A stretch of DNA of 64,000 nt from IMG/VR virus record IMGVR_UViG_3300045988_063953; one strand, given 5' to 3'. The stretch comes from a virus. Below are positions 1-64,000 of this stretch, one piece after another (positions within the stretch are counted from its first letter, which is position 1; each line of letters starts with the position of its first letter). Made by a program: the position numbers and the translations under genes. The notes below the pieces were generated by a model, which ran no database searches, had not been told where the DNA came from, and worked only from the letters and a program-made list of their open reading frames with translations.

Positions 1-1
1 T

Positions 2-1021
2 GGTAAAGAAGTTACTGATTGTGTAACTGCTAAAGAAGTTATGCAAAAAGCTAAACTTGATTGGACTGTTGAAAAATGTGAACTTGTTGCTAAAATGCCT
101 TTTAATATTAATGGTAATAATACCGTTGATGAAAAGAATGGTGATTTTAGTTATAAAGGTAACATTTATCGAGAGTGTCCAAAAGCATATGGTACTTATC
201 GTACAGATGTAAATTTACCTCTTGGTATTGTTAAGGATAAATATAAAGTAGTTCAAAATATTGATGCTTTTGATTTCTTTGATGATGCTATTGGTAAAGA
301 TAAAGCTGTTTGGCAAAAAGCTGGTCTGTTTGGTATAGGTCAAAAAGTATTTGTTACTGCAAAACTTCCTACAACTATGAAAGTAGGTAATGATGAAATT
401 GAGAATTATCTTGTATTTAGTAACTCTCATGATGGTAGTAGTAGTATAAATATTCTATTCACTCCTATTAGAGTTGCTTGTACAAATATGCTTAATAGTG
501 CTTTGAAGAATGCTGATTCTTATATTAGAATTAGACATACTGAAAGTGCTGAAGAGAAACTTCAAACAGGTGCTGAAATACTTCGTATTGCCGCTGAACA
601 CGCTAATTCTGCTCAAGAACTTTATCGTGCTCTTCAAACAATTAATATGTCAGATGATGAAGTTATGAAGTATATTCTTAATCTTAATCTTACTGAACAA
701 GAGAAAGGACTTCTTGCTGAATATTCTGATACAAAGACTGCTATTAAACGTCTTTATAATCGTGATTTTACTACTATGGAACATGTTGGTGTTAGTACTC
801 GTAAAATGAATACTATTGTTAATATGTTTGAGTATTACATGGATGGTATTGGTCAAAAGGAAATAGCAGGTACTGCTTGGGGTGCTTATAATGCTGTTAC
901 AGGATTTTATTCAAATGTTGCTAATCTTAGTGGTGAAAAGCGTATGGATAGTTTACTTTATGGTAGTGCTAATCGTGTTATGAATAAAGCACTTAATTTA
1001 GCACTTGCTGATGCTGTGTGA
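2..1021 (+). CDS. DUF932-like phage/plasmid protein, 5' end probably cut by window edge
   Basis: The frame is open from base 2 through the ATG at 41 to the TGA at 1019-1021. The peptide has the VFSNSHDGSSS and TPIRVACTNML blocks that I recognise as DUF932 hallmarks. The segment around the first Met looks internal to the family, so the start is likely upstream. Confidence 0.7.
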   Translation, partial: GKEVTDCVTAKEVMQKAKLDWTVEKCELVAKMPFNINGNNTVDEKNGDFSYKGNIYRECPKAYGTYRTDVNLPLGIVKDKYKVVQNIDAFDFFDDAIGKDKAVWQKAGLFGIGQKVFVTAKLPTTMKVGNDEIENYLVFSNSHDGSSSINILFTPIRVACTNMLNSALKNADSYIRIRHTESAEEKLQTGAEILRIAAEHANSAQELYRALQTINMSDDEVMKYILNLNLTEQEKGLLAEYSDTKTAIKRLYNRDFTTMEHVGVSTRKMNTIVNMFEYYMDGIGQKEIAGTAWGAYNAVTGFYSNVANLSGEKRMDSLLYGSANRVMNKALNLALADAV

Positions 1022-1033
1022 GTTGCTCTATAA

Positions 1034-1053
1034 CTCCCCCGTAAAAGAAATGT
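1034..1053 (+). repeat. GC-rich dispersed motif copy 1 (CTCCCCCGTAAAAGAAATGT)
   Basis: Exact 12-mer core, 13 nt after the DUF932 gene stop, preceded by CTATAA. Confidence 0.95.
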
Positions 1054-1078
1054 AAGTTAATCAACTTTAACTTTAATC

Positions 1079-1111
1079 TTTATAATCGTACTGAATATTA
1101 TAGTATATTTG
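1079..1111 (+). promoter_or_regulatory. possible Bacteroidota-type promoter for dut (TTTA-N21-TATATTTG)
   Basis: TATATTTG at 1104-1111 matches the TAnnTTTG -7 element. The -33 position has TTTA rather than TTTG (1079-1082). It lies 30 nt upstream of the dut ATG and overlaps a 9-bp hairpin (1083-1091/1112-1120). Confidence 0.35.
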
Positions 1112-1140
1112 GTACGATTAAATATTTAATTCATTTTTAT

Positions 1141-1623
1141 ATGGAAAAAACTGATATTGAAAAAGGTGCTGAAGAAAGTAAAGCACTTGTAGTTAAGTTT
1201 AAGAAACTTAATGATGAAGCTGTTATTCCTTCTTATGCTAAAGAAGGTGATGCTGGACTTGATTTAACAGTTGTAAGTTTTGAGTATGATGAAAAACTCG
1301 ATGCTTATGTTTATCACACAGGTCTTGCTATGGAAATTCCTAAGGGTTATGTAGGACTTGTTTATCCTCGTTCTTCTAATCGTAAGACTGATGCTTATAT
1401 GACTAATCATGTAGGTGTTATTGACTCAGGTTATCGTGGTGAGGTTCTTGTAACATTCAAGAATCGTGATAATTCACGTAACGCAATCAATCCTCCTTAT
1501 GTTAGCGGTGAGCGTGTAGCACAACTTATTGTTATGCCTTATCCTACGATTAACGTAGTAGAAGCTACAGAGTTGTCTGAAACAGAACGTGGAACTGATG
1601 GTCACGGAAGTACTGGTAAGTAA
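1141..1623 (+). CDS. dut: dUTP diphosphatase (dUTPase)
   Basis: 160 aa with the classic trimeric dUTPase motifs: GDAGLDL, PRSS, GVIDSGYRGE, RVAQL and the C-terminal RGTDGHGSTG. Confidence 0.93.
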   Translation: MEKTDIEKGAEESKALVVKFKKLNDEAVIPSYAKEGDAGLDLTVVSFEYDEKLDAYVYHTGLAMEIPKGYVGLVYPRSSNRKTDAYMTNHVGVIDSGYRGEVLVTFKNRDNSRNAINPPYVSGERVAQLIVMPYPTINVVEATELSETERGTDGHGSTGK

Positions 1624-1647
1624 TAACTAACTAATATTAATACAATT

Positions 1648-1950
1648 ATGAAAAAGTATGTAAAAGAAATGGTAGAAGAGCATAGCCAACTCTATGTTCT
1701 TCTTGAGAAACTTAATGACTTTATTTATAATCAAGATACATCTCATATTAATAAGGCTGATTTTGCTAATATGTGTATGCAACTTGCTGCTATGCGTCAG
1801 TATGAGAAGTGTCTTGTTGCTCGTCTTAACAATGCTGGTGTTTCATTTACTGATGGTGCTTATCATGAGTGTGTAGCAGTTATTGCTGCTCCTCAGTGTG
1901 ATTGTGAGGATAAAGACGATGCTGAGGAAAATCAAGAAGATAACGAATAA
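1648..1950 (+). CDS. hypothetical small helical protein with acidic tail
   Basis: 100-aa ORF with an ATG start, packed tightly after dut, with a coding-like composition. I am not confident of any family motif. Confidence 0.6.
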   Translation: MKKYVKEMVEEHSQLYVLLEKLNDFIYNQDTSHINKADFANMCMQLAAMRQYEKCLVARLNNAGVSFTDGAYHECVAVIAAPQCDCEDKDDAEENQEDNE

Positions 1951-2215
1951 CAAGGTTATCCTTGTTACTACTAAAGGTTGTGAAGGTTGTACTATTGCTC
2001 GTAAACTTATTAAAGAAGCAATAGATGACCATTCTAAGACTATTAGTTTTGAACAACAAACTCTTGCAGAATTTGGTAGACGAAGACTTACTGAAATGAA
2101 AATTAAAGATTTTCCTGCAATACTCTTTTATAAAGATGATGTTCTTGTTCATAAACATATTGGTACTGCACCTTTAGCATTTTTCCTAAGATGGTTTGAT
2201 GTATATTTTGATTAA
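1919..2215 (+). CDS. thioredoxin/glutaredoxin-like CxxC protein
   Basis: The ORF track gives 1883..2215. I prefer the internal ATG at 1919 (MLRKIKK...) because it overlaps the upstream stop by only about 30 nt. The VILVTTKGCEGC active-site-like CxxC follows a beta strand, and the size fits a redoxin fold. Confidence 0.6.
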   Translation: MLRKIKKITNNKVILVTTKGCEGCTIARKLIKEAIDDHSKTISFEQQTLAEFGRRRLTEMKIKDFPAILFYKDDVLVHKHIGTAPLAFFLRWFDVYFD

Positions 2216-2244
2216 TATACTTTGTTGTGTTTAGTTTGAGTGTT

Positions 2245-2285
2245 GAATAGGTTGGAGATTAAGTTCTTCAACCTATTCTTTATCT
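2245..2285 (+). terminator. intrinsic terminator after the plus-strand module
   Basis: GAATAGGTTGGAG/CTTCAACCTATTC stem (12 bp, one mismatch) followed by TTTATCTT. Confidence 0.7.
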
Positions 2286-2528
2286 TAATAGGGAACATGA
2301 TACTAATCTTAATGATAACAACATACCATAACACACGCCAACACGTTACAACATCGTGCAAGTACAAACAACATTCTGATACATTGTCAGATTGGCACTT
2401 TGCTTGACTTCTGAAAGGTTTAAGTACTAAAACTGATTAATATATCAAAGACAAAATAATGTCCGATTAGAGAGGAAATTAAAATATAGAATTATTTTCC
2501 ATTTATAGTAAGATTAATAAAATGATTA

Positions 2529-2569
2529 GCCCCAATCCGTCCGAGAGGATAGATTGGGGCATTTTTTTT
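2529..2569 (+). terminator. strong intrinsic terminator (possibly bidirectional, between convergent blocks)
   Basis: GCCCCAATC...GATTGGGGC 9-bp GC-rich stem followed by A then T8 on the plus strand. It lies 18 nt from the stop of minus-strand gene 2587..2910. Confidence 0.85.
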
Positions 2570-2586
2570 ACTATCGCAATTAGTAC

Positions 2587-2910
2587 TTACAAGTACTTCA
2601 ACCACGAGAACTTCTTTCTATTAGGAATATAATCTAAATCGTGTTGATTAGCATACGCTTCTTTTTCAAATGAAATATTACGATAAGCAGTATGACCATC
2701 TTTGTATTTAACACGATTATAAAGATACTCAAGAATATATAGTAAATAAAAACCTATATAACCAAGTTCTTTTTCTTGTTCATAATGAATACTTTCGTGA
2801 TTAATAAGAATATCAGTAACTTCATATTCTTTACGAACAAAGATAATATTACCAATAGTAATGGCAATATAACCTCTAAAAGGAATAAATTTATTACGAA
2901 TAACTTTCAT
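2587..2910 (-). CDS. small HExxH (zincin-like) protein
   Basis: 107 aa containing NHESIHYEQE (HExxH followed by a downstream E) and FEKEAY. It is the last gene of the minus-strand block and is followed by the terminator at 2529-2569. Confidence 0.55.
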   Translation of the reverse strand: MKVIRNKFIPFRGYIAITIGNIIFVRKEYEVTDILINHESIHYEQEKELGYIGFYLLYILEYLYNRVKYKDGHTAYRNISFEKEAYANQHDLDYIPNRKKFSWLKYL

Positions 2911-2950
2911 ATTTTGAAGATTAAGTAAAGGAACGATGACAGAAACATCA

Positions 2951-2969
2951 CCATTCCTTTACGGGGGAG
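2951..2969 (-). repeat. GC-rich dispersed motif copy 2 (CTCCCCCGTAAAGGAATGG)
   Basis: Exact core on the minus strand, 7 nt after the RNAP gene stop, preceded by CTATAA. Its 3' half pairs with 2925-2935. Confidence 0.95.
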
Positions 2970-2976
2970 TTATAGT

Positions 2977-5900
2977 TTATCTCTTTATACTATCATAAAT
3001 ATCTTTAGCAAAGCCAATACCATTACCAGTCATTTTATAATAATGATTATCATCTGAAATATGAACCATATTATCATATTGTCTGTACAATGGTATACGA
3101 CGTTTAATATAAACAGTAAGTTTATTTTGACCAGAGAATCGTCCACTATGATAGTTAGGGTCAAAATCATCACCTTCCATAAGCATTTTTGCAACTTGTC
3201 CTAAAGAAGCAATAGCATCACTCATAGCACCAGTTGCTGCAACAGGTTGTGACCATAATTGTTTACCTTGAGCATAAACACCATAAGGAGTAAATTGCAT
3301 AGACTCAGAAGCAAGACGGTCAGCTTCATATAAAGCAAGATTACCTACAAAACTTTCATCATCGTCATCAAGAATAGCTCTTGCAGCTACTGCCATACAT
3401 ATAGCAGAAAGGAATCCGCAAAGTTCTCCAAGAGAACGTCTAATGTTAGCTTTTTCATATTCAGGAAGAATATTATAAGTAGACTTAGCTTCAAGTAAGA
3501 AGTCAAAAGAAAGTTTGAAAACATTTTGAATACTCTCAAGAGCAGATGTTTGAGCATCACTCATTCCATTTTTATTTTTAACTGCTCTAAGATTAAGACT
3601 AAGGAAGTCTATAAGACTTATATAAGTACCTTTTTCAATAGTTTCTCTTTCTTCATTAAAATAACCATGTCGTCTAAAGCGTTTCATAAATCCTGAAGGA
3701 ATATGTTTATGATATTGCATAATAAGACTACCATACCAAGTTTTTTCAATTTGTGCTTGGTCAAGTTTACCATACATACCATGAATCTTTTTATTAACAC
3801 TAATAACACGACCTTTGAACCTACCTAAAATCTTTGCTCTTTCATCAACAGGAATCTCACTCATAAGACTATCATCTTTGAAACCAAGATAACCATCTTC
3901 TGCAAGAGTAAATTGACTCATAAGAGTAGGATGTTCTTCATCATTATTGAACTCTTCTTTAGCACGTTTGACAGCGTCATTATAATTCTTTCTCCAAAGG
4001 TCTTTTTCTTCCTTAGAAAGATATTTAATTGCAAACTCTGAACTAAGGTCTTTACGATAACGAACAATTTCCTTTTTAGTATCAGGGTCAGAAAGTTCTT
4101 TTGCTCTAAGTTCTGCAAACTCTTTACGATGTTTATCATCAAGAAGTTTCATAAGTTCAGCATCAGCCAAATCTTTAATATGATTATCAAGAGTTTTTGT
4201 GATATATTTTGGTTCACCTGCTACAAGACCATATTTAGGATTCTCAAATAGTCTATGACTATAAGCCATACTGAACATAGCACCATTCTGCATAAAATGT
4301 TCACCAATAGCTTGTGGAGTAAACATAGCATCACGAAGTCTTTGAACAGCTTCTTCACCTTTAGCTACTTTAACAGTACCATTAAGTTCATCATAATCTA
4401 CTACAGCAAGATATTTAACAAGAGCATCAGCAGTACTTGTAGACTTATCAGAATAAACATCTTTCATAAAGCTAAGAGCATTAGCTATCCAATACTTTTT
4501 ACCCATAGCCCAATCCTTTGAAGTAAAGTATTGTTTAGCAAATTGTTCACCAAGTATTTGGGTTTCACCCATAGTAATATTAGCAATACCACCTTTAATA
4601 TTACCCATCATATAAATATTAGAAGTAATATTTTGAGCAAAAGCAGCAGCCTTAGTAAACTTTTTATTCTTATCTTTATATTGGTCATAAATAAGACGTC
4701 TTACCCAATTAACATATTGAGCATGAATATTATTATCAGTAACCTTTTCATAACCATCAGCTGTATCAAGTGTTTTACTAAGATGTCCACTACCAAATTT
4801 TTGTTGATAAACTTTATAATCTTTAAGCATTTCTTCTCCATAATAAAGCATTAGCTTTTGGTCTTGAACTGCATTAAAGTGTCCAGCCTTAGTAATAAAG
4901 TTATTCATAACTTCCCACCAATTACGTTCTGCAAGGTCATTATGTTCTTTCTGACGAGCCTCTTCATATTCAGCTTTACGCTTATTATAAGCGTCAATAT
5001 CTACGTTATATTTATCAATATCACCTCCATAATCTTCAATATTAGGTTCAACTTCATCAAATTTAACACCATCTTTGGCTCTAAGTCTTTGAAGCATTGG
5101 CATATCCATAGTTCTATCATTAGCAAAAGTAATATCACTATCATTATAGAACTCAGTATCACCAGTATCTGCACTAACATAACCAAGAAACTTTCCACCT
5201 TCTTTAAGAATACGTTTACCAGAAGTAGGTTGCTCTTTCATCATAACAGGCATACTACCATCACGAATAAAACGTCTTGAAGATTCAGTTTGAGCTAATG
5301 CTTCAAGAGTATCACCAAATTTATCTCTAATCTTTTTCTCTACTTCATTAAGATGAACATCACTATCAAAACCACTACCTTTACGATAATTCTTATATAG
5401 GTCACCACCTTTATAATTAGGATTTCTCATATCAGGAGAACCGTCAAGGTCACCATTACTATCACGACCGTCTTTAGGAGTACGCTCAGTATTCTTAAAA
5501 GAAGGAACCCATTGTCCATCAAATCGTGCAATATTAGGATTAGGTTTACTTTCAGTCCAACATTCAAGAGGAACTACAGCTTGTTTGTAAGGGTCATAAA
5601 TATGATTAGCATCATACCATTCTTGGAATGCTTCTTTACCCTCAGCTTGTTTCTCTTGAAAAACTCTATAATAATGTTCTGTCTTATCAGAAACAACAAG
5701 TTCTTTAAGAGCTTTAAGACCTTCAGTTTTGTTCTTATCAGTAAACTTATCTTTGACACTATCTTTAGGTTTAATGCTACCATAGAGATAACTATTAGGT
5801 TGAATCTTAACAGTACCATCATCGTTGATAATCATTTCACCATCTTTATCTAATGCTATTTCAGTATTAGCATCATACCACGCTTTATACCATTCTTCTC

Positions 5901-8900
5901 CTAAAACTTCAGCCTTAGCTTTAGCCCATTTGTTCATAGTATCAAAACGTTCTTGGTCAATCTTAGAATCTACATTATCTTTAATAAACTTGAATACTTC
6001 TTTTCTATTAGTAGCACCCTTCTTTTTAGTAGTATCTCTGAGTTCACTATAAAGTTTTTCAAGTTTATGTAAATCATCAATACTAAGAGTGTCAGTTCTA
6101 ACGGATTTTGTATGAGAGTTATAAACCTTTTGTAGAATCTCATTAATCTTCCAAACAATATCATTATATTCTTTAGTAACAACACCATCAGAAGTCATAC
6201 CTTTATAAAAATCAGCAGTATAAACTTCATTACCATCATTACCGTTACGAATAAGTTTTCTTTGAGAAAGACCTGTATTCTGAGAATAATCATAATAAGC
6301 TTTTTGAAGAGCTTTAATATGTTCTACTTGTTCAGGAGTAAGTTTGCTTCCATCAACAACACCTTTATTATCGAGAATATCATGTTTAATAGCAAGACTT
6401 CTAATATAATCACGAGTCTTATTTCTACCATTATTACTTGTTCCTTTAGATACTTTTTTAAGAGCATCACCTACTTCTTCCCAAAAACTTTCTCCATATA
6501 CATAACGAGCATTATGAGCAAGCCATTCTTTAGCCTTAACATATTCATCTTTCTTCATCAATTCAGAAAGAGGAACAGTAAGTTCACCAGCAGCATTTCT
6601 TTCCTCATATGCTTTAATAGTATCAAGATTACGTTTAAGTTCTTCATCAAAACCAAACTTAGAATCATATTTATAATACTTAGCATTGAGTTCTTGCATA
6701 CGCTTAACATATTCTCTCAGTGCAGCACGGTGAACTCCCCCGTAAAGGAGATAACGTTTGTAACCCTCTAAATCAGTTTCTTTATCAGGTACACGTTCCT
6801 CCATATCCATAAGAGGGTCAGTAGCAAGACGATTATCTCCATAAAGTAGTTTATGAATTTCATCTTCTACTTGTTTGAGTTCTTTTTCCCAATGCTCAGA
6901 AAGATTACCTTGAGAATCAATATGATCTCTAATTTCAAATTGACGTTCTTTAAGTTGTTTGTAATGACTAAAGATATATCTATGACCTATAAAGTTAGGG
7001 TCTGTTTCTTTAGGCTGAGTAGCAGCAAATGGGTCAACCGCACCTCTAAATGGGTCATTAGGGTCTTCATAAACTTTAGCTTTACCTATACCATCTTGTA
7101 GAAGAGCCTCTTCAATTCTAAGTTTCTCAGTATAATAATCTTGTCTAAGTTCCTGTTCAAAATGTTCAGCTTCAAAAGCATCAAGTTTATGTTTAGCAAG
7201 AAGATATTCAACATGCTTTTCAGCACCTTGTGCTTTAAGGTTTTGCATATTGTTAAGAAGTTCAACAAAAGTCTTTCTTAAATCATCATTATAATCTTGT
7301 CTTAAACGAGTATTTTCGTCAACAATCTTATTCATATCTATAGTAAGACCTTTTTCACGAGCTTCTTTCTCAACTTCTCTCTTAAACTTATTAAACTCTC
7401 TGACACGTTCTTTGGTAACCATTTCAGCACTTCTGATATTCTCCATAACGTGCTTTGTTATAATCTGAACAATAGGATTAGTACTTTCTTGTAAATCATT
7501 AAACCAAGCCTCGAAAGTATTACTACTATGATAACCATCAAAAACAGTAAGAATATCCTGTATAATATAAGGATTATTACTTAGCTTTTTAAGATATTCA
7601 TTACCAAAGTTTTTAAGTGCTCTATCAAGTTTATTATTAGAAGACAATTCTTTTATTCTATCTTGAATAGTTTCAAGATAATATTTAAGATTCTCATCTT
7701 CTGCATTAACATCAAGATTAGAATACTCAGCAAACTTTCTAATAAGAGCCTTAGCTGTAAGAAGAGTTTTAAGGAACTTATCTCTTTCATCAATATCATT
7801 TGCAATAACATCAATTACTTGAGGGTCATCAATACTAAGATATTTACCTGTTTTAGTATTAGTGGTAAAATAATCAAAGTTATGAAGAATATCCTTAACA
7901 GTACTATCAACAAATTCAGCAGTAATTCTAACAGTACCACCAATATTATCTTTAGCTGCATTAGGATTATTAGTACCAGTAAGTTCTTTATACAAAGCCT
8001 TTGCTTTAACTCCACTTTCAAAACCTGCTTTAGCAACAAAATTAAAAGATTGTACACCTTGCTGAGCAGCTTCTTCATCAAGAGCTGATTGTCTTACTTC
8101 ATCAGGCTTTTCTTGAACATCTTCTGTAACAATATAAAGAGGATAATTAGTAATATCTTTACCATTATCTCTTACAAAGTCTTGAAGTTTCTTAATTGCA
8201 GTTCTTTTACTAATATTAGTAATACCATCAACTTTATCATTAACATTATCATATTTGAGATAGCGTGCGTAGTCTGTGAAAGGTGCTTTGGCAATGGTGT
8301 AACCCATTGGCAAAGATACGCTTGATTTGCCATCAATGCTACGTTCTGTGCTTATGATTTGCTTTACTCCATTAGTAGTACTATTGGACTTAATATAACG
8401 TTCCAAAGCCAAATTTGAAATCCACAAGATTTTTCCATCAGCACCATTATGAACACCAAACCAATCATTAATCTGACGTTTGATACTATCAAAAGCACCA
8501 ACTTCGTTAGGCTTAGGATTGTTCAAATCAAATGGTATATTTTCAACAGCAATACTCTTAGTACCTTTAGTTATGTAATCTGTTGGTGTAACTTGCTTTG
8601 TAGCTTTAAGACGATTCTCAAATTGTTCACTCCATTCATGACTCCAAATAACATCTGCCTTACCAGTGAAATCTTTAATAGCTTCCCAATAAAATCTTTT
8701 ATTAGGAAATTTATTATTTTCAGCATTTGCGCTAATATCACTTTGTTCATTAGCTTCAAGTTTATTAAGAGGAATCAAGAAAATATCTTTTCCGTTATGA
8801 GCATCATAAATCTTATAAAGAACAGGTTCAGCTTTACCATTTTCCTTTAATCGGACATATTTATTGAACATTGGATTTCCATCTTCATCAAAATCACTTA

Positions 8901-11900
8901 TATTATACTTTTCAAGTAATTCTTTCTGATTAATAGAAACACGTTTCATGCCATAATAACTATAACCTAATTCAGACTTCTTATCTACCTTATCAATCTT
9001 TCTTGTAGGAATAGCACGAAGAGTAGGATTACTTCTTAAAAATCTTTCTTCTAAACTATTTATAGCACTTGCTTCAAATGTTTTATCCATACCTCTAAAT
9101 TGGTCATTAACTTCTTGAGTAAAACCAATTCCGTCAAGAATACTACCATTATCAGTTCTGTCATTGAATAGAGTACTATTCTTAATAACTTTACTTACAC
9201 CACCACGACGCATCTTAAAGCCATCAACAACAAAAGCATATTTGATAATATCAATAGCTGTTGCTGCAAGTAATGGATTATTGTTATCAAGAAGTTTTTC
9301 AAAACTATTATAAACAGTTTCAATGTTATCACTATTCTCAATAAAACTAATAGTATGCTTACCAATACGTCCTTTGAATGTATTATGAGTAGAAGCTCTA
9401 AGATACTTAGTAACAAGACCATCACTAAATCTACTTTGAACCCAAAGAACCTTTTGTGCAGGACTAAGAGTAAGAAATTGTCTAACTTCTTCTATAGTAG
9501 GATGATTAGCATCTTTAACGTCAAATGGTACTTTATTACCATCAGCATCTTCTACAAGACTTTGAGCATCTCTATTATAACCAAATATTCTTTGAGTTTC
9601 TTCATAAGCATCATCGACCATCAGATTATCTGTAACAGCAGGTTGTAAACCAAACTCTTCAGAATAACTCATTGGGAATTTAATAGAAGAAACATTACTA
9701 TACATACTACCAAGAACATAGTTTTGATAATCTCTGTAAGTCTGTTCTGTCATTACTTTACTACCTGTAAAGTTCTCAGCAAGATGAGTTATAATACTTC
9801 TAAATCTATCACTTTGTGTAGCAAAAAGAAGTCTATTAACTTTAATAGAAGGTGCAGTAGCATATCTCAAGAAAGCATCAAGAGTAGGATAAGAAGATTT
9901 TACATCACCTTTGTAAGACATATAATCATCAATAGAACCAGACACTCCCGGATATACACTTTCAATAAAGTTTACACCATCTACGTTAAGAAGAATACCA
10001 TTATCTGTATGATTATGTCTATCAATCAAAGTATGAATATCATCAAATACTTTATTTGTAGCAAATATACTTTGTTTAGCACCAAACTTATCTGGATTAC
10101 TTACACGAGCAAGGTCACCAATGTTTTGTGCAAGAGCATTAAGTTTATTGAACTGAAGTATAGTTACAAGGTCAAATACAAGAGAATCAGCATTGTTACT
10201 TTCTTTTACGGGGGAGGTACCAAAAACTCCCTTTTCTTTAATTCTATCACCAAGAAGTTTAGTATCCAAAGGAACATCACTTAAAAAACTATGGTCAAGA
10301 GAAATATTATCTTTAATACCAAATAGTTTAGCAAGGCTCTTTTGAACATCACCATTCTTATTCAGTTCTTCTATTACTTTATCAATAGGAGTAAACTTAT
10401 CAACTTTAATATCTAAAGCCTTAGCAATATCCTTAATAGCAGCATGAATAGGATTATAATTACCAGAAACATAAATAGATTTATTTGCATTATAAGCATC
10501 TACAATTCGAGTAACACCTGGTTGCATAATAAAAGCAACAGCTGTTTCAAAATCAAGTCCAACATCAGGAAACGTTTTGAATACAGCAAAGGTATAATCA
10601 TTCTCATTAGGAATGGCATCCTCTTTAATAGCATCAAGAATATGAGCAGTAGTCTGAGAACTATAAGCAGTAATAATCTTACCTGCAATATTTTTATTAT
10701 TCTTAGACCAACCTAATTTATCAACTGTAAGAGTAATAGTACCTTTATCTGTATCAATAACTGCCATATCACCAAAAGAATCTGTTACAGTCTTAATATC
10801 ATACTTAGCTAAAGGAAGTACAACTTTGAATTGAGCAGACTTATGTATAGTAGGTTTTACAGTATTACAAACAGAACAGAAAGTATCACGAGTTACACTA
10901 AATGCTTTAAGTTTAGCACCAGACATAGCATCATCTTGATACTCAGCTTGGTCAATAACATTATAAGGAGTTCTATTTTGACGAGCAATTTGAGCAGGAG
11001 TTCCAGCATAAATAGCATTACGAGCTTTAATCAAATCATCAAAGTTAGAACGAGAAAGATTTTCTTCAAGACTATCTTCATGAGAAAGAATAGCTTTCAT
11101 ACTATCAAGCATTTTATTTTGACGAGCACGTTTAGTATTCTCTCTGATAATCTTATCTTTATTTTGTTCAGACCATTCATCTCTACTTAGAAGACCATGT
11201 TCTATAGCCCAATTATTATGATTAAATTCTTTATCTTCTAATAAACTTTTATCTTCTACATGATCTTCAACATAGTCATTATAAGATTTATTAGCTACTT
11301 CAATATAAGGAACTTTTCTTATAATACCTTCTTCATCAATAAAAGTATTATACTGAATACCATAAACAGAGTCAATATCAAAGTCAGAACCTGTCTGAGA
11401 AACCCAAGCATCAGGAACTACAATAGTAGAACCTAAAGCATCATCAGTAAAACCTACAACCTTAAACTTACAAACAGATTGTTTACCTTCAGTAGGAATA
11501 CGATAACCAAGAATTTCATCAAGACCTTCAGCTTGAAGTTCTTTAAGCAAATCTTCATCACTCTTAAAACTACCGTCATCATTAATTCTTTTAAAACCAA
11601 AGTTAGCTGCAGGAAGCATTACTTCAATATAATCTGTATAATTACCATTTTTATCAGAATGATATCGAAGACTATGACTATAAGCATAAGACTTTACAGA
11701 CTCACGAATAGCCTTAAAACCAATATTAGTAATCTGAGCAGCATGAAAACCTGGAAGTTTCTGTCTTGTAATACCATTATTAAACATAGCTTGAGCAATA
11801 TTTTCAAGTTTAGTTGAAACATTACTCATAAACAATGGCATACGAGTTAATGGAGTATTTCCAATTCTCTCTTCATCTTGAAGAGTTAGAAAGTCCATCA

Positions 11901-14900
11901 TATTACTATCAAGAGCTTGTCTTTCAGCCTCAGCTTGAAGTTTTTCAAAGAATACTTCAGCATCAAGTCCAACAGGATTACCTTGTTCATCAAGTTTAAG
12001 ATTACCATCTTCGTCTAATTCAAGACCACAATCTTGCATAAGTTGAACAAAATCATCATAAACATTAGCAGCATGACAATCCATAAAAGTTTCTTTATAA
12101 GCATAAAGAGGACTGTCTTTGTCAATGTTATCAACAATTTTCTTCATAATCTGAATAGCAGCTTTATTCTCTGCATTGATATGCTGAGGAGTTTCTTGCT
12201 GAGTATAAAGATGATTATAATCAAAAATCTGACAAGCTTCAGGACTTTTAACAGCTTTACAAAAATCACTCTTAAACCCTGATTCTCTATCTAAATCTTC
12301 AATAATTTTAGAATCAATTTCACCATTATTATCCCAAAGAGTAAGAATATTAGCTTTACCTGCTTTAGAAGTTTCTTCTGTATTAAGCTGGTCAATACCA
12401 AACTTATCCATAAGTTTAGCAACTTGTTCAAGTTGAGTGTCTTTAATAAGACGAGGAACTAATACAAATTCAGCATTTTTAATCTGACGAGGAGCAACTA
12501 CACCAAGTTCAGCATTATAATGTAAATCGTAATAAAAGTTCTTTTGAACTTGAATAAATTCTTTAATATCTTCAGGATTAAGTTCTTGACTTTCATCGAG
12601 AATCTTTTCAATAAGAGGTTTATACTTATTAAATTGACCTCTTGCAGTAACACGACGAACCCACTCATTAAATGTAATATATGATTGAGCATCATTTACT
12701 GTAGTATCTTCGTAACCTTTAAGGAAAGCATTAGCTTTAGTGAGAGCATCTTTCTCACTAAGACCTTCTTTACGATATGCTTTAGCGAGAGCTTTTGCAA
12801 CTACTCCGTTAGCCAATACTTCTTTTTGAGTTCTAATAGTATTCTTAATAGTAACTCCTCTAAAACCATCATACTGACGAACAAAATAATCTTCTTTTGT
12901 TCCATCAGCGTTAATTTTAGTAAATGGTTTACTAAGAGGACTTGTAACTATTTCGTCTTTAGTAACCTTACTATTATCACGAACAGCATTGAATATACCA
13001 TAAGGAACACCTGAACCTTGAACTTCTTTAGCACGTTTAAGAGCAGTCTGAGTATCTTTGTAGAACTTCATATCACCCTCAAAGATATCATCGAAGTTCA
13101 TATACATCAAGTTGTAATTAATAGCAAAATCAGAAATACGTTCAGGAGAAAGATTTTCTTTCTTAAGAACATTTTCAAATTCATTAAGTCTATTAGTACT
13201 ATCAAATACAAAATCTTTAATATATTCAGAAATAGCAGCATCAACAGCTTCTTCTTGAGCTTCATTAAGAACTACAGCACCTGTAGTAGGATTGGTAGTT
13301 ATAGCTTTGGTAGCTCCCCCGTAAAAGAAATCAAATACTGGTTCAACAGAATTACCGCTATTATCTGCATGAGCAAATAGTTCACCAAGATAATTACGAC
13401 CATTAAGTTGGAATTTAGCACTACGAAAAACATTACCTACAAGATAACGTCTACCATCAGATTCTACATAGAACTTACCACCTTTTTGATGATAATTAGC
13501 AAAAGTTTGATTAGGATTAAGTTTAGCTTTATAACCACCCTCACCATCTTCTTCAAATATTTTATCAAAAGCAGTCTTAGCATTAGTAAGTTCTTGCATA
13601 AACACTGCTTTATATTGTTGGTACACAGGAGAAGTCTTATCAATAATCATTTCAAGTTCACCTGAGTTGACCATTGTTTGCCTAAGTTGTTCGTGTATTG
13701 CACTGAGTAGGTCGTCCCCAATTTCTTTAACACCATACGTATCATGACTAAGTACACCTTTGAGAATTGGCTTTTCAAGAACGATACCATTATTATTCTT
13801 ATCACCATAAGTACCCTCAAGAACATACTTAGTAGTAACACCATCATTATTAGTATAATGATAAGTTACTGTAATAGTATCACCTTTTTGCGGTTTACGA
13901 CCTAAAGTTTCTTCAACTTCAGTATTAATATTAGAAACTTTAATAGTTCTACTTCTAAGATTACCTTTAGTTAAATCATAAAGAGCTCTTTTCTTGTCAG
14001 CAATAACAGGAGTAAGAGTATCATAAATTCCCTCTTCACCAGCAGGAATTTCAACAATTTCATTAATCTTAGCATCAATCTTTTTATTAGCCTCAGTAGG
14101 ATTCTTAAGTCTAAACAAAGATTTAGTAGAATAACGAGGAAGAGTAATAACAAAGTTACGAGAAGCATCAGAAGGAGTTCTTAAGAAATAATCTGCAACT
14201 TCAGTATCTTTACCTAATATAGCTTCTTCATTTTCAGCTTCAAAAAAGTGATAAACCTCAGTAGCAATATAATCTGCTTTACTCATATTAGCATAAGTAG
14301 CAGCAGAATCAGAACTTTCATTTGCAGCACCATCAAAAAGTTTAACTTTTGCTAAACGATGAGCATACTCAGTAGGCTGATATTTACCGTAAACAAGTCT
14401 AAACAAACCTTTGTTAATTACTTTACCGTTAGCATCAGTCTTTTCTACAAGAATGTTACTATAATCATATTGATTACTTTGGAACATAAGTTTACCAAAG
14501 TTTTCAAGAGCTTCTTTACTCTGAACAGTTCTAATAAAACCAGTAAGCCAACTACTATTAATCACATTAGAACTTTGATTACCATGAACATTATATGAAT
14601 TAAGTTCAACATTAATAGTAGAATAAGGAGAAAGTTTGTTAGCTAATTCATTACTTAAAGTAATAGCACGAGGAGTCAAATATTCTTGCTCTCGTGCTCC
14701 ACTAACATCTCTATAATCATCAGCTGTTGGATAATGTCCATGAGAATACTTATCCCAAATATCTTGTCTATTAGGATTACCATATTGTTTAGAAGCATCT
14801 AATTCCTTATTAACACTATATGCCTCACGAATATTATTTTCACGAGCAATATAATTGGCTTTTACACTCTCAGCTTCAGCTACTAAAGAATTAGCAATAG

Positions 14901-16410
14901 AAATAAGTTCTTGAAGATTAGCTTTCTCATTACCTTTACCTTTATTAAGACGAACATAATTAGAAATAGAATCTTTGCTTAGTGTAGGAATAAGTGAGTG
15001 AATTACAGCAGCTACTTTATCAATAGCTTCATATTCTTTAGCTGCATCACGAACAACATTCTGTCCGTTAACAACCTTATAATTACTATTAACATCAAAA
15101 CTTAGTTCACGAAGACCAGTTCTCAAAGAATACTCTTCTGCGTTAATAATAGAATGTCTAAGACCATTAAGAAACTCGAAACGTAAAGCAGTATCTTTAT
15201 CAATATTTCTATTGTTATTAAACAAAGTAGCTTTATCTCCATCAAATAAAACTTCTTGTTTACTAATAACAGTTTTACTGAAAGTAGAATACAATTCACA
15301 AGCAAGACTAAAGTCTTTATAAATATCTTCATAAAGTGTAATTAGTCCACTAAGTTCTTTATGCTTTTGAGCTAAAGCTTTAATACTTTCAGCCATAGTA
15401 GTAATATTAGTATAATCAATATCACCACCATATAATACAGAAAAGATTTCATTAGCACTATGAAAATCTTGAACACCAAGCGGATTAGAAGTGTCATTCA
15501 TACGAGTATGAACGTCACCTTCTGTAGATGTTAACTTAGGAATAGTACTAAGATATATATTAAGTTTATCACCAATATGTTTTTGGAAAGTACTATAAGC
15601 ACCTGAATGTTCAGTATTAGCAATAAACTCATCACGATAATCATCGTTCTCTTTGTCTTCTTTATCAGCATCATTTACACTATCTTCATCAGCTGCTTCT
15701 TCAGCATTGAGTTCATCATTGTTTTCTTTAGGGAACTTAAACATAGCAAGTCTATTATCTCTAAGAGCTTCTTCAAACAATGCTTTAGCTAAAGTAACAT
15801 TAGGCTTTCCATCAACTCTGCTACGAGCAATAACTTCATTAAATAGAGCATAAAGATTTTTATCTTGAGTAGATACTTCATCAGAATTAAAAATATCATC
15901 AAGATTACGAATACCTTTCTTAAACTCAAGAAAAGCCTCTTCTCTACTAAGACCTTTAATAGCTGCAATTCTATCAATAAGATTTGCTTTAACATTGTTC
16001 TTAGCCTTGTTAATAACAAACTCTTTTCTCTTAGCACTGTCTTTAATAGCACGAGCTTCATCAGATGAAGCAGCAACTAACATTTGATTACTAACAAAAC
16101 GTTTAGCAAAGTTTCTTGCAACAACATCTGTGTAACCAAATGTAATAACTGAAGTATCAGTTTCTTTTTTACGAGCAGTAACATTACCATCAGGATGTAA
16201 AAAATAATGATATTCAAGTGCTTCTTTAGCAAAATCGTTAACATCAAGTTTTTTACCATCATGAGTTTCCTCATACCACTTACTAAACTCTCTTGTAGGT
16301 TGTTTATTTGTACCTACAGCCTCACTATAACAAGCACTAAATAGAGCATCATTATTGCCTACTAACTTGCGAAGTGAATGAAGAGTTCCTACATTAATAA
16401 AACAATCCAT
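2977..16410 (-). CDS. giant virion-type RNA polymerase fusion protein (crAss-like DFDID motif)
   Basis: Uninterrupted 4477-codon ORF. The peptide GSDFDIDSVYG is encoded by the complement of 11371-11385 (about aa 1676-1680) and matches the metal-binding DxDxD motif remembered from crAss-like phage RNAPs (phi14:2 gp66 type). Its position at the distal end of the structural/cargo block also fits. Confidence 0.8.
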   Translation of the reverse strand: MDCFINVGTLHSLRKLVGNNDALFSACYSEAVGTNKQPTREFSKWYEETHDGKKLDVNDFAKEALEYHYFLHPDGNVTARKKETDTSVITFGYTDVVARNFAKRFVSNQMLVAASSDEARAIKDSAKRKEFVINKAKNNVKANLIDRIAAIKGLSREEAFLEFKKGIRNLDDIFNSDEVSTQDKNLYALFNEVIARSRVDGKPNVTLAKALFEEALRDNRLAMFKFPKENNDELNAEEAADEDSVNDADKEDKENDDYRDEFIANTEHSGAYSTFQKHIGDKLNIYLSTIPKLTSTEGDVHTRMNDTSNPLGVQDFHSANEIFSVLYGGDIDYTNITTMAESIKALAQKHKELSGLITLYEDIYKDFSLACELYSTFSKTVISKQEVLFDGDKATLFNNNRNIDKDTALRFEFLNGLRHSIINAEEYSLRTGLRELSFDVNSNYKVVNGQNVVRDAAKEYEAIDKVAAVIHSLIPTLSKDSISNYVRLNKGKGNEKANLQELISIANSLVAEAESVKANYIARENNIREAYSVNKELDASKQYGNPNRQDIWDKYSHGHYPTADDYRDVSGAREQEYLTPRAITLSNELANKLSPYSTINVELNSYNVHGNQSSNVINSSWLTGFIRTVQSKEALENFGKLMFQSNQYDYSNILVEKTDANGKVINKGLFRLVYGKYQPTEYAHRLAKVKLFDGAANESSDSAATYANMSKADYIATEVYHFFEAENEEAILGKDTEVADYFLRTPSDASRNFVITLPRYSTKSLFRLKNPTEANKKIDAKINEIVEIPAGEEGIYDTLTPVIADKKRALYDLTKGNLRSRTIKVSNINTEVEETLGRKPQKGDTITVTYHYTNNDGVTTKYVLEGTYGDKNNNGIVLEKPILKGVLSHDTYGVKEIGDDLLSAIHEQLRQTMVNSGELEMIIDKTSPVYQQYKAVFMQELTNAKTAFDKIFEEDGEGGYKAKLNPNQTFANYHQKGGKFYVESDGRRYLVGNVFRSAKFQLNGRNYLGELFAHADNSGNSVEPVFDFFYGGATKAITTNPTTGAVVLNEAQEEAVDAAISEYIKDFVFDSTNRLNEFENVLKKENLSPERISDFAINYNLMYMNFDDIFEGDMKFYKDTQTALKRAKEVQGSGVPYGIFNAVRDNSKVTKDEIVTSPLSKPFTKINADGTKEDYFVRQYDGFRGVTIKNTIRTQKEVLANGVVAKALAKAYRKEGLSEKDALTKANAFLKGYEDTTVNDAQSYITFNEWVRRVTARGQFNKYKPLIEKILDESQELNPEDIKEFIQVQKNFYYDLHYNAELGVVAPRQIKNAEFVLVPRLIKDTQLEQVAKLMDKFGIDQLNTEETSKAGKANILTLWDNNGEIDSKIIEDLDRESGFKSDFCKAVKSPEACQIFDYNHLYTQQETPQHINAENKAAIQIMKKIVDNIDKDSPLYAYKETFMDCHAANVYDDFVQLMQDCGLELDEDGNLKLDEQGNPVGLDAEVFFEKLQAEAERQALDSNMMDFLTLQDEERIGNTPLTRMPLFMSNVSTKLENIAQAMFNNGITRQKLPGFHAAQITNIGFKAIRESVKSYAYSHSLRYHSDKNGNYTDYIEVMLPAANFGFKRINDDGSFKSDEDLLKELQAEGLDEILGYRIPTEGKQSVCKFKVVGFTDDALGSTIVVPDAWVSQTGSDFDIDSVYGIQYNTFIDEEGIIRKVPYIEVANKSYNDYVEDHVEDKSLLEDKEFNHNNWAIEHGLLSRDEWSEQNKDKIIRENTKRARQNKMLDSMKAILSHEDSLEENLSRSNFDDLIKARNAIYAGTPAQIARQNRTPYNVIDQAEYQDDAMSGAKLKAFSVTRDTFCSVCNTVKPTIHKSAQFKVVLPLAKYDIKTVTDSFGDMAVIDTDKGTITLTVDKLGWSKNNKNIAGKIITAYSSQTTAHILDAIKEDAIPNENDYTFAVFKTFPDVGLDFETAVAFIMQPGVTRIVDAYNANKSIYVSGNYNPIHAAIKDIAKALDIKVDKFTPIDKVIEELNKNGDVQKSLAKLFGIKDNISLDHSFLSDVPLDTKLLGDRIKEKGVFGTSPVKESNNADSLVFDLVTILQFNKLNALAQNIGDLARVSNPDKFGAKQSIFATNKVFDDIHTLIDRHNHTDNGILLNVDGVNFIESVYPGVSGSIDDYMSYKGDVKSSYPTLDAFLRYATAPSIKVNRLLFATQSDRFRSIITHLAENFTGSKVMTEQTYRDYQNYVLGSMYSNVSSIKFPMSYSEEFGLQPAVTDNLMVDDAYEETQRIFGYNRDAQSLVEDADGNKVPFDVKDANHPTIEEVRQFLTLSPAQKVLWVQSRFSDGLVTKYLRASTHNTFKGRIGKHTISFIENSDNIETVYNSFEKLLDNNNPLLAATAIDIIKYAFVVDGFKMRRGGVSKVIKNSTLFNDRTDNGSILDGIGFTQEVNDQFRGMDKTFEASAINSLEERFLRSNPTLRAIPTRKIDKVDKKSELGYSYYGMKRVSINQKELLEKYNISDFDEDGNPMFNKYVRLKENGKAEPVLYKIYDAHNGKDIFLIPLNKLEANEQSDISANAENNKFPNKRFYWEAIKDFTGKADVIWSHEWSEQFENRLKATKQVTPTDYITKGTKSIAVENIPFDLNNPKPNEVGAFDSIKRQINDWFGVHNGADGKILWISNLALERYIKSNSTTNGVKQIISTERSIDGKSSVSLPMGYTIAKAPFTDYARYLKYDNVNDKVDGITNISKRTAIKKLQDFVRDNGKDITNYPLYIVTEDVQEKPDEVRQSALDEEAAQQGVQSFNFVAKAGFESGVKAKALYKELTGTNNPNAAKDNIGGTVRITAEFVDSTVKDILHNFDYFTTNTKTGKYLSIDDPQVIDVIANDIDERDKFLKTLLTAKALIRKFAEYSNLDVNAEDENLKYYLETIQDRIKELSSNNKLDRALKNFGNEYLKKLSNNPYIIQDILTVFDGYHSSNTFEAWFNDLQESTNPIVQIITKHVMENIRSAEMVTKERVREFNKFKREVEKEAREKGLTIDMNKIVDENTRLRQDYNDDLRKTFVELLNNMQNLKAQGAEKHVEYLLAKHKLDAFEAEHFEQELRQDYYTEKLRIEEALLQDGIGKAKVYEDPNDPFRGAVDPFAATQPKETDPNFIGHRYIFSHYKQLKERQFEIRDHIDSQGNLSEHWEKELKQVEDEIHKLLYGDNRLATDPLMDMEERVPDKETDLEGYKRYLLYGGVHRAALREYVKRMQELNAKYYKYDSKFGFDEELKRNLDTIKAYEERNAAGELTVPLSELMKKDEYVKAKEWLAHNARYVYGESFWEEVGDALKKVSKGTSNNGRNKTRDYIRSLAIKHDILDNKGVVDGSKLTPEQVEHIKALQKAYYDYSQNTGLSQRKLIRNGNDGNEVYTADFYKGMTSDGVVTKEYNDIVWKINEILQKVYNSHTKSVRTDTLSIDDLHKLEKLYSELRDTTKKKGATNRKEVFKFIKDNVDSKIDQERFDTMNKWAKAKAEVLGEEWYKAWYDANTEIALDKDGEMIINDDGTVKIQPNSYLYGSIKPKDSVKDKFTDKNKTEGLKALKELVVSDKTEHYYRVFQEKQAEGKEAFQEWYDANHIYDPYKQAVVPLECWTESKPNPNIARFDGQWVPSFKNTERTPKDGRDSNGDLDGSPDMRNPNYKGGDLYKNYRKGSGFDSDVHLNEVEKKIRDKFGDTLEALAQTESSRRFIRDGSMPVMMKEQPTSGKRILKEGGKFLGYVSADTGDTEFYNDSDITFANDRTMDMPMLQRLRAKDGVKFDEVEPNIEDYGGDIDKYNVDIDAYNKRKAEYEEARQKEHNDLAERNWWEVMNNFITKAGHFNAVQDQKLMLYYGEEMLKDYKVYQQKFGSGHLSKTLDTADGYEKVTDNNIHAQYVNWVRRLIYDQYKDKNKKFTKAAAFAQNITSNIYMMGNIKGGIANITMGETQILGEQFAKQYFTSKDWAMGKKYWIANALSFMKDVYSDKSTSTADALVKYLAVVDYDELNGTVKVAKGEEAVQRLRDAMFTPQAIGEHFMQNGAMFSMAYSHRLFENPKYGLVAGEPKYITKTLDNHIKDLADAELMKLLDDKHRKEFAELRAKELSDPDTKKEIVRYRKDLSSEFAIKYLSKEEKDLWRKNYNDAVKRAKEEFNNDEEHPTLMSQFTLAEDGYLGFKDDSLMSEIPVDERAKILGRFKGRVISVNKKIHGMYGKLDQAQIEKTWYGSLIMQYHKHIPSGFMKRFRRHGYFNEERETIEKGTYISLIDFLSLNLRAVKNKNGMSDAQTSALESIQNVFKLSFDFLLEAKSTYNILPEYEKANIRRSLGELCGFLSAICMAVAARAILDDDDESFVGNLALYEADRLASESMQFTPYGVYAQGKQLWSQPVAATGAMSDAIASLGQVAKMLMEGDDFDPNYHSGRFSGQNKLTVYIKRRIPLYRQYDNMVHISDDNHYYKMTGNGIGFAKDIYDSIKR
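6735..6753 (+). repeat. GC-rich dispersed motif copy 3 (CTCCCCCGTAAAGGAGATA)
   Basis: Exact core, antisense inside the RNAP ORF (peptide LLYGGVH). Confidence 0.9.
10197..10216 (-). repeat. GC-rich dispersed motif copy 4 (CTCCCCCGTAAAAGAAAGTA)
   Basis: Exact core, sense inside the RNAP ORF (peptide GTSPVKES). Confidence 0.9.
13314..13333 (+). repeat. GC-rich dispersed motif copy 5 (CTCCCCCGTAAAAGAAATCA)
   Basis: Exact core, antisense inside the RNAP ORF (peptide FFYGGAT). Confidence 0.9.
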
Positions 16411-16429
16411 AAATTTATATATTTAATTA

Positions 16430-16481
16430 TTAAAAGAAATAAACCTCAGAAGAATAATTTTATAATCATTACTTCTGAGGT
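16430..16481 (-). terminator. intrinsic terminator between the 2371-aa gene and the RNAP gene
   Basis: ACCTCAGAAG/CTTCTGAGGT 10-bp stem (16443-16452/16472-16481), followed on the minus strand by TTTATTTCTTTT. Confidence 0.7.
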
Positions 16482-16494
16482 CATTAGTATTTAC

Positions 16495-19400
16495 TTATTT
16501 ACAATATGTTTGAAGTTCACCATTGTCTATTTGTTCTCTCATCTTAGCCCTATTCTCAATAGGAATACTATCAATAAAAGACTTAATAGTTGGAGTTCTA
16601 ATGTCTTCGTCAATATTTGAACGCATAACATCATCAAAGTCAACATCCATATCAAATTCATTATCAAAAGAATCTTCTGAATCATAAACTTTAGGAGGTT
16701 CTTCTTTAGTTGTTTCAGGAGAAGTAGTTTCTTCTGTAATTTCCTTTACGGGGGAGGTATCAGAACTCTCATCTTTGAAATCTAATGTACCCTCTTTTGC
16801 AACTTCTTTTTTAGTAGTATTAAGAATATCACCGAGAGCAACTATTTCTTTCTCATAAAGAGAACCTTTACGAACATCCCAACCGAATATCTTGCAGAGT
16901 GTATCTACTATCTTTTGGAACAACGACTTCTTTTTAGAACCTTTATCTACTTTAGCATCAATAGCGTTAAGTCTATCAATAAGTTCTTTAGACGTTAAAC
17001 TTTCAACTAAAAACTCTTCAAGAGCAATAGTATCATTTTTATCTATCTTTTCATAACGTCTAATACCTTTACCTTCTTCAAGACCATCACGCTTATTAGC
17101 TTCAATAAATTCATCTCTAATAGCACGAACTTGCTCAATATATTTAGCATTACCATCTTGTGCAAGAATACGATGTAGTTGTTCATGAATAAGTTTACGA
17201 AGAGCCTCTTGTTTAGTATCAGGATTTCTAAGCATATCAAGCCACTTTGTACCTACCGTAATAGTATCTTTAGTGACATTATATAAAGCATTAGTTCTTT
17301 CATATCCTGCTCTACTATTTAAGTCTTTGTCAAAGATAATAGTTTTTGGTAGAATAGAATAACCATTTATAGGTTTTAACAAGTTTTTTACACTATTACC
17401 AAGTATCATAGTAGCAATAGCATTACCTTGATGTTCTCTTTTATCTCCTTTTTCAAGAAGTTGAACAACTTTTTCTACTCTTGCATCACCACTTGTTTTT
17501 TGCTCAGCAGTATTACCATTAATAGTTTCTGGAGTTTTAACAGCATCGAAACGTACATAAAGAGTTTGGTTACCTACTTGAGTTTTATCATTACGTCTTG
17601 TAAAGTTAGTTTCTTTACCATTAATATCTTTAGTCTTTTTGAGATTAATCTTAACAAGATTATTGTCAATAAGAAAATCTTTATAAGACTTAGCACTAAC
17701 AACAGTAGGTTTACCTGTTTTACTATTAGGAATAGTAACAGTAAATTCACCTTTTTCATTACGTGACATAAAACCTGTAAGAGGATAGTTTTCATTTATA
17801 GCATTTTGCATTGCGTCAAAATGAATACCAATAGCACTTCTATCAACAAATTGTTCAAACATTTTGATAGCAGCATCTTTATTTTCTCCATTCTTATCAA
17901 AGATACCTTTAGCTTCTCCTTGACGAACAGCAGTTTGATATTGTCTTTCACCTCTATAAATACTATTTCCAATACTTATAGAAAATGGTTGACCATCAAT
18001 AGCAATATTAAAACCATTACCTTTAGAAAAATCTCTAATAGTGATACCATTATCAGACATAAATCCTCTACTAATGGTTCTATTATAATTACTAAAGACT
18101 TTATTAACAAAATCTCTAAGTCTTTCATAAGAACCTTCTTTATGAGCATAAAAATCTTCAAGAAGATTAGCAAATTCAGTCTTAATAGCTTTCTGAATTT
18201 TAACTACATCTTTACTAAGACGTTTATCTCCAAAGCGTACAGGATAAGCTCTAACAAGTTGAGGAACACCGTTTTGGTCTTTAATCATACCAAAGGTATT
18301 ACCCGGAGTACCCGGAAAGTCAACTTGAGAACCACCATCACCATATACTATACCAGAAGTTCTTTCACCATAAGCATTTTGACCAGTAGGAATAAATCCA
18401 AATTCAAATCTATCCATAAGAGAATCAGCAACAGCATCTTTAACTGTATTAGCTTGTTTCTCAACTTCAGGATTAAGATATTCTTCATTACTCTCAACTT
18501 GCTTTGTTAGAATACCACTTGTAACATAATCTACAGTAGCTTCATATCCTTGTGGGAACTTAGCAATAGCACTAATAGCATTATAACTATTAAGAAGTTT
18601 ATCAAAGTAATCATCAATAGAATTACTAAGAACATCTGCAAGTTTATATTCTAAATCAGTACCAGCTACTTGATTATAAGACTTGGCAATATAACGATAT
18701 AGTTTAGCAAAACCTTCTGCGACAATATCAATATCTGTTGGGTCGACTATAACACCTTTATCAACAAGAGCTTTAACTTCTTTATTATTAAGAAACTTTT
18801 TATAGAGTTTCTTTCTATCCTTTTCAGTAAGAGTTTTATCAAATGCTAAACTATAAAGTATATCATTAACTTCAGAAGCATCTTCGTTTTCTTCATAAAC
18901 CCAACGTTTAAGAGTATCTTTAAGAGTAGAATCTCCGTTATTGACATTAATATCATAAATAACACCATCGTTTTTTACAGTATAAGCATCAATCTCTTTA
19001 GATACAATAGGAACAGGAAGAGCACCAATTAAAGTACCATTAGTTCTAATGTGAAGTTTATTATTTCTAACTTCAATAGAAACTCTATCTCCAACTTTAA
19101 CATTATCCAATGCTTCAAGCAGTTCATTAAGTTCATCAGTTCTATCTTCTTTTTGATAAAGTTCAACAAGCTGTTTGATATTAAGACGATGTCTATCAGC
19201 ATTAAGAGTTTGAATAATCTCTTTTTTATTATCGAAAATAGTTTCTGCGTCTAAAGCTGCTTCATCAACAATTCGATAAAGATAATCTTTATTCTTACTC
19301 TTATCAAGAATATATTGTTTGAGATAACCATAAATGCCTGTAGCAGTATCAGGAGTTTCACTTACTTCATTGCACCAATTAAGTAAATCTTGGAAACTAA

Positions 19401-22400
19401 AATAATATCTTTCAACACCATTTTTATCTTTTCTAACAATACCATCTCTATCAGAAAGATAAGCGTCAAATAAAGCATCTGCTGCTTTGCTATAAACATC
19501 AGTAAACTTTTTATGCTTTTTACCATCAACTACTTCTTCTTCAATAGCAGACTGTCTATTCTGAGCATCAATAACACCTGCAATAGCATCAAGTTTATTA
19601 TTACGTTTAGTAAGAAGTTTATTATATAATGGATTCTTTCTAATATCATTAACAATAGCTTTAAGAATATCCTCTTCCACACCTTGAGCTTTATAAGTAT
19701 TATAAAGCTCATCAGCAAGTTCATCCATAGTAATCTTATCTTTATGAGCTTTAATAGTAGGAATAACAGCTCCATTAATTACTACTTTAGCATCATTAAG
19801 AATCTCTTTACCAGAATCAGCAACAGCATCTTCATTAGAGTTTTCTGATACCTCCCCCGTATAAGAAATGTGAGATTGCTTACCAGTATCTCCTTTAAGA
19901 TGTTTTTCTAACCATTGTTTTTGAATATCATTAAGTTGTATCCCACGAACTTCATCATTACCAATATCATCACCTTTTTGATAAGCAAAGAAAGTTCCGT
20001 TATCATTAACAACTATTTCCCCAACAACAGGTTCACCGTTAATATTACCTTTAATAGGTTTCTTAATCTTATATTTGAAAACTCCAAAGTCAGTTTCATT
20101 CTTACTAATAGTATCAATAAGAGCAGTTTCTTGTTGTTCTTTAATACTCTTATCTCCTTGAGGAGCTTCTTCAGAACTTTGTTCTTCTACAGGAGCATCA
20201 CTTTTTTTACCTATAAGACCTTTACTAACAACTTCAAAATCACCATTATCTTTACGTTTAACAATAGGATTTTGTTTAACTTCAGCATTATTGTCAATAA
20301 CCGAAGCATCTTTTTCAACATCAAATAAAGCAGTGTTATTAAACAAATGTTCAACACCTACTTTACCTTTAAGTTGAATTTCTTCAGTACCATCTTCTTT
20401 AGCTACAGTTTCTATGTTAGTTTTACCAGTAGAATCAATATCACCTTTATCATTAAAACGAATACTTTTAGCAGGAGTTTCTTCTGTTTTTGGCTCGGTC
20501 GGTTCAGTGGTTGGCTCGGTGCTTTCCTCGCTGCTTACTTCGTCCGTAGTGCCGTTCTTTTGGCTTTCCTCGCTTTCAGTTTCATTTGTCGATTGATTAT
20601 TCGACTTTTCATTTTCAGCCGTTTCTGAGGGATTTTGATTTGTGGTAGTATTTTTCTTCTTTTGCTCCTCCTTTTGGAACTGCAATATCTCTTCTAAGTC
20701 CAACACATTTGTCAAACTTTCATAAAGTTGATTATTGTTAGGATTAGCAAAATTATAAACAGTAATTGCTTCATCAAACTTTTCTTTATCTTCTTTGTCA
20801 TAAAGTTCAGTAATCTTATCAAACTCTTCATTATCTCCAATACGTCTACTTGCAAGAGCAGCTTCAAGACTTTCTCTACCATATTTACCAAGAATATCTT
20901 TGAAAGTATCAGTAGCTTTAGCAAGTTTAGCTCTACGCATTTCATTAAGAGTATTGTTAAGTACTCCTATTTCTGTTTTAAGTTCACTAACAGAACTAAC
21001 TACTTGAGAACGATTTTGATTAATTTGATAACCATATTGATAAGCTCTATTGTAAGACTCACCTATGGCATCTTCTTTGCTGCCATACTCTTTAAGTTCT
21101 TCAAGAATGTCATTAGTACTACGATTGAGTTTATTATAATCAGTAGCAAATTGTTTTGCATCTTCTTCTGCTAATTGAAGAGTTTTATCATCAAGTTCAA
21201 ATATATTTTGAACACCTCTGAAATCACCTTTGTCAATAGCATCTGCAATAGCTTTTTCTTCTTCTTGAAGAGCAAGTCTTCCAGCTTCATCATCTTTAGT
21301 TAAAAGACTTTGTCTTACAAGATTAGTCTTATTTCTTGCAAAGAATATTGGAAGCATACTTCTAACATCATTCTTATCATAAAGACTTTCATGTAAAGAC
21401 TTAATTTGTTTATCAATACTTTCGAGAGCTAATTGACCACCAATAGTAGGATTATCTTTAAGAGATTGTTCTACTTCTGCTTTACTCTGATATAAGTCAG
21501 TTAAAGCCCAAACATTAGCACGAGCTTCAAGTGCTCTTTCATAATCTTCAACTTCACCACTAAGTTTACCATCTTCTTTAGCTTTAGCTATAAGAGCACG
21601 ATAAATATTCAGTTCTTCATTACGAGCAGTTTCTAAAGTTTTAATACCAAGACGATTATATGCATTATTTGTAGCGATCGTTTGAAGCATTTCAAAAGGA
21701 ATAACTTTACCATCTTCAACAGCATCAGCAGAAATACGATTAAGATGAGTAATTTCGTCATTATATTCTTTTTCTACTTGTGCTATTTTATCAACAGCTT
21801 GTTGTTGAAAAGTATGACTATCTTCTTCACTAATAATACCTTTAGCTACCATAACTTGTCTGACATTATCATCAGACATAAATTCTTTAAGCAAAGAACT
21901 ATTACCATTGTTCATTGCCTCTAAAGACATATCAGTAAGAGTTTTGTTAATTACTTGTTGCTTAAAAGTAGCTTGTTCAGCTTTAGTAAGTTCTCTATCA
22001 TCAGAAGTATCAAAAGGATTACGAGCTTGTTCAATTCTTTTAAGTTGTTGTCCAAGTAATTGAAGTTTAGCATCTCTACCTTGAATTTCGGCAATCTTAC
22101 GTTTAACTTCTGGAAGTTCATCATTCATAGACCAAGAAGGAGCATTACTATTATTTTCTCCTGTAGTAGCATTTTCACCTGTTTTAGCCTTATCATTCTT
22201 ATGTTCAAGGTTATATTTTAGCTGATTAAGTTTACTACCACCTACTTCAAATACAACACCACCAAGAACACCCCAAAACATACTCTCCCAAAGTTGAGGA
22301 CTTTGAGCATAACTTTTAAGACGAGAATCAAAAGAACTACCGTTAGAAGTACCTAATAATACTCTACCAGTATCCATAGCCTCAAGCTGAGAAATAGTAT

Positions 22401-23610
22401 TAACACCTTCTTCAAGACCTTCACCTAATTGAGCACCAACAGCAAGTTTACTCTTAAAAAGAAAATCAGTAGCATGGTCTTTAGTCTTAGTCCAAAGATT
22501 CTCTTTGACTTCTTTACCAGCTTGTCTTGCAGCATCTCTAAGAATTTCACGTTGAGCTTTATTAGCAGCACCTCTACCGATATCTTCCATAGCTTTACCA
22601 CCAAAAGCATTCTTAAGAGCATACATTTGAATAACATCAGAAATAGTATTAACATAGTTATTTCTAAAGTCTTCATCTGCTGAATTACGAGCAATAGCTT
22701 TAGCTGCTTCATCTCTATTGTTGTAATCTACGTCTTGTAGTTTATCTTGATGATTTTTAACCCATTGAGCATATTCAGCATCAGACATATTACCAAGAGT
22801 ATTTTTAGCCTCATTATACATATCAGAATAAACACCTCGTGCTTCCTGATAATTTTCCATTGTACGTTGAAGTAAAGCATTAACTCCCTTTTCAATAGCC
22901 ATATTAGTCATCTGAAGAACTTTAGGATTATCAGCTAACTTAGCTACTTTAGCAAGAGAAGAAAACTTTTCTAAAGACCTAATACCAGTACGAGTAATAG
23001 CACCTATATTACGTGCTTTACCAATATAAGATAAACCTTTAACTACACCACTTGAAGGAATAAGAAGAGTAAGAGAACTTGCAATACTTGGAAGATTACT
23101 TGCCCACCAACCTGCATTAAGCAAACCTCCATTACCTATATTAACTCCATCTTCAACATATATTGGAGCAAACTCTTTGAACTCTTCTTGTTTCTGCTCA
23201 AGAAATTGACTTACAGGATTAGAATAATCATGGTCAGAAAGACCTGTAAGTTGACCTACTGCATCAACTAAATCACTAAGTCCTTTAACAGTTCCAAGAC
23301 CTATTTCACTAACAACAGTTTGAGCAAGAGCATTACCAAACTTTTTAAAGTTACCTTGAGCACGTGCTAACTCGTTATTAAGATTCTTACTTACAAGATT
23401 AGGTGTAATACCTTGTTCTAAAAACCTTTCAGGATTATCCATCTTCCATCGCATATCAGCACTACCAGCAATGAAATCAGCTCCAGCAGACTGAACTGTT
23501 GGAGCTGTAATACTTTGAATAACTTTAGGTTCTTTATTTTTTTTTGATTTAGGCTTATAATTAGGATTTGGTACAAAGCCTCCACCAAGAGTATCATCAT
23601 TTATAACCAT
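16495..23610 (-). CDS. giant virion/ejected protein with C-terminal zincin-like HExxH motif
   Basis: 2371-codon ORF. LIHEQLHRIL (HExxH) is encoded by the complement of 17173-17187. The central part is coiled-coil-like and carries an acidic P/T/E-rich linker at about 20461-20640. It lies next to the RNAP gene, as in crAss-like cargo modules. Confidence 0.7.
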   Translation of the reverse strand: MVINDDTLGGGFVPNPNYKPKSKKNKEPKVIQSITAPTVQSAGADFIAGSADMRWKMDNPERFLEQGITPNLVSKNLNNELARAQGNFKKFGNALAQTVVSEIGLGTVKGLSDLVDAVGQLTGLSDHDYSNPVSQFLEQKQEEFKEFAPIYVEDGVNIGNGGLLNAGWWASNLPSIASSLTLLIPSSGVVKGLSYIGKARNIGAITRTGIRSLEKFSSLAKVAKLADNPKVLQMTNMAIEKGVNALLQRTMENYQEARGVYSDMYNEAKNTLGNMSDAEYAQWVKNHQDKLQDVDYNNRDEAAKAIARNSADEDFRNNYVNTISDVIQMYALKNAFGGKAMEDIGRGAANKAQREILRDAARQAGKEVKENLWTKTKDHATDFLFKSKLAVGAQLGEGLEEGVNTISQLEAMDTGRVLLGTSNGSSFDSRLKSYAQSPQLWESMFWGVLGGVVFEVGGSKLNQLKYNLEHKNDKAKTGENATTGENNSNAPSWSMNDELPEVKRKIAEIQGRDAKLQLLGQQLKRIEQARNPFDTSDDRELTKAEQATFKQQVINKTLTDMSLEAMNNGNSSLLKEFMSDDNVRQVMVAKGIISEEDSHTFQQQAVDKIAQVEKEYNDEITHLNRISADAVEDGKVIPFEMLQTIATNNAYNRLGIKTLETARNEELNIYRALIAKAKEDGKLSGEVEDYERALEARANVWALTDLYQSKAEVEQSLKDNPTIGGQLALESIDKQIKSLHESLYDKNDVRSMLPIFFARNKTNLVRQSLLTKDDEAGRLALQEEEKAIADAIDKGDFRGVQNIFELDDKTLQLAEEDAKQFATDYNKLNRSTNDILEELKEYGSKEDAIGESYNRAYQYGYQINQNRSQVVSSVSELKTEIGVLNNTLNEMRRAKLAKATDTFKDILGKYGRESLEAALASRRIGDNEEFDKITELYDKEDKEKFDEAITVYNFANPNNNQLYESLTNVLDLEEILQFQKEEQKKKNTTTNQNPSETAENEKSNNQSTNETESEESQKNGTTDEVSSEESTEPTTEPTEPKTEETPAKSIRFNDKGDIDSTGKTNIETVAKEDGTEEIQLKGKVGVEHLFNNTALFDVEKDASVIDNNAEVKQNPIVKRKDNGDFEVVSKGLIGKKSDAPVEEQSSEEAPQGDKSIKEQQETALIDTISKNETDFGVFKYKIKKPIKGNINGEPVVGEIVVNDNGTFFAYQKGDDIGNDEVRGIQLNDIQKQWLEKHLKGDTGKQSHISYTGEVSENSNEDAVADSGKEILNDAKVVINGAVIPTIKAHKDKITMDELADELYNTYKAQGVEEDILKAIVNDIRKNPLYNKLLTKRNNKLDAIAGVIDAQNRQSAIEEEVVDGKKHKKFTDVYSKAADALFDAYLSDRDGIVRKDKNGVERYYFSFQDLLNWCNEVSETPDTATGIYGYLKQYILDKSKNKDYLYRIVDEAALDAETIFDNKKEIIQTLNADRHRLNIKQLVELYQKEDRTDELNELLEALDNVKVGDRVSIEVRNNKLHIRTNGTLIGALPVPIVSKEIDAYTVKNDGVIYDINVNNGDSTLKDTLKRWVYEENEDASEVNDILYSLAFDKTLTEKDRKKLYKKFLNNKEVKALVDKGVIVDPTDIDIVAEGFAKLYRYIAKSYNQVAGTDLEYKLADVLSNSIDDYFDKLLNSYNAISAIAKFPQGYEATVDYVTSGILTKQVESNEEYLNPEVEKQANTVKDAVADSLMDRFEFGFIPTGQNAYGERTSGIVYGDGGSQVDFPGTPGNTFGMIKDQNGVPQLVRAYPVRFGDKRLSKDVVKIQKAIKTEFANLLEDFYAHKEGSYERLRDFVNKVFSNYNRTISRGFMSDNGITIRDFSKGNGFNIAIDGQPFSISIGNSIYRGERQYQTAVRQGEAKGIFDKNGENKDAAIKMFEQFVDRSAIGIHFDAMQNAINENYPLTGFMSRNEKGEFTVTIPNSKTGKPTVVSAKSYKDFLIDNNLVKINLKKTKDINGKETNFTRRNDKTQVGNQTLYVRFDAVKTPETINGNTAEQKTSGDARVEKVVQLLEKGDKREHQGNAIATMILGNSVKNLLKPINGYSILPKTIIFDKDLNSRAGYERTNALYNVTKDTITVGTKWLDMLRNPDTKQEALRKLIHEQLHRILAQDGNAKYIEQVRAIRDEFIEANKRDGLEEGKGIRRYEKIDKNDTIALEEFLVESLTSKELIDRLNAIDAKVDKGSKKKSLFQKIVDTLCKIFGWDVRKGSLYEKEIVALGDILNTTKKEVAKEGTLDFKDESSDTSPVKEITEETTSPETTKEEPPKVYDSEDSFDNEFDMDVDFDDVMRSNIDEDIRTPTIKSFIDSIPIENRAKMREQIDNGELQTYCK
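16738..16756 (-). repeat. GC-rich dispersed motif copy 6 (CTCCCCCGTAAAGGAAATT)
   Basis: Exact core, sense inside the 2371-aa ORF (peptide DTSPVKEI). Confidence 0.9.
19852..19871 (+). repeat. GC-rich dispersed motif copy 7, variant (CTCCCCCGTATAAGAAATGT)
   Basis: One mismatch in the core, antisense inside the 2371-aa ORF (peptide SYTGEVS). Confidence 0.85.
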
Positions 23611-23622
23611 AGTTGTTTCTTT

Positions 23623-25536
23623 TTACTTATTAAAATAACCTATTGCAGAAAGAATATAGTTAGATATTTCTTGTTGCTTTTGTTTCATTGTTGCAGCATA
23701 ATCACTAACATCTAATCCTTGAGCCTTATAATTACTATAATTATTAACTAAGTCAGGATATAATTCTTGAACTGCTTGAGCACCTCTAATTTCTGCAATT
23801 TTAGCAGCATTAGGATTCATGTCAATAGGTCTACCATTGTTATCAACAATAGGGTCACCATTTGCCATAAGAGTACCATCTTGAATTTCATCGATTACAT
23901 CATCAATTATAAATGCTTTATTAAGCATATGTTCAGCAGCAGCTCTATCAAGTGACCTAACACTACCATTAGGAGAAAGAAGGGTATAGCCTTCACCATC
24001 ACTATGTCTAAGAGTTCCCTCTTGAGGAATACTCATGTCATAGTTATAAAGTTCCATATTGTTTGCTTCAACAGCTGCACGAGTACGAGTATCTTGTAGT
24101 ACAGCTTTCTCTGCATCATCATTGTGAAGTTGAGGTATAAACAATTCTATAATACCATTAGGAGCATATTCTTTCATAATTTTATCCATTGTATCATCCC
24201 CATCTTGTGGATTCTTTAATTTACTTGCATCAATAGTAAGTTTAGTTCCATATTGATTACCTGAATAAGCAGAGTTAAAACGAACAGCACCTTGAACAGT
24301 AGAAGCACGTTTAACAATTTGGTCTATAGCATCTCTATCTTTAGTTTCAGTTACTTCACCATAACTTTGACTTTTATCATCACCAAAGTTTTTCTTAAAT
24401 ACTTGATATTGACTAAGACCTTCACCACTAAGTTCTTGACGATAACGTTCTTCTAAAGCATTAATACCAAATACATACTCTTCTTTACTAATTAAACCTC
24501 TATTAAGTTTATTTCTAAGTTGAGTATGTTCAGCACCCATATCAGTAGTAGTAATCATACTTGTAGCAACAGTACGTTCTTTACCTGTCATAGGGTCAAT
24601 AGATGCTTCTTTAACTTTAGCATCAGCTTCATCCATAAGTTTGAGCATATTATATAAATCTGCTTGAGTCTTATTTCTATTAGCATGATAACCTCCTTTT
24701 GGTTCAAGAAAACTACCATCATATCTCTTTTCACCAATAGGTCTTACATAACCTTCTCTACCTTGAATATCAGGAGCATTAGCATAAGCATCATTAACAC
24801 TACCATTAAAGTTTGCATTGATCACTTGACCTTTATTATCAAGTCCAGCAATGCTATAACGAGCTTCAACTTTAGTAGATTCTAAACTATCATCAATAGC
24901 TTTACCTTTTGATTTAATACTATGATTACTATCTACATTACGAAGTCCTTGAAGAATTTTAGTAAGGTTATCTAAGTTATTTCCTTTGGCAACATTTAGA
25001 GTAACCATACCATCTTTCTCAATAAGTTGAACACCTTTCATTTTACGAAGGTCATCTTTACTCCAACCATTATTAGCTAAGAATAAATCAAAAGCATTAT
25101 CTTCATATACATCATCTTTAGCTAACCAATCCCAACCAAACCAACCTGTTCTACGAACAACTTTAGGGTCAAAATTAATAGATATTGCAGTAGCATCTTG
25201 CTTATTACCTTTAGCATCAGTATAACTACCTAAATCTTTAATAAAACCAATATATTGTTTTTCAAAAGGATTAATAAAGTTACCTTTAGCATCTCTATCA
25301 AAAACACCATTATTTCTAACATTATTAAGAAAGTTAAATGCTTGTCTTTGTTCTTGATTAGCTATATTATAAAAACCGTTAGTTACACGAGCCTGCTGAC
25401 GAAGCTTCATAACTTGTTCTTTTATATAAGCTCTTTTATTAGCAGGAATTTTAAGTGTACTGAGATAATCAGCAGCACCATTATAATCTCGTGCTCTAAT
25501 CAAATCATCATATTGTTTACTATTAAAATCTATCAT
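23623..25536 (-). CDS. virion/cargo-module protein, function unknown
   Basis: 637-aa ORF, tightly packed (12-nt gap to the downstream gene), on the same strand, with coding-like composition. Confidence 0.7.
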   Translation of the reverse strand: MIDFNSKQYDDLIRARDYNGAADYLSTLKIPANKRAYIKEQVMKLRQQARVTNGFYNIANQEQRQAFNFLNNVRNNGVFDRDAKGNFINPFEKQYIGFIKDLGSYTDAKGNKQDATAISINFDPKVVRRTGWFGWDWLAKDDVYEDNAFDLFLANNGWSKDDLRKMKGVQLIEKDGMVTLNVAKGNNLDNLTKILQGLRNVDSNHSIKSKGKAIDDSLESTKVEARYSIAGLDNKGQVINANFNGSVNDAYANAPDIQGREGYVRPIGEKRYDGSFLEPKGGYHANRNKTQADLYNMLKLMDEADAKVKEASIDPMTGKERTVATSMITTTDMGAEHTQLRNKLNRGLISKEEYVFGINALEERYRQELSGEGLSQYQVFKKNFGDDKSQSYGEVTETKDRDAIDQIVKRASTVQGAVRFNSAYSGNQYGTKLTIDASKLKNPQDGDDTMDKIMKEYAPNGIIELFIPQLHNDDAEKAVLQDTRTRAAVEANNMELYNYDMSIPQEGTLRHSDGEGYTLLSPNGSVRSLDRAAAEHMLNKAFIIDDVIDEIQDGTLMANGDPIVDNNGRPIDMNPNAAKIAEIRGAQAVQELYPDLVNNYSNYKAQGLDVSDYAATMKQKQQEISNYILSAIGYFNK

Positions 25537-25542
25537 AGTTTC

Positions 25543-26724
25543 TTATCTACCATTAAGTTGAGTATTTATTTGACTACCACTACTAATAGGATATTGCATA
25601 GGAGTATACCAAGTATTATTTTGAGTTGTTACTACAGGACCATCTTTAGTAACTCCTGCACCTAAGTAAACTCCTCCACCGTTAAGACCTCCAGTAGAAC
25701 CTGTTCTACCACCAGTTCCGTTATCTTTATCAGGAGCTTCTCGACCACTTGTTTTATTAAGAGAAGTAGTTTCATTACTAATTTTAGTATAAGAAGCTGC
25801 ACTAAGACTTGGGTCAATCTGATAAAAGAACATCGCTTTACCACTACCAAGACGAATACCATTAGCATCACTAACTTGAGATTCAAGAGCTTGAATTTCT
25901 CTATTCAATTCATCTTGTTTGTCAGGAGGAAGAGCATCTCTTTGTTTAGTAAGTTTATCAATCTTCCAAACTTTATTTTCATAGTCTTGTTGTATAGCTT
26001 GAGCATTTTGCCTATAAGTACCCTCAGCAGCAGTTTTAAGTTTATTCTTAGTTAAAACAGTTTTACCACTACTACTTCCACTCTGCTTATCATAGCCTGA
26101 AGCACTACCATCATGTTTAGTAAAATCACTACCTGTTGTAACAGACCTACTACTCTGCTTTGAATCAGCTTGTGCAACACCAATAGTGTACTTAACTAAA
26201 TCCTCAACATTAACATCTTTAACAGGAGTCCATTTAGCTTTCCAATCATTACTACCTACAACTCTTCCATCATCATCGTAAATAGGTTTATATTCATAAC
26301 CATTTTGTTCTTCAAAACGAAGTTTAGTATCATCATTCAAATCTTGACGAGCCTTGACTGTTTTAAGAACTTCTTGTCTTTGATTATTAGTTCTAATTCT
26401 ACTTGTAAGTTCAGGAGCAGAAATAGCATCTCCTGCAAGAGTAGTTGCTAAACTTAAAGCAGAACTATAATCACCACCTCTTGCTGCATAATCAATTTGG
26501 TCTTGAATACTACGAGCATAAGCAGCTTTCCAATTATCTTCACTACTATCTAATTCAATTTGGGCAAGAGCAGTTTGAATAGCACTTCTTTGTTTAAGAG
26601 CCTCTTTATGCTTCTCATCAATCTTATTAAGAGAATTAGCAAATATATCTAAATGCTTTTTTATAATAGGTCGTGGAGCAACATAACCAAAACCTATTGA
26701 CTGACTACTTTCTTCATTTGCCAT
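25543..26724 (-). CDS. virion/cargo-module protein with Gly/Ser/Thr-rich C-terminus, function unknown
   Basis: 393-aa ORF, 6 nt upstream of the next gene. The C-terminal tract is low-complexity and G/S/T-rich. Confidence 0.7.
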   Translation of the reverse strand: MANEESSQSIGFGYVAPRPIIKKHLDIFANSLNKIDEKHKEALKQRSAIQTALAQIELDSSEDNWKAAYARSIQDQIDYAARGGDYSSALSLATTLAGDAISAPELTSRIRTNNQRQEVLKTVKARQDLNDDTKLRFEEQNGYEYKPIYDDDGRVVGSNDWKAKWTPVKDVNVEDLVKYTIGVAQADSKQSSRSVTTGSDFTKHDGSASGYDKQSGSSSGKTVLTKNKLKTAAEGTYRQNAQAIQQDYENKVWKIDKLTKQRDALPPDKQDELNREIQALESQVSDANGIRLGSGKAMFFYQIDPSLSAASYTKISNETTSLNKTSGREAPDKDNGTGGRTGSTGGLNGGGVYLGAGVTKDGPVVTTQNNTWYTPMQYPISSGSQINTQLNGR

Positions 26725-26763
26725 AATAATATCTTTATTTACTATATGCGAATATACAACATT

Positions 26764-26791
26764 TCTCCTAATAGTATCATCTATTAGGAGA
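26764..26791 (-). terminator. intergenic hairpin (weak terminator or processing site)
   Basis: TCTCCTAATAG/CTATTAGGAGA 11-bp stem with a 6-nt loop. There is no clear U-tract on either strand. Confidence 0.4.
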
Positions 26792-26805
26792 AAATTAATA
26801 TTAAA

Positions 26806-28806
26806 TTACCAACTTGTTTGCACCACACCCATATCACGAAGTCGACGACGATAAGTGTTACCAAGTTTACCGTAAGCACTATTAAGTATTTCTTTATTTT
26901 GTTTATAATTAAGAACTTTTCTATCATAAGCCTTTCTACGTTCAGCAGTTACAGTGGGGTCTTCACCATTAATAACTTCAAATGTTCCAGGATCAGTTAA
27001 GTTCTGATTATAAGCATTACCAAAAATACCCATTATAGTATCTTGGTCTAAATCAACACCACTATTCATCATACGATAAGCAGTACCATTTTCAGATGCT
27101 GCAAGAGCATAACGCATACCTTGTATATCTTCATATCTCTGAGAAGCTTGTCCAACAAAGTTAGAAACAGCTCTACCAAGACCTTGTAGAGTCATAACTT
27201 TAGCTTGTGTCTTAGCATTATCTTTAGCATTCTGAATATCAGCAACTTTATTAGCCCAATCAGATTGTATCTTAAGATTCTGTGCAGCAACTTCTTGTTG
27301 ATTAAGAGCGTCTTTATTGATAAGCTCAGTTTCAACATTTTCTTTTTGAGCATAAAGTTTATCTATATCATCAGTTGCTTTAGTATTCAGAAGATTACGT
27401 CTATTCAAAGCAGCAACAGAACTTGCAGTACCAGCATCAATATCACCAAAAGCTCTATTACGAGCACGATTAACTTCTTCTTCTTGAGGAGCTACATTAT
27501 AAGTTGTTTTAAGCTTAGCAGCTTGAAGAAAACCGGGACGTTCTGGAAGATGAATACTATTAGCACCTTTACTATTAATAATACCTGTTGCAATACTACC
27601 AAGAATATCACCACCTAAACCAATCCAATCACCAGTTCTAATAGCCATACCTGACTTATTACCTGTAGTATTAATAGTTTGAGATGGAATAGTAGCAGGT
27701 TGAGGCTGAGGTTGAACTACTTTCTTAGGAGGTGTTACAACAACTTCGTCCATAGTTACAGATCGACTTGGGTCAAATATACTTCCAGGACGAAAATCAA
27801 TAGGTGGGTCATCATAAGAACCAAAAGGTGAAGTATTAAATAAACGTCTACGAGTAAAATTATACATACCACCAACTCGATGTTTAGGACGACCATAGTG
27901 CATTACCTTTACGGGGGAGCTATTATTAAATGTACCATCATCATTAAGTCCAGCTATTTTCTTAAATCTCTCTTGAGCAGCAAAAACTTCATCTTTATTA
28001 GCACCAGAAAGAATTGCTTCTACAGGACTAATACCATTAAGTATAGGAGCACCACTAAAGATTCTAAGTTGATTCTTTTTAATTTGAGCAATCTCACCAC
28101 CTTCAGCTTCAAGTTCTTTATTACCAACAGAGATACCAATACCAGTATTTCCACTTTCATTAATATCTTCATGGGAACTCCCCCGTAAAAGAAATGTGCC
28201 ATTACCGACCTTTACAGCATCTCCACCATCAGTAATAACAGGTTGTTCTCTAAGTTTGCGACGACTACCAAGTTTAGCTTGTGAATTAAATTGTCTTTGA
28301 TAATCATTATTAACTTCTTCAGTACCTGTTAGAGCTTGACTAAGTTGAGATGCTTCTTGAACAGTATTGTTATAATTTTCAACTCTGCGCTGTCTTTCAG
28401 CAGCACGCTTTTTAGCACTATTACTAAGAAGACTTCCAATAATAGAACTTGCTAAACTTGCACCAACAGCAATAGCAGTTCCAACAAATGCTTTAGGTCT
28501 ATTACCTTTAATACTTCTTCTACCTCCAAGTTTATACTCAGTGTTATATTGAGTATTATAATCTTGATTAGTAGCAAGAGTTCCTTTAAGTTGAGAACTC
28601 ATACCAGTAGCTTCACGTAAAGCATTTTGATATTCTTGAAGTCTATTTCTACGCTCTTCAAGTTTACGATTACCATCATTCTGTATAGCAGTAGAAGCAA
28701 CTGTACTTGCAACAGAACCTGCAGCACTAATAATAGAAGGTAATAGAGCCCCAAGATTAGCTCGAGGTCTATTACCAGAAACAGTAATTCTTTTTTTATT
28801 TGTCAT
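26806..28806 (-). CDS. putative ejection/membrane-interacting protein with duplicated hydrophobic module
   Basis: 666-aa ORF. Its N-terminus has two homologous ~90-aa modules (GNRPxA, then an A/G/S-rich hydrophobic stretch, then a charged helix, then KLGxRR). A third glycine-zipper-like stretch (GLGGDILGSIATGIIN) follows. Confidence 0.65.
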   Translation of the reverse strand: MTNKKRITVSGNRPRANLGALLPSIISAAGSVASTVASTAIQNDGNRKLEERRNRLQEYQNALREATGMSSQLKGTLATNQDYNTQYNTEYKLGGRRSIKGNRPKAFVGTAIAVGASLASSIIGSLLSNSAKKRAAERQRRVENYNNTVQEASQLSQALTGTEEVNNDYQRQFNSQAKLGSRRKLREQPVITDGGDAVKVGNGTFLLRGSSHEDINESGNTGIGISVGNKELEAEGGEIAQIKKNQLRIFSGAPILNGISPVEAILSGANKDEVFAAQERFKKIAGLNDDGTFNNSSPVKVMHYGRPKHRVGGMYNFTRRRLFNTSPFGSYDDPPIDFRPGSIFDPSRSVTMDEVVVTPPKKVVQPQPQPATIPSQTINTTGNKSGMAIRTGDWIGLGGDILGSIATGIINSKGANSIHLPERPGFLQAAKLKTTYNVAPQEEEVNRARNRAFGDIDAGTASSVAALNRRNLLNTKATDDIDKLYAQKENVETELINKDALNQQEVAAQNLKIQSDWANKVADIQNAKDNAKTQAKVMTLQGLGRAVSNFVGQASQRYEDIQGMRYALAASENGTAYRMMNSGVDLDQDTIMGIFGNAYNQNLTDPGTFEVINGEDPTVTAERRKAYDRKVLNYKQNKEILNSAYGKLGNTYRRRLRDMGVVQTSW
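27901..27919 (-). repeat. GC-rich dispersed motif copy 8 (CTCCCCCGTAAAGGTAATG)
   Basis: Exact core, sense inside the 666-aa ORF (peptide NSSPVKVM). Confidence 0.9.
28178..28197 (+). repeat. GC-rich dispersed motif copy 9 (CTCCCCCGTAAAAGAAATGT)
   Basis: Exact core, and the full 20-mer is identical to copy 1. Antisense inside the 666-aa ORF (peptide FLLRGSS). Confidence 0.95.
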
Positions 28807-28818
28807 ACTATATTATAT

Positions 28819-31800
28819 TTAATATGGTTTGATATTAATATCAACATCATTAATTACAAAAGGAAGTCTATCATCAATGTTCCTAAATATAAATCTAAGA
28901 ACAATATATTTACCATATATTAAACTCTTATGGTCAGATAGAGAATAATTAGCTTTTATTTCATCATATCTTTTTCTTTGTTGTTCAGTTAAATCATCAA
29001 GACTTTTAATATTATATTTTGCCATCAATTCTTTGTCAACATCAATAGCATCAAGATAATTTCTAAAATAATTAAGTTGCCAAACACCTCTTTCAAAATG
29101 AGGAACTTTATAATTATTAAGAACATTTATAACATCAGGTTGGCTTATATCAAGATTACCACTATCAGTTTGGTCAGTATATATTCTAAGAATATCACCA
29201 GAGTATCTGTTAGTTTCATCATAAGTACCATCATTAGTAAAAGTTTCAGCCATTCTACTAAAACTTACATCTTCATATTTGATGTTTTTGTTTAGAACAT
29301 ATCTAACAGACTCTAACATACGAGGTATTCCAAACTCTGAATTAAAGATTATATCAAATACAGAACTTTGAATAGCAACAGGTTTTGTTTTACCATTCTT
29401 ATCTTGTACAGTTACAACTTCGTGATTGTCAGGAAAACCAAAAGTATTATTAGCAAGATATTGATAATCTCCAATATTAGTTCTACTATACTTATAAATA
29501 TTATTCTTTACAACTTTATCAAAGAAATAAGCATTGTTCTTAGTATTAATACTTTCAGTAAAATAATAATCATGAGTACTAATATATCTTTTAGAAGTCA
29601 TATTATAACTAAAAGTAGCATAATCATCTTTGATATCATCAGAAGAAAATCTAATACATATAAGAATTCTATCATGTTTGAAATCAGTTATAAATCTAAT
29701 ATCTTTAATAGTTTTATTATCTATCCAATTAATAATATCAAGAGTAATATCATTAAACTTGTTATCATCAAAATTATAAATACGTTTATTAGCAGAATCA
29801 AAAAACCAATAACCATTATGATTAACACACCAAGCATCAGGAAGTTGAAGTCCACCAAAACCGTGTTGTGCAGTAAATAGTTCTTTAGGCTCTACATCAA
29901 ACAAATCAGGAGTAGCAAGTTGAATTTCTTGGTTCTCTGTTTTAAGCATACTATTCTTATCCATTGCAAGAAGAGAATGTTCTGTATGTATATAAAACAT
30001 ATTACCAATACCTAAAAGATTAGTAATATTACCTTTATTTTTATTAATAACCTTATAAGCATTGGCACCAAAAAATCTCCAACTATTTTCTACAGATTCA
30101 TCTTGTATTACATTACTTCGACGAATAATAGATTTTCTAACTGATGTATCACGTCTATTAGCATTAAAATTGGTATATTGTTTATGTACTTGTTCTTTGA
30201 AATCAATCTTATATTCAATCAAATCAGTAGCATTAATAGGTTTAACTACTGTATTAATTGTCTTAGTATGATTCTTAGAAGTAGATTCTCCAATTACACC
30301 AACAAGAATTTCAGGTTCTTTTTTAATACTAATAGCATCGAGATTAAAATTACTAAACTTTCTGAATGTATAAAGTTTAGCATAATAATCTTCTTTAGTA
30401 GTAGGTTCTTTAGCAATATTATTATTGCCATCAATGTCATAAACCTTACCTGTATTATCATCAATATAAATAGCTCTTGTATACTTCAGATATTTATCTA
30501 CAGTAAGAAAAGCAGGAAGATTATAATCTTCATTAACTACAAGATTTATATCAGGATTATCAAGACCTGCATGGTCTAAATCTTCTTCTTCAATTTCCCA
30601 ATCATCTCCTTTAATTTTATTAGGATATGTAGGAAATTCACCATAAGAGTAAACATTACCTTTCTCAGTAGCAACTACTGGACCAAAAGGAATAAGAACT
30701 TTATTAGTACCACAATAAACATTTCTATTGAACATTCTAATTTGAGCAACAGAATTAAGTGCTGGCTTAAATACAGTACCATCCATATGAACTAAATCTA
30801 AATGAATACAACCCTCACGTCCTGTAGTATTAATTGTAGTTGTATCAAGTTTAGTTTGTATGTTACTTATAGAAATAGAAGATGCTTTAATATAAGCAAA
30901 ATAAGGTTCATTTGCATCAGCAGTACTATAGTTTCCTGCATCATCAGCTTTAGCAATAGTATGATATACTGCACCAATATAATTATTAAGTCCAATCTCT
31001 ACATCAGATGCCTTAAATAAACTATTATCAGAATCAATACATTTAACAGTAGTGACAATAAGATTTTCAGGTTTTTCATAACTAATAAAAAACCCAACAT
31101 AACCATCAGGAACAGTAATATTATTAAAACAAATTGTATTTCTAATAAGTTTATTATCAGAAATACTTATACTATTACCTGTAGCAAACAGAACATCATT
31201 ATTGTAATTTTTATAATAACCAAACTTACCTATACCTGCAACATTATAATAACTATTAGGATAAAGTTCGTAAATATGTTTATCTTTAAGTTCTTTACAT
31301 TTAGTTAAATCATCGGCAGCATTTGGAGTAAAACCATCTATATCAATGTTACAACCACCAAGATTACCTATTTGATATTCAGAACTAACACCTATTGGAA
31401 CTCTTGTTTTACCAGTAATTTTAACAGCATCAGGTACAGAAGTATCATTGTCGTTTTTAATAGGAAGACCATTAGTAAAAGTACCATCTTCTCTTACATA
31501 ATGAATATAAAACTTATAAACACTATTAGGCATAAGAGAACGTTTAACTTCATCAATATATATAGAAGTAGAATACTTAACATTAGCTTCAGAAGAAATC
31601 TTAATTCTATCTTTACGCATTCTACAATTATATACTTCAGCACTTCCACCGGGACCTCCTAAAACACCTTTGTAATCAAGTACTATATCATTCTGAGCAT
31701 ACTCTGTATAATCAGTTCTATTTTTATCATAAAACTTAATAGTAGTATTAGTAAGAAGAAGATAAGCATCACTTATTTTAAGAGTATGATTATTTCTGCC

Positions 31801-33057
31801 ACTAATACTGTTTTCACCAAAGTATTTACCAAAATGTTGTTTAAGATAAGCAAGTAGTTCTGGGTATTCAATTATATGAATAAAATCAATACCTTTTTTA
31901 AGTTCTAATTTATACTCGCTTTCACCATTAAAAGTATATACTACAGTATTAAGAGTTTCATTTACAGTACCAATATTATCTTCTTTAATAAAACCAAGAC
32001 GAGCTTTTACTCTATCAGCAAATACTTGAAGATTCTCATTATAATTAGTTTCTTTGAAGTTAGCAATGTAAAGTCTATTTTCATAGTTTTCAATATTCTC
32101 TACATTATATAGATTGAAAACATTATCAAGTAAATCATTTACATCAGCTTCTTTAGGATTCTTAGCATCAAATACAAACTCATTATCTTCAGTACATTCA
32201 AATGTTCTCCATTTACGAGCAACAGTCTTACCTTCATGTTGAAGAATATAACCTACTTGATAATTCTTATAACTATATGTTTTATTAAGTTTAATTCTAA
32301 ACTTAAAGTTATAAGGACAATCAGCAGATACACTATTATAAATTCCACTTACTTGAGTATGTAATGCTTCATTTTCATTATCACTATTACCTTTAGAATA
32401 ACGATGGTCTATAAGAGTTTTATTTTTAAGAGAAAGAGCATATTGTGGAATACCTATTGGAAACCATTTAGTATAAAAGTTATCACTAATTTCATATCTA
32501 ATAAAAAAGTAATATAAACCATTAGGCATATTATTACCAAATTCTTTAGATATAAGTTTCATATTAGCAATAGGAATTAGAGGAGCTACTTCATAAGTAG
32601 CCTCTAAATCATGCTCACTACAAGTATTAAGATTAATAGTCTTAAGAGGAATAGTAATATTAGAAGAAGAATCTTTAGGGGATTCAGCAATACTAATAAT
32701 AAGTTCTTTATTAACGTTATATGTATAAGTACCTTTAATTCTTCCCTCAGACCATTTCCAAGCACACTTTACATCTTCTACTGTAATATCAGATGTATTA
32801 TTTATTTCCTTAAGTCTATAGATATGACTACTCTTGTCATCTTTATCATAAGTAAAAACAACAATTTCTTCTACACAAGGAATAAACCCAACAATCTCTC
32901 CTTGAAGACGATTGTCAGGAATTGCTTTAACAAAGCCATCATCATTTGTAATAGCTGTACCATCTTCAGTAATCTTAATATTTTTAGCAAATACCATACT
33001 ACCATTAGGTACATTATGAGGACTTTTATTCAAATTAAGAGATTTAACTATATCCAT
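28819..33057 (-). CDS. large tail-module protein (muzzle/hub-like by position), function unknown
   Basis: 1412-aa ORF in the position and size range of the large tail (muzzle-type) proteins of crAss-like phages. No catalytic motif recognised. Confidence 0.6.
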   Translation of the reverse strand: MDIVKSLNLNKSPHNVPNGSMVFAKNIKITEDGTAITNDDGFVKAIPDNRLQGEIVGFIPCVEEIVVFTYDKDDKSSHIYRLKEINNTSDITVEDVKCAWKWSEGRIKGTYTYNVNKELIISIAESPKDSSSNITIPLKTINLNTCSEHDLEATYEVAPLIPIANMKLISKEFGNNMPNGLYYFFIRYEISDNFYTKWFPIGIPQYALSLKNKTLIDHRYSKGNSDNENEALHTQVSGIYNSVSADCPYNFKFRIKLNKTYSYKNYQVGYILQHEGKTVARKWRTFECTEDNEFVFDAKNPKEADVNDLLDNVFNLYNVENIENYENRLYIANFKETNYNENLQVFADRVKARLGFIKEDNIGTVNETLNTVVYTFNGESEYKLELKKGIDFIHIIEYPELLAYLKQHFGKYFGENSISGRNNHTLKISDAYLLLTNTTIKFYDKNRTDYTEYAQNDIVLDYKGVLGGPGGSAEVYNCRMRKDRIKISSEANVKYSTSIYIDEVKRSLMPNSVYKFYIHYVREDGTFTNGLPIKNDNDTSVPDAVKITGKTRVPIGVSSEYQIGNLGGCNIDIDGFTPNAADDLTKCKELKDKHIYELYPNSYYNVAGIGKFGYYKNYNNDVLFATGNSISISDNKLIRNTICFNNITVPDGYVGFFISYEKPENLIVTTVKCIDSDNSLFKASDVEIGLNNYIGAVYHTIAKADDAGNYSTADANEPYFAYIKASSISISNIQTKLDTTTINTTGREGCIHLDLVHMDGTVFKPALNSVAQIRMFNRNVYCGTNKVLIPFGPVVATEKGNVYSYGEFPTYPNKIKGDDWEIEEEDLDHAGLDNPDINLVVNEDYNLPAFLTVDKYLKYTRAIYIDDNTGKVYDIDGNNNIAKEPTTKEDYYAKLYTFRKFSNFNLDAISIKKEPEILVGVIGESTSKNHTKTINTVVKPINATDLIEYKIDFKEQVHKQYTNFNANRRDTSVRKSIIRRSNVIQDESVENSWRFFGANAYKVINKNKGNITNLLGIGNMFYIHTEHSLLAMDKNSMLKTENQEIQLATPDLFDVEPKELFTAQHGFGGLQLPDAWCVNHNGYWFFDSANKRIYNFDDNKFNDITLDIINWIDNKTIKDIRFITDFKHDRILICIRFSSDDIKDDYATFSYNMTSKRYISTHDYYFTESINTKNNAYFFDKVVKNNIYKYSRTNIGDYQYLANNTFGFPDNHEVVTVQDKNGKTKPVAIQSSVFDIIFNSEFGIPRMLESVRYVLNKNIKYEDVSFSRMAETFTNDGTYDETNRYSGDILRIYTDQTDSGNLDISQPDVINVLNNYKVPHFERGVWQLNYFRNYLDAIDVDKELMAKYNIKSLDDLTEQQRKRYDEIKANYSLSDHKSLIYGKYIVLRFIFRNIDDRLPFVINDVDINIKPY

Positions 33058-33063
33058 ATCTTA

Positions 33064-33813
33064 TTATCCTCTTGGTCTAAATGTACTATTATAAAAGAAA
33101 TTATTCCAACCAGTATTATCTTTACTAATCTTAATCTTAACAGAAGCAGCAGCTCTACTCTTAAGACTATTCCATTGATGAAATGGATTAATAACTTGAT
33201 TAGGAGAAGTTAGACTATATACTGGATGATGACTTCCTCTACTAAGATACTTGAACAAACAATACCAAGCAAGAGCTTCAAGAAGAAGACCATCGTCATA
33301 AATATAAGGAACATCACAATCAAAATAATCATCGTGATAAGTAGCAACCTCGTAAGTTTCAACATCTATAGAATCTGTTTCAAAATTAAGTTCAATACAA
33401 TTACCTTGTAGAACAAAACCTTTATCTTGATAACCATTACCAATATTGACAACTTTCATAAAGTTTTTACCACTTTTATTACTATCATCAATAACGGCAA
33501 TTTCCTGTTGTGGAACAGAACCTACATTTCTATTACCACAACAGGAATTGTTACTATTAATAGGTTGTATTTCACAACCATTCTTATCATAAACTTTAAT
33601 CTCAGTTGCATTAAGTTCACAAGGAAATAATGCAAGACGCTCACTAACTTCAAGTGTTCTACGTTTTCGTTCCATTGGTAGAACCTTTAGTTGAGATAGA
33701 GCATCAATAGTCCAAGCAGCAACTCGAGGAATCCAATCACTTTCACTAAGATTGAAATCGTTATCAATCTTACCTATTAGTCGCTGAATAGTTATGTTTG
33801 TCTTGATTTTCAT
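33064..33813 (-). CDS. tail-module protein, function unknown
   Basis: 249-aa ORF. Its ATG at 33813 overlaps the upstream gene by 44 nt, and no alternative in-frame start lies nearby. Confidence 0.6.
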   Translation of the reverse strand: MKIKTNITIQRLIGKIDNDFNLSESDWIPRVAAWTIDALSQLKVLPMERKRRTLEVSERLALFPCELNATEIKVYDKNGCEIQPINSNNSCCGNRNVGSVPQQEIAVIDDSNKSGKNFMKVVNIGNGYQDKGFVLQGNCIELNFETDSIDVETYEVATYHDDYFDCDVPYIYDDGLLLEALAWYCLFKYLSRGSHHPVYSLTSPNQVINPFHQWNSLKSRAAASVKIKISKDNTGWNNFFYNSTFRPRG

Positions 33814-34717
33814 TTCTTATAAATTTAGCATATAAAAGTTTATCAGCTTTATTACATAATGCAAGTTTAGTTCTAATATCAACATCTAACTCACAAATCT
33901 TTTTAGGGTCATTATCACACATTTCAAGTAAATCATCATGAGTAGTACCTCTAAGTTTAGCTGCTCTATAATCAGAACTTTCAAATTCTAAATCATACTT
34001 AAATTTACATTGAGGATAAAGTAAAGGAATCTCATAATAATACTCATCATTCTTATAAATACGATAATCAACAGCATTATATTCAACTCCTATTCGTTTA
34101 CAATATTCAGCTTCAGCTTTATTCCAAAGATGTTTACCTTCATCAATAAATCTTTCTTTGTTCTTTCTTGTAGCTTCAAAATCAAGCATTGGATAACCCC
34201 GATGTACCTTGCATCTATTAATACATAGATAACCAATACGATTACCAAATTGATAAGCCTCACCATCAAGTATCATATGTTTATGAACACCATAATAAAA
34301 ATCTTTTATTATTTGAGTATAATCTTTATACTTAATAGAAAGAACTCTTTCAGCAAGATGAATTTGCTTTTCAAGATTATAAATAGCTTTATGAAGTTTA
34401 GCAAGACTATAAAGGTCATAAAGTTCCATAACCATAACATGATTATCTTTCTTATTAAGAAATAGTCTTTTAGCTATTCGATAAAACTCTCCATTATCAT
34501 AAGCATTATTCCTAAACTCAATAATATTGTTAAGGTCTAAATTATAATGCTCTTTATAATACTCTACATTATTACAAATATCATCATATAATTCAGCAGC
34601 TTGAACCAATAGTTTTTGTCTTTCTTCAGTACATCTATCATACTTTATTTGGAAAGCTCTTTGACAACTATTGTAATAGTCTTTTCTGTTTGTTGGTATA
34701 TCTTTTATAGCAGCCAT
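33770..34717 (-). CDS. structural-module protein, function unknown
   Basis: 315-aa ORF, 3 nt downstream of the preceding gene's stop, with coding-like composition. Confidence 0.65.
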   Translation of the reverse strand: MAAIKDIPTNRKDYYNSCQRAFQIKYDRCTEERQKLLVQAAELYDDICNNVEYYKEHYNLDLNNIIEFRNNAYDNGEFYRIAKRLFLNKKDNHVMVMELYDLYSLAKLHKAIYNLEKQIHLAERVLSIKYKDYTQIIKDFYYGVHKHMILDGEAYQFGNRIGYLCINRCKVHRGYPMLDFEATRKNKERFIDEGKHLWNKAEAEYCKRIGVEYNAVDYRIYKNDEYYYEIPLLYPQCKFKYDLEFESSDYRAAKLRGTTHDDLLEMCDNDPKKICELDVDIRTKLALCNKADKLLYAKFIRNENQDKHNYSATNR

Positions 34718-34720
34718 ATT

Positions 34721-35401
34721 TTATCCATTATATTTAACACCGTCGGGAACTTCATCAGTTTCACGAACATTACTAAGTAAATCTCTTTTATAAATAATAT
34801 CTTTAATTTTACCAATCATATCTTCTGAAAGAAGAAACTCATTATCACCAAAAGTAACATCCCAATGGTCAACTTCTCCATTAGCTTCCATAATCTCTGT
34901 AGGATGTTCAAAAGCACCTTCAATAATAACATTATCTAAATTAAACTTTTGATTATTACTTGGAAATATATAAATATAACCTTTTATGTAATCATAACAA
35001 GCACCACAAAGACCAGGTACATGTTTACGAAAACGAGCAGATGTTTCTTTGATAAAAGGAAACTCTCTATTATATTGCCAACCAACAGAACTTACTCTGT
35101 CAAAAGGAAGATTATTTGTAAGACGAATTGGAGTAGGAACTTTAGTAGTACTACGTTTAATCTTTCCAACACCAGTTACTTCTTTTGGATAATCTATATC
35201 TCCGTCATTTACTTCGATAAGAGAAACTCTAAATCTTTGAGTAAGTCCTTTATCAACATATCCGTGATTCTCATAACTCTGTCGTATGAGTTCATTACGA
35301 GTATGCAAGATAAGTACTCGAAGATTCTCTCTAAGAACATGATTATTAGGTTGTTTTAGAGAATGAGCAACTTCACTTACAAGTTGATTAATACTTGCCA
35401 T
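34721..35401 (-). CDS. structural-module protein, function unknown (short form starting MASINQL)
   Basis: The ORF track extends to 35626 using a GTG start. That extension would run through a promoter, a palindrome and a motif hairpin, so I call the ATG at 35401-35399 instead. Confidence 0.6.
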   Translation of the reverse strand: MASINQLVSEVAHSLKQPNNHVLRENLRVLILHTRNELIRQSYENHGYVDKGLTQRFRVSLIEVNDGDIDYPKEVTGVGKIKRSTTKVPTPIRLTNNLPFDRVSSVGWQYNREFPFIKETSARFRKHVPGLCGACYDYIKGYIYIFPSNNQKFNLDNVIIEGAFEHPTEIMEANGEVDHWDVTFGDNEFLLSEDMIGKIKDIIYKRDLLSNVRETDEVPDGVKYNG

Positions 35402-35433
35402 ATTATTAACATTAAAAATTAGATTTATTCTAA

Positions 35434-35453
35434 CTCCCCCGTAAAGGCAATGT
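35434..35453 (+). repeat. GC-rich dispersed motif copy 10 (CTCCCCCGTAAAGGCAATGT)
   Basis: Exact core in the leader upstream of the ATG at 35401. It pairs with copy 11. Confidence 0.95.
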
Positions 35454-35462
35454 GTAAAGCTA

Positions 35463-35482
35463 ACATCTCTTTTACAGGGGAG
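35463..35482 (-). repeat. GC-rich dispersed motif copy 11, variant (CTCCCCTGTAAAAGAGATGT)
   Basis: One core mismatch. It is the inverted partner of copy 10, 25 nt away. Confidence 0.85.
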
Positions 35483-35560
35483 GTATTGTTTATTATCAGT
35501 TTCACTATCTACTTCACTATCAATAACAATAGTAGTTCCACTATTATTATCTTTTACTGC

Positions 35561-35592
35561 CAAATATACAAAAGTTATGGCTATTAGCCAAA
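35561..35592 (-). promoter_or_regulatory. Bacteroidota sigma-A-type promoter (TTTG-N20-TATATTTG)
   Basis: On the minus strand, TTTG is at 35592-35589, the spacer is 20 nt, and TATATTTG is at 35568-35561. This matches the TTTG/TAnnTTTG consensus. It sits just downstream of a terminator and about 160 nt upstream of the ATG at 35401. Confidence 0.65.
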
Positions 35593-35614
35593 CAGAATGT
35601 GCTTGCAGATTAAT

Positions 35615-35630
35615 TTGTGTGCGCACACAA
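35615..35630. promoter_or_regulatory. perfect 16-bp palindrome TTGTGTGCGCACACAA (operator/activator-site candidate)
   Basis: The sequence is self-complementary as read directly. It is centred about 30 nt upstream of the -33 element of the 35561-35592 promoter. Confidence 0.5.
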
Positions 35631-35699
35631 CGTGTGATTTGACGGGTCGATTATATGTTAATCAGCTGACTTATAATTAATTAGCCAACTCGAAATTAA

Positions 35700-35754
35700 T
35701 ATATTAAAATAAATACTCAGCTTAAATGAGTTTAACCATCATCAAGCTGAGTAT
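35700..35754 (-). terminator. intrinsic terminator after the small-membrane-protein cassette
   Basis: ATACTCAGCTT/AAGCTGAGTAT 11-bp stem (35713-35723/35744-35754), followed on the minus strand by TTTATTTTAATAT. Confidence 0.8.
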
Positions 35755-35778
35755 TAATAGCAAAAGTTATTGTAGTGT

Positions 35779-36102
35779 TTACATCACATCATCTATCTTC
35801 TTATAGTCAATATCAAGTTTCTTACATATTGGCTTTAATATCCAAGTCCAAAATACAGGAGCAAGAATAGAACTATTAAGAAGAAGTTTTGGATTATGGT
35901 CAATAAAGTAATAAGCAGTACCTATAACAAGAATAGAAGAAATAAGTACAAGACGCTTGCCCCAAACAGGAACAACTTTATCTCCATTAAGTTCATCAAT
36001 AAGTTTGATTATAAGATATGTTGCTACATTAATTATAACACAATATCCGAAATCAAAACTATTAATGATTAGATTAAATATATTTTGAATTATATCAGAC
36101 AT
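35779..36102 (-). CDS. small membrane protein (holin-like, speculative)
   Basis: 107 aa with 2-3 hydrophobic segments and a charged C-terminus. It is the last gene before the strong terminator at 35700-35754. Confidence 0.55.
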   Translation of the reverse strand: MSDIIQNIFNLIINSFDFGYCVIINVATYLIIKLIDELNGDKVVPVWGKRLVLISSILVIGTAYYFIDHNPKLLLNSSILAPVFWTWILKPICKKLDIDYKKIDDVM

Positions 36103-36108
36103 ATAAAT

Positions 36109-36384
36109 TTATACTATTGCAAACAATGAACCAATAATACTGCCAACTACATCAGCAATAATATCTTTACTATCAAAAACATTATCAGGTTCTTTACTGT
36201 CTTTTTTCTCTTTAAGATATCCAATAAGAATAATAATTATATTAGCTATAACAAGAGAAGCTATTAGCCCTACAAGAGGACTAATAGCTTTAACAATAAA
36301 GAAACTAATTACAAAACAAACATCAATATGTAGAAGTTTATCTTGTTGAATCTTACTAACAAGAGTTATTAGTTTCTTATACAT
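36109..36384 (-). CDS. small membrane protein
   Basis: I use the internal ATG at 36384 (MYKKLITL...) rather than the track start at 36447, which overlaps the upstream gene. It has two to three hydrophobic segments. Confidence 0.55.
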   Translation of the reverse strand: MYKKLITLVSKIQQDKLLHIDVCFVISFFIVKAISPLVGLIASLVIANIIIILIGYLKEKKDSKEPDNVFDSKDIIADVVGSIIGSLFAIV

Positions 36385-36389
36385 AACAC

Positions 36390-36653
36390 TTACTTGAATA
36401 ATAATGTCAGACCACAACCAACAACACAACCAATGATACCTACACAAAGATTAAATACTTTGAATTTAGCACCATCACCACTTATCATAGTGTTAGCAAT
36501 TTGAAGAACAAAACTACCACAAGCACCAAATAGTAGTGAAAGCCAAATACCATTAGTAGGTGTACCACTCTTAATCTGAACTACTTCAGTAATAACACCA
36601 ATAACAACTAAAATAGCTGTTGTAAACCAAACTTTGTCTAATAATTTAACCAT
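36390..36653 (-). CDS. small membrane protein
   Basis: 87 aa with about three hydrophobic segments rich in G/C/V/I. Confidence 0.55.
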   Translation of the reverse strand: MVKLLDKVWFTTAILVVIGVITEVVQIKSGTPTNGIWLSLLFGACGSFVLQIANTMISGDGAKFKVFNLCVGIIGCVVGCGLTLLFK

Positions 36654-36698
36654 AACATTAAATATTTAATAATTAATACTATTAAGTTGATTATCAAC

Positions 36699-37004
36699 TT
36701 AATCTTTTATTTCATATACACCATCAGGTTTATTAATTAAATCATTCTCTTGAATGAAATCATTAACTTTCTTTGCAATACTCTTAGCTTGTTTACGCCA
36801 TTCTTGCATATCGTTAAACTCTTTTAGATACTCTTCATTAGTAGTATCTGAAAGATAGTTATTTACTATTGCCTCAACTTGTGAAGCAGAATATCTCTCT
36901 CTGATAATAGTATCTATAATATTAGGCACCTTACAATCATTAAGTATGACACCAAATATGTCTGATAGTATTCTAATACTATTATTATATTTTTCTACAT
37001 ACAT
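36699..37004 (-). CDS. hypothetical protein
   Basis: 101-aa ORF starting 3 nt after the stop of the 1870-aa gene. Confidence 0.6.
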   Translation of the reverse strand: MYVEKYNNSIRILSDIFGVILNDCKVPNIIDTIIRERYSASQVEAIVNNYLSDTTNEEYLKEFNDMQEWRKQAKSIAKKVNDFIQENDLINKPDGVYEIKD

Positions 37005-37007
37005 AAC

Positions 37008-40000
37008 TTAAAAACTACAAGATAATATACAATGATGATTTCCAGAATGTCCTTGTTCATGATAATTACTGTTTTTACTAACGTACATTCCAGCAATATA
37101 AAATACATCTTGATATTCCCTATATGAAGTCAATACGTAATACCTTGTTAAAGGATTCCATGTAAGATAAAAAGTATCATCATTTATTTTTAATAACTCA
37201 TCTATTGTATCTTTAGTACTTATAAACCAATTTCCAGCGGCAAAACGACTATCTAATTTTTCATTAGGTTTAATAGTCGGTTCATAACATCTTGTTTGTC
37301 CAATAATACTATTAATCTTTCTATAATAGCCAAAGTTACTTTTATCATATTCTTTAAACCTATCGCCAAGTAGGTTTGCTAAAAATAAAGAAACTACATA
37401 AGTATTTATATATCCAGCTGGAACAATAGTACCTATGGGAATATTAGGAACTTTGTTTGTTCTACAAGTAGTAAGTAAAGTATTAATATTAGTTGTAGAA
37501 TCTAAATTGCTATCTAAATTGTTATTTGGATTAAACTCTTTTAGCCAATAGCCAAATAAAGGCGTTAAAGACATGCATAATCTTATATCCTTATCAATAT
37601 AATAGCAATAACCTACTAATGTCTTATTACGATTTATTATATCAGAAGTAGTACCGTCTGCATAAACCCAATCTTTTACTTTAGTAGTACGCTTATAGAA
37701 TCCAACATTAAATTCAGCTTTAAGTACACTTCCGTCAGATTTAACAACATCGGCTTTAATAGTAGCCTTAGCACTTGTATCATCTTTAGTAGAAGATATT
37801 TTAGTAACATATAGCTGACCTGTCTTAGGGTTAATCGTAGCATAAGGATTTTCCGTAATACTCCAAAAAACACTACTGATATTATTTGCACTAATAGGTG
37901 TGGCATAAATAGAGTACTCGTTATCAGCAACTTCTTGAATATAAGAATCTCCGCTAATCTCTACAGCCGTACAATTAATAATGTTGTAAACTATATGTAA
38001 CTTATTACTATTATCATCTATATTACCCCACTTTTCAACCGCTTTAACTTTATCCTCAAAGCTAAGAGTAAAACCACTAAGAGTAATCTTACCTTGTAAG
38101 TCAGCGTTACTATTGATAAGAATATCCCAAATAGATTTATCTGTAATTGTTAAGTCAATATTCTTAGCCTCAATAAACTTTAGCTTACCATTGGCTGCAA
38201 GTTTAACTAACATAGTAGCAAAATCTATATTAGGACAATCATAATAAGTAAACTTAGTTATATTATCAGTTCCAGCTAATACTAAATCACTTGCTTGAAG
38301 AGAAGTAAAACCTGTAAGATTAAGCTCTGTAATAGTAGCAGGAAGAGAAAGTTTCTTAAGATATTGATTAGGAAGAGATTTAACTCCTAAAATACCACTA
38401 CCTGTAAAATCAATTTCTTCGCATATCTCACTATTAATATTAATAACTTTTCTAAGATTCTTTACATTAGTAACAATAACCTTTTTAAGAAGAGTCATTT
38501 TACTTAAATCGAAAGAAGTACCTTCTTCAAGTGTATTAGGTAATGTTTCAGAATACTTCATAATAAACTCTGTAAGAGAAATACAAAGTCCCATGTTAGC
38601 ATCAAAATAGAAATTACCAAAACCTTCAAAACCATAATAAGTTATTTCACCAGAAGTAGACCTTGTATAAGTCTTGATATCAGTAACCATATCACAGTCA
38701 TCAATATCAAATGTTGCATTCTGTGGATTACTAAAACCAAAAGGAATAAGAGCATAATCTCCATCAATAGAACGTTTAGTAACAAAGTTATTAGCACCCC
38801 ATTGAACGCTTGCGTACATTGGAGAATAATGCTTTATAGCAATACCTTTACCATTCTCATAAAGACGAAGTCGAAGATTGTTAACAATACTTTGTCCGCA
38901 ACAATATTTACTATCAAGATAACGGAATCGTTTAGTATAAAAATATTTACTTAGTTGAAGTTTATCACCATATGCTTTTTCAAAGTTATTTGTATTAACA
39001 TAACCCATAGCATCAGCGTTATAAATATTTTCACAAAGTTGTTTCCAATAACTAAGATATTCAGCAAACATATCTTTAGCATTGAAACCATTACTCTGCA
39101 TAAGTTTATAAATATTCTTAATATCATCACTCCAACAACTCCAAATCAAGTCCATAAGACCACTATAACGACCATTAAATACAGGACTATATCCTTGCTC
39201 TAAATGAGGATTCCAAGTATTAGTATCATTGTTGTAATCTTCACCACTCATTTGAAGAGTTTTACCAGTAGCAACATTGAAACTATCATTCCACTCATGC
39301 CAATACTTGAAAGTAAGAACTCCTGAGTTATTAAACAAATCACGACTATCAGTATCACGTAAGAATAATCTTGCAGGAGCCCATTGAATAGTTCCATCAG
39401 GTAAGGTAACAATATCATCATAAGCAAGACTTGAATTCTTATCCATACCATCCATTCCAATAATACCTTCATTAAAGATAAAATAGAATATAGCATCACT
39501 CTTTACAAGATAAGGTTTGTATTCATTTACAAACTTAGCTTTACGATAATCAACACTATCTTTAGTGTAAGTAACATCATTATATTTTACAGGACGGTCT
39601 AAAGTTCTATAATCTCCATGTTGTTTCTTATATCGTTCAGCAAGATGATAGTTACAATCAACAATCCAATTATGGGTACGAGAAATACAAGCAATTTCTT
39701 TATTTGCTGCATCTATATTATCAGTAGCTAATTTAATAGCACCAAACTTATTAGATTTATTAGTTGGTGACTTTTTAGGAATACGAGCATAATAAATAGG
39801 TTGACCTGTAATGTTACTCTTAGTCAAAACACCATTTTCATAACTATGTTGAGTAGCATATCTGTTATAGAAGTTAACATTCTCATCTACCTCCCAAATT
39901 TGAGCAGTTTTATAATCCTTTGCAGGAAAACCAAAAATACTTGCATTATACTTATTATTAATGAAGTTATAGAAACTAAGGAAAGTAGGAGCTTCGTTAC

Positions 40001-42620
40001 CAGAAGTAGAAGTTCTTCTAAAACCTATTTCAGGAAAACCACTAAGAGATTTACGATAAGTAATTTCTTCAGATGCATCTCTCTGTTGTTTCTGAAATTT
40101 AGTATAAAGTTCTTCATTAGTTTTAGCACAACCCAAAAGTATCTTATGAAATATATTCATAGCATGAATATTAAAAATACCTTCAGAAGAAGCAAAATTA
40201 ACTTTATGAACTAATTCAGTTTCACCTTTAGAAATACCCTTAGTAATAGAATATGCTTTGACAACTTTAGAACTATGTTCTGGGTCAAGAGTAATATCTA
40301 TTTCTTTACCATCAGAAGTCTTAAAGATTTCTGCAAAGTTTTTATATGGAAGAGGATAGCTGTTAGAACTTGTACCATCAGCATTAAACATATGATTTCC
40401 GACACTAAACGGAGCACAAGCGTCACCATATTTCGTAGCATCCCATTGAGGATTTCTAAATACAGTTCCGTTAATAACTACATCAGGATTATTCTTATTA
40501 AAAGGAAGAGCATCTATATTCCACTCAATAATAGGAGTATTAGGAAGGGCTTCTAAAACCTTTGTATAAGAAATAATTTCCTGAGGTTTATGAACATCTC
40601 CAACACTATTCAGAATATCATTTCGTTTAACAATATTGATTTTACCATAACGAACAAAGTTACCAGAAGCATCATGAACATCATCTACATCAGGTGTATC
40701 GTAAGCGTAATTACTTACAATCTGATTAAATGTAAGAGGCTTATCATATATACGAAGAGAATATAATTTGACAAGTGCTGTATGGCAACCTACAACAATG
40801 TTCTTAGCATCACCTTGCTGCCAACTTGCAGTCTTATAATCGAACATACGAACAATAGTTCCGTTGACATAAAGATAAGCAAGATTAGCATCATTCTCTA
40901 TAACATTATTACCACCTAAATCATTACGTGTATGTGTAGTAGTTCCATCAATAACAAAACTAACTTTAATACGAGAACGTTCTGGGAAATAAGTAGCAAC
41001 TGTATCTAAGTTACAACCAAAGATAATACGATTAGCCATTATCTTGAAACCTGTACCAGCACTCCAACAAGAAATAATTACATCATTCTCATTAGCACAA
41101 ACACCAGACTGAAATTCAAGTTCAATAGTTTTACCTGTCTTATTACCATTAGCACCACAATCAGTACTAAAAGGAAGATAATCTTGAAGTACTAATTCTT
41201 TACCAGGTCTAACAGTAATTCCATATCCATCAAGGAAACCATTATTCTCATCAAGATTGAAGTTTCTACTACGAGTAAAACGAGAAGTAAGTTCACCATT
41301 ATAACGAGATACTAATTGTTTAGCATCAGCGTCATCATTAGACTTACCTTTCATATTATAGTAAACTTTACATTCGTCTACATCTTTAATAGTAACACCG
41401 ATACTCTCAACAGTAATCTTCTTTGTAGCAACAAGCCTTGTACCAATCTTAATACGAACTGTAATCTCAGGAAGATAATTACCATCATCAAGATTTAATA
41501 CAATATTACGAAGACCTGACATATGAGAAGAATCAAGTATAATAACTTGATTACTCAAAGGCTTAACAGAAGCTTCACCATTATAAAGAACTTCTATATT
41601 AACTGTAATCTCACTACCAGTTCTATCATCAGGAAGATAAAAATAATAAGGTAGATTAATTACACTAAACTGTTTAGCAGAACTTAAAATAGCCTTACCA
41701 AAAGTAAGTGCTGGAACTCCATTACCAAGAGTACTACCTTTAATATAAGTAGTAGTAAGTTCTTCTGTCTTTAGACCGAGTTCTTTATTCTCTGCCCAAA
41801 TAGTAATATTATGAATACCTAAAGCATAATTTTGATTAGGGTCAATAATAAACTCACCAGAAGAATTAGTAATCTCTTTTGTATAAATATCTGTACTTGC
41901 ATTATTAGTTACTTTACAATATACATTTGCAGAAGTACCTGAACAAAGTACACGAAGATTCCATTTACCAAACTGAACAATACTCTCATCATAGTTGTTT
42001 GCAAAACTAAGTTTGAGGTCATAAACAACTACATTAAAAGTAAAGCTCTTATCAAATCCATGGTCATTAGTAATTCTAATAACAACCTTATTATTTTCAT
42101 TAACAAGATAATCTTTTAATTCAAGAGTATAAACATTACCCTGAGCAACACCACTTGGAACAAGTTCACGGCTTAATGCAACTACTTTAACATTGTTGAT
42201 AGTAACTTCCATTAAACCATTAGATGTATCTTTCTGTGTAGGGTCAGTATCCCAATAACAATTATAAGATATACTAAGAGTATTACTACTACCCTTAGAC
42301 ATATTATTATTAAGATATTTTACAATAGTAGTTTTAGTAGTAAATGTAGCTTCAGGACGATTACTATAAAACTCAAACGTAGAAAGTACGTTATCAACAT
42401 AAGTAGCTTTATCACTAAACCATTGCTCATAACTATCACTATCTCTAAAAAAGCGCATAGTCTGAAGACCAGCATCTCCAGACTCAACACTAAGATAGCC
42501 ATATTTAGAAGTATCAAGACCTCTAAATCTATCTTTTATAAACTCTTCAACTCGACGTCCTGCATAACCTTCCCAAGAAGTATCAAGACTATCAAGTTTA
42601 TTATCAATAACTTTTACCAT
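37008..42620 (-). CDS. tail fibre / receptor-binding mosaic protein (LamG-like, LRR-like, Big_2-like segments)
   Basis: 1870 aa. ANLAYLYVNGTIVRM...LYSLRIYDKPLT looks like a LamG/concanavalin-type lectin fold (complement of about 40670-41000). The repeated L-x-x-L-x-L-x-N/T segments around KLSLPATITELNLTGFTSL look like leucine-rich repeats. ISGDSYI...WSITENPYATINPKTGQLYVTK looks Big_2-like (complement of about 37800-37990). Confidence 0.7.
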   Translation of the reverse strand: MVKVIDNKLDSLDTSWEGYAGRRVEEFIKDRFRGLDTSKYGYLSVESGDAGLQTMRFFRDSDSYEQWFSDKATYVDNVLSTFEFYSNRPEATFTTKTTIVKYLNNNMSKGSSNTLSISYNCYWDTDPTQKDTSNGLMEVTINNVKVVALSRELVPSGVAQGNVYTLELKDYLVNENNKVVIRITNDHGFDKSFTFNVVVYDLKLSFANNYDESIVQFGKWNLRVLCSGTSANVYCKVTNNASTDIYTKEITNSSGEFIIDPNQNYALGIHNITIWAENKELGLKTEELTTTYIKGSTLGNGVPALTFGKAILSSAKQFSVINLPYYFYLPDDRTGSEITVNIEVLYNGEASVKPLSNQVIILDSSHMSGLRNIVLNLDDGNYLPEITVRIKIGTRLVATKKITVESIGVTIKDVDECKVYYNMKGKSNDDADAKQLVSRYNGELTSRFTRSRNFNLDENNGFLDGYGITVRPGKELVLQDYLPFSTDCGANGNKTGKTIELEFQSGVCANENDVIISCWSAGTGFKIMANRIIFGCNLDTVATYFPERSRIKVSFVIDGTTTHTRNDLGGNNVIENDANLAYLYVNGTIVRMFDYKTASWQQGDAKNIVVGCHTALVKLYSLRIYDKPLTFNQIVSNYAYDTPDVDDVHDASGNFVRYGKINIVKRNDILNSVGDVHKPQEIISYTKVLEALPNTPIIEWNIDALPFNKNNPDVVINGTVFRNPQWDATKYGDACAPFSVGNHMFNADGTSSNSYPLPYKNFAEIFKTSDGKEIDITLDPEHSSKVVKAYSITKGISKGETELVHKVNFASSEGIFNIHAMNIFHKILLGCAKTNEELYTKFQKQQRDASEEITYRKSLSGFPEIGFRRTSTSGNEAPTFLSFYNFINNKYNASIFGFPAKDYKTAQIWEVDENVNFYNRYATQHSYENGVLTKSNITGQPIYYARIPKKSPTNKSNKFGAIKLATDNIDAANKEIACISRTHNWIVDCNYHLAERYKKQHGDYRTLDRPVKYNDVTYTKDSVDYRKAKFVNEYKPYLVKSDAIFYFIFNEGIIGMDGMDKNSSLAYDDIVTLPDGTIQWAPARLFLRDTDSRDLFNNSGVLTFKYWHEWNDSFNVATGKTLQMSGEDYNNDTNTWNPHLEQGYSPVFNGRYSGLMDLIWSCWSDDIKNIYKLMQSNGFNAKDMFAEYLSYWKQLCENIYNADAMGYVNTNNFEKAYGDKLQLSKYFYTKRFRYLDSKYCCGQSIVNNLRLRLYENGKGIAIKHYSPMYASVQWGANNFVTKRSIDGDYALIPFGFSNPQNATFDIDDCDMVTDIKTYTRSTSGEITYYGFEGFGNFYFDANMGLCISLTEFIMKYSETLPNTLEEGTSFDLSKMTLLKKVIVTNVKNLRKVININSEICEEIDFTGSGILGVKSLPNQYLKKLSLPATITELNLTGFTSLQASDLVLAGTDNITKFTYYDCPNIDFATMLVKLAANGKLKFIEAKNIDLTITDKSIWDILINSNADLQGKITLSGFTLSFEDKVKAVEKWGNIDDNSNKLHIVYNIINCTAVEISGDSYIQEVADNEYSIYATPISANNISSVFWSITENPYATINPKTGQLYVTKISSTKDDTSAKATIKADVVKSDGSVLKAEFNVGFYKRTTKVKDWVYADGTTSDIINRNKTLVGYCYYIDKDIRLCMSLTPLFGYWLKEFNPNNNLDSNLDSTTNINTLLTTCRTNKVPNIPIGTIVPAGYINTYVVSLFLANLLGDRFKEYDKSNFGYYRKINSIIGQTRCYEPTIKPNEKLDSRFAAGNWFISTKDTIDELLKINDDTFYLTWNPLTRYYVLTSYREYQDVFYIAGMYVSKNSNYHEQGHSGNHHCILSCSF

Positions 42621-42635
42621 AAGAATATTATTAAC

Positions 42636-42812
42636 TTATTTATGATTTCTCCAACTATCAGTACCTTTCCAAGGATTGTTTCTAATCCAATAACCAGCAC
42701 CAAAACAACTCTTAATAAGTTGCCAAACTAAAGTAGTACCTCGATAAACTTTAGTAATAATCTTATTACCATAAAAGATACCACCTATATTATGACCATC
42801 TTTATGTAACAT
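42636..42812 (-). CDS. unlisted 58-aa ORF (MLHKDGHNIGGIFYGNKIITKVYRGTTLVWQ...)
   Basis: This ORF is below the track's length cutoff. It has an ATG at 42812-42810 and a TAA at 42638-42636 and fills the only sizeable gap in the tail module. The KVYRGTTLVW-type beta-strand repeat is common at tail-fibre N-termini. Confidence 0.45.
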   Translation of the reverse strand: MLHKDGHNIGGIFYGNKIITKVYRGTTLVWQLIKSCFGAGYWIRNNPWKGTDSWRNHK

Positions 42813-42815
42813 AGA

Positions 42816-43958
42816 CTATTCTTCTTCATGAGTAAAATAAAACCTATCAGCTTCAAGTCCACCACTACTTGCAAGATTAGAATATTCTTCTTCAGTAAGA
42901 ACTCTTGTTTTAATAGATTCTATATTATCAACACTACGTTTAAGTTCATTGAAAGTACTCTGCATTACAACAGGAATTTCAACACTATTCCAAACATTCC
43001 TATCAGGATTACTACAATAAATAAACTTAATAGTAGGTTGTGGTATAGAAACATTAGTTCCATCAGAAGTAGTAAAATGAATATATTCACCAACAGTATA
43101 AGCAATATAATAACCTTTTACTTTAGGTTGTTCTGGAGCTGTAGCAGGAGTAGCAATTCCAAAATACTTGTAACCTTCATCAATAAGTTCTTTAAGAACT
43201 CTACCTTGATTAGCTGTTAAAGCATATTCTGTAGAATCAGAATCAAGACTATCTTTAATATACCTCTTATTGACAAGTACCCAATTATCATCTTTAGCCC
43301 ATTCAGCATCAGTAAAAAGATTACCAATATACTGTTCAACAATAGGTTTATTATTAGATGTATTAACATAACTAAGAACAAAACCTATATTACGTTTATT
43401 GATAGGAATTTGAATACGAGTTTTTTCAACATCTGTATTCCAAATAACAGTAGATGTAAATACATCATTTGTAATAAGTTCCCAATCAGTAACTGCAGCA
43501 CTATAATCTTTACTTACATTCTGATAAATTACATACTTACCACTAATCTTACTAATGAAACTAATACGAATACCAGGTACTCTAAAGTCTTCAGGAATTA
43601 CTCCAATAGCCTCGTCAAGACTATATTTACTATTGTTATTATTCCGAGAACAATTATACTCAAGAGTATTATTGACAATATACTGATATATACCATTACT
43701 TCTAACTAATTTGAAACTACCTTTGGTAGGATATGTATCATATTCAATACCAGTAGTAGAATACGTTTTACCATTAATCTCGATAAGTACTCGTTCAAGT
43801 TCTCGTCTGAGTTCTTCTATAGCTGCATTTCCACCATTAGTAAAAGATGAAATCTTAGCATTTATATCTTCTTGAGTTTCACCAAGATTAAAATCATATA
43901 TTGCGTCAGTGGTTGTCATAGTACCACCTTGCACAATCTTTTCTATCTCTTTAGGCAT
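42816..43958 (-). CDS. tail-module protein, function unknown
   Basis: 380-aa ORF, tightly packed. Confidence 0.65.
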   Translation of the reverse strand: MPKEIEKIVQGGTMTTTDAIYDFNLGETQEDINAKISSFTNGGNAAIEELRRELERVLIEINGKTYSTTGIEYDTYPTKGSFKLVRSNGIYQYIVNNTLEYNCSRNNNNSKYSLDEAIGVIPEDFRVPGIRISFISKISGKYVIYQNVSKDYSAAVTDWELITNDVFTSTVIWNTDVEKTRIQIPINKRNIGFVLSYVNTSNNKPIVEQYIGNLFTDAEWAKDDNWVLVNKRYIKDSLDSDSTEYALTANQGRVLKELIDEGYKYFGIATPATAPEQPKVKGYYIAYTVGEYIHFTTSDGTNVSIPQPTIKFIYCSNPDRNVWNSVEIPVVMQSTFNELKRSVDNIESIKTRVLTEEEYSNLASSGGLEADRFYFTHEEE

Positions 43959-43960
43959 AC

Positions 43961-44563
43961 TTATAGTATTGTTACAACACTTGTACTATTACTAAAAGAA
44001 GTATTAGGTTTATACACTATATAATCTTTATCATCTACTTTAATCGTATTTACTTTTGTAAAAACAATAGTATTACTTGAAGTAGAATTTAGTAGAGTAC
44101 GAGTGCCAGAGGTTAAAGTAACAGGAGAAACAATGTACAATTCTGAAGTAGCACCACAATTTACAACATAAGATGTTGCAACATTGTTAACTCTAATTTC
44201 AAAATCTTTAATTTCTTCTGCTGTAATTTTATCAGCATCAAGAGTTTTATCTCTCAATACAAAATATATAGATTTAGTATTATCAGTTTTATTAGGATAA
44301 TATATATCTATTTGACCACGAACATAATTCATTACAAGAGAAGCCTCTTTATATCTACCAGCATTCCAAGCAGCAACACCTGCGGTAAATATATTGAAAC
44401 ATTCTACAATACGACTTTGTCTATCTCTACAAGATACTTTACAATCCTTAACTGCATCAAGTCCATATTCAGAAAAAAGAAGTAATATCTTTTCATAAAT
44501 ATCATTATATTGAGCAGGAATTGTCATAAACAAAGTTCCAATACAATTAGCACTATCTGTCAT
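43961..44563 (-). CDS. structural-module protein, function unknown
   Basis: 200-aa ORF. Its start overlaps the upstream stop in an ATGA arrangement. Confidence 0.65.
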   Translation of the reverse strand: MTDSANCIGTLFMTIPAQYNDIYEKILLLFSEYGLDAVKDCKVSCRDRQSRIVECFNIFTAGVAAWNAGRYKEASLVMNYVRGQIDIYYPNKTDNTKSIYFVLRDKTLDADKITAEEIKDFEIRVNNVATSYVVNCGATSELYIVSPVTLTSGTRTLLNSTSSNTIVFTKVNTIKVDDKDYIVYKPNTSFSNSTSVVTIL

Positions 44564-44784
44564 AGCATTTGGTTTTTAATATAAAGTTCTGTAATATTTT
44601 CTTTTTCGTTCTGAGAGTATAAATTTATATGGTTGATAGAATGTACCAACAAGATACGAAAAGAGCCTGTAAACCAAAAGTTGGGCAATAACACCCCCGT
44701 AGAGGAGAGTGTTATGCCCGACATAGCATTATTGATAATGGCATTAACAACATTAAGTCCAATACCTTCAAAATCATTAGTCAT
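44560..44784 (-). CDS. small hypothetical protein
   Basis: 74-aa ORF with a 3-nt gap on one side and a 4-nt overlap on the other. It contains a degenerate GC-rich motif copy and a 7-bp hairpin. Confidence 0.5.
   Translation of the reverse strand: MTNDFEGIGLNVVNAIINNAMSGITLSSTGVLLPNFWFTGSFRILLVHSINHINLYSQNEKENITELYIKNQML
44692..44711 (+). repeat. GC-rich dispersed motif copy 12, degenerate (CACCCCCGTAGAGGAGAGTG)
   Basis: Two core mismatches. It is flanked by the 7-bp inverted repeat ATAACAC/GTGTTAT and lies inside the 74-aa ORF. Confidence 0.6.
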
Positions 44785-44787
44785 AAG

Positions 44788-45411
44788 TTATTTACTAAAT
44801 ACTTTATTATCAATATAAGTTTCATATTTTCCAATCTCAATATTAAGACGATGTTGGAGTTGTAAGATACGACTAATATCAGACTTCTTTCCATATATGA
44901 CAGAGATTATCGTATTAGATATTTGTTCTATCCATCGTTTGTCTAATTGAGAAGCAACATTAACATTATCTATTTCATAATTAGATAAAATAGAATAAAC
45001 TTTATAATACTCAGTACTAACAAGTTTAAGTATGTTTTCTACTATTTGTTCTTTGTTTTCTTCAACGTGATTAGTAATAATCGTTTCTATACAATCTTCA
45101 TTAAGTTTAGACTTCAATGCTTCAAATGCTAAACGAATAGCATTTTTACATCTTACGTAATCTTTATGTTCTGCATCTTTGAAAGTCTTATCTAATACAT
45201 TGTTAAGCTTAATAACGTTAGAACCAATATCTTTAATAGCAGTAGCCATTTCAATAATTGGTTTGTTACGACTTTTAGCTTTAAGCATATCAATAACTTT
45301 AATAATCAAAGTGTAAATAATAAAGACACAACTTGAAAGAAGAACTGTATTATAAGAAGAACTTCTAACTGCGTTACTTATTAATTCATTAATTGTAGAT
45401 AAATCGTGCAT
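44788..45411 (-). CDS. hypothetical protein with N-terminal hydrophobic segment
   Basis: 207-aa ORF and the first gene after the terminator at 45420-45463. Hydrophobic stretch VLLSSCVFIIYTLIIKV. Confidence 0.6.
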   Translation of the reverse strand: MHDLSTINELISNAVRSSSYNTVLLSSCVFIIYTLIIKVIDMLKAKSRNKPIIEMATAIKDIGSNVIKLNNVLDKTFKDAEHKDYVRCKNAIRLAFEALKSKLNEDCIETIITNHVEENKEQIVENILKLVSTEYYKVYSILSNYEIDNVNVASQLDKRWIEQISNTIISVIYGKKSDISRILQLQHRLNIEIGKYETYIDNKVFSK

Positions 45412-45419
45412 ACTATTAT

Positions 45420-45463
45420 CTTAATAAAGAAACCCACTATCAGCAGGATAGCCAATAGTGGGT
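45420..45463 (-). terminator. intrinsic terminator after the 292-aa head-associated gene
   Basis: ACCCACTAT/ATAGTGGGT 9-bp stem (45432-45440/45455-45463), followed on the minus strand by TTCTTTATT. Confidence 0.8.
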
Positions 45464-45473
45464 CATCAGTCAA

Positions 45474-46352
45474 TTAAGCAGTAACAAGAACTTTACCAAT
45501 GCCCTCTTCAGAAGTAGCACCTACTGGAACAGCAATGTGAATTACTTGATTAACACTCTCCTCCATAACATGAGCAGCAGGATGAAGAACATTAGAGTAA
45601 GACAATGTGTAGAGGTTGTAAGTAGCACCCTTTGCTACATCTGCAAGATAACCCGGATAGATATCTCTATCTTCATGATACTGATAACCTGCATCAGCAG
45701 CACAAGCCTTAGCAAGAGAAAGAATCTGCTCAGGTGTACCACAAGCAGCTACAGCAGCAGTCGTTGTAACAGCAAGAGGAGCAAGTGCATCAGTAAGAGT
45801 TACATTGAAAATAGAATCATCTTTTGAAGCCTCAAAAGAAACCTTTTCAGCAGCAACAGTTACTTTAATATCAACACCTGCTTCAGCAAACTGATTTGAA
45901 AAATGCTTACCAATCTTAGCAGCAACATCTTTTGCAAGAACTGACTTAGGGAATCGTTCAGTATAAGTATAGTTAATTCGTTCATTCAACTTAGTACCTG
46001 CAACACTAACAATTACAGTATAGTCAAAGAACAAACGATTATTAACCTTAACTCCCAAATCATCAGCAGGAGCAACAATAGTAAATTCTTTCTTAAGTTT
46101 AGTACCAGCTGCATAAGCTGCCTTAACAACCTTAAGAGTCTTAAGATTAACTTCAGGCATAACAATAGCAGCGTTATTAGCACCACGACCTGCTACAATA
46201 GCAAAATCCTTTTTAGGAGCAGCAGCAAGCCAAGCAGCTGCATCACACTCATAAAAACCGATCGAACCATCAGCCATACCAGACAAATCAGTAGGCTTTG
46301 CAGCACCACCATTGAGAGCGGCAGTAGCATTTACTATAAAAAGTCTTTTCAT
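45474..46352 (-). CDS. abundant head-associated protein (decoration/fibre-like, speculative)
   Basis: 292-aa Ala/Val/Thr-rich beta-type protein with locally higher GC. It is followed immediately by a strong terminator, which suggests high expression. It lies three genes after the capsid gene. Confidence 0.6.
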   Translation of the reverse strand: MKRLFIVNATAALNGGAAKPTDLSGMADGSIGFYECDAAAWLAAAPKKDFAIVAGRGANNAAIVMPEVNLKTLKVVKAAYAAGTKLKKEFTIVAPADDLGVKVNNRLFFDYTVIVSVAGTKLNERINYTYTERFPKSVLAKDVAAKIGKHFSNQFAEAGVDIKVTVAAEKVSFEASKDDSIFNVTLTDALAPLAVTTTAAVAACGTPEQILSLAKACAADAGYQYHEDRDIYPGYLADVAKGATYNLYTLSYSNVLHPAAHVMEESVNQVIHIAVPVGATSEEGIGKVLVTA

Positions 46353-46372
46353 ATAACTTCTTTAATTAATAA

Positions 46373-47248
46373 TTAGTTTTGATTATCCGTTTGTTGGGGA
46401 CGTTGTCCATTCCTATAATCTTCTCTTTGTTGTTGAGCTTGTTTAGCTTGGTCTGCAATAAGACTTCCTTGTAATGCAGTATGATATAAATCAACAGCAT
46501 GTTTAAGAATATCTTCGTGCATAAATTCAGGTAGATTACAATCAACATTTGTACCATTCAAATCTTCAGAATATCTAACAACAGCAGGTTTCTCTATATA
46601 AGAAACACGAAGTTGATATGGTACAAGATTGTTTTCAAGAGTGTAATAAGTACCGTCTTTTTTAGTAAACTTGTCAATATACAAATCAAAGATACCATTA
46701 CTATGAGTAACAATAATAGGAGAACGAAGTCTGTTTTTTAGAAGAAAATCATTAAGAGCGTCTGCAAGAAAAATATCATCAATGATACGAACAGGAAATA
46801 AATTAGTTTCAAGAGCATCTTTATCGAAGATAGGAGCAGTATCATCTGTACCATTATACCCTGTATTAGTAGTCTTATAATTAATACTAAAATCTACATA
46901 AAACAGAGTATTAGGAAAAGGTGTAGGCTTAGTCGCATCTTCAGTACTCATCTTACCAGTCCTGCTATTCTTAACCCTAAACCCTAAAGCAGGATTAGAA
47001 GTAGCAAGTGGTAAGATAGAAACTTTATATAATGTTCGCAGTGCATTAACAGTACCAATCTTAGAACTATCTGTAATAATTCTATCATTCTTAATACCAA
47101 CATTTTCTCGGATAAGTTGATTTATCGTATCAGAAATACTCGTATTAATAAGTAAATCAATCTGCTCAGGAAGAATAGCCCGAACATTTTGCATACCCAT
47201 TTGTTGAGCAAACTGACGGAAGAACACGTGCATCTGAGAAATGTTCAT
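46373..47248 (-). CDS. head-module protein, function unknown
   Basis: 291-aa ORF, tightly packed downstream of the capsid-accessory gene. Confidence 0.65.
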   Translation of the reverse strand: MNISQMHVFFRQFAQQMGMQNVRAILPEQIDLLINTSISDTINQLIRENVGIKNDRIITDSSKIGTVNALRTLYKVSILPLATSNPALGFRVKNSRTGKMSTEDATKPTPFPNTLFYVDFSINYKTTNTGYNGTDDTAPIFDKDALETNLFPVRIIDDIFLADALNDFLLKNRLRSPIIVTHSNGIFDLYIDKFTKKDGTYYTLENNLVPYQLRVSYIEKPAVVRYSEDLNGTNVDCNLPEFMHEDILKHAVDLYHTALQGSLIADQAKQAQQQREDYRNGQRPQQTDNQN

Positions 47249-47263
47249 ACACTTAAATATAAA

Positions 47264-48415
47264 TTAGAAGAGTTTCAACTTATTCTCATAAACAGTACGT
47301 ACAGTACTATTGTCAGGATTATCAAAATAAGCTACTGCTTCATTAAGATTAGCACCAACAAAAGCACCGTCTGCTGTAGAGATTTGCTGATTAAATTCAG
47401 ACCTAATAAGTTCACCTCGTGAAATCAAAGTTTCAACAAGAGCTTTAGTCATAATATGTTTATCTGAATAAACCTTATTAAACTTATCAGGATGCTGATT
47501 AGCATAATCCATAATAATAGAAGATTTCAAAGACCTATCTTTAAGAAGTGCTTCAATAAGGTTTTCACCATTAAGAACAGCAATAGCTGTGTAAACAGCA
47601 TTGAACTTAGCTTCAGTACCATCAAGTTCAACAAAGTTACGCATAGCCAACTTACGTTCCTCTATCAACTTCTTAGTTTTCTCAGCCTCCTTAACGTCAT
47701 CTTTAATATAGAAACGAATAGAAGGGTTAGAATTAATAAGAGCAATGTCTTTTGCAACCTCTGAATAAAGTAGACAATGACGATACATTAAATACTCTTC
47801 AATGTTCTCTGGACGACCATACTGATATTTAGTACTCTCAAGAGCATTAAGTTGCTCAATTTTTTCATTAAGAGCTTTCTTTAATTCAGATATGTTACCA
47901 CGATTAACATTATCATAACGAGTATTAATTTCATCCTCTTTAGCTTTAATAGCTAAATAATCTCTCTTACGACGATAAATAAAAGAAGTATTAATAACAA
48001 CACTCTTCTCATTAACAGTCATAGAAATATTACTTAGCCAAGCCTTAACACGAGTAACAAAGTTAGGATTATTAGGAGATATACCAATAATCGCAGGGAA
48101 ATAAGCTTCAACCTCTCCTTGATTAGATGCAAGTACTCTACAAGAACGAATACAAGAACCAATAACTTCAGTCTTCTGACCAAGAGTTTTAATGTTCTTC
48201 TTTCGGTAATTAGAATAATTATGAATAAGAGCAATAGTTACATTACGCTTTTCTCTATACTCTTTATCTAAATCATCATCAAGAATTTCACTACCAGCAG
48301 TAGGAGTACTATTAGGAGTAGTAATTCCCTCTGCTGGAGTAGGAGTTGGAGTCTTATCTTTATCTTCTGTAGGAACATTACCATTAGCGTCCTTATTTGG
48401 AATTGTAAGTGCCAT
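47264..48415 (-). CDS. head-module protein (auxiliary capsid protein by position)
   Basis: 383-aa ORF directly downstream of the putative major capsid gene. It has a P/T-rich N-terminal tail. Confidence 0.6.
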   Translation of the reverse strand: MALTIPNKDANGNVPTEDKDKTPTPTPAEGITTPNSTPTAGSEILDDDLDKEYREKRNVTIALIHNYSNYRKKNIKTLGQKTEVIGSCIRSCRVLASNQGEVEAYFPAIIGISPNNPNFVTRVKAWLSNISMTVNEKSVVINTSFIYRRKRDYLAIKAKEDEINTRYDNVNRGNISELKKALNEKIEQLNALESTKYQYGRPENIEEYLMYRHCLLYSEVAKDIALINSNPSIRFYIKDDVKEAEKTKKLIEERKLAMRNFVELDGTEAKFNAVYTAIAVLNGENLIEALLKDRSLKSSIIMDYANQHPDKFNKVYSDKHIMTKALVETLISRGELIRSEFNQQISTADGAFVGANLNEAVAYFDNPDNSTVRTVYENKLKLF

Positions 48416-48447
48416 ATTTGTTCTATTAATTTAATTACTATTATGTT

Positions 48448-49923
48448 TTAGAGTACGCACTTTAAGTGCATCATCTTTGTCGCATTGTTTACCTGCAAGC
48501 CGTATGAGTTCTTAATCTCATAGAAAGAAGCATCAATACGAGTAGCAATAGAGTTAGATGGTACAGAACCCCATGCAGCAGGAATTGGAGCAAGTCCTTT
48601 AAGTACACCAGACTGATAAATCTGACCCTTCTGACGAACCTTACGAATATTACGAACTCCCTCATAAGTTGAGAAGTCAAGCATGAATGCCTGATGAGAA
48701 GTAATAGGAAGACCAGTACGAGGATGAATCATACCATTAGACTTGGCATTCTCTGCAATAGTACCCTTATCACAGAAAGCAAGATGCTTTACAGTAATAA
48801 TATGACCATCAACTGTCTTATAACGACGGAAGTAATTTCCATAAGAAAGACCACCCTCAAAGTTGTCAATCATCTTATCACCAAGAGGAGTAGCAAAACC
48901 CTCACCCTTAGCATCAGAACGAATAGCCTCATCGAAATCATCCATGAAACCTTTACCACCAGCAAATACAACTTCCATCTGACCTGTATCAGTATTCTTA
49001 TCAAGAACATCACCAACACTACGCTTAATCTTATGAAGAGTAAGAAACTCACCATAAGTTTCGTAATTTGACTCATCACAAATCTGAATCATACCTGCAG
49101 TATGAGGAATAGCTTCACTATTTTTAGAATCTACAAGTGTTACTTCACCATTTTCATTACGATTATACTGAGCAATCCAAAGACGCTCTTCATCCATAAC
49201 ACGAAGGGTAATATCATGCTGACGCATCTCTTCATTAATCCAAAGATTAGTTGTACCACCACTCTTAGTCTTAAATTCGTAATTAACTACGGTATTAGCA
49301 ATATTACCACCAATCTGCTTAGAATAACGATGAAATTCAAGTTGACTTGTCATCTTACCCGGACCCATAGTATTACTACGATTACCATCACTGAAAGATT
49401 CGCTAACAGTAGGAGCAGTCATAGACCAATACTTACCAACAGCAAGAAGGTCAAGGTCAACATAAACATTAGGATTTGGATTAGTCAGCTTAAGACGATA
49501 GAGATAACCACCATGAGCACCAGCTCCAAGATCAGCCATAATACGAACCTGAGTAACACCATCAGGAGCAATCAGACCATACTGTTCAATAAGCCAATGA
49601 GTTGCAAATTCAACATCAAATGTAGCACCACCCTTACCCGGAGTAGTATTAGCTGCGTTAAACCATACAACATAATCATTGAACTTCATACGACCCATAG
49701 TCTTCCAATCCCACTGAACCTTATCAATGTCAACAACACCAGTGTTACCTTGACCCTCAGTAAGGAAAGTAAGTGGAAATCTATCATCGTCCATACCATA
49801 GGTATAAGTCAAGATAGAATTAATCTCAGCAGGCTTCTCTGCCATAAGATTAGCAATAGTAGCCTCATTAGAATAACCACGGTCATCATAACGACCACGA
49901 GATACTTCTCTAAGTTTATACAT
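48448..49923 (-). CDS. major capsid protein (crAss-like, HK97-fold by inference)
   Basis: 491 aa, a size and position (portal, one gene, then this ORF) that match remembered crAss-like head modules. Codon usage is locally GC-richer, typical of highly expressed genes. No search was possible. Confidence 0.7.
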   Translation of the reverse strand: MYKLREVSRGRYDDRGYSNEATIANLMAEKPAEINSILTYTYGMDDDRFPLTFLTEGQGNTGVVDIDKVQWDWKTMGRMKFNDYVVWFNAANTTPGKGGATFDVEFATHWLIEQYGLIAPDGVTQVRIMADLGAGAHGGYLYRLKLTNPNPNVYVDLDLLAVGKYWSMTAPTVSESFSDGNRSNTMGPGKMTSQLEFHRYSKQIGGNIANTVVNYEFKTKSGGTTNLWINEEMRQHDITLRVMDEERLWIAQYNRNENGEVTLVDSKNSEAIPHTAGMIQICDESNYETYGEFLTLHKIKRSVGDVLDKNTDTGQMEVVFAGGKGFMDDFDEAIRSDAKGEGFATPLGDKMIDNFEGGLSYGNYFRRYKTVDGHIITVKHLAFCDKGTIAENAKSNGMIHPRTGLPITSHQAFMLDFSTYEGVRNIRKVRQKGQIYQSGVLKGLAPIPAAWGSVPSNSIATRIDASFYEIKNSYGLQVNNATKMMHLKCVL

Positions 49924-49958
49924 ACTTTTATTTATTAATTAAACATTATAAAGAGATT

Positions 49959-51281
49959 TTACAACAAGATGTCATCTATATTTGCTTTTCCTGCTGACTT
50001 AGGTTTAACTCTAACAGTTTTTGTAGCTCTATTATCTTTAGCTTTAAGACGAAGAGTACGAACTTGCTCTTCTTTAATAGCCATATCAACTAAATCTTTA
50101 TATGAACCACCTGTAAATTGAAGAAATGCTCCGATAAGTTCTTTATCTAAATAATCTTTATCAGACATCTTATTCAAATCTCTTTGATATGCAGACATTT
50201 GATTACCTTGTTCGTCCTTAATAGGTTTTGAAAGATAATCATAAAAATCATTACGAGTTAAAGTAATCTTCTTGCCATTAACTTCTCTAACAAAACTTTC
50301 AGGTATTTTGTAACCACCAATAACACCAGAATTAACAGCTTCATTAACAGACTTCCAATAAGCAAGAGTATCATTACGTTCTTGGTCTTGAAGTTCTTTA
50401 GCACGAACAGCATAAGCCTCACGTGTTTCTTTATCCTTTTCTACAAGTAAATCAAGTTGTTGCTTAGCAACATCATAAAGATTACCTGTAGTCTTAAGAT
50501 ACTTAATATAATTATCATCAAGACTCTTATTTCCAAATTCATTAGCAGCAGCACGAATTACATACTCAAGTTGCTGTTCATTATCTTTATCAAGTTGAAT
50601 ACCACTACGGTCAGGAAGTTGACCAAAACCATTAAGAGAACCTCCATTAGCAATGTAGTAATCATCAACTTCTTTAAGATAAGGCTTATCAGCATACAAA
50701 CGATTAATAGCTGCTTCACGTACTTCTTTGCTCTTCAAATCAATAACTGATTCAATATAAGACTTAACACCAGCAGCATCATTTGTAAACTCAACAGGAT
50801 TACCTTCAGCATCCTCTACATCTACACCAACAGCTTCACGAATAGAAGTAATATCAAAGTTAGATGAATCTTTACCATCTTTCTTAGTATCATCATCAAC
50901 TTCCATTGAAGCCATCCAATCTTTAACTTCTTCAGCTTTCTTAAAGACATTACCATCTTTATCAACAAGATTACCATCTTTATCAGCTGTATAATTAGCA
51001 CCATCAAACTCTACAACGGTACCTTCTGAAAGCTCCCCCGTAGAAGCAATGCCATCTTCTGCACCATCTTTTCCATTAGTTTCTGTTGCAGGTTTAGTTT
51101 CTCCACCATTTGCAGGTGCCTCATCAGGATTTTTATTACCATCTGCAGCTGTAATATCTGGAGTTTCTTTGCTACCATTAAGAGGAGTACTTTCCTCATT
51201 AGCAGCTGCTTGATTATTCTCGGGATTAGTAGGAGTACTTGTTGTACCATCCCCATTACCAAAATCAATATCCAAAGCCAT
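49959..51281 (-). CDS. acidic, coiled-coil head-assembly (scaffold-like) protein
   Basis: 440 aa. The N-terminal ~150 aa are low-complexity and acidic (G/D/E/T/N/A), followed by helical KE-rich regions. It lies between portal and capsid and is the first gene after a canonical promoter. Confidence 0.5.
   Translation of the reverse strand: MALDIDFGNGDGTTSTPTNPENNQAAANEESTPLNGSKETPDITAADGNKNPDEAPANGGETKPATETNGKDGAEDGIASTGELSEGTVVEFDGANYTADKDGNLVDKDGNVFKKAEEVKDWMASMEVDDDTKKDGKDSSNFDITSIREAVGVDVEDAEGNPVEFTNDAAGVKSYIESVIDLKSKEVREAAINRLYADKPYLKEVDDYYIANGGSLNGFGQLPDRSGIQLDKDNEQQLEYVIRAAANEFGNKSLDDNYIKYLKTTGNLYDVAKQQLDLLVEKDKETREAYAVRAKELQDQERNDTLAYWKSVNEAVNSGVIGGYKIPESFVREVNGKKITLTRNDFYDYLSKPIKDEQGNQMSAYQRDLNKMSDKDYLDKELIGAFLQFTGGSYKDLVDMAIKEEQVRTLRLKAKDNRATKTVRVKPKSAGKANIDDILL
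51033..51052 (+). repeat. GC-rich dispersed motif copy 13, variant (CTCCCCCGTAGAAGCAATGC)
   Basis: One core mismatch, antisense inside the scaffold-like ORF (peptide ASTGELS). Confidence 0.8.
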
Positions 51282-51330
51282 ATTACTAAGTTTTTAATAA
51301 CAATAATTATATAATTAACTCTATGTGCTG

Positions 51331-51361
51331 CAAATATACAAACATTATTAATACAAGCAAA
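51331..51361 (-). promoter_or_regulatory. Bacteroidota sigma-A-type promoter (TTTG-N19-TATATTTG)
   Basis: On the minus strand, TTTG is at 51361-51358, the spacer is 19 nt, and TATATTTG is at 51338-51331. It lies 50 nt upstream of the ATG at 51281, downstream of the portal terminator. Confidence 0.7.
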
Positions 51362-51604
51362 ATAAAGAGTAGATTTAATAGTGTTAAATATTATGTTATC
51401 AGTATCAAGTTCAGTATTACATTTATTATGCTGCTATCTCCGCAAAGGAGTTATACTCGGTTTATCGGAGTGTGTTTGGCAAACCGAACATCGCTAATTT
51501 GCGTGGTTGCTTGCTGTCTGACAAGCTAAAACTTTATGAGTGATACATTATACAACATAGTCCAACATCGGACAACACACGATAAAAAATAATATTACAT
51601 TAAA

Positions 51605-51647
51605 TAAAAAAGCTATCAGTAAGTTTAACACTTACACCGATAGCTTG
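51605..51647 (-). terminator. intrinsic terminator after the portal gene
   Basis: A long, nearly continuous stem (AAGCTATC..GTAAGT / ACTTAC..GATAGCTT), followed on the minus strand by TTTTTTATTT. Confidence 0.85.
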
Positions 51648-51680
51648 AGTAGTTTGGAAATGTACAATAGTTAGACTACT

Positions 51681-54101
51681 TTATTTATCATATTTATTTT
51701 TATTAGTCTTAGCAATCTTTACTTTAGCTTCAATGTCTTTAAGTTTAACTGCTCTATCAGCAGCTTTACTATAAGCATCAGCTTGTATTCTTGCTCTCTC
51801 TAAATCAGCCTTTTGTTGTTCAATAGCAAGTTTATTTTGCTCAGCCATAGTTGAAAGTCTATTTGAAGCCTCAGCATTTTCAGAACCATTATTAAGTAAA
51901 GCCATATCAACATCAATATATTTAGCTTGAAGTTCATATTGATATTTAAGTTGAGCAGTCTTTCTATCTTCTTCACCTTTAGCTGCAATCTCTTGTAGCT
52001 TAGCTTGAATATTAGCTTGTTGAAGTTCTTGGTCAGCTTGCTTCAAGTCCATTTCATGTTGACGTTTAATTTCACTAAATTGAGCAACAAGAGATTTAAT
52101 TTGACTAACATTATCTCCAGTAATAGCGGCAATAGCCATATCAAGGTCACCGTTTTGTGCAGCACTAAATGCCCATTGTTTAAGCTGATTAAGTTTATCA
52201 ATTTCCTTAGCATCATTACGAACGCTAATAGAATAATCAGCATTAATAAAGGCATTAACATCAAGAGATAAATAACGCTGACTTCCAGTCCTATCTTTGA
52301 ATCCTACAGAAAGACCATCAATAAAAGCAAGTTTAGCATAATCCATATCTCTATTGTAATCAGCTTCACGTAGTTCATCAAACATATGATTAATAATAAT
52401 ACTACCCATAGAAGATTGAGTAATAGCTTGACTTGTTGTAGATGCTCCAGCAGAATTAGAAATTTGACCATAACGCTGCATATTCATATCTACCATCTCT
52501 CTTGCCTCTTGTTTAGTAGCTTCAATAAGTTCAGTAATCTGTCTAATATAATCACCCATATTAGCATTAAGCATACGAATGTTAGCCATCTTTTGACCTG
52601 TAGTATCATCACTATCATCAATAAGAAGAGTACCATCAGCAGCCATCTTATAAAGTTTATCTTCTTCATTAGATGCAATAAGACTTTCAGGAAGTAACAA
52701 TATCAACATCTTATTCTTTGCAATAACCATTTCTCTATGATAAGCAAATATGTTTCGCATTACTTGATAAGGAGTAATAAGTTTAATAATACTAAACTTA
52801 CCCATCATAGGTAGAATTTCCATTATACCATTATAAGGAAGTTTACCTTTACGATTATAAGCAATAGCTCTACTTTTAATAGGATAAATAGCATTATATC
52901 TACCACCTATACGATAACCTTCATAAACTTGCTGTTCCCATATCCATTCAATAGATATATCACCAGCAGCTTTATTAAGTTTATAATCTTCTTCTACAAT
53001 ACGTTGTCCTTGAAGTCCTGCTTCATTAACATAAGTAAGAATACCTTTACGTGCCTCACCTTTCCAAACAACATGCCAAACTTCATAAAGCATATTATTA
53101 CTATCGTAAAGTGATATAGGTTCAGTTCTAAATAGTTCTCTTTCATCTGAATTAAACTTACTACAGATATCAGGATAAGAACTATAATAATCATTATAAG
53201 AAAGATTCTTTACTCTACCTGTACCATAATTACTACTATCATAATAATCAGATAAAAACTTTCTATCTGTTTCAGACAAATCATCTTTGAAGAAATCAGT
53301 AATTTGTTGGTAACTCATCATAATACGACGAGCAAACATATCATGGTCTTCTACAAAAAACTCATTATTAGGAATAGGAAAAGCCTCTAATACAGGAACA
53401 TTTTCTTTAATAATATTATCTCCTTGAATGTCACCATAAGTAAAACATTCTCCAAGAGCAACATAATTAAAATAAGCAGAAAGATAAATTAAATCATCTT
53501 TAGTAGTACTTCGGATATATTCAAAAACTTGTTCTCCTTGAAGTGTTTTTTCATCAATAAACTTATCTTGAATATCCTTAACAAAAGCATCCATATCAGG
53601 AACAACATCTTCTGGCTTTATATCAGGAACTTCTTGACCTGTTTGTTGAGCCTCAGCTTGTTCTTGTTGAACCTTAGCTTCAAATGCTTTTTGGAATGCT
53701 TCTTGAAGTTTCTTTGAAACCTCTTCTTGAACACGAGCATCTCTTGCTACTACAACACTTGGGTCATTAGCACCAACAATAAATTCATGAACACCTTTGA
53801 AATACTCAGATACATAACGTCTAATAATATCAGACATAATATCTAAGTTACGCATCGTTGCAGGAAAACGAGTATACTTTTCTTTACTTGCATTATAAGG
53901 ATTAAGAACTTTCTTATAAAAACGATTAGGCATATCACCATGTAGAATACCTAATACTTGTTTTGTTTCTTCTCTATCATTATAATCTAAACCAGCATTG
54001 ATAATAAAATCAATACAATTACTATACCACTCTGCTTGTTCTTTATCTTCATAACTAACTCTTTGAGCAGGAAAATAAAGGTCATGTCTAATAGTTTGCA
54101 T
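51681..54101 (-). CDS. portal protein
   Basis: 806 aa, immediately downstream of the terminase gene, with a long C-terminal helical Q/A/K/E-rich tail. Size and synteny fit crAss-like portals. Confidence 0.7.
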   Translation of the reverse strand: MQTIRHDLYFPAQRVSYEDKEQAEWYSNCIDFIINAGLDYNDREETKQVLGILHGDMPNRFYKKVLNPYNASKEKYTRFPATMRNLDIMSDIIRRYVSEYFKGVHEFIVGANDPSVVVARDARVQEEVSKKLQEAFQKAFEAKVQQEQAEAQQTGQEVPDIKPEDVVPDMDAFVKDIQDKFIDEKTLQGEQVFEYIRSTTKDDLIYLSAYFNYVALGECFTYGDIQGDNIIKENVPVLEAFPIPNNEFFVEDHDMFARRIMMSYQQITDFFKDDLSETDRKFLSDYYDSSNYGTGRVKNLSYNDYYSSYPDICSKFNSDERELFRTEPISLYDSNNMLYEVWHVVWKGEARKGILTYVNEAGLQGQRIVEEDYKLNKAAGDISIEWIWEQQVYEGYRIGGRYNAIYPIKSRAIAYNRKGKLPYNGIMEILPMMGKFSIIKLITPYQVMRNIFAYHREMVIAKNKMLILLLPESLIASNEEDKLYKMAADGTLLIDDSDDTTGQKMANIRMLNANMGDYIRQITELIEATKQEAREMVDMNMQRYGQISNSAGASTTSQAITQSSMGSIIINHMFDELREADYNRDMDYAKLAFIDGLSVGFKDRTGSQRYLSLDVNAFINADYSISVRNDAKEIDKLNQLKQWAFSAAQNGDLDMAIAAITGDNVSQIKSLVAQFSEIKRQHEMDLKQADQELQQANIQAKLQEIAAKGEEDRKTAQLKYQYELQAKYIDVDMALLNNGSENAEASNRLSTMAEQNKLAIEQQKADLERARIQADAYSKAADRAVKLKDIEAKVKIAKTNKNKYDK

Positions 54102-54117
54102 AATAGTAAATATTTAA

Positions 54118-56394
54118 TTAAAACCAATCTCTTTCAAGAATATGACTTCTATCTTTTTTGACAATCTTCTTTCTATGTTCAAGTTCTTTTGCAGCTTCAA
54201 CATTAGCATAACGCCATTGAATACCTCTTAAAAGCATTTCAGAAACTCTATCAAAGTTACCTAAATTATTCCACTTTTTAAGTTCAAGAATAGATTGATA
54301 ATCATATATAGTTTGATAAAGTTTAATATCATTACCTTTCTTATCTTTACCAATAACTGAATAAAGCATTTCTTTAAGTAAACGAAGACCTTCAAGTTTC
54401 TTAAACTCAGAACCCATATTAATACCATAATGAGAAACTGTTTCAGTTTTAATTTTAGTATCCCAAATATCAACAGGGTCTTTCATAAGATAACTAAGTG
54501 CTTTCCACTTTGAAAAGTTACTAACAGTTTCACCACGATTGACCTCAACACCAACAGTACCAACACAATTATAATACCTTGCAAGATTATAACAAATTCT
54601 ATCAGCTTCTTCAAGTTTTTCAGTACGACCATAATAAGCACATACAAGAGCTGTTTTGAAACCATTATATTTACAAGGGTTCATCCATACTTTGATACTA
54701 TTATGAGAATGTCGAAGAGTAACTTCTTTATTCTCTTTATTAATACCAACTGGGTCATAAGTTATAGAATACATTCCGGGAGGAGTACCAAAACATTCTT
54801 TACCAGTTCTATCAATATAATTAGTCTTTAATGGATTAAACCATTTTCTAATACAACCATGAGGATGTTCATGTCCTTTACGAGGAACACCATTAATCCA
54901 ATCATAAAAATCAACATTGTGTTTACCTCCCTCAGCAGCTATACGTGCATTAGTTCTGAACTCAACTTTATCATTTGTTTCAAACAAAGCACCGTCAACA
55001 TAAAAATTAAAAGCATTATCAGTTCTAAGTCTTTCCTCCCAAGCGAGTAGTTCTTCACTACTAAAAAGATTCTCTGTAGTAGAAGAAAAAGACTCACTTG
55101 GCATATTAGCATACTGACCAAGATAATTAACATAATCACTAAAAGTTTTACTATTCTCTTTTTTATTCTTACGTTCTTTATAAGCAATACGTATAGCAGT
55201 TTCTAAATCAGAATTACCATTTTCATCTAAAGCAAACTTACCATTGTCTTCTCCTTGAAGACCCCATACGTATGGCTTAAAATAACCACAAACTTCATTA
55301 CGACAATCTTTATCCCAAACATTTTCAAAAGGCATAAAGTTAAATGCTTTTGGAGCATAAAAGTTACGCTCAAATACTTGCATATTACCAGATGTCGCAG
55401 TACCCCAAGCAAAGAGATTTCCTGTAAGATATGAACCAGTACGCATAGCAGGTTCAGTAACAGCCATAAATTCATCAAAGTTTTCCATAGTAGAAAGCTC
55501 TTCTACTTTAGTATCCATTGAATCCTTACCAATAGCACAATCAGGATTATTCATTGCAGATACACTAAAAAGTGTACTTCCCCAAGATTTTGGAGATTCA
55601 ACTCCATTAGGTAGTTTGAAACCTAACTTAAAGTTTTCTTTATCTGTAGAAAGAATACCTCTTACAAAAGGTGTTCGAGTTTCAAAGAAACGAAGATTAT
55701 TAATAGCAAAATCAGTAAGACCACCAGTCTTAGTTAGATACTTCTTATCAGCAGCAACATTAATACAAACTTTCTTAGGATTAAGATTTATATTATTAGC
55801 AGTATCTGAAGCCATAATATAAGAAAAACCTCCACGACGTGTTTTGTCAATGATAAGATTAAAACCATTATTACGACAAAAATTCATGATTTCAAAAGTC
55901 CAATATTGAGCATCAATAAACTTAGGAAAATCATAAATCTTTTTACCAACGGCAACATTACCATTATTAGTTGCAGTACGTATGTCAAGCTGTTGAATAA
56001 GAATATAATTAAGATAATTATACATAGTACCAGAAATAGTAATATCTATTACTTTTCCGTTACGTATAAGACAAGGAGCAGTATAACCATTTTTTCTACG
56101 ATATTCTTCTCTCTTACGAAACTGTCTATGAGGTATAGTATCTTCTTTATAAAAACTATATGCTTTATTAGCTCTAAAGAAATCAGCAGCTTCAGTTAGA
56201 AGATGTATATCTATAAACTCATCATCAGCATTTATATTGAGAAGAAATCCACCACTATCTCCAATAAGAAAACTATCATTAAGATCAATATAACCTACAT
56301 CTTTAGCATGGGTATAACGAGATTTATCCTCTCTGATATAATTCAGAAAAGGATAATCTCTAATTACTTCTTCAATAGGTTTATCTATATTCAT
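54118..56394 (-). CDS. terL: terminase large subunit
   Basis: 758 aa adjacent to the portal gene. It has a degenerate P-loop-like IDKTRRGGFS segment and acidic segments downstream. Size and synteny fit crAss-like TerL. Confidence 0.7.
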   Translation of the reverse strand: MNIDKPIEEVIRDYPFLNYIREDKSRYTHAKDVGYIDLNDSFLIGDSGGFLLNINADDEFIDIHLLTEAADFFRANKAYSFYKEDTIPHRQFRKREEYRRKNGYTAPCLIRNGKVIDITISGTMYNYLNYILIQQLDIRTATNNGNVAVGKKIYDFPKFIDAQYWTFEIMNFCRNNGFNLIIDKTRRGGFSYIMASDTANNINLNPKKVCINVAADKKYLTKTGGLTDFAINNLRFFETRTPFVRGILSTDKENFKLGFKLPNGVESPKSWGSTLFSVSAMNNPDCAIGKDSMDTKVEELSTMENFDEFMAVTEPAMRTGSYLTGNLFAWGTATSGNMQVFERNFYAPKAFNFMPFENVWDKDCRNEVCGYFKPYVWGLQGEDNGKFALDENGNSDLETAIRIAYKERKNKKENSKTFSDYVNYLGQYANMPSESFSSTTENLFSSEELLAWEERLRTDNAFNFYVDGALFETNDKVEFRTNARIAAEGGKHNVDFYDWINGVPRKGHEHPHGCIRKWFNPLKTNYIDRTGKECFGTPPGMYSITYDPVGINKENKEVTLRHSHNSIKVWMNPCKYNGFKTALVCAYYGRTEKLEEADRICYNLARYYNCVGTVGVEVNRGETVSNFSKWKALSYLMKDPVDIWDTKIKTETVSHYGINMGSEFKKLEGLRLLKEMLYSVIGKDKKGNDIKLYQTIYDYQSILELKKWNNLGNFDRVSEMLLRGIQWRYANVEAAKELEHRKKIVKKDRSHILERDWF

Positions 56395-56771
56395 TACTTG
56401 AACAAACTTAATATTAATAATCCTATTGATAATATACTACCACCAATAGCAATATTTCTTTGACGCTTAACTTTTTTAACATTAGCATCTTTTTGTTTAC
56501 TTATAACTTTATAATTATTAATGATAATACTATCATTCTTAATTATATCATTAAGTTTACTATTAGTTAACTTACAATATTTAAGCTCAGTAAGTTTAAC
56601 ATTAACTCTACGTAAATCATCATAAGCTATAAGTACACTATCTTTACTAACGCTGTCTGCTTGCTCCCCCGTAAAAGGGATGCGAGCATCAGTATTACTC
56701 TTTGACCAACTTGTAGAATAGTTTGACAGTACTATCATTGTCAAGACTACTAATCTCAATAACTTCTGCAT
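56394..56771 (-). CDS. small protein with N-terminal signal-like and C-terminal transmembrane segments
   Basis: 125 aa. Its stop overlaps the terL ATG (TAATG). Its 5' 77 nt overlap the upstream 96-aa gene in another frame. It contains a GC-rich motif copy. Confidence 0.5.
   Translation of the reverse strand: MQKLLRLVVLTMIVLSNYSTSWSKSNTDARIPFTGEQADSVSKDSVLIAYDDLRRVNVKLTELKYCKLTNSKLNDIIKNDSIIINNYKVISKQKDANVKKVKRQRNIAIGGSILSIGLLILSLFK
56664..56683 (+). repeat. GC-rich dispersed motif copy 14 (CTCCCCCGTAAAAGGGATGC)
   Basis: Exact core, antisense inside the 125-aa ORF (peptide PFTGEQA). Confidence 0.9.
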
Positions 56772-56985
56772 CTTTAATCTTATTAATGTTTTCTATTTCA
56801 AGTTTAATACTATCATTAGTTTTGATTTTATCATCAATATCTAACTCAGCATTTTTAATAATAACATCAGTATCCTTTTCAGCTTTGAATATAATACCTG
56901 CAAGTACAAGTATTAGAACAACAGTTAATTCTATAATAAGAATAGTACCTGCTTTTTCAACAAACTTTTTAGCAATTTCAATCAT
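56695..56985 (-). CDS. small N-terminally anchored membrane protein with charged coiled-coil tail (holin or i-spanin-like)
   Basis: 96 aa. Its ATG overlaps the stop of the endolysin-like gene (TAATG). It has the transmembrane stretch GTILIIELTVVLILVLAGIIF followed by a K/D/E-rich helix. Confidence 0.6.
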   Translation of the reverse strand: MIEIAKKFVEKAGTILIIELTVVLILVLAGIIFKAEKDTDVIIKNAELDIDDKIKTNDSIKLEIENINKIKDAEVIEISSLDNDSTVKLFYKLVKE

Positions 56986-57599
56986 TACAAGTCCTCCTCA
57001 TTAAGTAATGTATAAGTAAAAGTTTTACCATTGCTATTAGCTATTTGATTATCACAAAGTTTCATAAAGGTTGTAAAATCACTACTATTAGCAAATACTT
57101 GACAAGCAGCAGACCATTTATCAACTTGCGTACTATTATTACCTGCTTTATGAATATTAACACCAAACAAACCAAAATCAGTATGATTAGGCTCTAAATC
57201 ATAAACAGAATCTCTATTATTATCACGATAAACTGTTACAGGTTTACGTTGACAAAGAGCTTTATACTTACCTTGATGAAATCCAATTTCCCAACAACCT
57301 CTATATTGATTAGGAACTAATATACCAGTACCTTTACTATTAGCAGGATTGTTCATATAATAAAGTCCTGGTTTAGTAGTAATCTCAAAACATTTACGAA
57401 CAACAACATCATTGTTATCTTTGTAAATTACTACAAGAACATCATCAAACTTGTTTGTTACCCTTTTATTGGTATTACTCCTAACACCAATAATATTCAG
57501 ATTATAATTACCTCTTGTAAAATAAGTATAACCTTTCTTTTCAAGAAGTGTTTTGAAATCATAATTAGCACATCGTGCTTTCAAATTTGTTTTAATCAT
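56985..57599 (-). CDS. putative peptidoglycan hydrolase (endolysin candidate)
   Basis: 204 aa, soluble. GVNIHKAG...VDKWSAACQVF resembles the H...S-x-G/A-C catalytic signature of cell-wall-active enzymes. It is followed by two small membrane proteins. The family assignment is uncertain. Confidence 0.45.
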   Translation of the reverse strand: MIKTNLKARCANYDFKTLLEKKGYTYFTRGNYNLNIIGVRSNTNKRVTNKFDDVLVVIYKDNNDVVVRKCFEITTKPGLYYMNNPANSKGTGILVPNQYRGCWEIGFHQGKYKALCQRKPVTVYRDNNRDSVYDLEPNHTDFGLFGVNIHKAGNNSTQVDKWSAACQVFANSSDFTTFMKLCDNQIANSNGKTFTYTLLNEEDL

Positions 57600-57602
57600 A
57601 AC

Positions 57603-58595
57603 TTAAAATAAACTAAGTTCTTTATTTTGTTTAATACTATTAGCTTTTAGATAACTAAGTCTATCAGCTAAAACTAAATCAGCTTCTTTACTTAAATAAT
57701 TAATTCTAAACCACTTAACAGTTTCTTCACCATCAGGGTCAATAGGATACTGATTATTAGTATCTCTAAAAGGTTGTCCATAAGCATTCTTTACAAAAGG
57801 ACTACCAATATGACAAAGACCTAAACCTTTACAAGGAATATCAAGAATAAGTTCAACCATCTTAGCATACATAGATAATTGCATAGTATAATGACTACCA
57901 TTACAATTAGGAAGATGATTAAGAGGAGGTAACATACGTTCATCTTTTCTTACCCATTCATTAGTAAGTTGTGCAGGATTAGTAGTCTTATCTTTTTTGA
58001 AATAACCACTTTCAAATATAAGACCATTACGATTAGTCTTCCAATCAAGAATGACAAAATCAGTAGGTCTGTAACAAAGAATATCAATAGTTCCACTTAT
58101 AAGATAATCCATAAGAAAAGAACCAATCTCAGAATAAATTACATATCCTAATTTAGTATAGTGGTCAAACACTCTATAAATCTCAGGATATTTATTATTA
58201 GTAGCCTCTTTGAAGTTATCAACATCAAGAGGTTGAGGAATCATCTGAGGAATATCAGCAACAGTAACACAACGACCTGTTTGAATATTAGTAAGATATT
58301 GAATAGCATTCTTAAACATACTAACATCTTTAATTGCATTCTCAATACCATTATGTGTTTTACTACCACGGGCACAAGCCTCATCAGTAACATCTTGCCA
58401 TTGTTTAGCAAGAGTTTTTTCACTTATACCAAGTTCCTTACTTTTCTTATGAAGCCAATATTTCTTATTAAACTCAGGACAATAATTGTCATGAATTAAA
58501 GTAGTAACACTGACATAAGGATTACCTGCACTATCAGTATATTTATGACCTTCTTCTTGAAAATAAAGAAAATTACTCAAATATCTTTCGTCCAT
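57603..58595 (-). CDS. PD-(D/E)XK family nuclease (RecB/Cas4-like exonuclease)
   Basis: 330 aa with GTIDILCY...FVILDWKTN (D...D/E-x-K) and a downstream MQLSMYAKM (QxxxY), the usual motif order of RecB-type nuclease domains. Confidence 0.7.
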   Translation of the reverse strand: MDERYLSNFLYFQEEGHKYTDSAGNPYVSVTTLIHDNYCPEFNKKYWLHKKSKELGISEKTLAKQWQDVTDEACARGSKTHNGIENAIKDVSMFKNAIQYLTNIQTGRCVTVADIPQMIPQPLDVDNFKEATNNKYPEIYRVFDHYTKLGYVIYSEIGSFLMDYLISGTIDILCYRPTDFVILDWKTNRNGLIFESGYFKKDKTTNPAQLTNEWVRKDERMLPPLNHLPNCNGSHYTMQLSMYAKMVELILDIPCKGLGLCHIGSPFVKNAYGQPFRDTNNQYPIDPDGEETVKWFRINYLSKEADLVLADRLSYLKANSIKQNKELSLF

Positions 58596-58652
58596 AACTT
58601 AATTAAATAAACGGAATAATACCAAGAGAAACAGCTTTAGTAGCAATAGGTT

Positions 58653-59060
58653 TTACACTCTTACTTTAACACGTCTGTAACGATATGCGTGTGGAGGAAG
58701 TTCATACGTTGTAGTAACGACACCATTTTCTGTAAGTTTCTCTATACGTTGTTTAATAATATCAACTGCCATAGCACGTGCAACATTTCTTCCTTTAATA
58801 AGTACAAATGTTATTTTAATAATAAAATTAAGATGTTGTGGAAGGTCATTAAAAGCCTCTGTAACATAATTATTAATTCTATTAACAGAAACAGCATCTG
58901 AATGACAAGCTACAATATTAATTTCAGTAACTTTATCTTTTTTAAGTTGTTCAAGTTTACGAAAATCAACTTTAATATCTCTCACTCTCATACTTATTTG
59001 ATACTTTGGCATAAGATATTTAATATCTACTACAGCCACTTTTGGAGTACGATGTTTCAT
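58653..59060 (-). CDS. hypothetical protein
   Basis: 135-aa ORF, tightly packed with the upstream gene. Confidence 0.55.
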   Translation of the reverse strand: MKHRTPKVAVVDIKYLMPKYQISMRVRDIKVDFRKLEQLKKDKVTEINIVACHSDAVSVNRINNYVTEAFNDLPQHLNFIIKITFVLIKGRNVARAMAVDIIKQRIEKLTENGVVTTTYELPPHAYRYRRVKVRV

Positions 59061-59066
59061 ATTATC

Positions 59067-59681
59067 TTAATAATCTTCACTATTCATAGAACTAAGAAGA
59101 GATTTACCACCACGAGTAACTTCTGTTTGTTGCTCATATAAAAGATTTTGTTTAGCCTCTTCAAGTTTTTTTAGAATAGATGGAACTTCACTTGCTTTTT
59201 TATTAACACTATCTACCATAACAAGAATGTTAGGTAAATCTTCAAGAGTAATATTAGAATTGAGTTTCTCGTTTAGTATTCTATTAATAGCACTAACACT
59301 AAGATTAATATTATGAATACCTTGAAGAATATTCTCAACTACTTTACCTGCTTCAGTAATATTTTGATGATAATATTTCTTAATTAATGCAAGAACTAAA
59401 GAATCAGGTATATAATCAGGTCTAAGACCTGCTTGTTCAATAGCCATTTTAAGAGCCTCAGCTTCACTAAGTCCAGCTTGTCTTGCAGGAGATTTTGGGT
59501 CACCAAGATAATATATGATAACGCATTCAGCCATATACCTATGTTTATCCTTAGAATTATCTCTTCTAAAAAGTTCCTTTACATCTCTATCAATAAGCTG
59601 TCTAATAGTAGGCGGACAAGGCATACCTGTATCATCAAGATTGATAAGATTATCAATGATGAGTTTATTAGGATTGCTCAT
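59067..59681 (-). CDS. hypothetical protein (start moved to MSNPNKL)
   Basis: The track start at 59726 overlaps the upstream gene. The ATG at 59681-59679 lies 8 nt after the upstream stop at 59689-59691. Confidence 0.55.
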   Translation of the reverse strand: MSNPNKLIIDNLINLDDTGMPCPPTIRQLIDRDVKELFRRDNSKDKHRYMAECVIIYYLGDPKSPARQAGLSEAEALKMAIEQAGLRPDYIPDSLVLALIKKYYHQNITEAGKVVENILQGIHNINLSVSAINRILNEKLNSNITLEDLPNILVMVDSVNKKASEVPSILKKLEEAKQNLLYEQQTEVTRGGKSLLSSMNSEDY

Positions 59682-59688
59682 AATCAAC

Positions 59689-60171
59689 TTAGTTATCTGA
59701 TGAAACAACTTCTGCAGTATGACCAAAGTATAACTTTAGTTGTGCATAGTTACTATTATAAGTATTACAAAGTCTACGATATAATCTTCTATTATGATTA
59801 GCTGCAATACTACATATATACTTATAATATCTATTATTCTTAGCTTTGTTCTTATTCTCAGCAGCAAGTTGATTTCTAAATAAGATATATTCATTACCTT
59901 TTAGAAGTTCTTTTGCTTCATCAAGAAGACCCTCAGCTCTTTGTTGTATAAGAATAACTTTATCAGCAGGTACTCTAATACTACCTAAATTAGGTATTCC
60001 AGTCCAACGTCCACTATTAATAAAGTTAGCAGCATCAGTTTCTAATTGTTCAATAAGCGCAAGAGCAACTTCTTTATCTGTGATATTCACATCAATAGTG
60101 TTTATAATATCTTCTTTACGAACTACTTTAATAGAATAACCACCATTTGGAAATTTAATTTCTCTAACCAT
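59689..60171 (-). CDS. hypothetical protein
   Basis: 160-aa ORF and the first gene after the hairpin at 60197-60219. Confidence 0.55.
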   Translation of the reverse strand: MVREIKFPNGGYSIKVVRKEDIINTIDVNITDKEVALALIEQLETDAANFINSGRWTGIPNLGSIRVPADKVILIQQRAEGLLDEAKELLKGNEYILFRNQLAAENKNKAKNNRYYKYICSIAANHNRRLYRRLCNTYNSNYAQLKLYFGHTAEVVSSDN

Positions 60172-60180
60172 TGTTTCACT

Positions 60181-60219
60181 ATTAAATTAAACTATAGGGA
60201 GAGGCACGATACCTCCCCC
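60181..60219 (-). terminator. hairpin/terminator built from motif copy 15
   Basis: On the minus-strand RNA, GGGGGAGG pairs with CCUCUCCC across a 7-nt loop (8 bp, one G-U wobble), followed by UAUAGUUUAAUUUAAU. On the plus strand the same position would be a C-A mismatch. Confidence 0.5.
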
Positions 60220-60232
60220 GTAAAAGCAATGT
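60213..60232 (+). repeat. GC-rich dispersed motif copy 15 (CTCCCCCGTAAAAGCAATGT)
   Basis: Exact core, ending 2 nt from the stop of gene 60235..60759. Its C-run pairs with GGGAGAGG at 60197-60204. Confidence 0.95.
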
Positions 60233-60234
60233 GA

Positions 60235-60759
60235 TTAGTTCTCTGTATCACTAACCTCAGTAATATAATCAGCTTTAATTGGATTATGTACTCCAATAAC
60301 TGCATTAATATTACAATTAGGAACTAACTTAAACTCAACAAAACGATAAATATTCTTATCAGAAAAAGAAGTCTTACGAACATTATCATCTCCTGCTAAA
60401 AGAGCAGAAACTTTATTAAGCGAAAGTTGATTATAAGAATTAGGAACGTGAATAGCTAAAGAAAGATTACCACTTGTTATAGTAAGAATATCTTTAGTAT
60501 TAATTCCTTTAATAAACTCACTATCTGTTTTACCTGCTTTTACAAACATTGGAACAACAGCAACATTAGCAGGAACATTCTTCATATTAAGAACTTGACT
60601 AATAGTAGTGCTATAAACTAAAGCTACAAGAGAATATTCAGGAGCAACCTTAATATGTTCTGTAACTTCTATAAGATACACAGGATTAATCTCATCAATA
60701 CTTGTTGGAAGATTAAGAATTACTTTACCTTTTTCGGTATTAACTGTAATACTATTCAT
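60235..60759 (-). CDS. hypothetical protein, first gene of the minus-strand block
   Basis: 174-aa ORF bordering the 1.6-kb ORF-free region. Confidence 0.6.
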   Translation of the reverse strand: MNSITVNTEKGKVILNLPTSIDEINPVYLIEVTEHIKVAPEYSLVALVYSTTISQVLNMKNVPANVAVVPMFVKAGKTDSEFIKGINTKDILTITSGNLSLAIHVPNSYNQLSLNKVSALLAGDDNVRKTSFSDKNIYRFVEFKLVPNCNINAVIGVHNPIKADYITEVSDTEN

Positions 60760-60922
60760 ACTATCAAAATCTTTAATTAATTATTATAATATATTATTTA
60801 TATAATACTAATCTTAGTACTGAAAGCAAAGATAAACAATATATTCCAAATAGTCAAGTAACTATATAATAAATGTGTTAAATTTAATATCTGTTTAGAC
60901 ATTAGTTAAAATTAGTGAAATT

Positions 60923-60954
60923 CTTGGAACTATAAATTATAATGCTTACATTTG
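60923..60954 (+). promoter_or_regulatory. possible promoter (CTTG-N20-TACATTTG) in the ORF-free region
   Basis: TACATTTG at 60947-60954 fits TAnnTTTG. The -33 position has CTTG (60923-60926). It points toward the terminator-like hairpin at 61521-61557. Confidence 0.3.
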
Positions 60955-61520
60955 GTGTCAAAGTTAATGTTATAGTGTTACTGATGTTCATACTGATAGT
61001 GGTATTTATCTTGATAGGCTATTGGACGATAATGCTAAAGATATTACAATGAAGTTAATAACATTGATAGTTGTAATAAACGAAATAAAACTCGTATAAG
61101 CATTACAGATGGTTTTTAAGTTATGTTTCTATATACTGAACGTTTAAGTGACGCAAGATATATTAACTAACAGATTTAGCCTGATACTGTTTGAGGGTCT
61201 ATATTACTTACCCAACGTAGTTGTCGTTTTGATAACGGAGATACTTTTGGTAATAGTGTAAAACTCTACCTCTTACGGAAACCACTCGTCCTCTTATTAG
61301 ATGTCCTGCTTTTGATAAAAAGTTTTTCAGCATTTCAGAAAATAAAAAATTTTTCTATTTTTCAAGCAGGTACTCTAATAATCAAGACCGAATTGTGTCC
61401 TTATGTGAACCGTCCTATTCTTGGTTATATATTTTTAATGTACGTTCGTCTTATACATTTAATTGTTAATTTTCAAACATTCGGATAATGTGCTACATTT
61501 ACTGCTTATGTAAATGGTTG

Positions 61521-61557
61521 AGGCTACTGCTTGTGAAAGTAGTAGCCTTAATTTTTA
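61521..61557 (+). terminator. terminator-like hairpin in the ORF-free region
   Basis: AGGCTACT/AGTAGCCT 8-bp stem with a 12-nt loop, followed by TAATTTTTAT on the plus strand only. Confidence 0.5.
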
Positions 61558-62128
61558 TCGTATGTTTGAGAGTGTTGTAGAATGTTGTCCTGAGTTGAAT
61601 AGTGTTATAGCTTGTTGTTCTATTGAATTTTCTCTTATTGGTACAATAAGAGAAAGAAATGCTCTTGCTTATGTTCCAGATAAGATTAGACAAAGCATTA
61701 CATGGCTTTTACGGGGGAGCTATCCATCCAAGTGTTTGACTAAATGATAGTATTAATAGCAATATAAGAGAATTTTAATATGAAAAACATACTCTTACAC
61801 TTTATAACACACGAATAACATTCTACAACTTGGAACAACATACGATAGTAGTAGTGAAAGAAGTGCCGAAGAATATCATTAAAAAGATGTTGAAGATAAT
61901 ATTGAAAGTAGTGAAATTAATATTGTTTATTTAATGTCTGAAAGTAATGCTGATTAAATTTATAATAATATTAACCTTGAAAGAATTGTAATATGTGACA
62001 TTAATGATGCTTTTGTATTACTAATACTTATAATTAAATATATTATGAAACATATAATACAGAAAATACTATTGTAAAGACTGATACTATAGAAAATAAA
62101 AATGAACTTAATATTGTGAAAGGAAGTA
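61534..62128 (+). repeat. iteron-like TGAAAGWARTG repeats (6 copies)
   Basis: TGAAAG starts at 61534, 61855, 61903, 61939, 61978 and 62117, each followed by a similar (A/T)A(G/A)T(G/A) tail. All are on the plus strand within the ORF-free region. Confidence 0.5.
61700..61719 (-). repeat. GC-rich dispersed motif copy 16 (CTCCCCCGTAAAAGCCATGT)
   Basis: Exact core on the minus strand inside the ORF-free control region. Confidence 0.9.
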
Positions 62129-62325
62129 ATGAAAAATATATTAAACAATATAAAGAAATAGTAGAGGTGAATGTGTTTTTATAAACAAGTATATAGATAA
62201 TGGTACTTTATAAATAAGAATGTGTGCCATTGCACTTTAAGCCCCTCCCTTAATTAATCGTCTTCAAAGTCCCCCACCTTGTCTTGGAACTTCTACCTCA
62301 AACTAAACCGAACAAAATCCTCAAT

Positions 62326-62349
62326 CTAAACAGAACAAAGTCTGGTATT
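62326..62349 (+). promoter_or_regulatory. CTAAACAGAACAAAGTCTGGTATT element, copy 1
   Basis: It ends 19 nt upstream of the ATG at 62369 and is related to the copies at 62894 and 63589. Confidence 0.35.
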
Positions 62350-62368
62350 AACATTCAAACTTACACTT

Positions 62369-62593
62369 ATGAAGTATATTATTAGATTTATTGCAGCTAT
62401 TCCTATGATAGCTGCTGCTATTGGTTCTATTGCAGGGTTTGTACTTGCGATAGATTATCCTATTGTTGCTCTTTATGCAGTATCTTCTGTTTACACTACT
62501 GCTATTTGTATTGAGCACTATGAGAGTACTGTTCGTACTCTTATTAATATTATTAGAGTTCTTTGCGATAAAACACCTTGTTATGATGAATAA
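62369..62593 (+). CDS. small membrane protein
   Basis: 74 aa with two hydrophobic segments (IAAIPMIAAAIGSIAGFVLAI and IVALYAVSSVYTTAICI). First plus-strand ORF after the control region. Confidence 0.55.
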   Translation: MKYIIRFIAAIPMIAAAIGSIAGFVLAIDYPIVALYAVSSVYTTAICIEHYESTVRTLINIIRVLCDKTPCYDE

Positions 62594-62840
62594 GGTAGTT
62601 TATATTGCTACACTGACAGAAGATACTAACGTGTATTCTGTTGGTACTATTAGCACTCTGACTATGTATGATAGATATAATCTTTATGATTATATTCTTA
62701 ATGCAAAAGGATATGATTTTAGTACTTTACTTCGTGATTTTAACAACGACGATGATATACTTAGTACTATATTTCATGCTGATGGAGTAGTTAATAGTAA
62801 TATTAGTCTTAAATTGACAAAGACAATATTACTAATATGA
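62583..62840 (+). CDS. hypothetical small protein (start moved to MMNKVVY)
   Basis: The ATG at 62583 overlaps the upstream stop. The earlier part of the track ORF (from 62463) is the out-of-frame overlap with the previous gene. Confidence 0.5.
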   Translation: MMNKVVYIATLTEDTNVYSVGTISTLTMYDRYNLYDYILNAKGYDFSTLLRDFNNDDDILSTIFHADGVVNSNISLKLTKTILLI

Positions 62841-62998
62841 ACTTAATATTGATAGTAGTCTTAGTGCTACTATTGATGTTTGTACTACTTATTCTAAACA
62901 AAACAAATTTTGGTATTGAGAAAGACTTGATACTATTCATTTTATTAATTATTAAACATTATTTATTATGGAAAAGAAACAAGTTATTGAGCAGTTAG
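62837..62998 (+). CDS. possible 53-aa double-hydrophobic micro-protein
   Basis: ATGA overlap with the upstream stop, and two hydrophobic stretches. However, it contains the CTAAACAAAACAAA element and overlaps the next ORF by 31 nt, so it may be noncoding. Confidence 0.3.
   Translation: MNLILIVVLVLLLMFVLLILNKTNFGIEKDLILFILLIIKHYLLWKRNKLLSS
62894..62917 (+). promoter_or_regulatory. CTAAACAAAACAAATTTTGGTATT element, copy 2
   Basis: It ends 50 nt upstream of the ATG at 62968. Confidence 0.35.
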
Positions 62999-63459
62999 TG
63001 AAGAATGGTGCAAAGAGTGTAAAGAACCTCAAGGTAAATGGTGTGAACCTTAATCCTAAGGATAATTACATTAGTGTTTCACTTAGTCTTGACAAGCCTG
63101 TCAGAGGTTATGTTGGACAAGATGATGGAACATTTGTTGAAGGTGAACGCAATGTTGTATTTATTTCATTGTTCTCTATTGCTGCTCAGCTTAGAGATGA
63201 TGAGAATGCTTCATTCGCTGTTAATCACATTCTTGCAAACCCTAAAGCACTTAGTGTTCTTCTTAGTGGTGCTACTATTGACATTCTTCAAGAAGATGTC
63301 GTTAGTGGACAAGAGTACCACAATCCTTGGTCAAGTAATGCTGATAACGTGTCTGTGTTTGACCACGACACTATCATCAACCATCTCATCAACATCAAGA
63401 TGAGCGACAAGGCGAACAAGATGCTCGAAAAGCTCGCAGAGTCGATGATGGGCATTTAG
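62968..63459 (+). CDS. hypothetical protein
   Basis: 163-aa ORF followed by a strong terminator. The last ~100 nt switch to C/G-ending codons. Confidence 0.6.
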   Translation: MEKKQVIEQLVKNGAKSVKNLKVNGVNLNPKDNYISVSLSLDKPVRGYVGQDDGTFVEGERNVVFISLFSIAAQLRDDENASFAVNHILANPKALSVLLSGATIDILQEDVVSGQEYHNPWSSNADNVSVFDHDTIINHLINIKMSDKANKMLEKLAESMMGI

Positions 63460-63474
63460 TTACTCGAAAGATTG

Positions 63475-63513
63475 GAGCAAGTGGAGAGAAATCTCTGCTT
63501 GCTCTTTTCTTTT
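63475..63513 (+). terminator. intrinsic terminator after ORF 62968..63459
   Basis: GAGCAAG...CTTGCTC outer stem with an inner AGAGA/TCTCT pairing, followed by TTTTCTTTT. Confidence 0.8.
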
Positions 63514-63588
63514 CATCAAAAGCAGAACTTGTTTCATCAACAAGTTTGCTCTTCGTTCTCACACCAAACAAAACATATCTTGCTCATA

Positions 63589-63610
63589 CTAAACAAAACA
63601 AATTTCGGAC
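63589..63610 (+). promoter_or_regulatory. CTAAACAAAACAAATTTCGGAC element, copy 3
   Basis: It ends 115 nt upstream of the ATG at 63726 and is followed by a hairpin-rich leader. Confidence 0.35.
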
Positions 63611-63725
63611 TTACAAGCTACATCGAACTTCAATTAAGTGTTCGACAAGTCGTGCACTTGTAAGCCGAGTAACACTTTCTTGTAAGTGTTCAGTACAATA
63701 ATTAATAACTAAACGATAAATAATT

Positions 63726-63923
63726 ATGAATAGAAAAAGACCTATTATATGGATAGTAACATCATTAATAGATGTACAAGATATAACAGATTGTCTTTGT
63801 ATGGGTTTAACACCTACAATGGAAACAAAAGGAGTAGTATGTTCTAAATCAAAAGTACAAGAAGTAGTAGAAGAACTACAAAGTAGAGAACAAGAAATGT
63901 TTGTAATACTATATGTAGTGTAA
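63726..63923 (+). CDS. hypothetical small protein
   Basis: 65-aa ORF preceded by a conserved AT-rich leader that recurs before the ATG at 63998. Confidence 0.45.
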   Translation: MNRKRPIIWIVTSLIDVQDITDCLCMGLTPTMETKGVVCSKSKVQEVVEELQSREQEMFVILYVV

Positions 63924-64000
63924 GTATTATGAACAGTAGTATAAGTTTTTTTTGTAAATGTTCAACATAATTATTAATAACTAAACAAGTAACAACTATG

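Follow-up and report, generated by a model that had tools for sequence, protein, structure and literature searches.

A conserved, evenly spaced DNA motif on both strands of Intestiviridae crAss-like phage genomes, probably the site of a phage-encoded protein

The 64,000-nt stretch of viral DNA analysed here, which we call the window, comes from a crAss-like phage of the Intestiviridae. Its genes include open reading frames (ORFs) of 4477 and 2371 amino acids, a gene for a DUF932 protein and the gene for tail ring protein 2. Scattered through and between these genes is a short GC-rich word, repeated on both strands. A sequence-only reading of the window had listed 12 exact copies of this word, CTCCCCCGTAAA, and four near copies (at 19852, 44692 and 51033, and at 35471 on the minus strand), and every coordinate and strand proved correct. 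There is a fifth match with two mismatches, CTCCACCGTTAA at 25674, which lacks the 3' extension of the true copies and is probably a product of chance. The same reading had put the expected number of exact copies near 0.001. The composition-based figure is 0.0014, against 12 exact and 4 near copies found, and not one of 100 dinucleotide-preserving shuffles yielded an exact copy. Runs of five Cs or Gs are also as scarce outside the motif as had been claimed: 15 of the window's 16 such runs fall within motif copies.

The motif turned out to be somewhat longer than first described. The continuation of the similarity 3' into the (A)GnAATGT region is real, and the copies at 1034 and 28178 are indeed identical over 20 nt, but the full site spans about 23 nt and reads TA-N-CTCCCCCGTA(A/G)A-RG-NR-ATG, with T-A-N added at the 5' end and R-G-N-R-A-T-G at the 3' end. 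A conserved A lies 2–3 nt upstream of the C run. About 23 positions are informative and together carry roughly 34–36 bits. The site is an asymmetric, GC-rich word in an AT-rich phage genome (30% G+C), and folding predictions show single copies to be unstructured as single strands and not palindromic. The sequence-only reading had not recognised it as a described element of crAss-like phages; our literature search likewise found no description.

Just as had been reported, copies are found past stop codons, in the spacers between genes and far inside ORFs, and point either with or against the gene; the motif is independent of gene structure. The first (1031..1053, plus strand, exact core) is intergenic, 13 nt past the stop of the DUF932 gene (ORF 41..1021) and co-directional with it, and has a same-orientation counterpart at the homologous place in the related genomes ctcc615 and cr271_1. 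The next (2950..2972, minus strand, exact core) directly follows the stop codon of the 4477-aa ORF, and with its 3' half it supplies one arm of a hairpin at 2925-2962 (DNA fold -9.3 kcal/mol, z = -4.4). In ctcc615, cr271_1 and cr8_1 an orthologue sits behind that same stop codon. Within the 4477-aa ORF are three exact-core copies. The one at 6732..6754 (plus strand) is antisense and read as L-Y-G-G at aa 3222; its counterpart in cr271_1 lies 12 alignment columns off and in another frame (F-T-G-E), which is site turnover with the position retained. The copy at 10197..10219 (minus strand) is sense, reads S-P-V-K at aa 2065 and shares alignment column 2422 with ctcc615, cr271_1 and cr8_1. The third, at 13311..13333 (plus strand), is antisense, reads F-Y-G-G at aa 1029 and shares column 1187 with three close genera; a same-orientation copy lies 4–75 nt from the homologous place in all six relatives, including the prototype crAssphage. 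The 2371-aa ORF holds a sense copy with exact core (16737..16759, minus strand, S-P-V-K, aa 2285), kept in the 91%-identical relative L002; in other genera this gene has a sense copy some 350 alignment columns upstream of that place. It also holds an antisense copy with one mismatch (19849..19871, plus strand, GTATA, read Y-T-G-E), the T of which is a recent change because L002 carries GTAGA there.

Two exact-core copies in ORF 26806..28806, one sense (27900..27922, minus strand, S-P-V-K) and one antisense (28175..28197, plus strand, L-R-G-S), form a divergent pair 270 nt apart, and the second has an orthologue in cr8_1 and 'R. jaberico'. In front of the gene for tail ring protein 2, an intergenic exact-core copy (35431..35453, plus strand) and a copy with one mismatch, CTCCCCTGTAAA (35463..35485, minus strand), make the left and right arms of a hairpin at 35434-35482, which is thus two inverted motif copies (fold -9.6 kcal/mol, z = -2.6). 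Orthologous inverted pairs occur in cr271_1 (31904+/31984-) and cr8_1 (37722+/37796-). In the relative L016 the right-arm copy is decaying. Further along, the copy at 44689..44711 (plus strand, two mismatches, CACCCCCGTAGA) is intergenic, between ORFs 43961..44563 and 44788..45411, and has a form that is a frequent variant in ctcc615 and cr271_1. The copy at 51030..51052 (plus strand, one mismatch, GTAGA) is antisense within ORF 49959..51281, read S-T-G-E at aa 80; in five of six relatives a same-orientation copy, each in its own lineage's variant, lies 9–29 nt from the homologous place. That at 56661..56683 (plus strand, exact core) is antisense within ORF 56394..56771, read F-T-G-E, and orthologous in five of six distant relatives; among four close relatives its core is invariant and the degenerate 3' positions vary. 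The exact-core copy at 60210..60232 (plus strand) lies between ORFs 59689..60171 and 60235..60759 and is orthologous in ctcc615, cr271_1 and cr8_1. The last (61700..61722, minus strand, exact core) falls where the two gene blocks diverge, in a stretch of about 1.7 kb devoid of long ORFs.

All seven Intestiviridae genomes tested, including the cultured crAss002 and 'R. jaberico', carry a lineage-specific variant of the motif in about 16–31 copies each. There are 21 copies in ctcc615, 17 in cr271_1 and 27 in cr8_1; the prototype human-gut crAssphage has 31-32 copies of AC[C/T]CCCCGT[A/G]GAGGATGG, 'R. jaberico' 26 of CCCC[T/C]GTA[A/G]AGGAG and crAss002 28 of TTCCCCC[G/A]TA[A/G]AGGAG. Each lineage has its own variant at all its copies. 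The sequence-only reading had proposed looking for conservation at orthologous positions, and many copies are indeed so placed: in the giant ORF, copies share identical alignment columns across four genera, and the window's sites at 13314, 51033 and 56664 have matches within 45 nt even in other subfamilies, always in the lineage's own variant. Among relatives that are 91–97% identical, the 12-nt core shows 2 substitutions in 242 positions against 342 in 5757 for the flanks (Fisher p = 1e-4). The core changes about seven times more slowly than its surroundings and is under purifying selection. Nor is the motif a feature of the host: among 185,579 bacterial and archaeal genomes scanned there were 69 single matches in unrelated taxa, as many as chance would give, and no genome with several copies.

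The motif is a signal at the level of DNA rather than of peptide, transcription or RNA. Antisense copies are translated in three frames (YGG, TGE and LRGS), sense copies as SPVK. Pooled genic copies are sense and antisense in a ratio of 35:55. A ratio of 2:3 is expected, since a copy in one of the three sense frames would introduce a stop (TAA/TAG) into the gene; the observed ratio fits this, so there is no link to the direction of transcription. The sequence-only reading had offered three kinds of role, and the evidence suits one of them, recognition by a phage factor that binds or nicks DNA, and not the other two. Several copies just past stop codons, and the two hairpins, might favour a role in transcription by the phage or host RNA polymerase, as promoter, terminator or pause site, or else a modular RNA element. 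These ideas are hardly credible when 65% of copies are genic, orientation is random once stop frames are allowed for, and the mix of orientations in the prototype crAssphage stays constant across 29.3 kb, where gene direction flips. Single copies do not fold, and an Rfam search gave no match.

Both strands are used equally, and on each the copies are evenly spread: same-strand gaps have a median of 7.0 kb and, on most strands, a coefficient of variation of 0.24–0.46 (random placement gives about 1), and none of 135 is shorter than 2 kb, against an expectation of about 31. Copies on opposite strands often lie close together. For 19 of the 69 plus-strand copies, a minus-strand copy lies no more than 300 nt away (5.4 expected), neighbouring copies differ in orientation in 80 of 109 pairs (p = 5e-7), and every genome has convergent pairs 29–120 nt apart. 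Placement between genes is enriched about four-fold (48 of 138 copies, against 11 expected). We saw no local shift in strand composition at the sites and no orientation bias that would point to a lagging-strand template.

Our preferred reading, to which we give a probability of about 80%, is that a sequence-specific, phage-encoded protein reads the motif as a cis-acting site in DNA and acts on a single strand at a time, or in a single direction. The phage would then retain one usable copy per strand every 7 kb or so, placing copies between genes where possible and otherwise in coding stretches that tolerate them. The specificity of the reader protein would be expected to drift along with its sites, and the two orientations would not be interchangeable.

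As for what such a protein might do, we tentatively favour nicking, in which a phage endonuclease would cut one strand at each copy, both strands being targeted overall. Localized single-strand interruptions would result, as in T5, tf/Rembedalsseter and phiKMV, and the 3'-OH ends or swivel points so created could aid recombination, replication or packaging. The nick motifs of these phages (the phiKMV-like consensus is CGACNNNNNCCTACTCCGG) resemble the crAss motif in being short-to-medium asymmetric words that are strongly over-represented, conserved within a family even at low nucleotide similarity, and present at some 10 or more sites per genome, genic and extragenic, irrespective of transcription. 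In tf/Rembedalsseter, T5 and phiKMV, nicks are marked by conserved asymmetric motifs of 9–20 nt; that of tf/Rembedalsseter, WACTRTGAC, has 13 sites, is conserved in 61 phages and is 88% genic. Every known nick motif, however, is confined to one strand, unevenly spread and without intergenic enrichment, whereas the crAss motif is equal on both strands, evenly spaced, about four-fold enriched between genes and often in close inverted pairs. If both members of a convergent pair were cut, the staggered double nicks would be weak points; a swivel has no need of regular spacing on each strand; and the lack of any local shift in strand composition at the sites also speaks against nicking. No nuclease linked to the motif was found in the window or in the relatives' annotation tables. 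The window's sole conserved nuclease is a PD-(D/E)XK exonuclease-like protein, and HNH and GIY-YIG genes occur in some relatives but not in all.

Two other ways of reading one strand at a time have to be weighed against nicking, and we regard both as rather unlikely. A copy on single-stranded template might set the start of a primer for the phage's DnaG-family primase or another RNA-synthesising enzyme. That would provide a start site every 7 kb or so per strand and a C-rich primer that pairs stably in a 30% G+C genome. Priming would need to cover each template strand, which is the regular, independent spacing observed; the site, asymmetric and rich in GC where the genome is rich in AT, has a conserved A before the C run; and a primase is conserved in all the crAss-like genomes compared. 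Plasmid ssi sites and the complementary-strand origins of phages G4 and phiX174 are strand-specific priming signals of this kind, read by plasmid or phage primases and able to occur as inverted pairs. Like known primosome sites, though, they are structured hairpins, and they number one or two per replicon (ssiA and ssiB, for example), unlike the 16–31 unstructured copies of a crAss genome. Known DnaG-type primases recognise 3–5 nt, not 20, we know of no large dsDNA phage with fixed priming sites, and lagging-strand bias and strand-composition shifts are missing. In favour of priming one may also count the crAss-like virion RNA polymerase, which in vitro transcribes only single-stranded or denatured DNA and has no known promoter motif. 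The other possibility is a polar signal private to the phage, at which a travelling phage helicase-nuclease or DNA motor would change its behaviour in one orientation, for instance by ceasing to degrade. A word missing from host DNA would mark phage DNA as self, and from a break anywhere a properly oriented copy would be reached within about 7 kb in either direction. Such a signal requires even coverage in both orientations, as seen. The site's 34 bits or so far exceed the roughly 13 needed to specify 25 sites in 90 kb and suffice for absence from a host genome of several Mb, in keeping with the lack of multi-copy bacterial genomes, and lineage-specific variants are consistent with co-evolution of the sites and a phage enzyme. 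All the Intestiviridae compared encode Dda/RecD-like SF1 helicase, PD-(D/E)XK exonuclease-like, Gam-like end-protection and RecT-like proteins, which would be candidate machinery. Chi is likewise an orientation-dependent word for a moving enzyme that marks self DNA about once per 5 kb, but Chi sites are 5–8 nt, read by the host's RecBCD or AddAB, over-represented in the host genome and biased in orientation by the direction of replication. The crAss motif is about 23 nt, differs among phage lineages, is absent from bacterial genomes and has no orientation bias. We know of no phage-encoded enzyme that reads Chi.

The remaining readings seem more doubtful still. It is improbable that an architectural or regulatory protein binds the copies as duplex DNA, without any strand chemistry, to compact the genome, organise the capsid or form loops. 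Long asymmetric words made of two parts are typical of protein recognition, and the even distribution and family-wide conservation would fit, but if orientation were irrelevant, copies 30–300 nt apart would be redundant, yet opposite-strand pairs are enriched and same-strand copies never come within 2 kb. Genes that carry an IHF-like annotation in relatives encode tail ring proteins; the window's homologue matches Pfam PF25702 (CrAss_Ring_2). Somewhat less probable again is that an asymmetric methyltransferase, or a modifying enzyme of another kind, uses the motif as a target for strand-specific base modification. Modification at specific motifs is common in phages, and this motif is asymmetric and conserved; modification motifs, however, are usually 4–6 nt and need no regular spacing, and the relatives' tables list no methyltransferase. 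Very improbable, finally, is a selfish mini-repeat that spreads by insertion and does nothing for the phage, comparable to mitochondrial GC clusters, REP elements or in-frame palindromic elements. The GC-rich word in an AT-rich genome and some inverted pairs are what such an element might leave, as is the clean 12-nt deletion of the core (CCCCCGTAAAAG) at the place of 61700..61722 in the relative L001. REP/BIME elements and mitochondrial GC clusters are also GC-rich repeats, dispersed through otherwise unlike sequence, often in inverted pairs and of alternating orientation. But an element that spreads would not be expected to be evenly spaced on each strand, and protein alignments at genic copies show no insertion relative to orthologues. 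REP/BIME elements and GC clusters are palindromic, extragenic and variable in position, whereas the crAss copies are not palindromes, lie mostly within genes, have orthologues across genera and subfamilies, and are held by purifying selection.

The GC-rich word that the sequence-only reading had picked out is real. All 12 exact copies of the 12-mer CTCCCCCGTAAA lie where that reading had placed them, on the strands it had assigned, and its rough expectation of about 0.001 sits close to the 0.0014 exact copies predicted from base composition. None of 100 dinucleotide-preserving shuffles contained an exact copy. Allowing up to two mismatches gives 17 matches in the window where 0.9 are expected, so the near copies stand too, and 16 of the 17 share the proposed extension on the 3' side. 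The one match that lacks it, at 25674 (CTCCACCGTTAA), is probably there by chance. Runs of five Cs or Gs are indeed scarce elsewhere: 15 of the 16 in the window fall inside the motif. Aligning the copies gives a full site, read on the motif strand, of T-A-N-CTCCCCCGTA(A/G)A-R-G-N-R-A-T-G, which amounts to ~23 informative positions and roughly 34-36 bits. Ten copies are on the plus strand and six on the minus strand, site lists varying with pattern definition and mismatch limit.

The phage is crAss-like and belongs to the subfamily Obtuvirinae of the Intestiviridae, a family whose members rank with the most abundant human-gut viruses. To our knowledge, little has been learned about how these phages replicate, recombine or package their DNA. 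The genome is roughly 90 kb long; the window covers ~64 kb of it, the replication module lying outside, and encodes the giant ORFs of the virion RNA polymerase (4477 and 2371 aa), tail, capsid, portal and terminase proteins and a PD-(D/E)XK exonuclease-like protein; it also includes a divergent junction with another gene block. Over conserved genes it is ~75% identical in nucleotide sequence to ctcc615 (mouse), cr271_1 (pig) and cr8_1 (human), which represent close genera.

The motif turned up on both strands of every Intestiviridae genome we examined. The sample is only seven genomes including the window, the six relatives spanning three subfamilies. Relatives had been suggested as the place to look, and each of the six carries 17-31 copies of a variant. 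Among the close genera, ctcc615 has 21 copies of (G/T)A(C/G)-CTCCCCCGTAGAAGG, cr271_1 has 17 of AG-CTCCCCCGTAGAAGARATG and cr8_1 has 27 of CTAG-CC(G/C)CCCCGTAAAAGGTATGTA. Further away, prototype crAssphage (Carjivirus communis) has 31-32 copies of AC(C/T)CCCCGT(A/G)GAGGATGGA, and the two cultured phages 'Rudgehvirus jaberico' (OQ198719) and crAss002 (MN917146) have 26 copies of CCCC(T/C)GTA(A/G)AGGAG and 28 of TTCCCCC(G/A)TA(A/G)AGGAG, respectively. All variants share a C run with (G/A)TA-R-A-R-G after it, and they differ in A/G at core position 11, in C/T or G/A beside the C run and in T/C and C/G at core positions 2-3. Since the motif recurs in independent mouse, pig and human assemblies and in two to three cultured phages, we reject an assembly artefact. 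The cr8_1 record has a 55-nt terminal overlap that stops within the G run of a motif copy; this break is probably a fault of sequencing or assembly in a G8 homopolymer and not a physical genome end.

Copies are conserved in place as well as in kind. The possibility that they occupy orthologous positions was borne out by a protein alignment of the giant ORF from four genera, where copies share both columns and orientation: one at column 1187 (antisense, read as YGG), one at column 2422 (sense, SPV) and one just after the stop codon. Sites also turn over. The antisense copy in the C-terminal third reads FTGE in cr271_1 and YGG, 12 columns further on, in the window. When window sites were projected onto the six relatives through flanking protein similarity, the three close genera had a same-orientation copy within 45 nt of the homologous place for 7-9 of 12-14 mappable sites, against a chance of ~1-2% per site. 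Sites 13314, 51033 and 56664 are matched by the same measure in prototype crAssphage, jaberico and crAss002 as well. At these orthologous places each genome carries its own variant (jaberico, for instance, has CCCCTGTAGA at the 51033 site, where prototype crAssphage has CCCCGTGGAGGATG), and so all the copies of a lineage must have changed together, partly by synonymous changes. Over shorter distances the core is held tightly: among relatives 91-97% identical, substitutions hit the 12-nt core at 2 of 242 positions and the flanks at 342 of 5757 (Fisher p = 1e-4), while the degenerate 3' positions were free to vary. A REP- or MITE-like mobile repeat can be set aside, as the unit is non-palindromic, 65% genic and orthologous across genera and subfamilies. 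In L001, a close relative ~90% identical to the window, the segment 1-235 (homologous to window 61651-61896) lacks 12 nt of the motif copy at 61708: a clean deletion, with a 2-nt (CC) microhomology at its edges, has taken out exactly CCCCCGTAAAAG. It is the natural loss of one site.

The most telling property of the motif is its spacing. Gaps between copies on the same strand have a coefficient of variation of 0.24-0.46 on most strands, where random placement gives ~1, and permutation p values were 0.005 or lower for 8 of the 10 strands of the first five genomes. In jaberico and crAss002 one strand each is equally regular; the other strand of each is not significantly so. Pooled over six genomes, no same-strand gap of 135 is shorter than 2 kb (~31 expected), the median being 7.0 kb and the 5-95% range 3.2-14 kb. 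Copies on opposite strands behave quite differently. A minus-strand partner lies within 300 nt of 19 of 69 plus-strand copies, against 5.4 expected, a number reached by none of 2000 random shifts; 14 of these close pairs are convergent and five divergent. Neighbouring copies point in opposite directions in 80 of 109 cases (p = 5e-7) and strand use in the relatives is ~1:1, the alternation being the automatic outcome of two regular series that interleave. It can be followed through the giant ORFs of the window, where copies 2958-, 6735+, 10205-, 13314+, 16745- and 19852+ succeed one another in steps of 3.1-3.8 kb. Even cover of the two strands clearly breaks down in one place, a 38-kb stretch of structural genes in cr271_1 that runs from ~86.4 kb across the record ends to 31.9 kb and has minus-strand copies only and no plus-strand copy.

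Copies are also enriched between genes. With genes called by a simple longest-ORF rule, 48 of 138 copies in the pooled genomes are intergenic where 11 would be expected, and the remaining 65% are genic; nine window copies lie inside ORFs. Opposite-strand pairs arise, we suggest, because copies go between genes where they can and otherwise into coding stretches that tolerate them. Taken together, spacing, pairing and placement imply that a copy on one strand cannot stand in for a copy on the other, and the spacing implies that cover is needed on each strand about every 7 kb.

What kind of signal is this? It is not a peptide repeat, as antisense genic copies read YGG, TGE or LRGS (three frames) and sense copies SPVK: four translations, from both strands and in differing frames. 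Pooled over seven genomes, genic copies are sense or antisense in the ratio 35:55. A ratio of 2:3 is what one would expect, since a sense copy in one frame of the three would place a stop codon (TAA/TAG) in the gene, and the orientation of copies is therefore unrelated to transcription. In prototype crAssphage, too, orientation is mixed on either side of the gene-direction switch. On such statistics of position and orientation we rejected a promoter or terminator for the RNA polymerase of phage or host, a role the sequence-only reading had entertained for the phage enzyme. Another of its suggestions, a modular RNA-structure element, did not survive either: the Rfam scan gave no match to the motif, a tRNA scan gave no hits and seven single copies folded as single-stranded DNA did no better than shuffles (z -1.6 to +1.1). 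We therefore reject an RNA or tRNA-like element. Only two places fold. At one of them, 35434-35482, two inverted copies pair into a hairpin. The other, 2925-2962 on the minus strand, is a hairpin of 16 bp that follows immediately on the stop codon of the 4477-aa ORF. Its arms are the 3' half of the motif (GTAAAGGAATGGTGATG) and a downstream complement without the C run, and it resembles a terminator added to a motif copy.

Nor is the word borrowed from a host. A scan of 185,579 cellular species (one genome each, 596 Gb) returned 69 single matches in unrelated taxa, about the number expected by chance. Host Chi sequences are 5-8 nt long and over-represented in the host, whereas this motif is ~23 nt, carries ~34 bits and occurs in cellular genomes at chance level. 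Its variants moreover differ between phages of sister host species (jaberico and crAss001). On these grounds we discarded a host-derived word or host Chi.

We are left with a site that acts at the level of DNA. Our main reading, to which we give a probability of about 0.8, is that a protein encoded by the phage reads the motif as a cis-site specific for strand or direction, the protein's specificity drifting along with its sites. Such a protein would read the motif on one strand or in one direction, and its specificity would shift in step with the copies. We lean, by a little, towards something broader: that the Intestiviridae have a genome-wide, strand-oriented marking in which a private word of ~23 nt recurs on each strand every ~7 kb for a phage enzyme that works on one strand. 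The word would be written even through essential genes, and the enzyme's activity could be nicking of both strands, priming of the lagging strand at fixed sites or recognition of a phage-owned, Chi-like signal that tells self from host.

Choosing among these activities is harder. We put site-specific nicking on both strands first, though at less than even odds; it alone has real precedent. The closest known relatives of the motif are dispersed cis-acting motifs of phage genomes, nick-site motifs nearest of all. Those of tf/Rembedalsseter, the phiKMV-like phages and T5 are asymmetric, 9-20 nt long, conserved within their families and found both inside and outside genes. The crAss motif is likewise asymmetric, conserved among the six relatives and over-represented (16 copies for 0.001 expected in the window). 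Known nick motifs, however, are unevenly spread and (nearly) all on one strand, whereas the crAss motif alternates between both, and close convergent pairs would be weak points if both copies were cut. Our search of the literature found no native nanopore, denaturing-gel or run-off data on crAss-like virion DNA. Sequence-programmed priming at each copy would account for cover on each strand and for a GC-rich word in an AT-rich genome, yet we think it unlikely. Single copies are unstructured, unlike the stable hairpins of single-strand initiation and primosome sites that primase or PriA recognises; known DnaG-type primases read only 3-5 nt; and we know of no fixed-site priming in a large dsDNA phage. 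Similarly improbable, to our minds, is a private Chi-like polar signal to a phage helicase-nuclease. It would explain the need for both orientations, a word with so much information can be expected to be missing from the host genome and the family encodes Dda/RecD-like helicase, PD-(D/E)XK exonuclease-like, Gam-like and RecT-like proteins, but we know of no phage-owned Chi system. The motif is less likely to serve architectural binding or base modification, or to be a selfish repeat or a transcription signal.

Several searches for a reader, or for a footprint of its action, came back empty. Divergence profiles against seven close relatives had no consistent step at motif positions, which disposes of recombination boundaries at the sites. 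GC and AT skew did not change across ~160 sites at 0.5-3 kb, and fixed switch points of replication asymmetry were dropped for that reason. IHF-like phage proteins had seemed plausible binders until the genes so annotated in relatives proved to encode tail ring proteins; their window homologue is tail ring protein 2 (PF25702). A phyletic profile gave RecT-like, SSB, gp19 and some structural proteins as present in all six complete Intestiviridae and in none of four outgroups, and none of these proteins could be tied to the motif. The gp19 gene lies between the RecT-like and SSB genes of prototype crAssphage (L028, 13727-14554) and encodes 275 aa with no Pfam or PHROG family match and no BLASTP counterpart in four outgroup crAss-like phages. 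Judged from sequence, it is a candidate for a family-specific DNA function. Other candidate readers are the Dda/RecD-like helicase (gp14 in prototype crAssphage), the PD-(D/E)XK exonuclease-like protein (window 57603-58595), the primase and the DUF932 protein (window 41-1021).

Other crAss-like families gave a mixed picture. The 9-mer CTCCAGAAG occurs 27 times in bases 1-100000 of the 102679 of crAss001 (Steigviridae, MH675552), where 0.4-0.8 copies are expected. It is on both strands, alternates in orientation in 19 of 26 neighbouring pairs and is regularly spaced on the plus strand (coefficient of variation 0.46, p = 0.0002); only 2 of its 27 copies are intergenic, which is no enrichment. 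Unrelated as it looks, it may be an analogue, in shorter form, of the motif described here. In cr127_1 (Crevaviridae, NC_055886) there is a different GC-rich repeat of ~40 nt, cgaatttcggaacacctctcGCCCTTGTGGCCattaaac, in 10 mostly intergenic copies. Three inverted pairs of it stand 170-560 nt apart in a genome of 26% G+C, and the repeat includes GGAAC, similar to an ECF-sigma -35 box. A weak 9-mer, CCA(A/G)AGTAA, is found in cr55_1 (Suoliviridae, MT774376), with 31 copies for ~2 expected, irregularly spaced on both strands; the annotation of this genome includes an ECF-type sigma factor and a retron-type reverse transcriptase. In phi14:2 we found no outlier word.

The sequence-only reading did not recognise the motif as a described element, and we found no description either, in a literature search that left most subscription journals uncovered, so that an earlier mention is possible. 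Neither the crAss transcription study nor the comparative genomics paper that introduced cr271_1 and cr8_1 describes it. The combination of both-strand use, even spacing on each strand and paired copies has no described counterpart. A ~34-bit signal maintained at regular intervals on both strands, even though this constrains essential coding sequence, implies an important and undescribed DNA transaction. Were the copies nicked, these would be the first phages with programmed interruptions on both strands; priming or a Chi-like function at the copies would be a new mechanism among dsDNA phages; and a true marking system would be a genome organisation of a kind not described for dsDNA phages. 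The idea is directly testable because two cultured members, crAss002 and 'Rudgehvirus jaberico', carry the motif. On a practical level, the lineage-specific word offers a compact signature with which to recognise and classify Intestiviridae contigs, and its sites should be considered when phages of the family are engineered or recoded.

Two further elements caught our attention near the junction of the gene blocks. About 1.7 kb at the divergent junction (60760-62460) contains no ORF longer than 77 aa and is flanked by the inverted copies 60213+ and 61708-, which form a 37-nt inverted repeat, 81% complementary; this could be an origin or control region. The second gene block opens with small plus-strand ORFs that are preceded, between 62320 and 63608, by four copies, 73-100% alike, of the 26-nt element CTCATACTAAACAAAACAAATTTTGG. 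The element ends in TTTG, as Bacteroidetes-type promoters do, and may for that reason be a repeated early or middle promoter.
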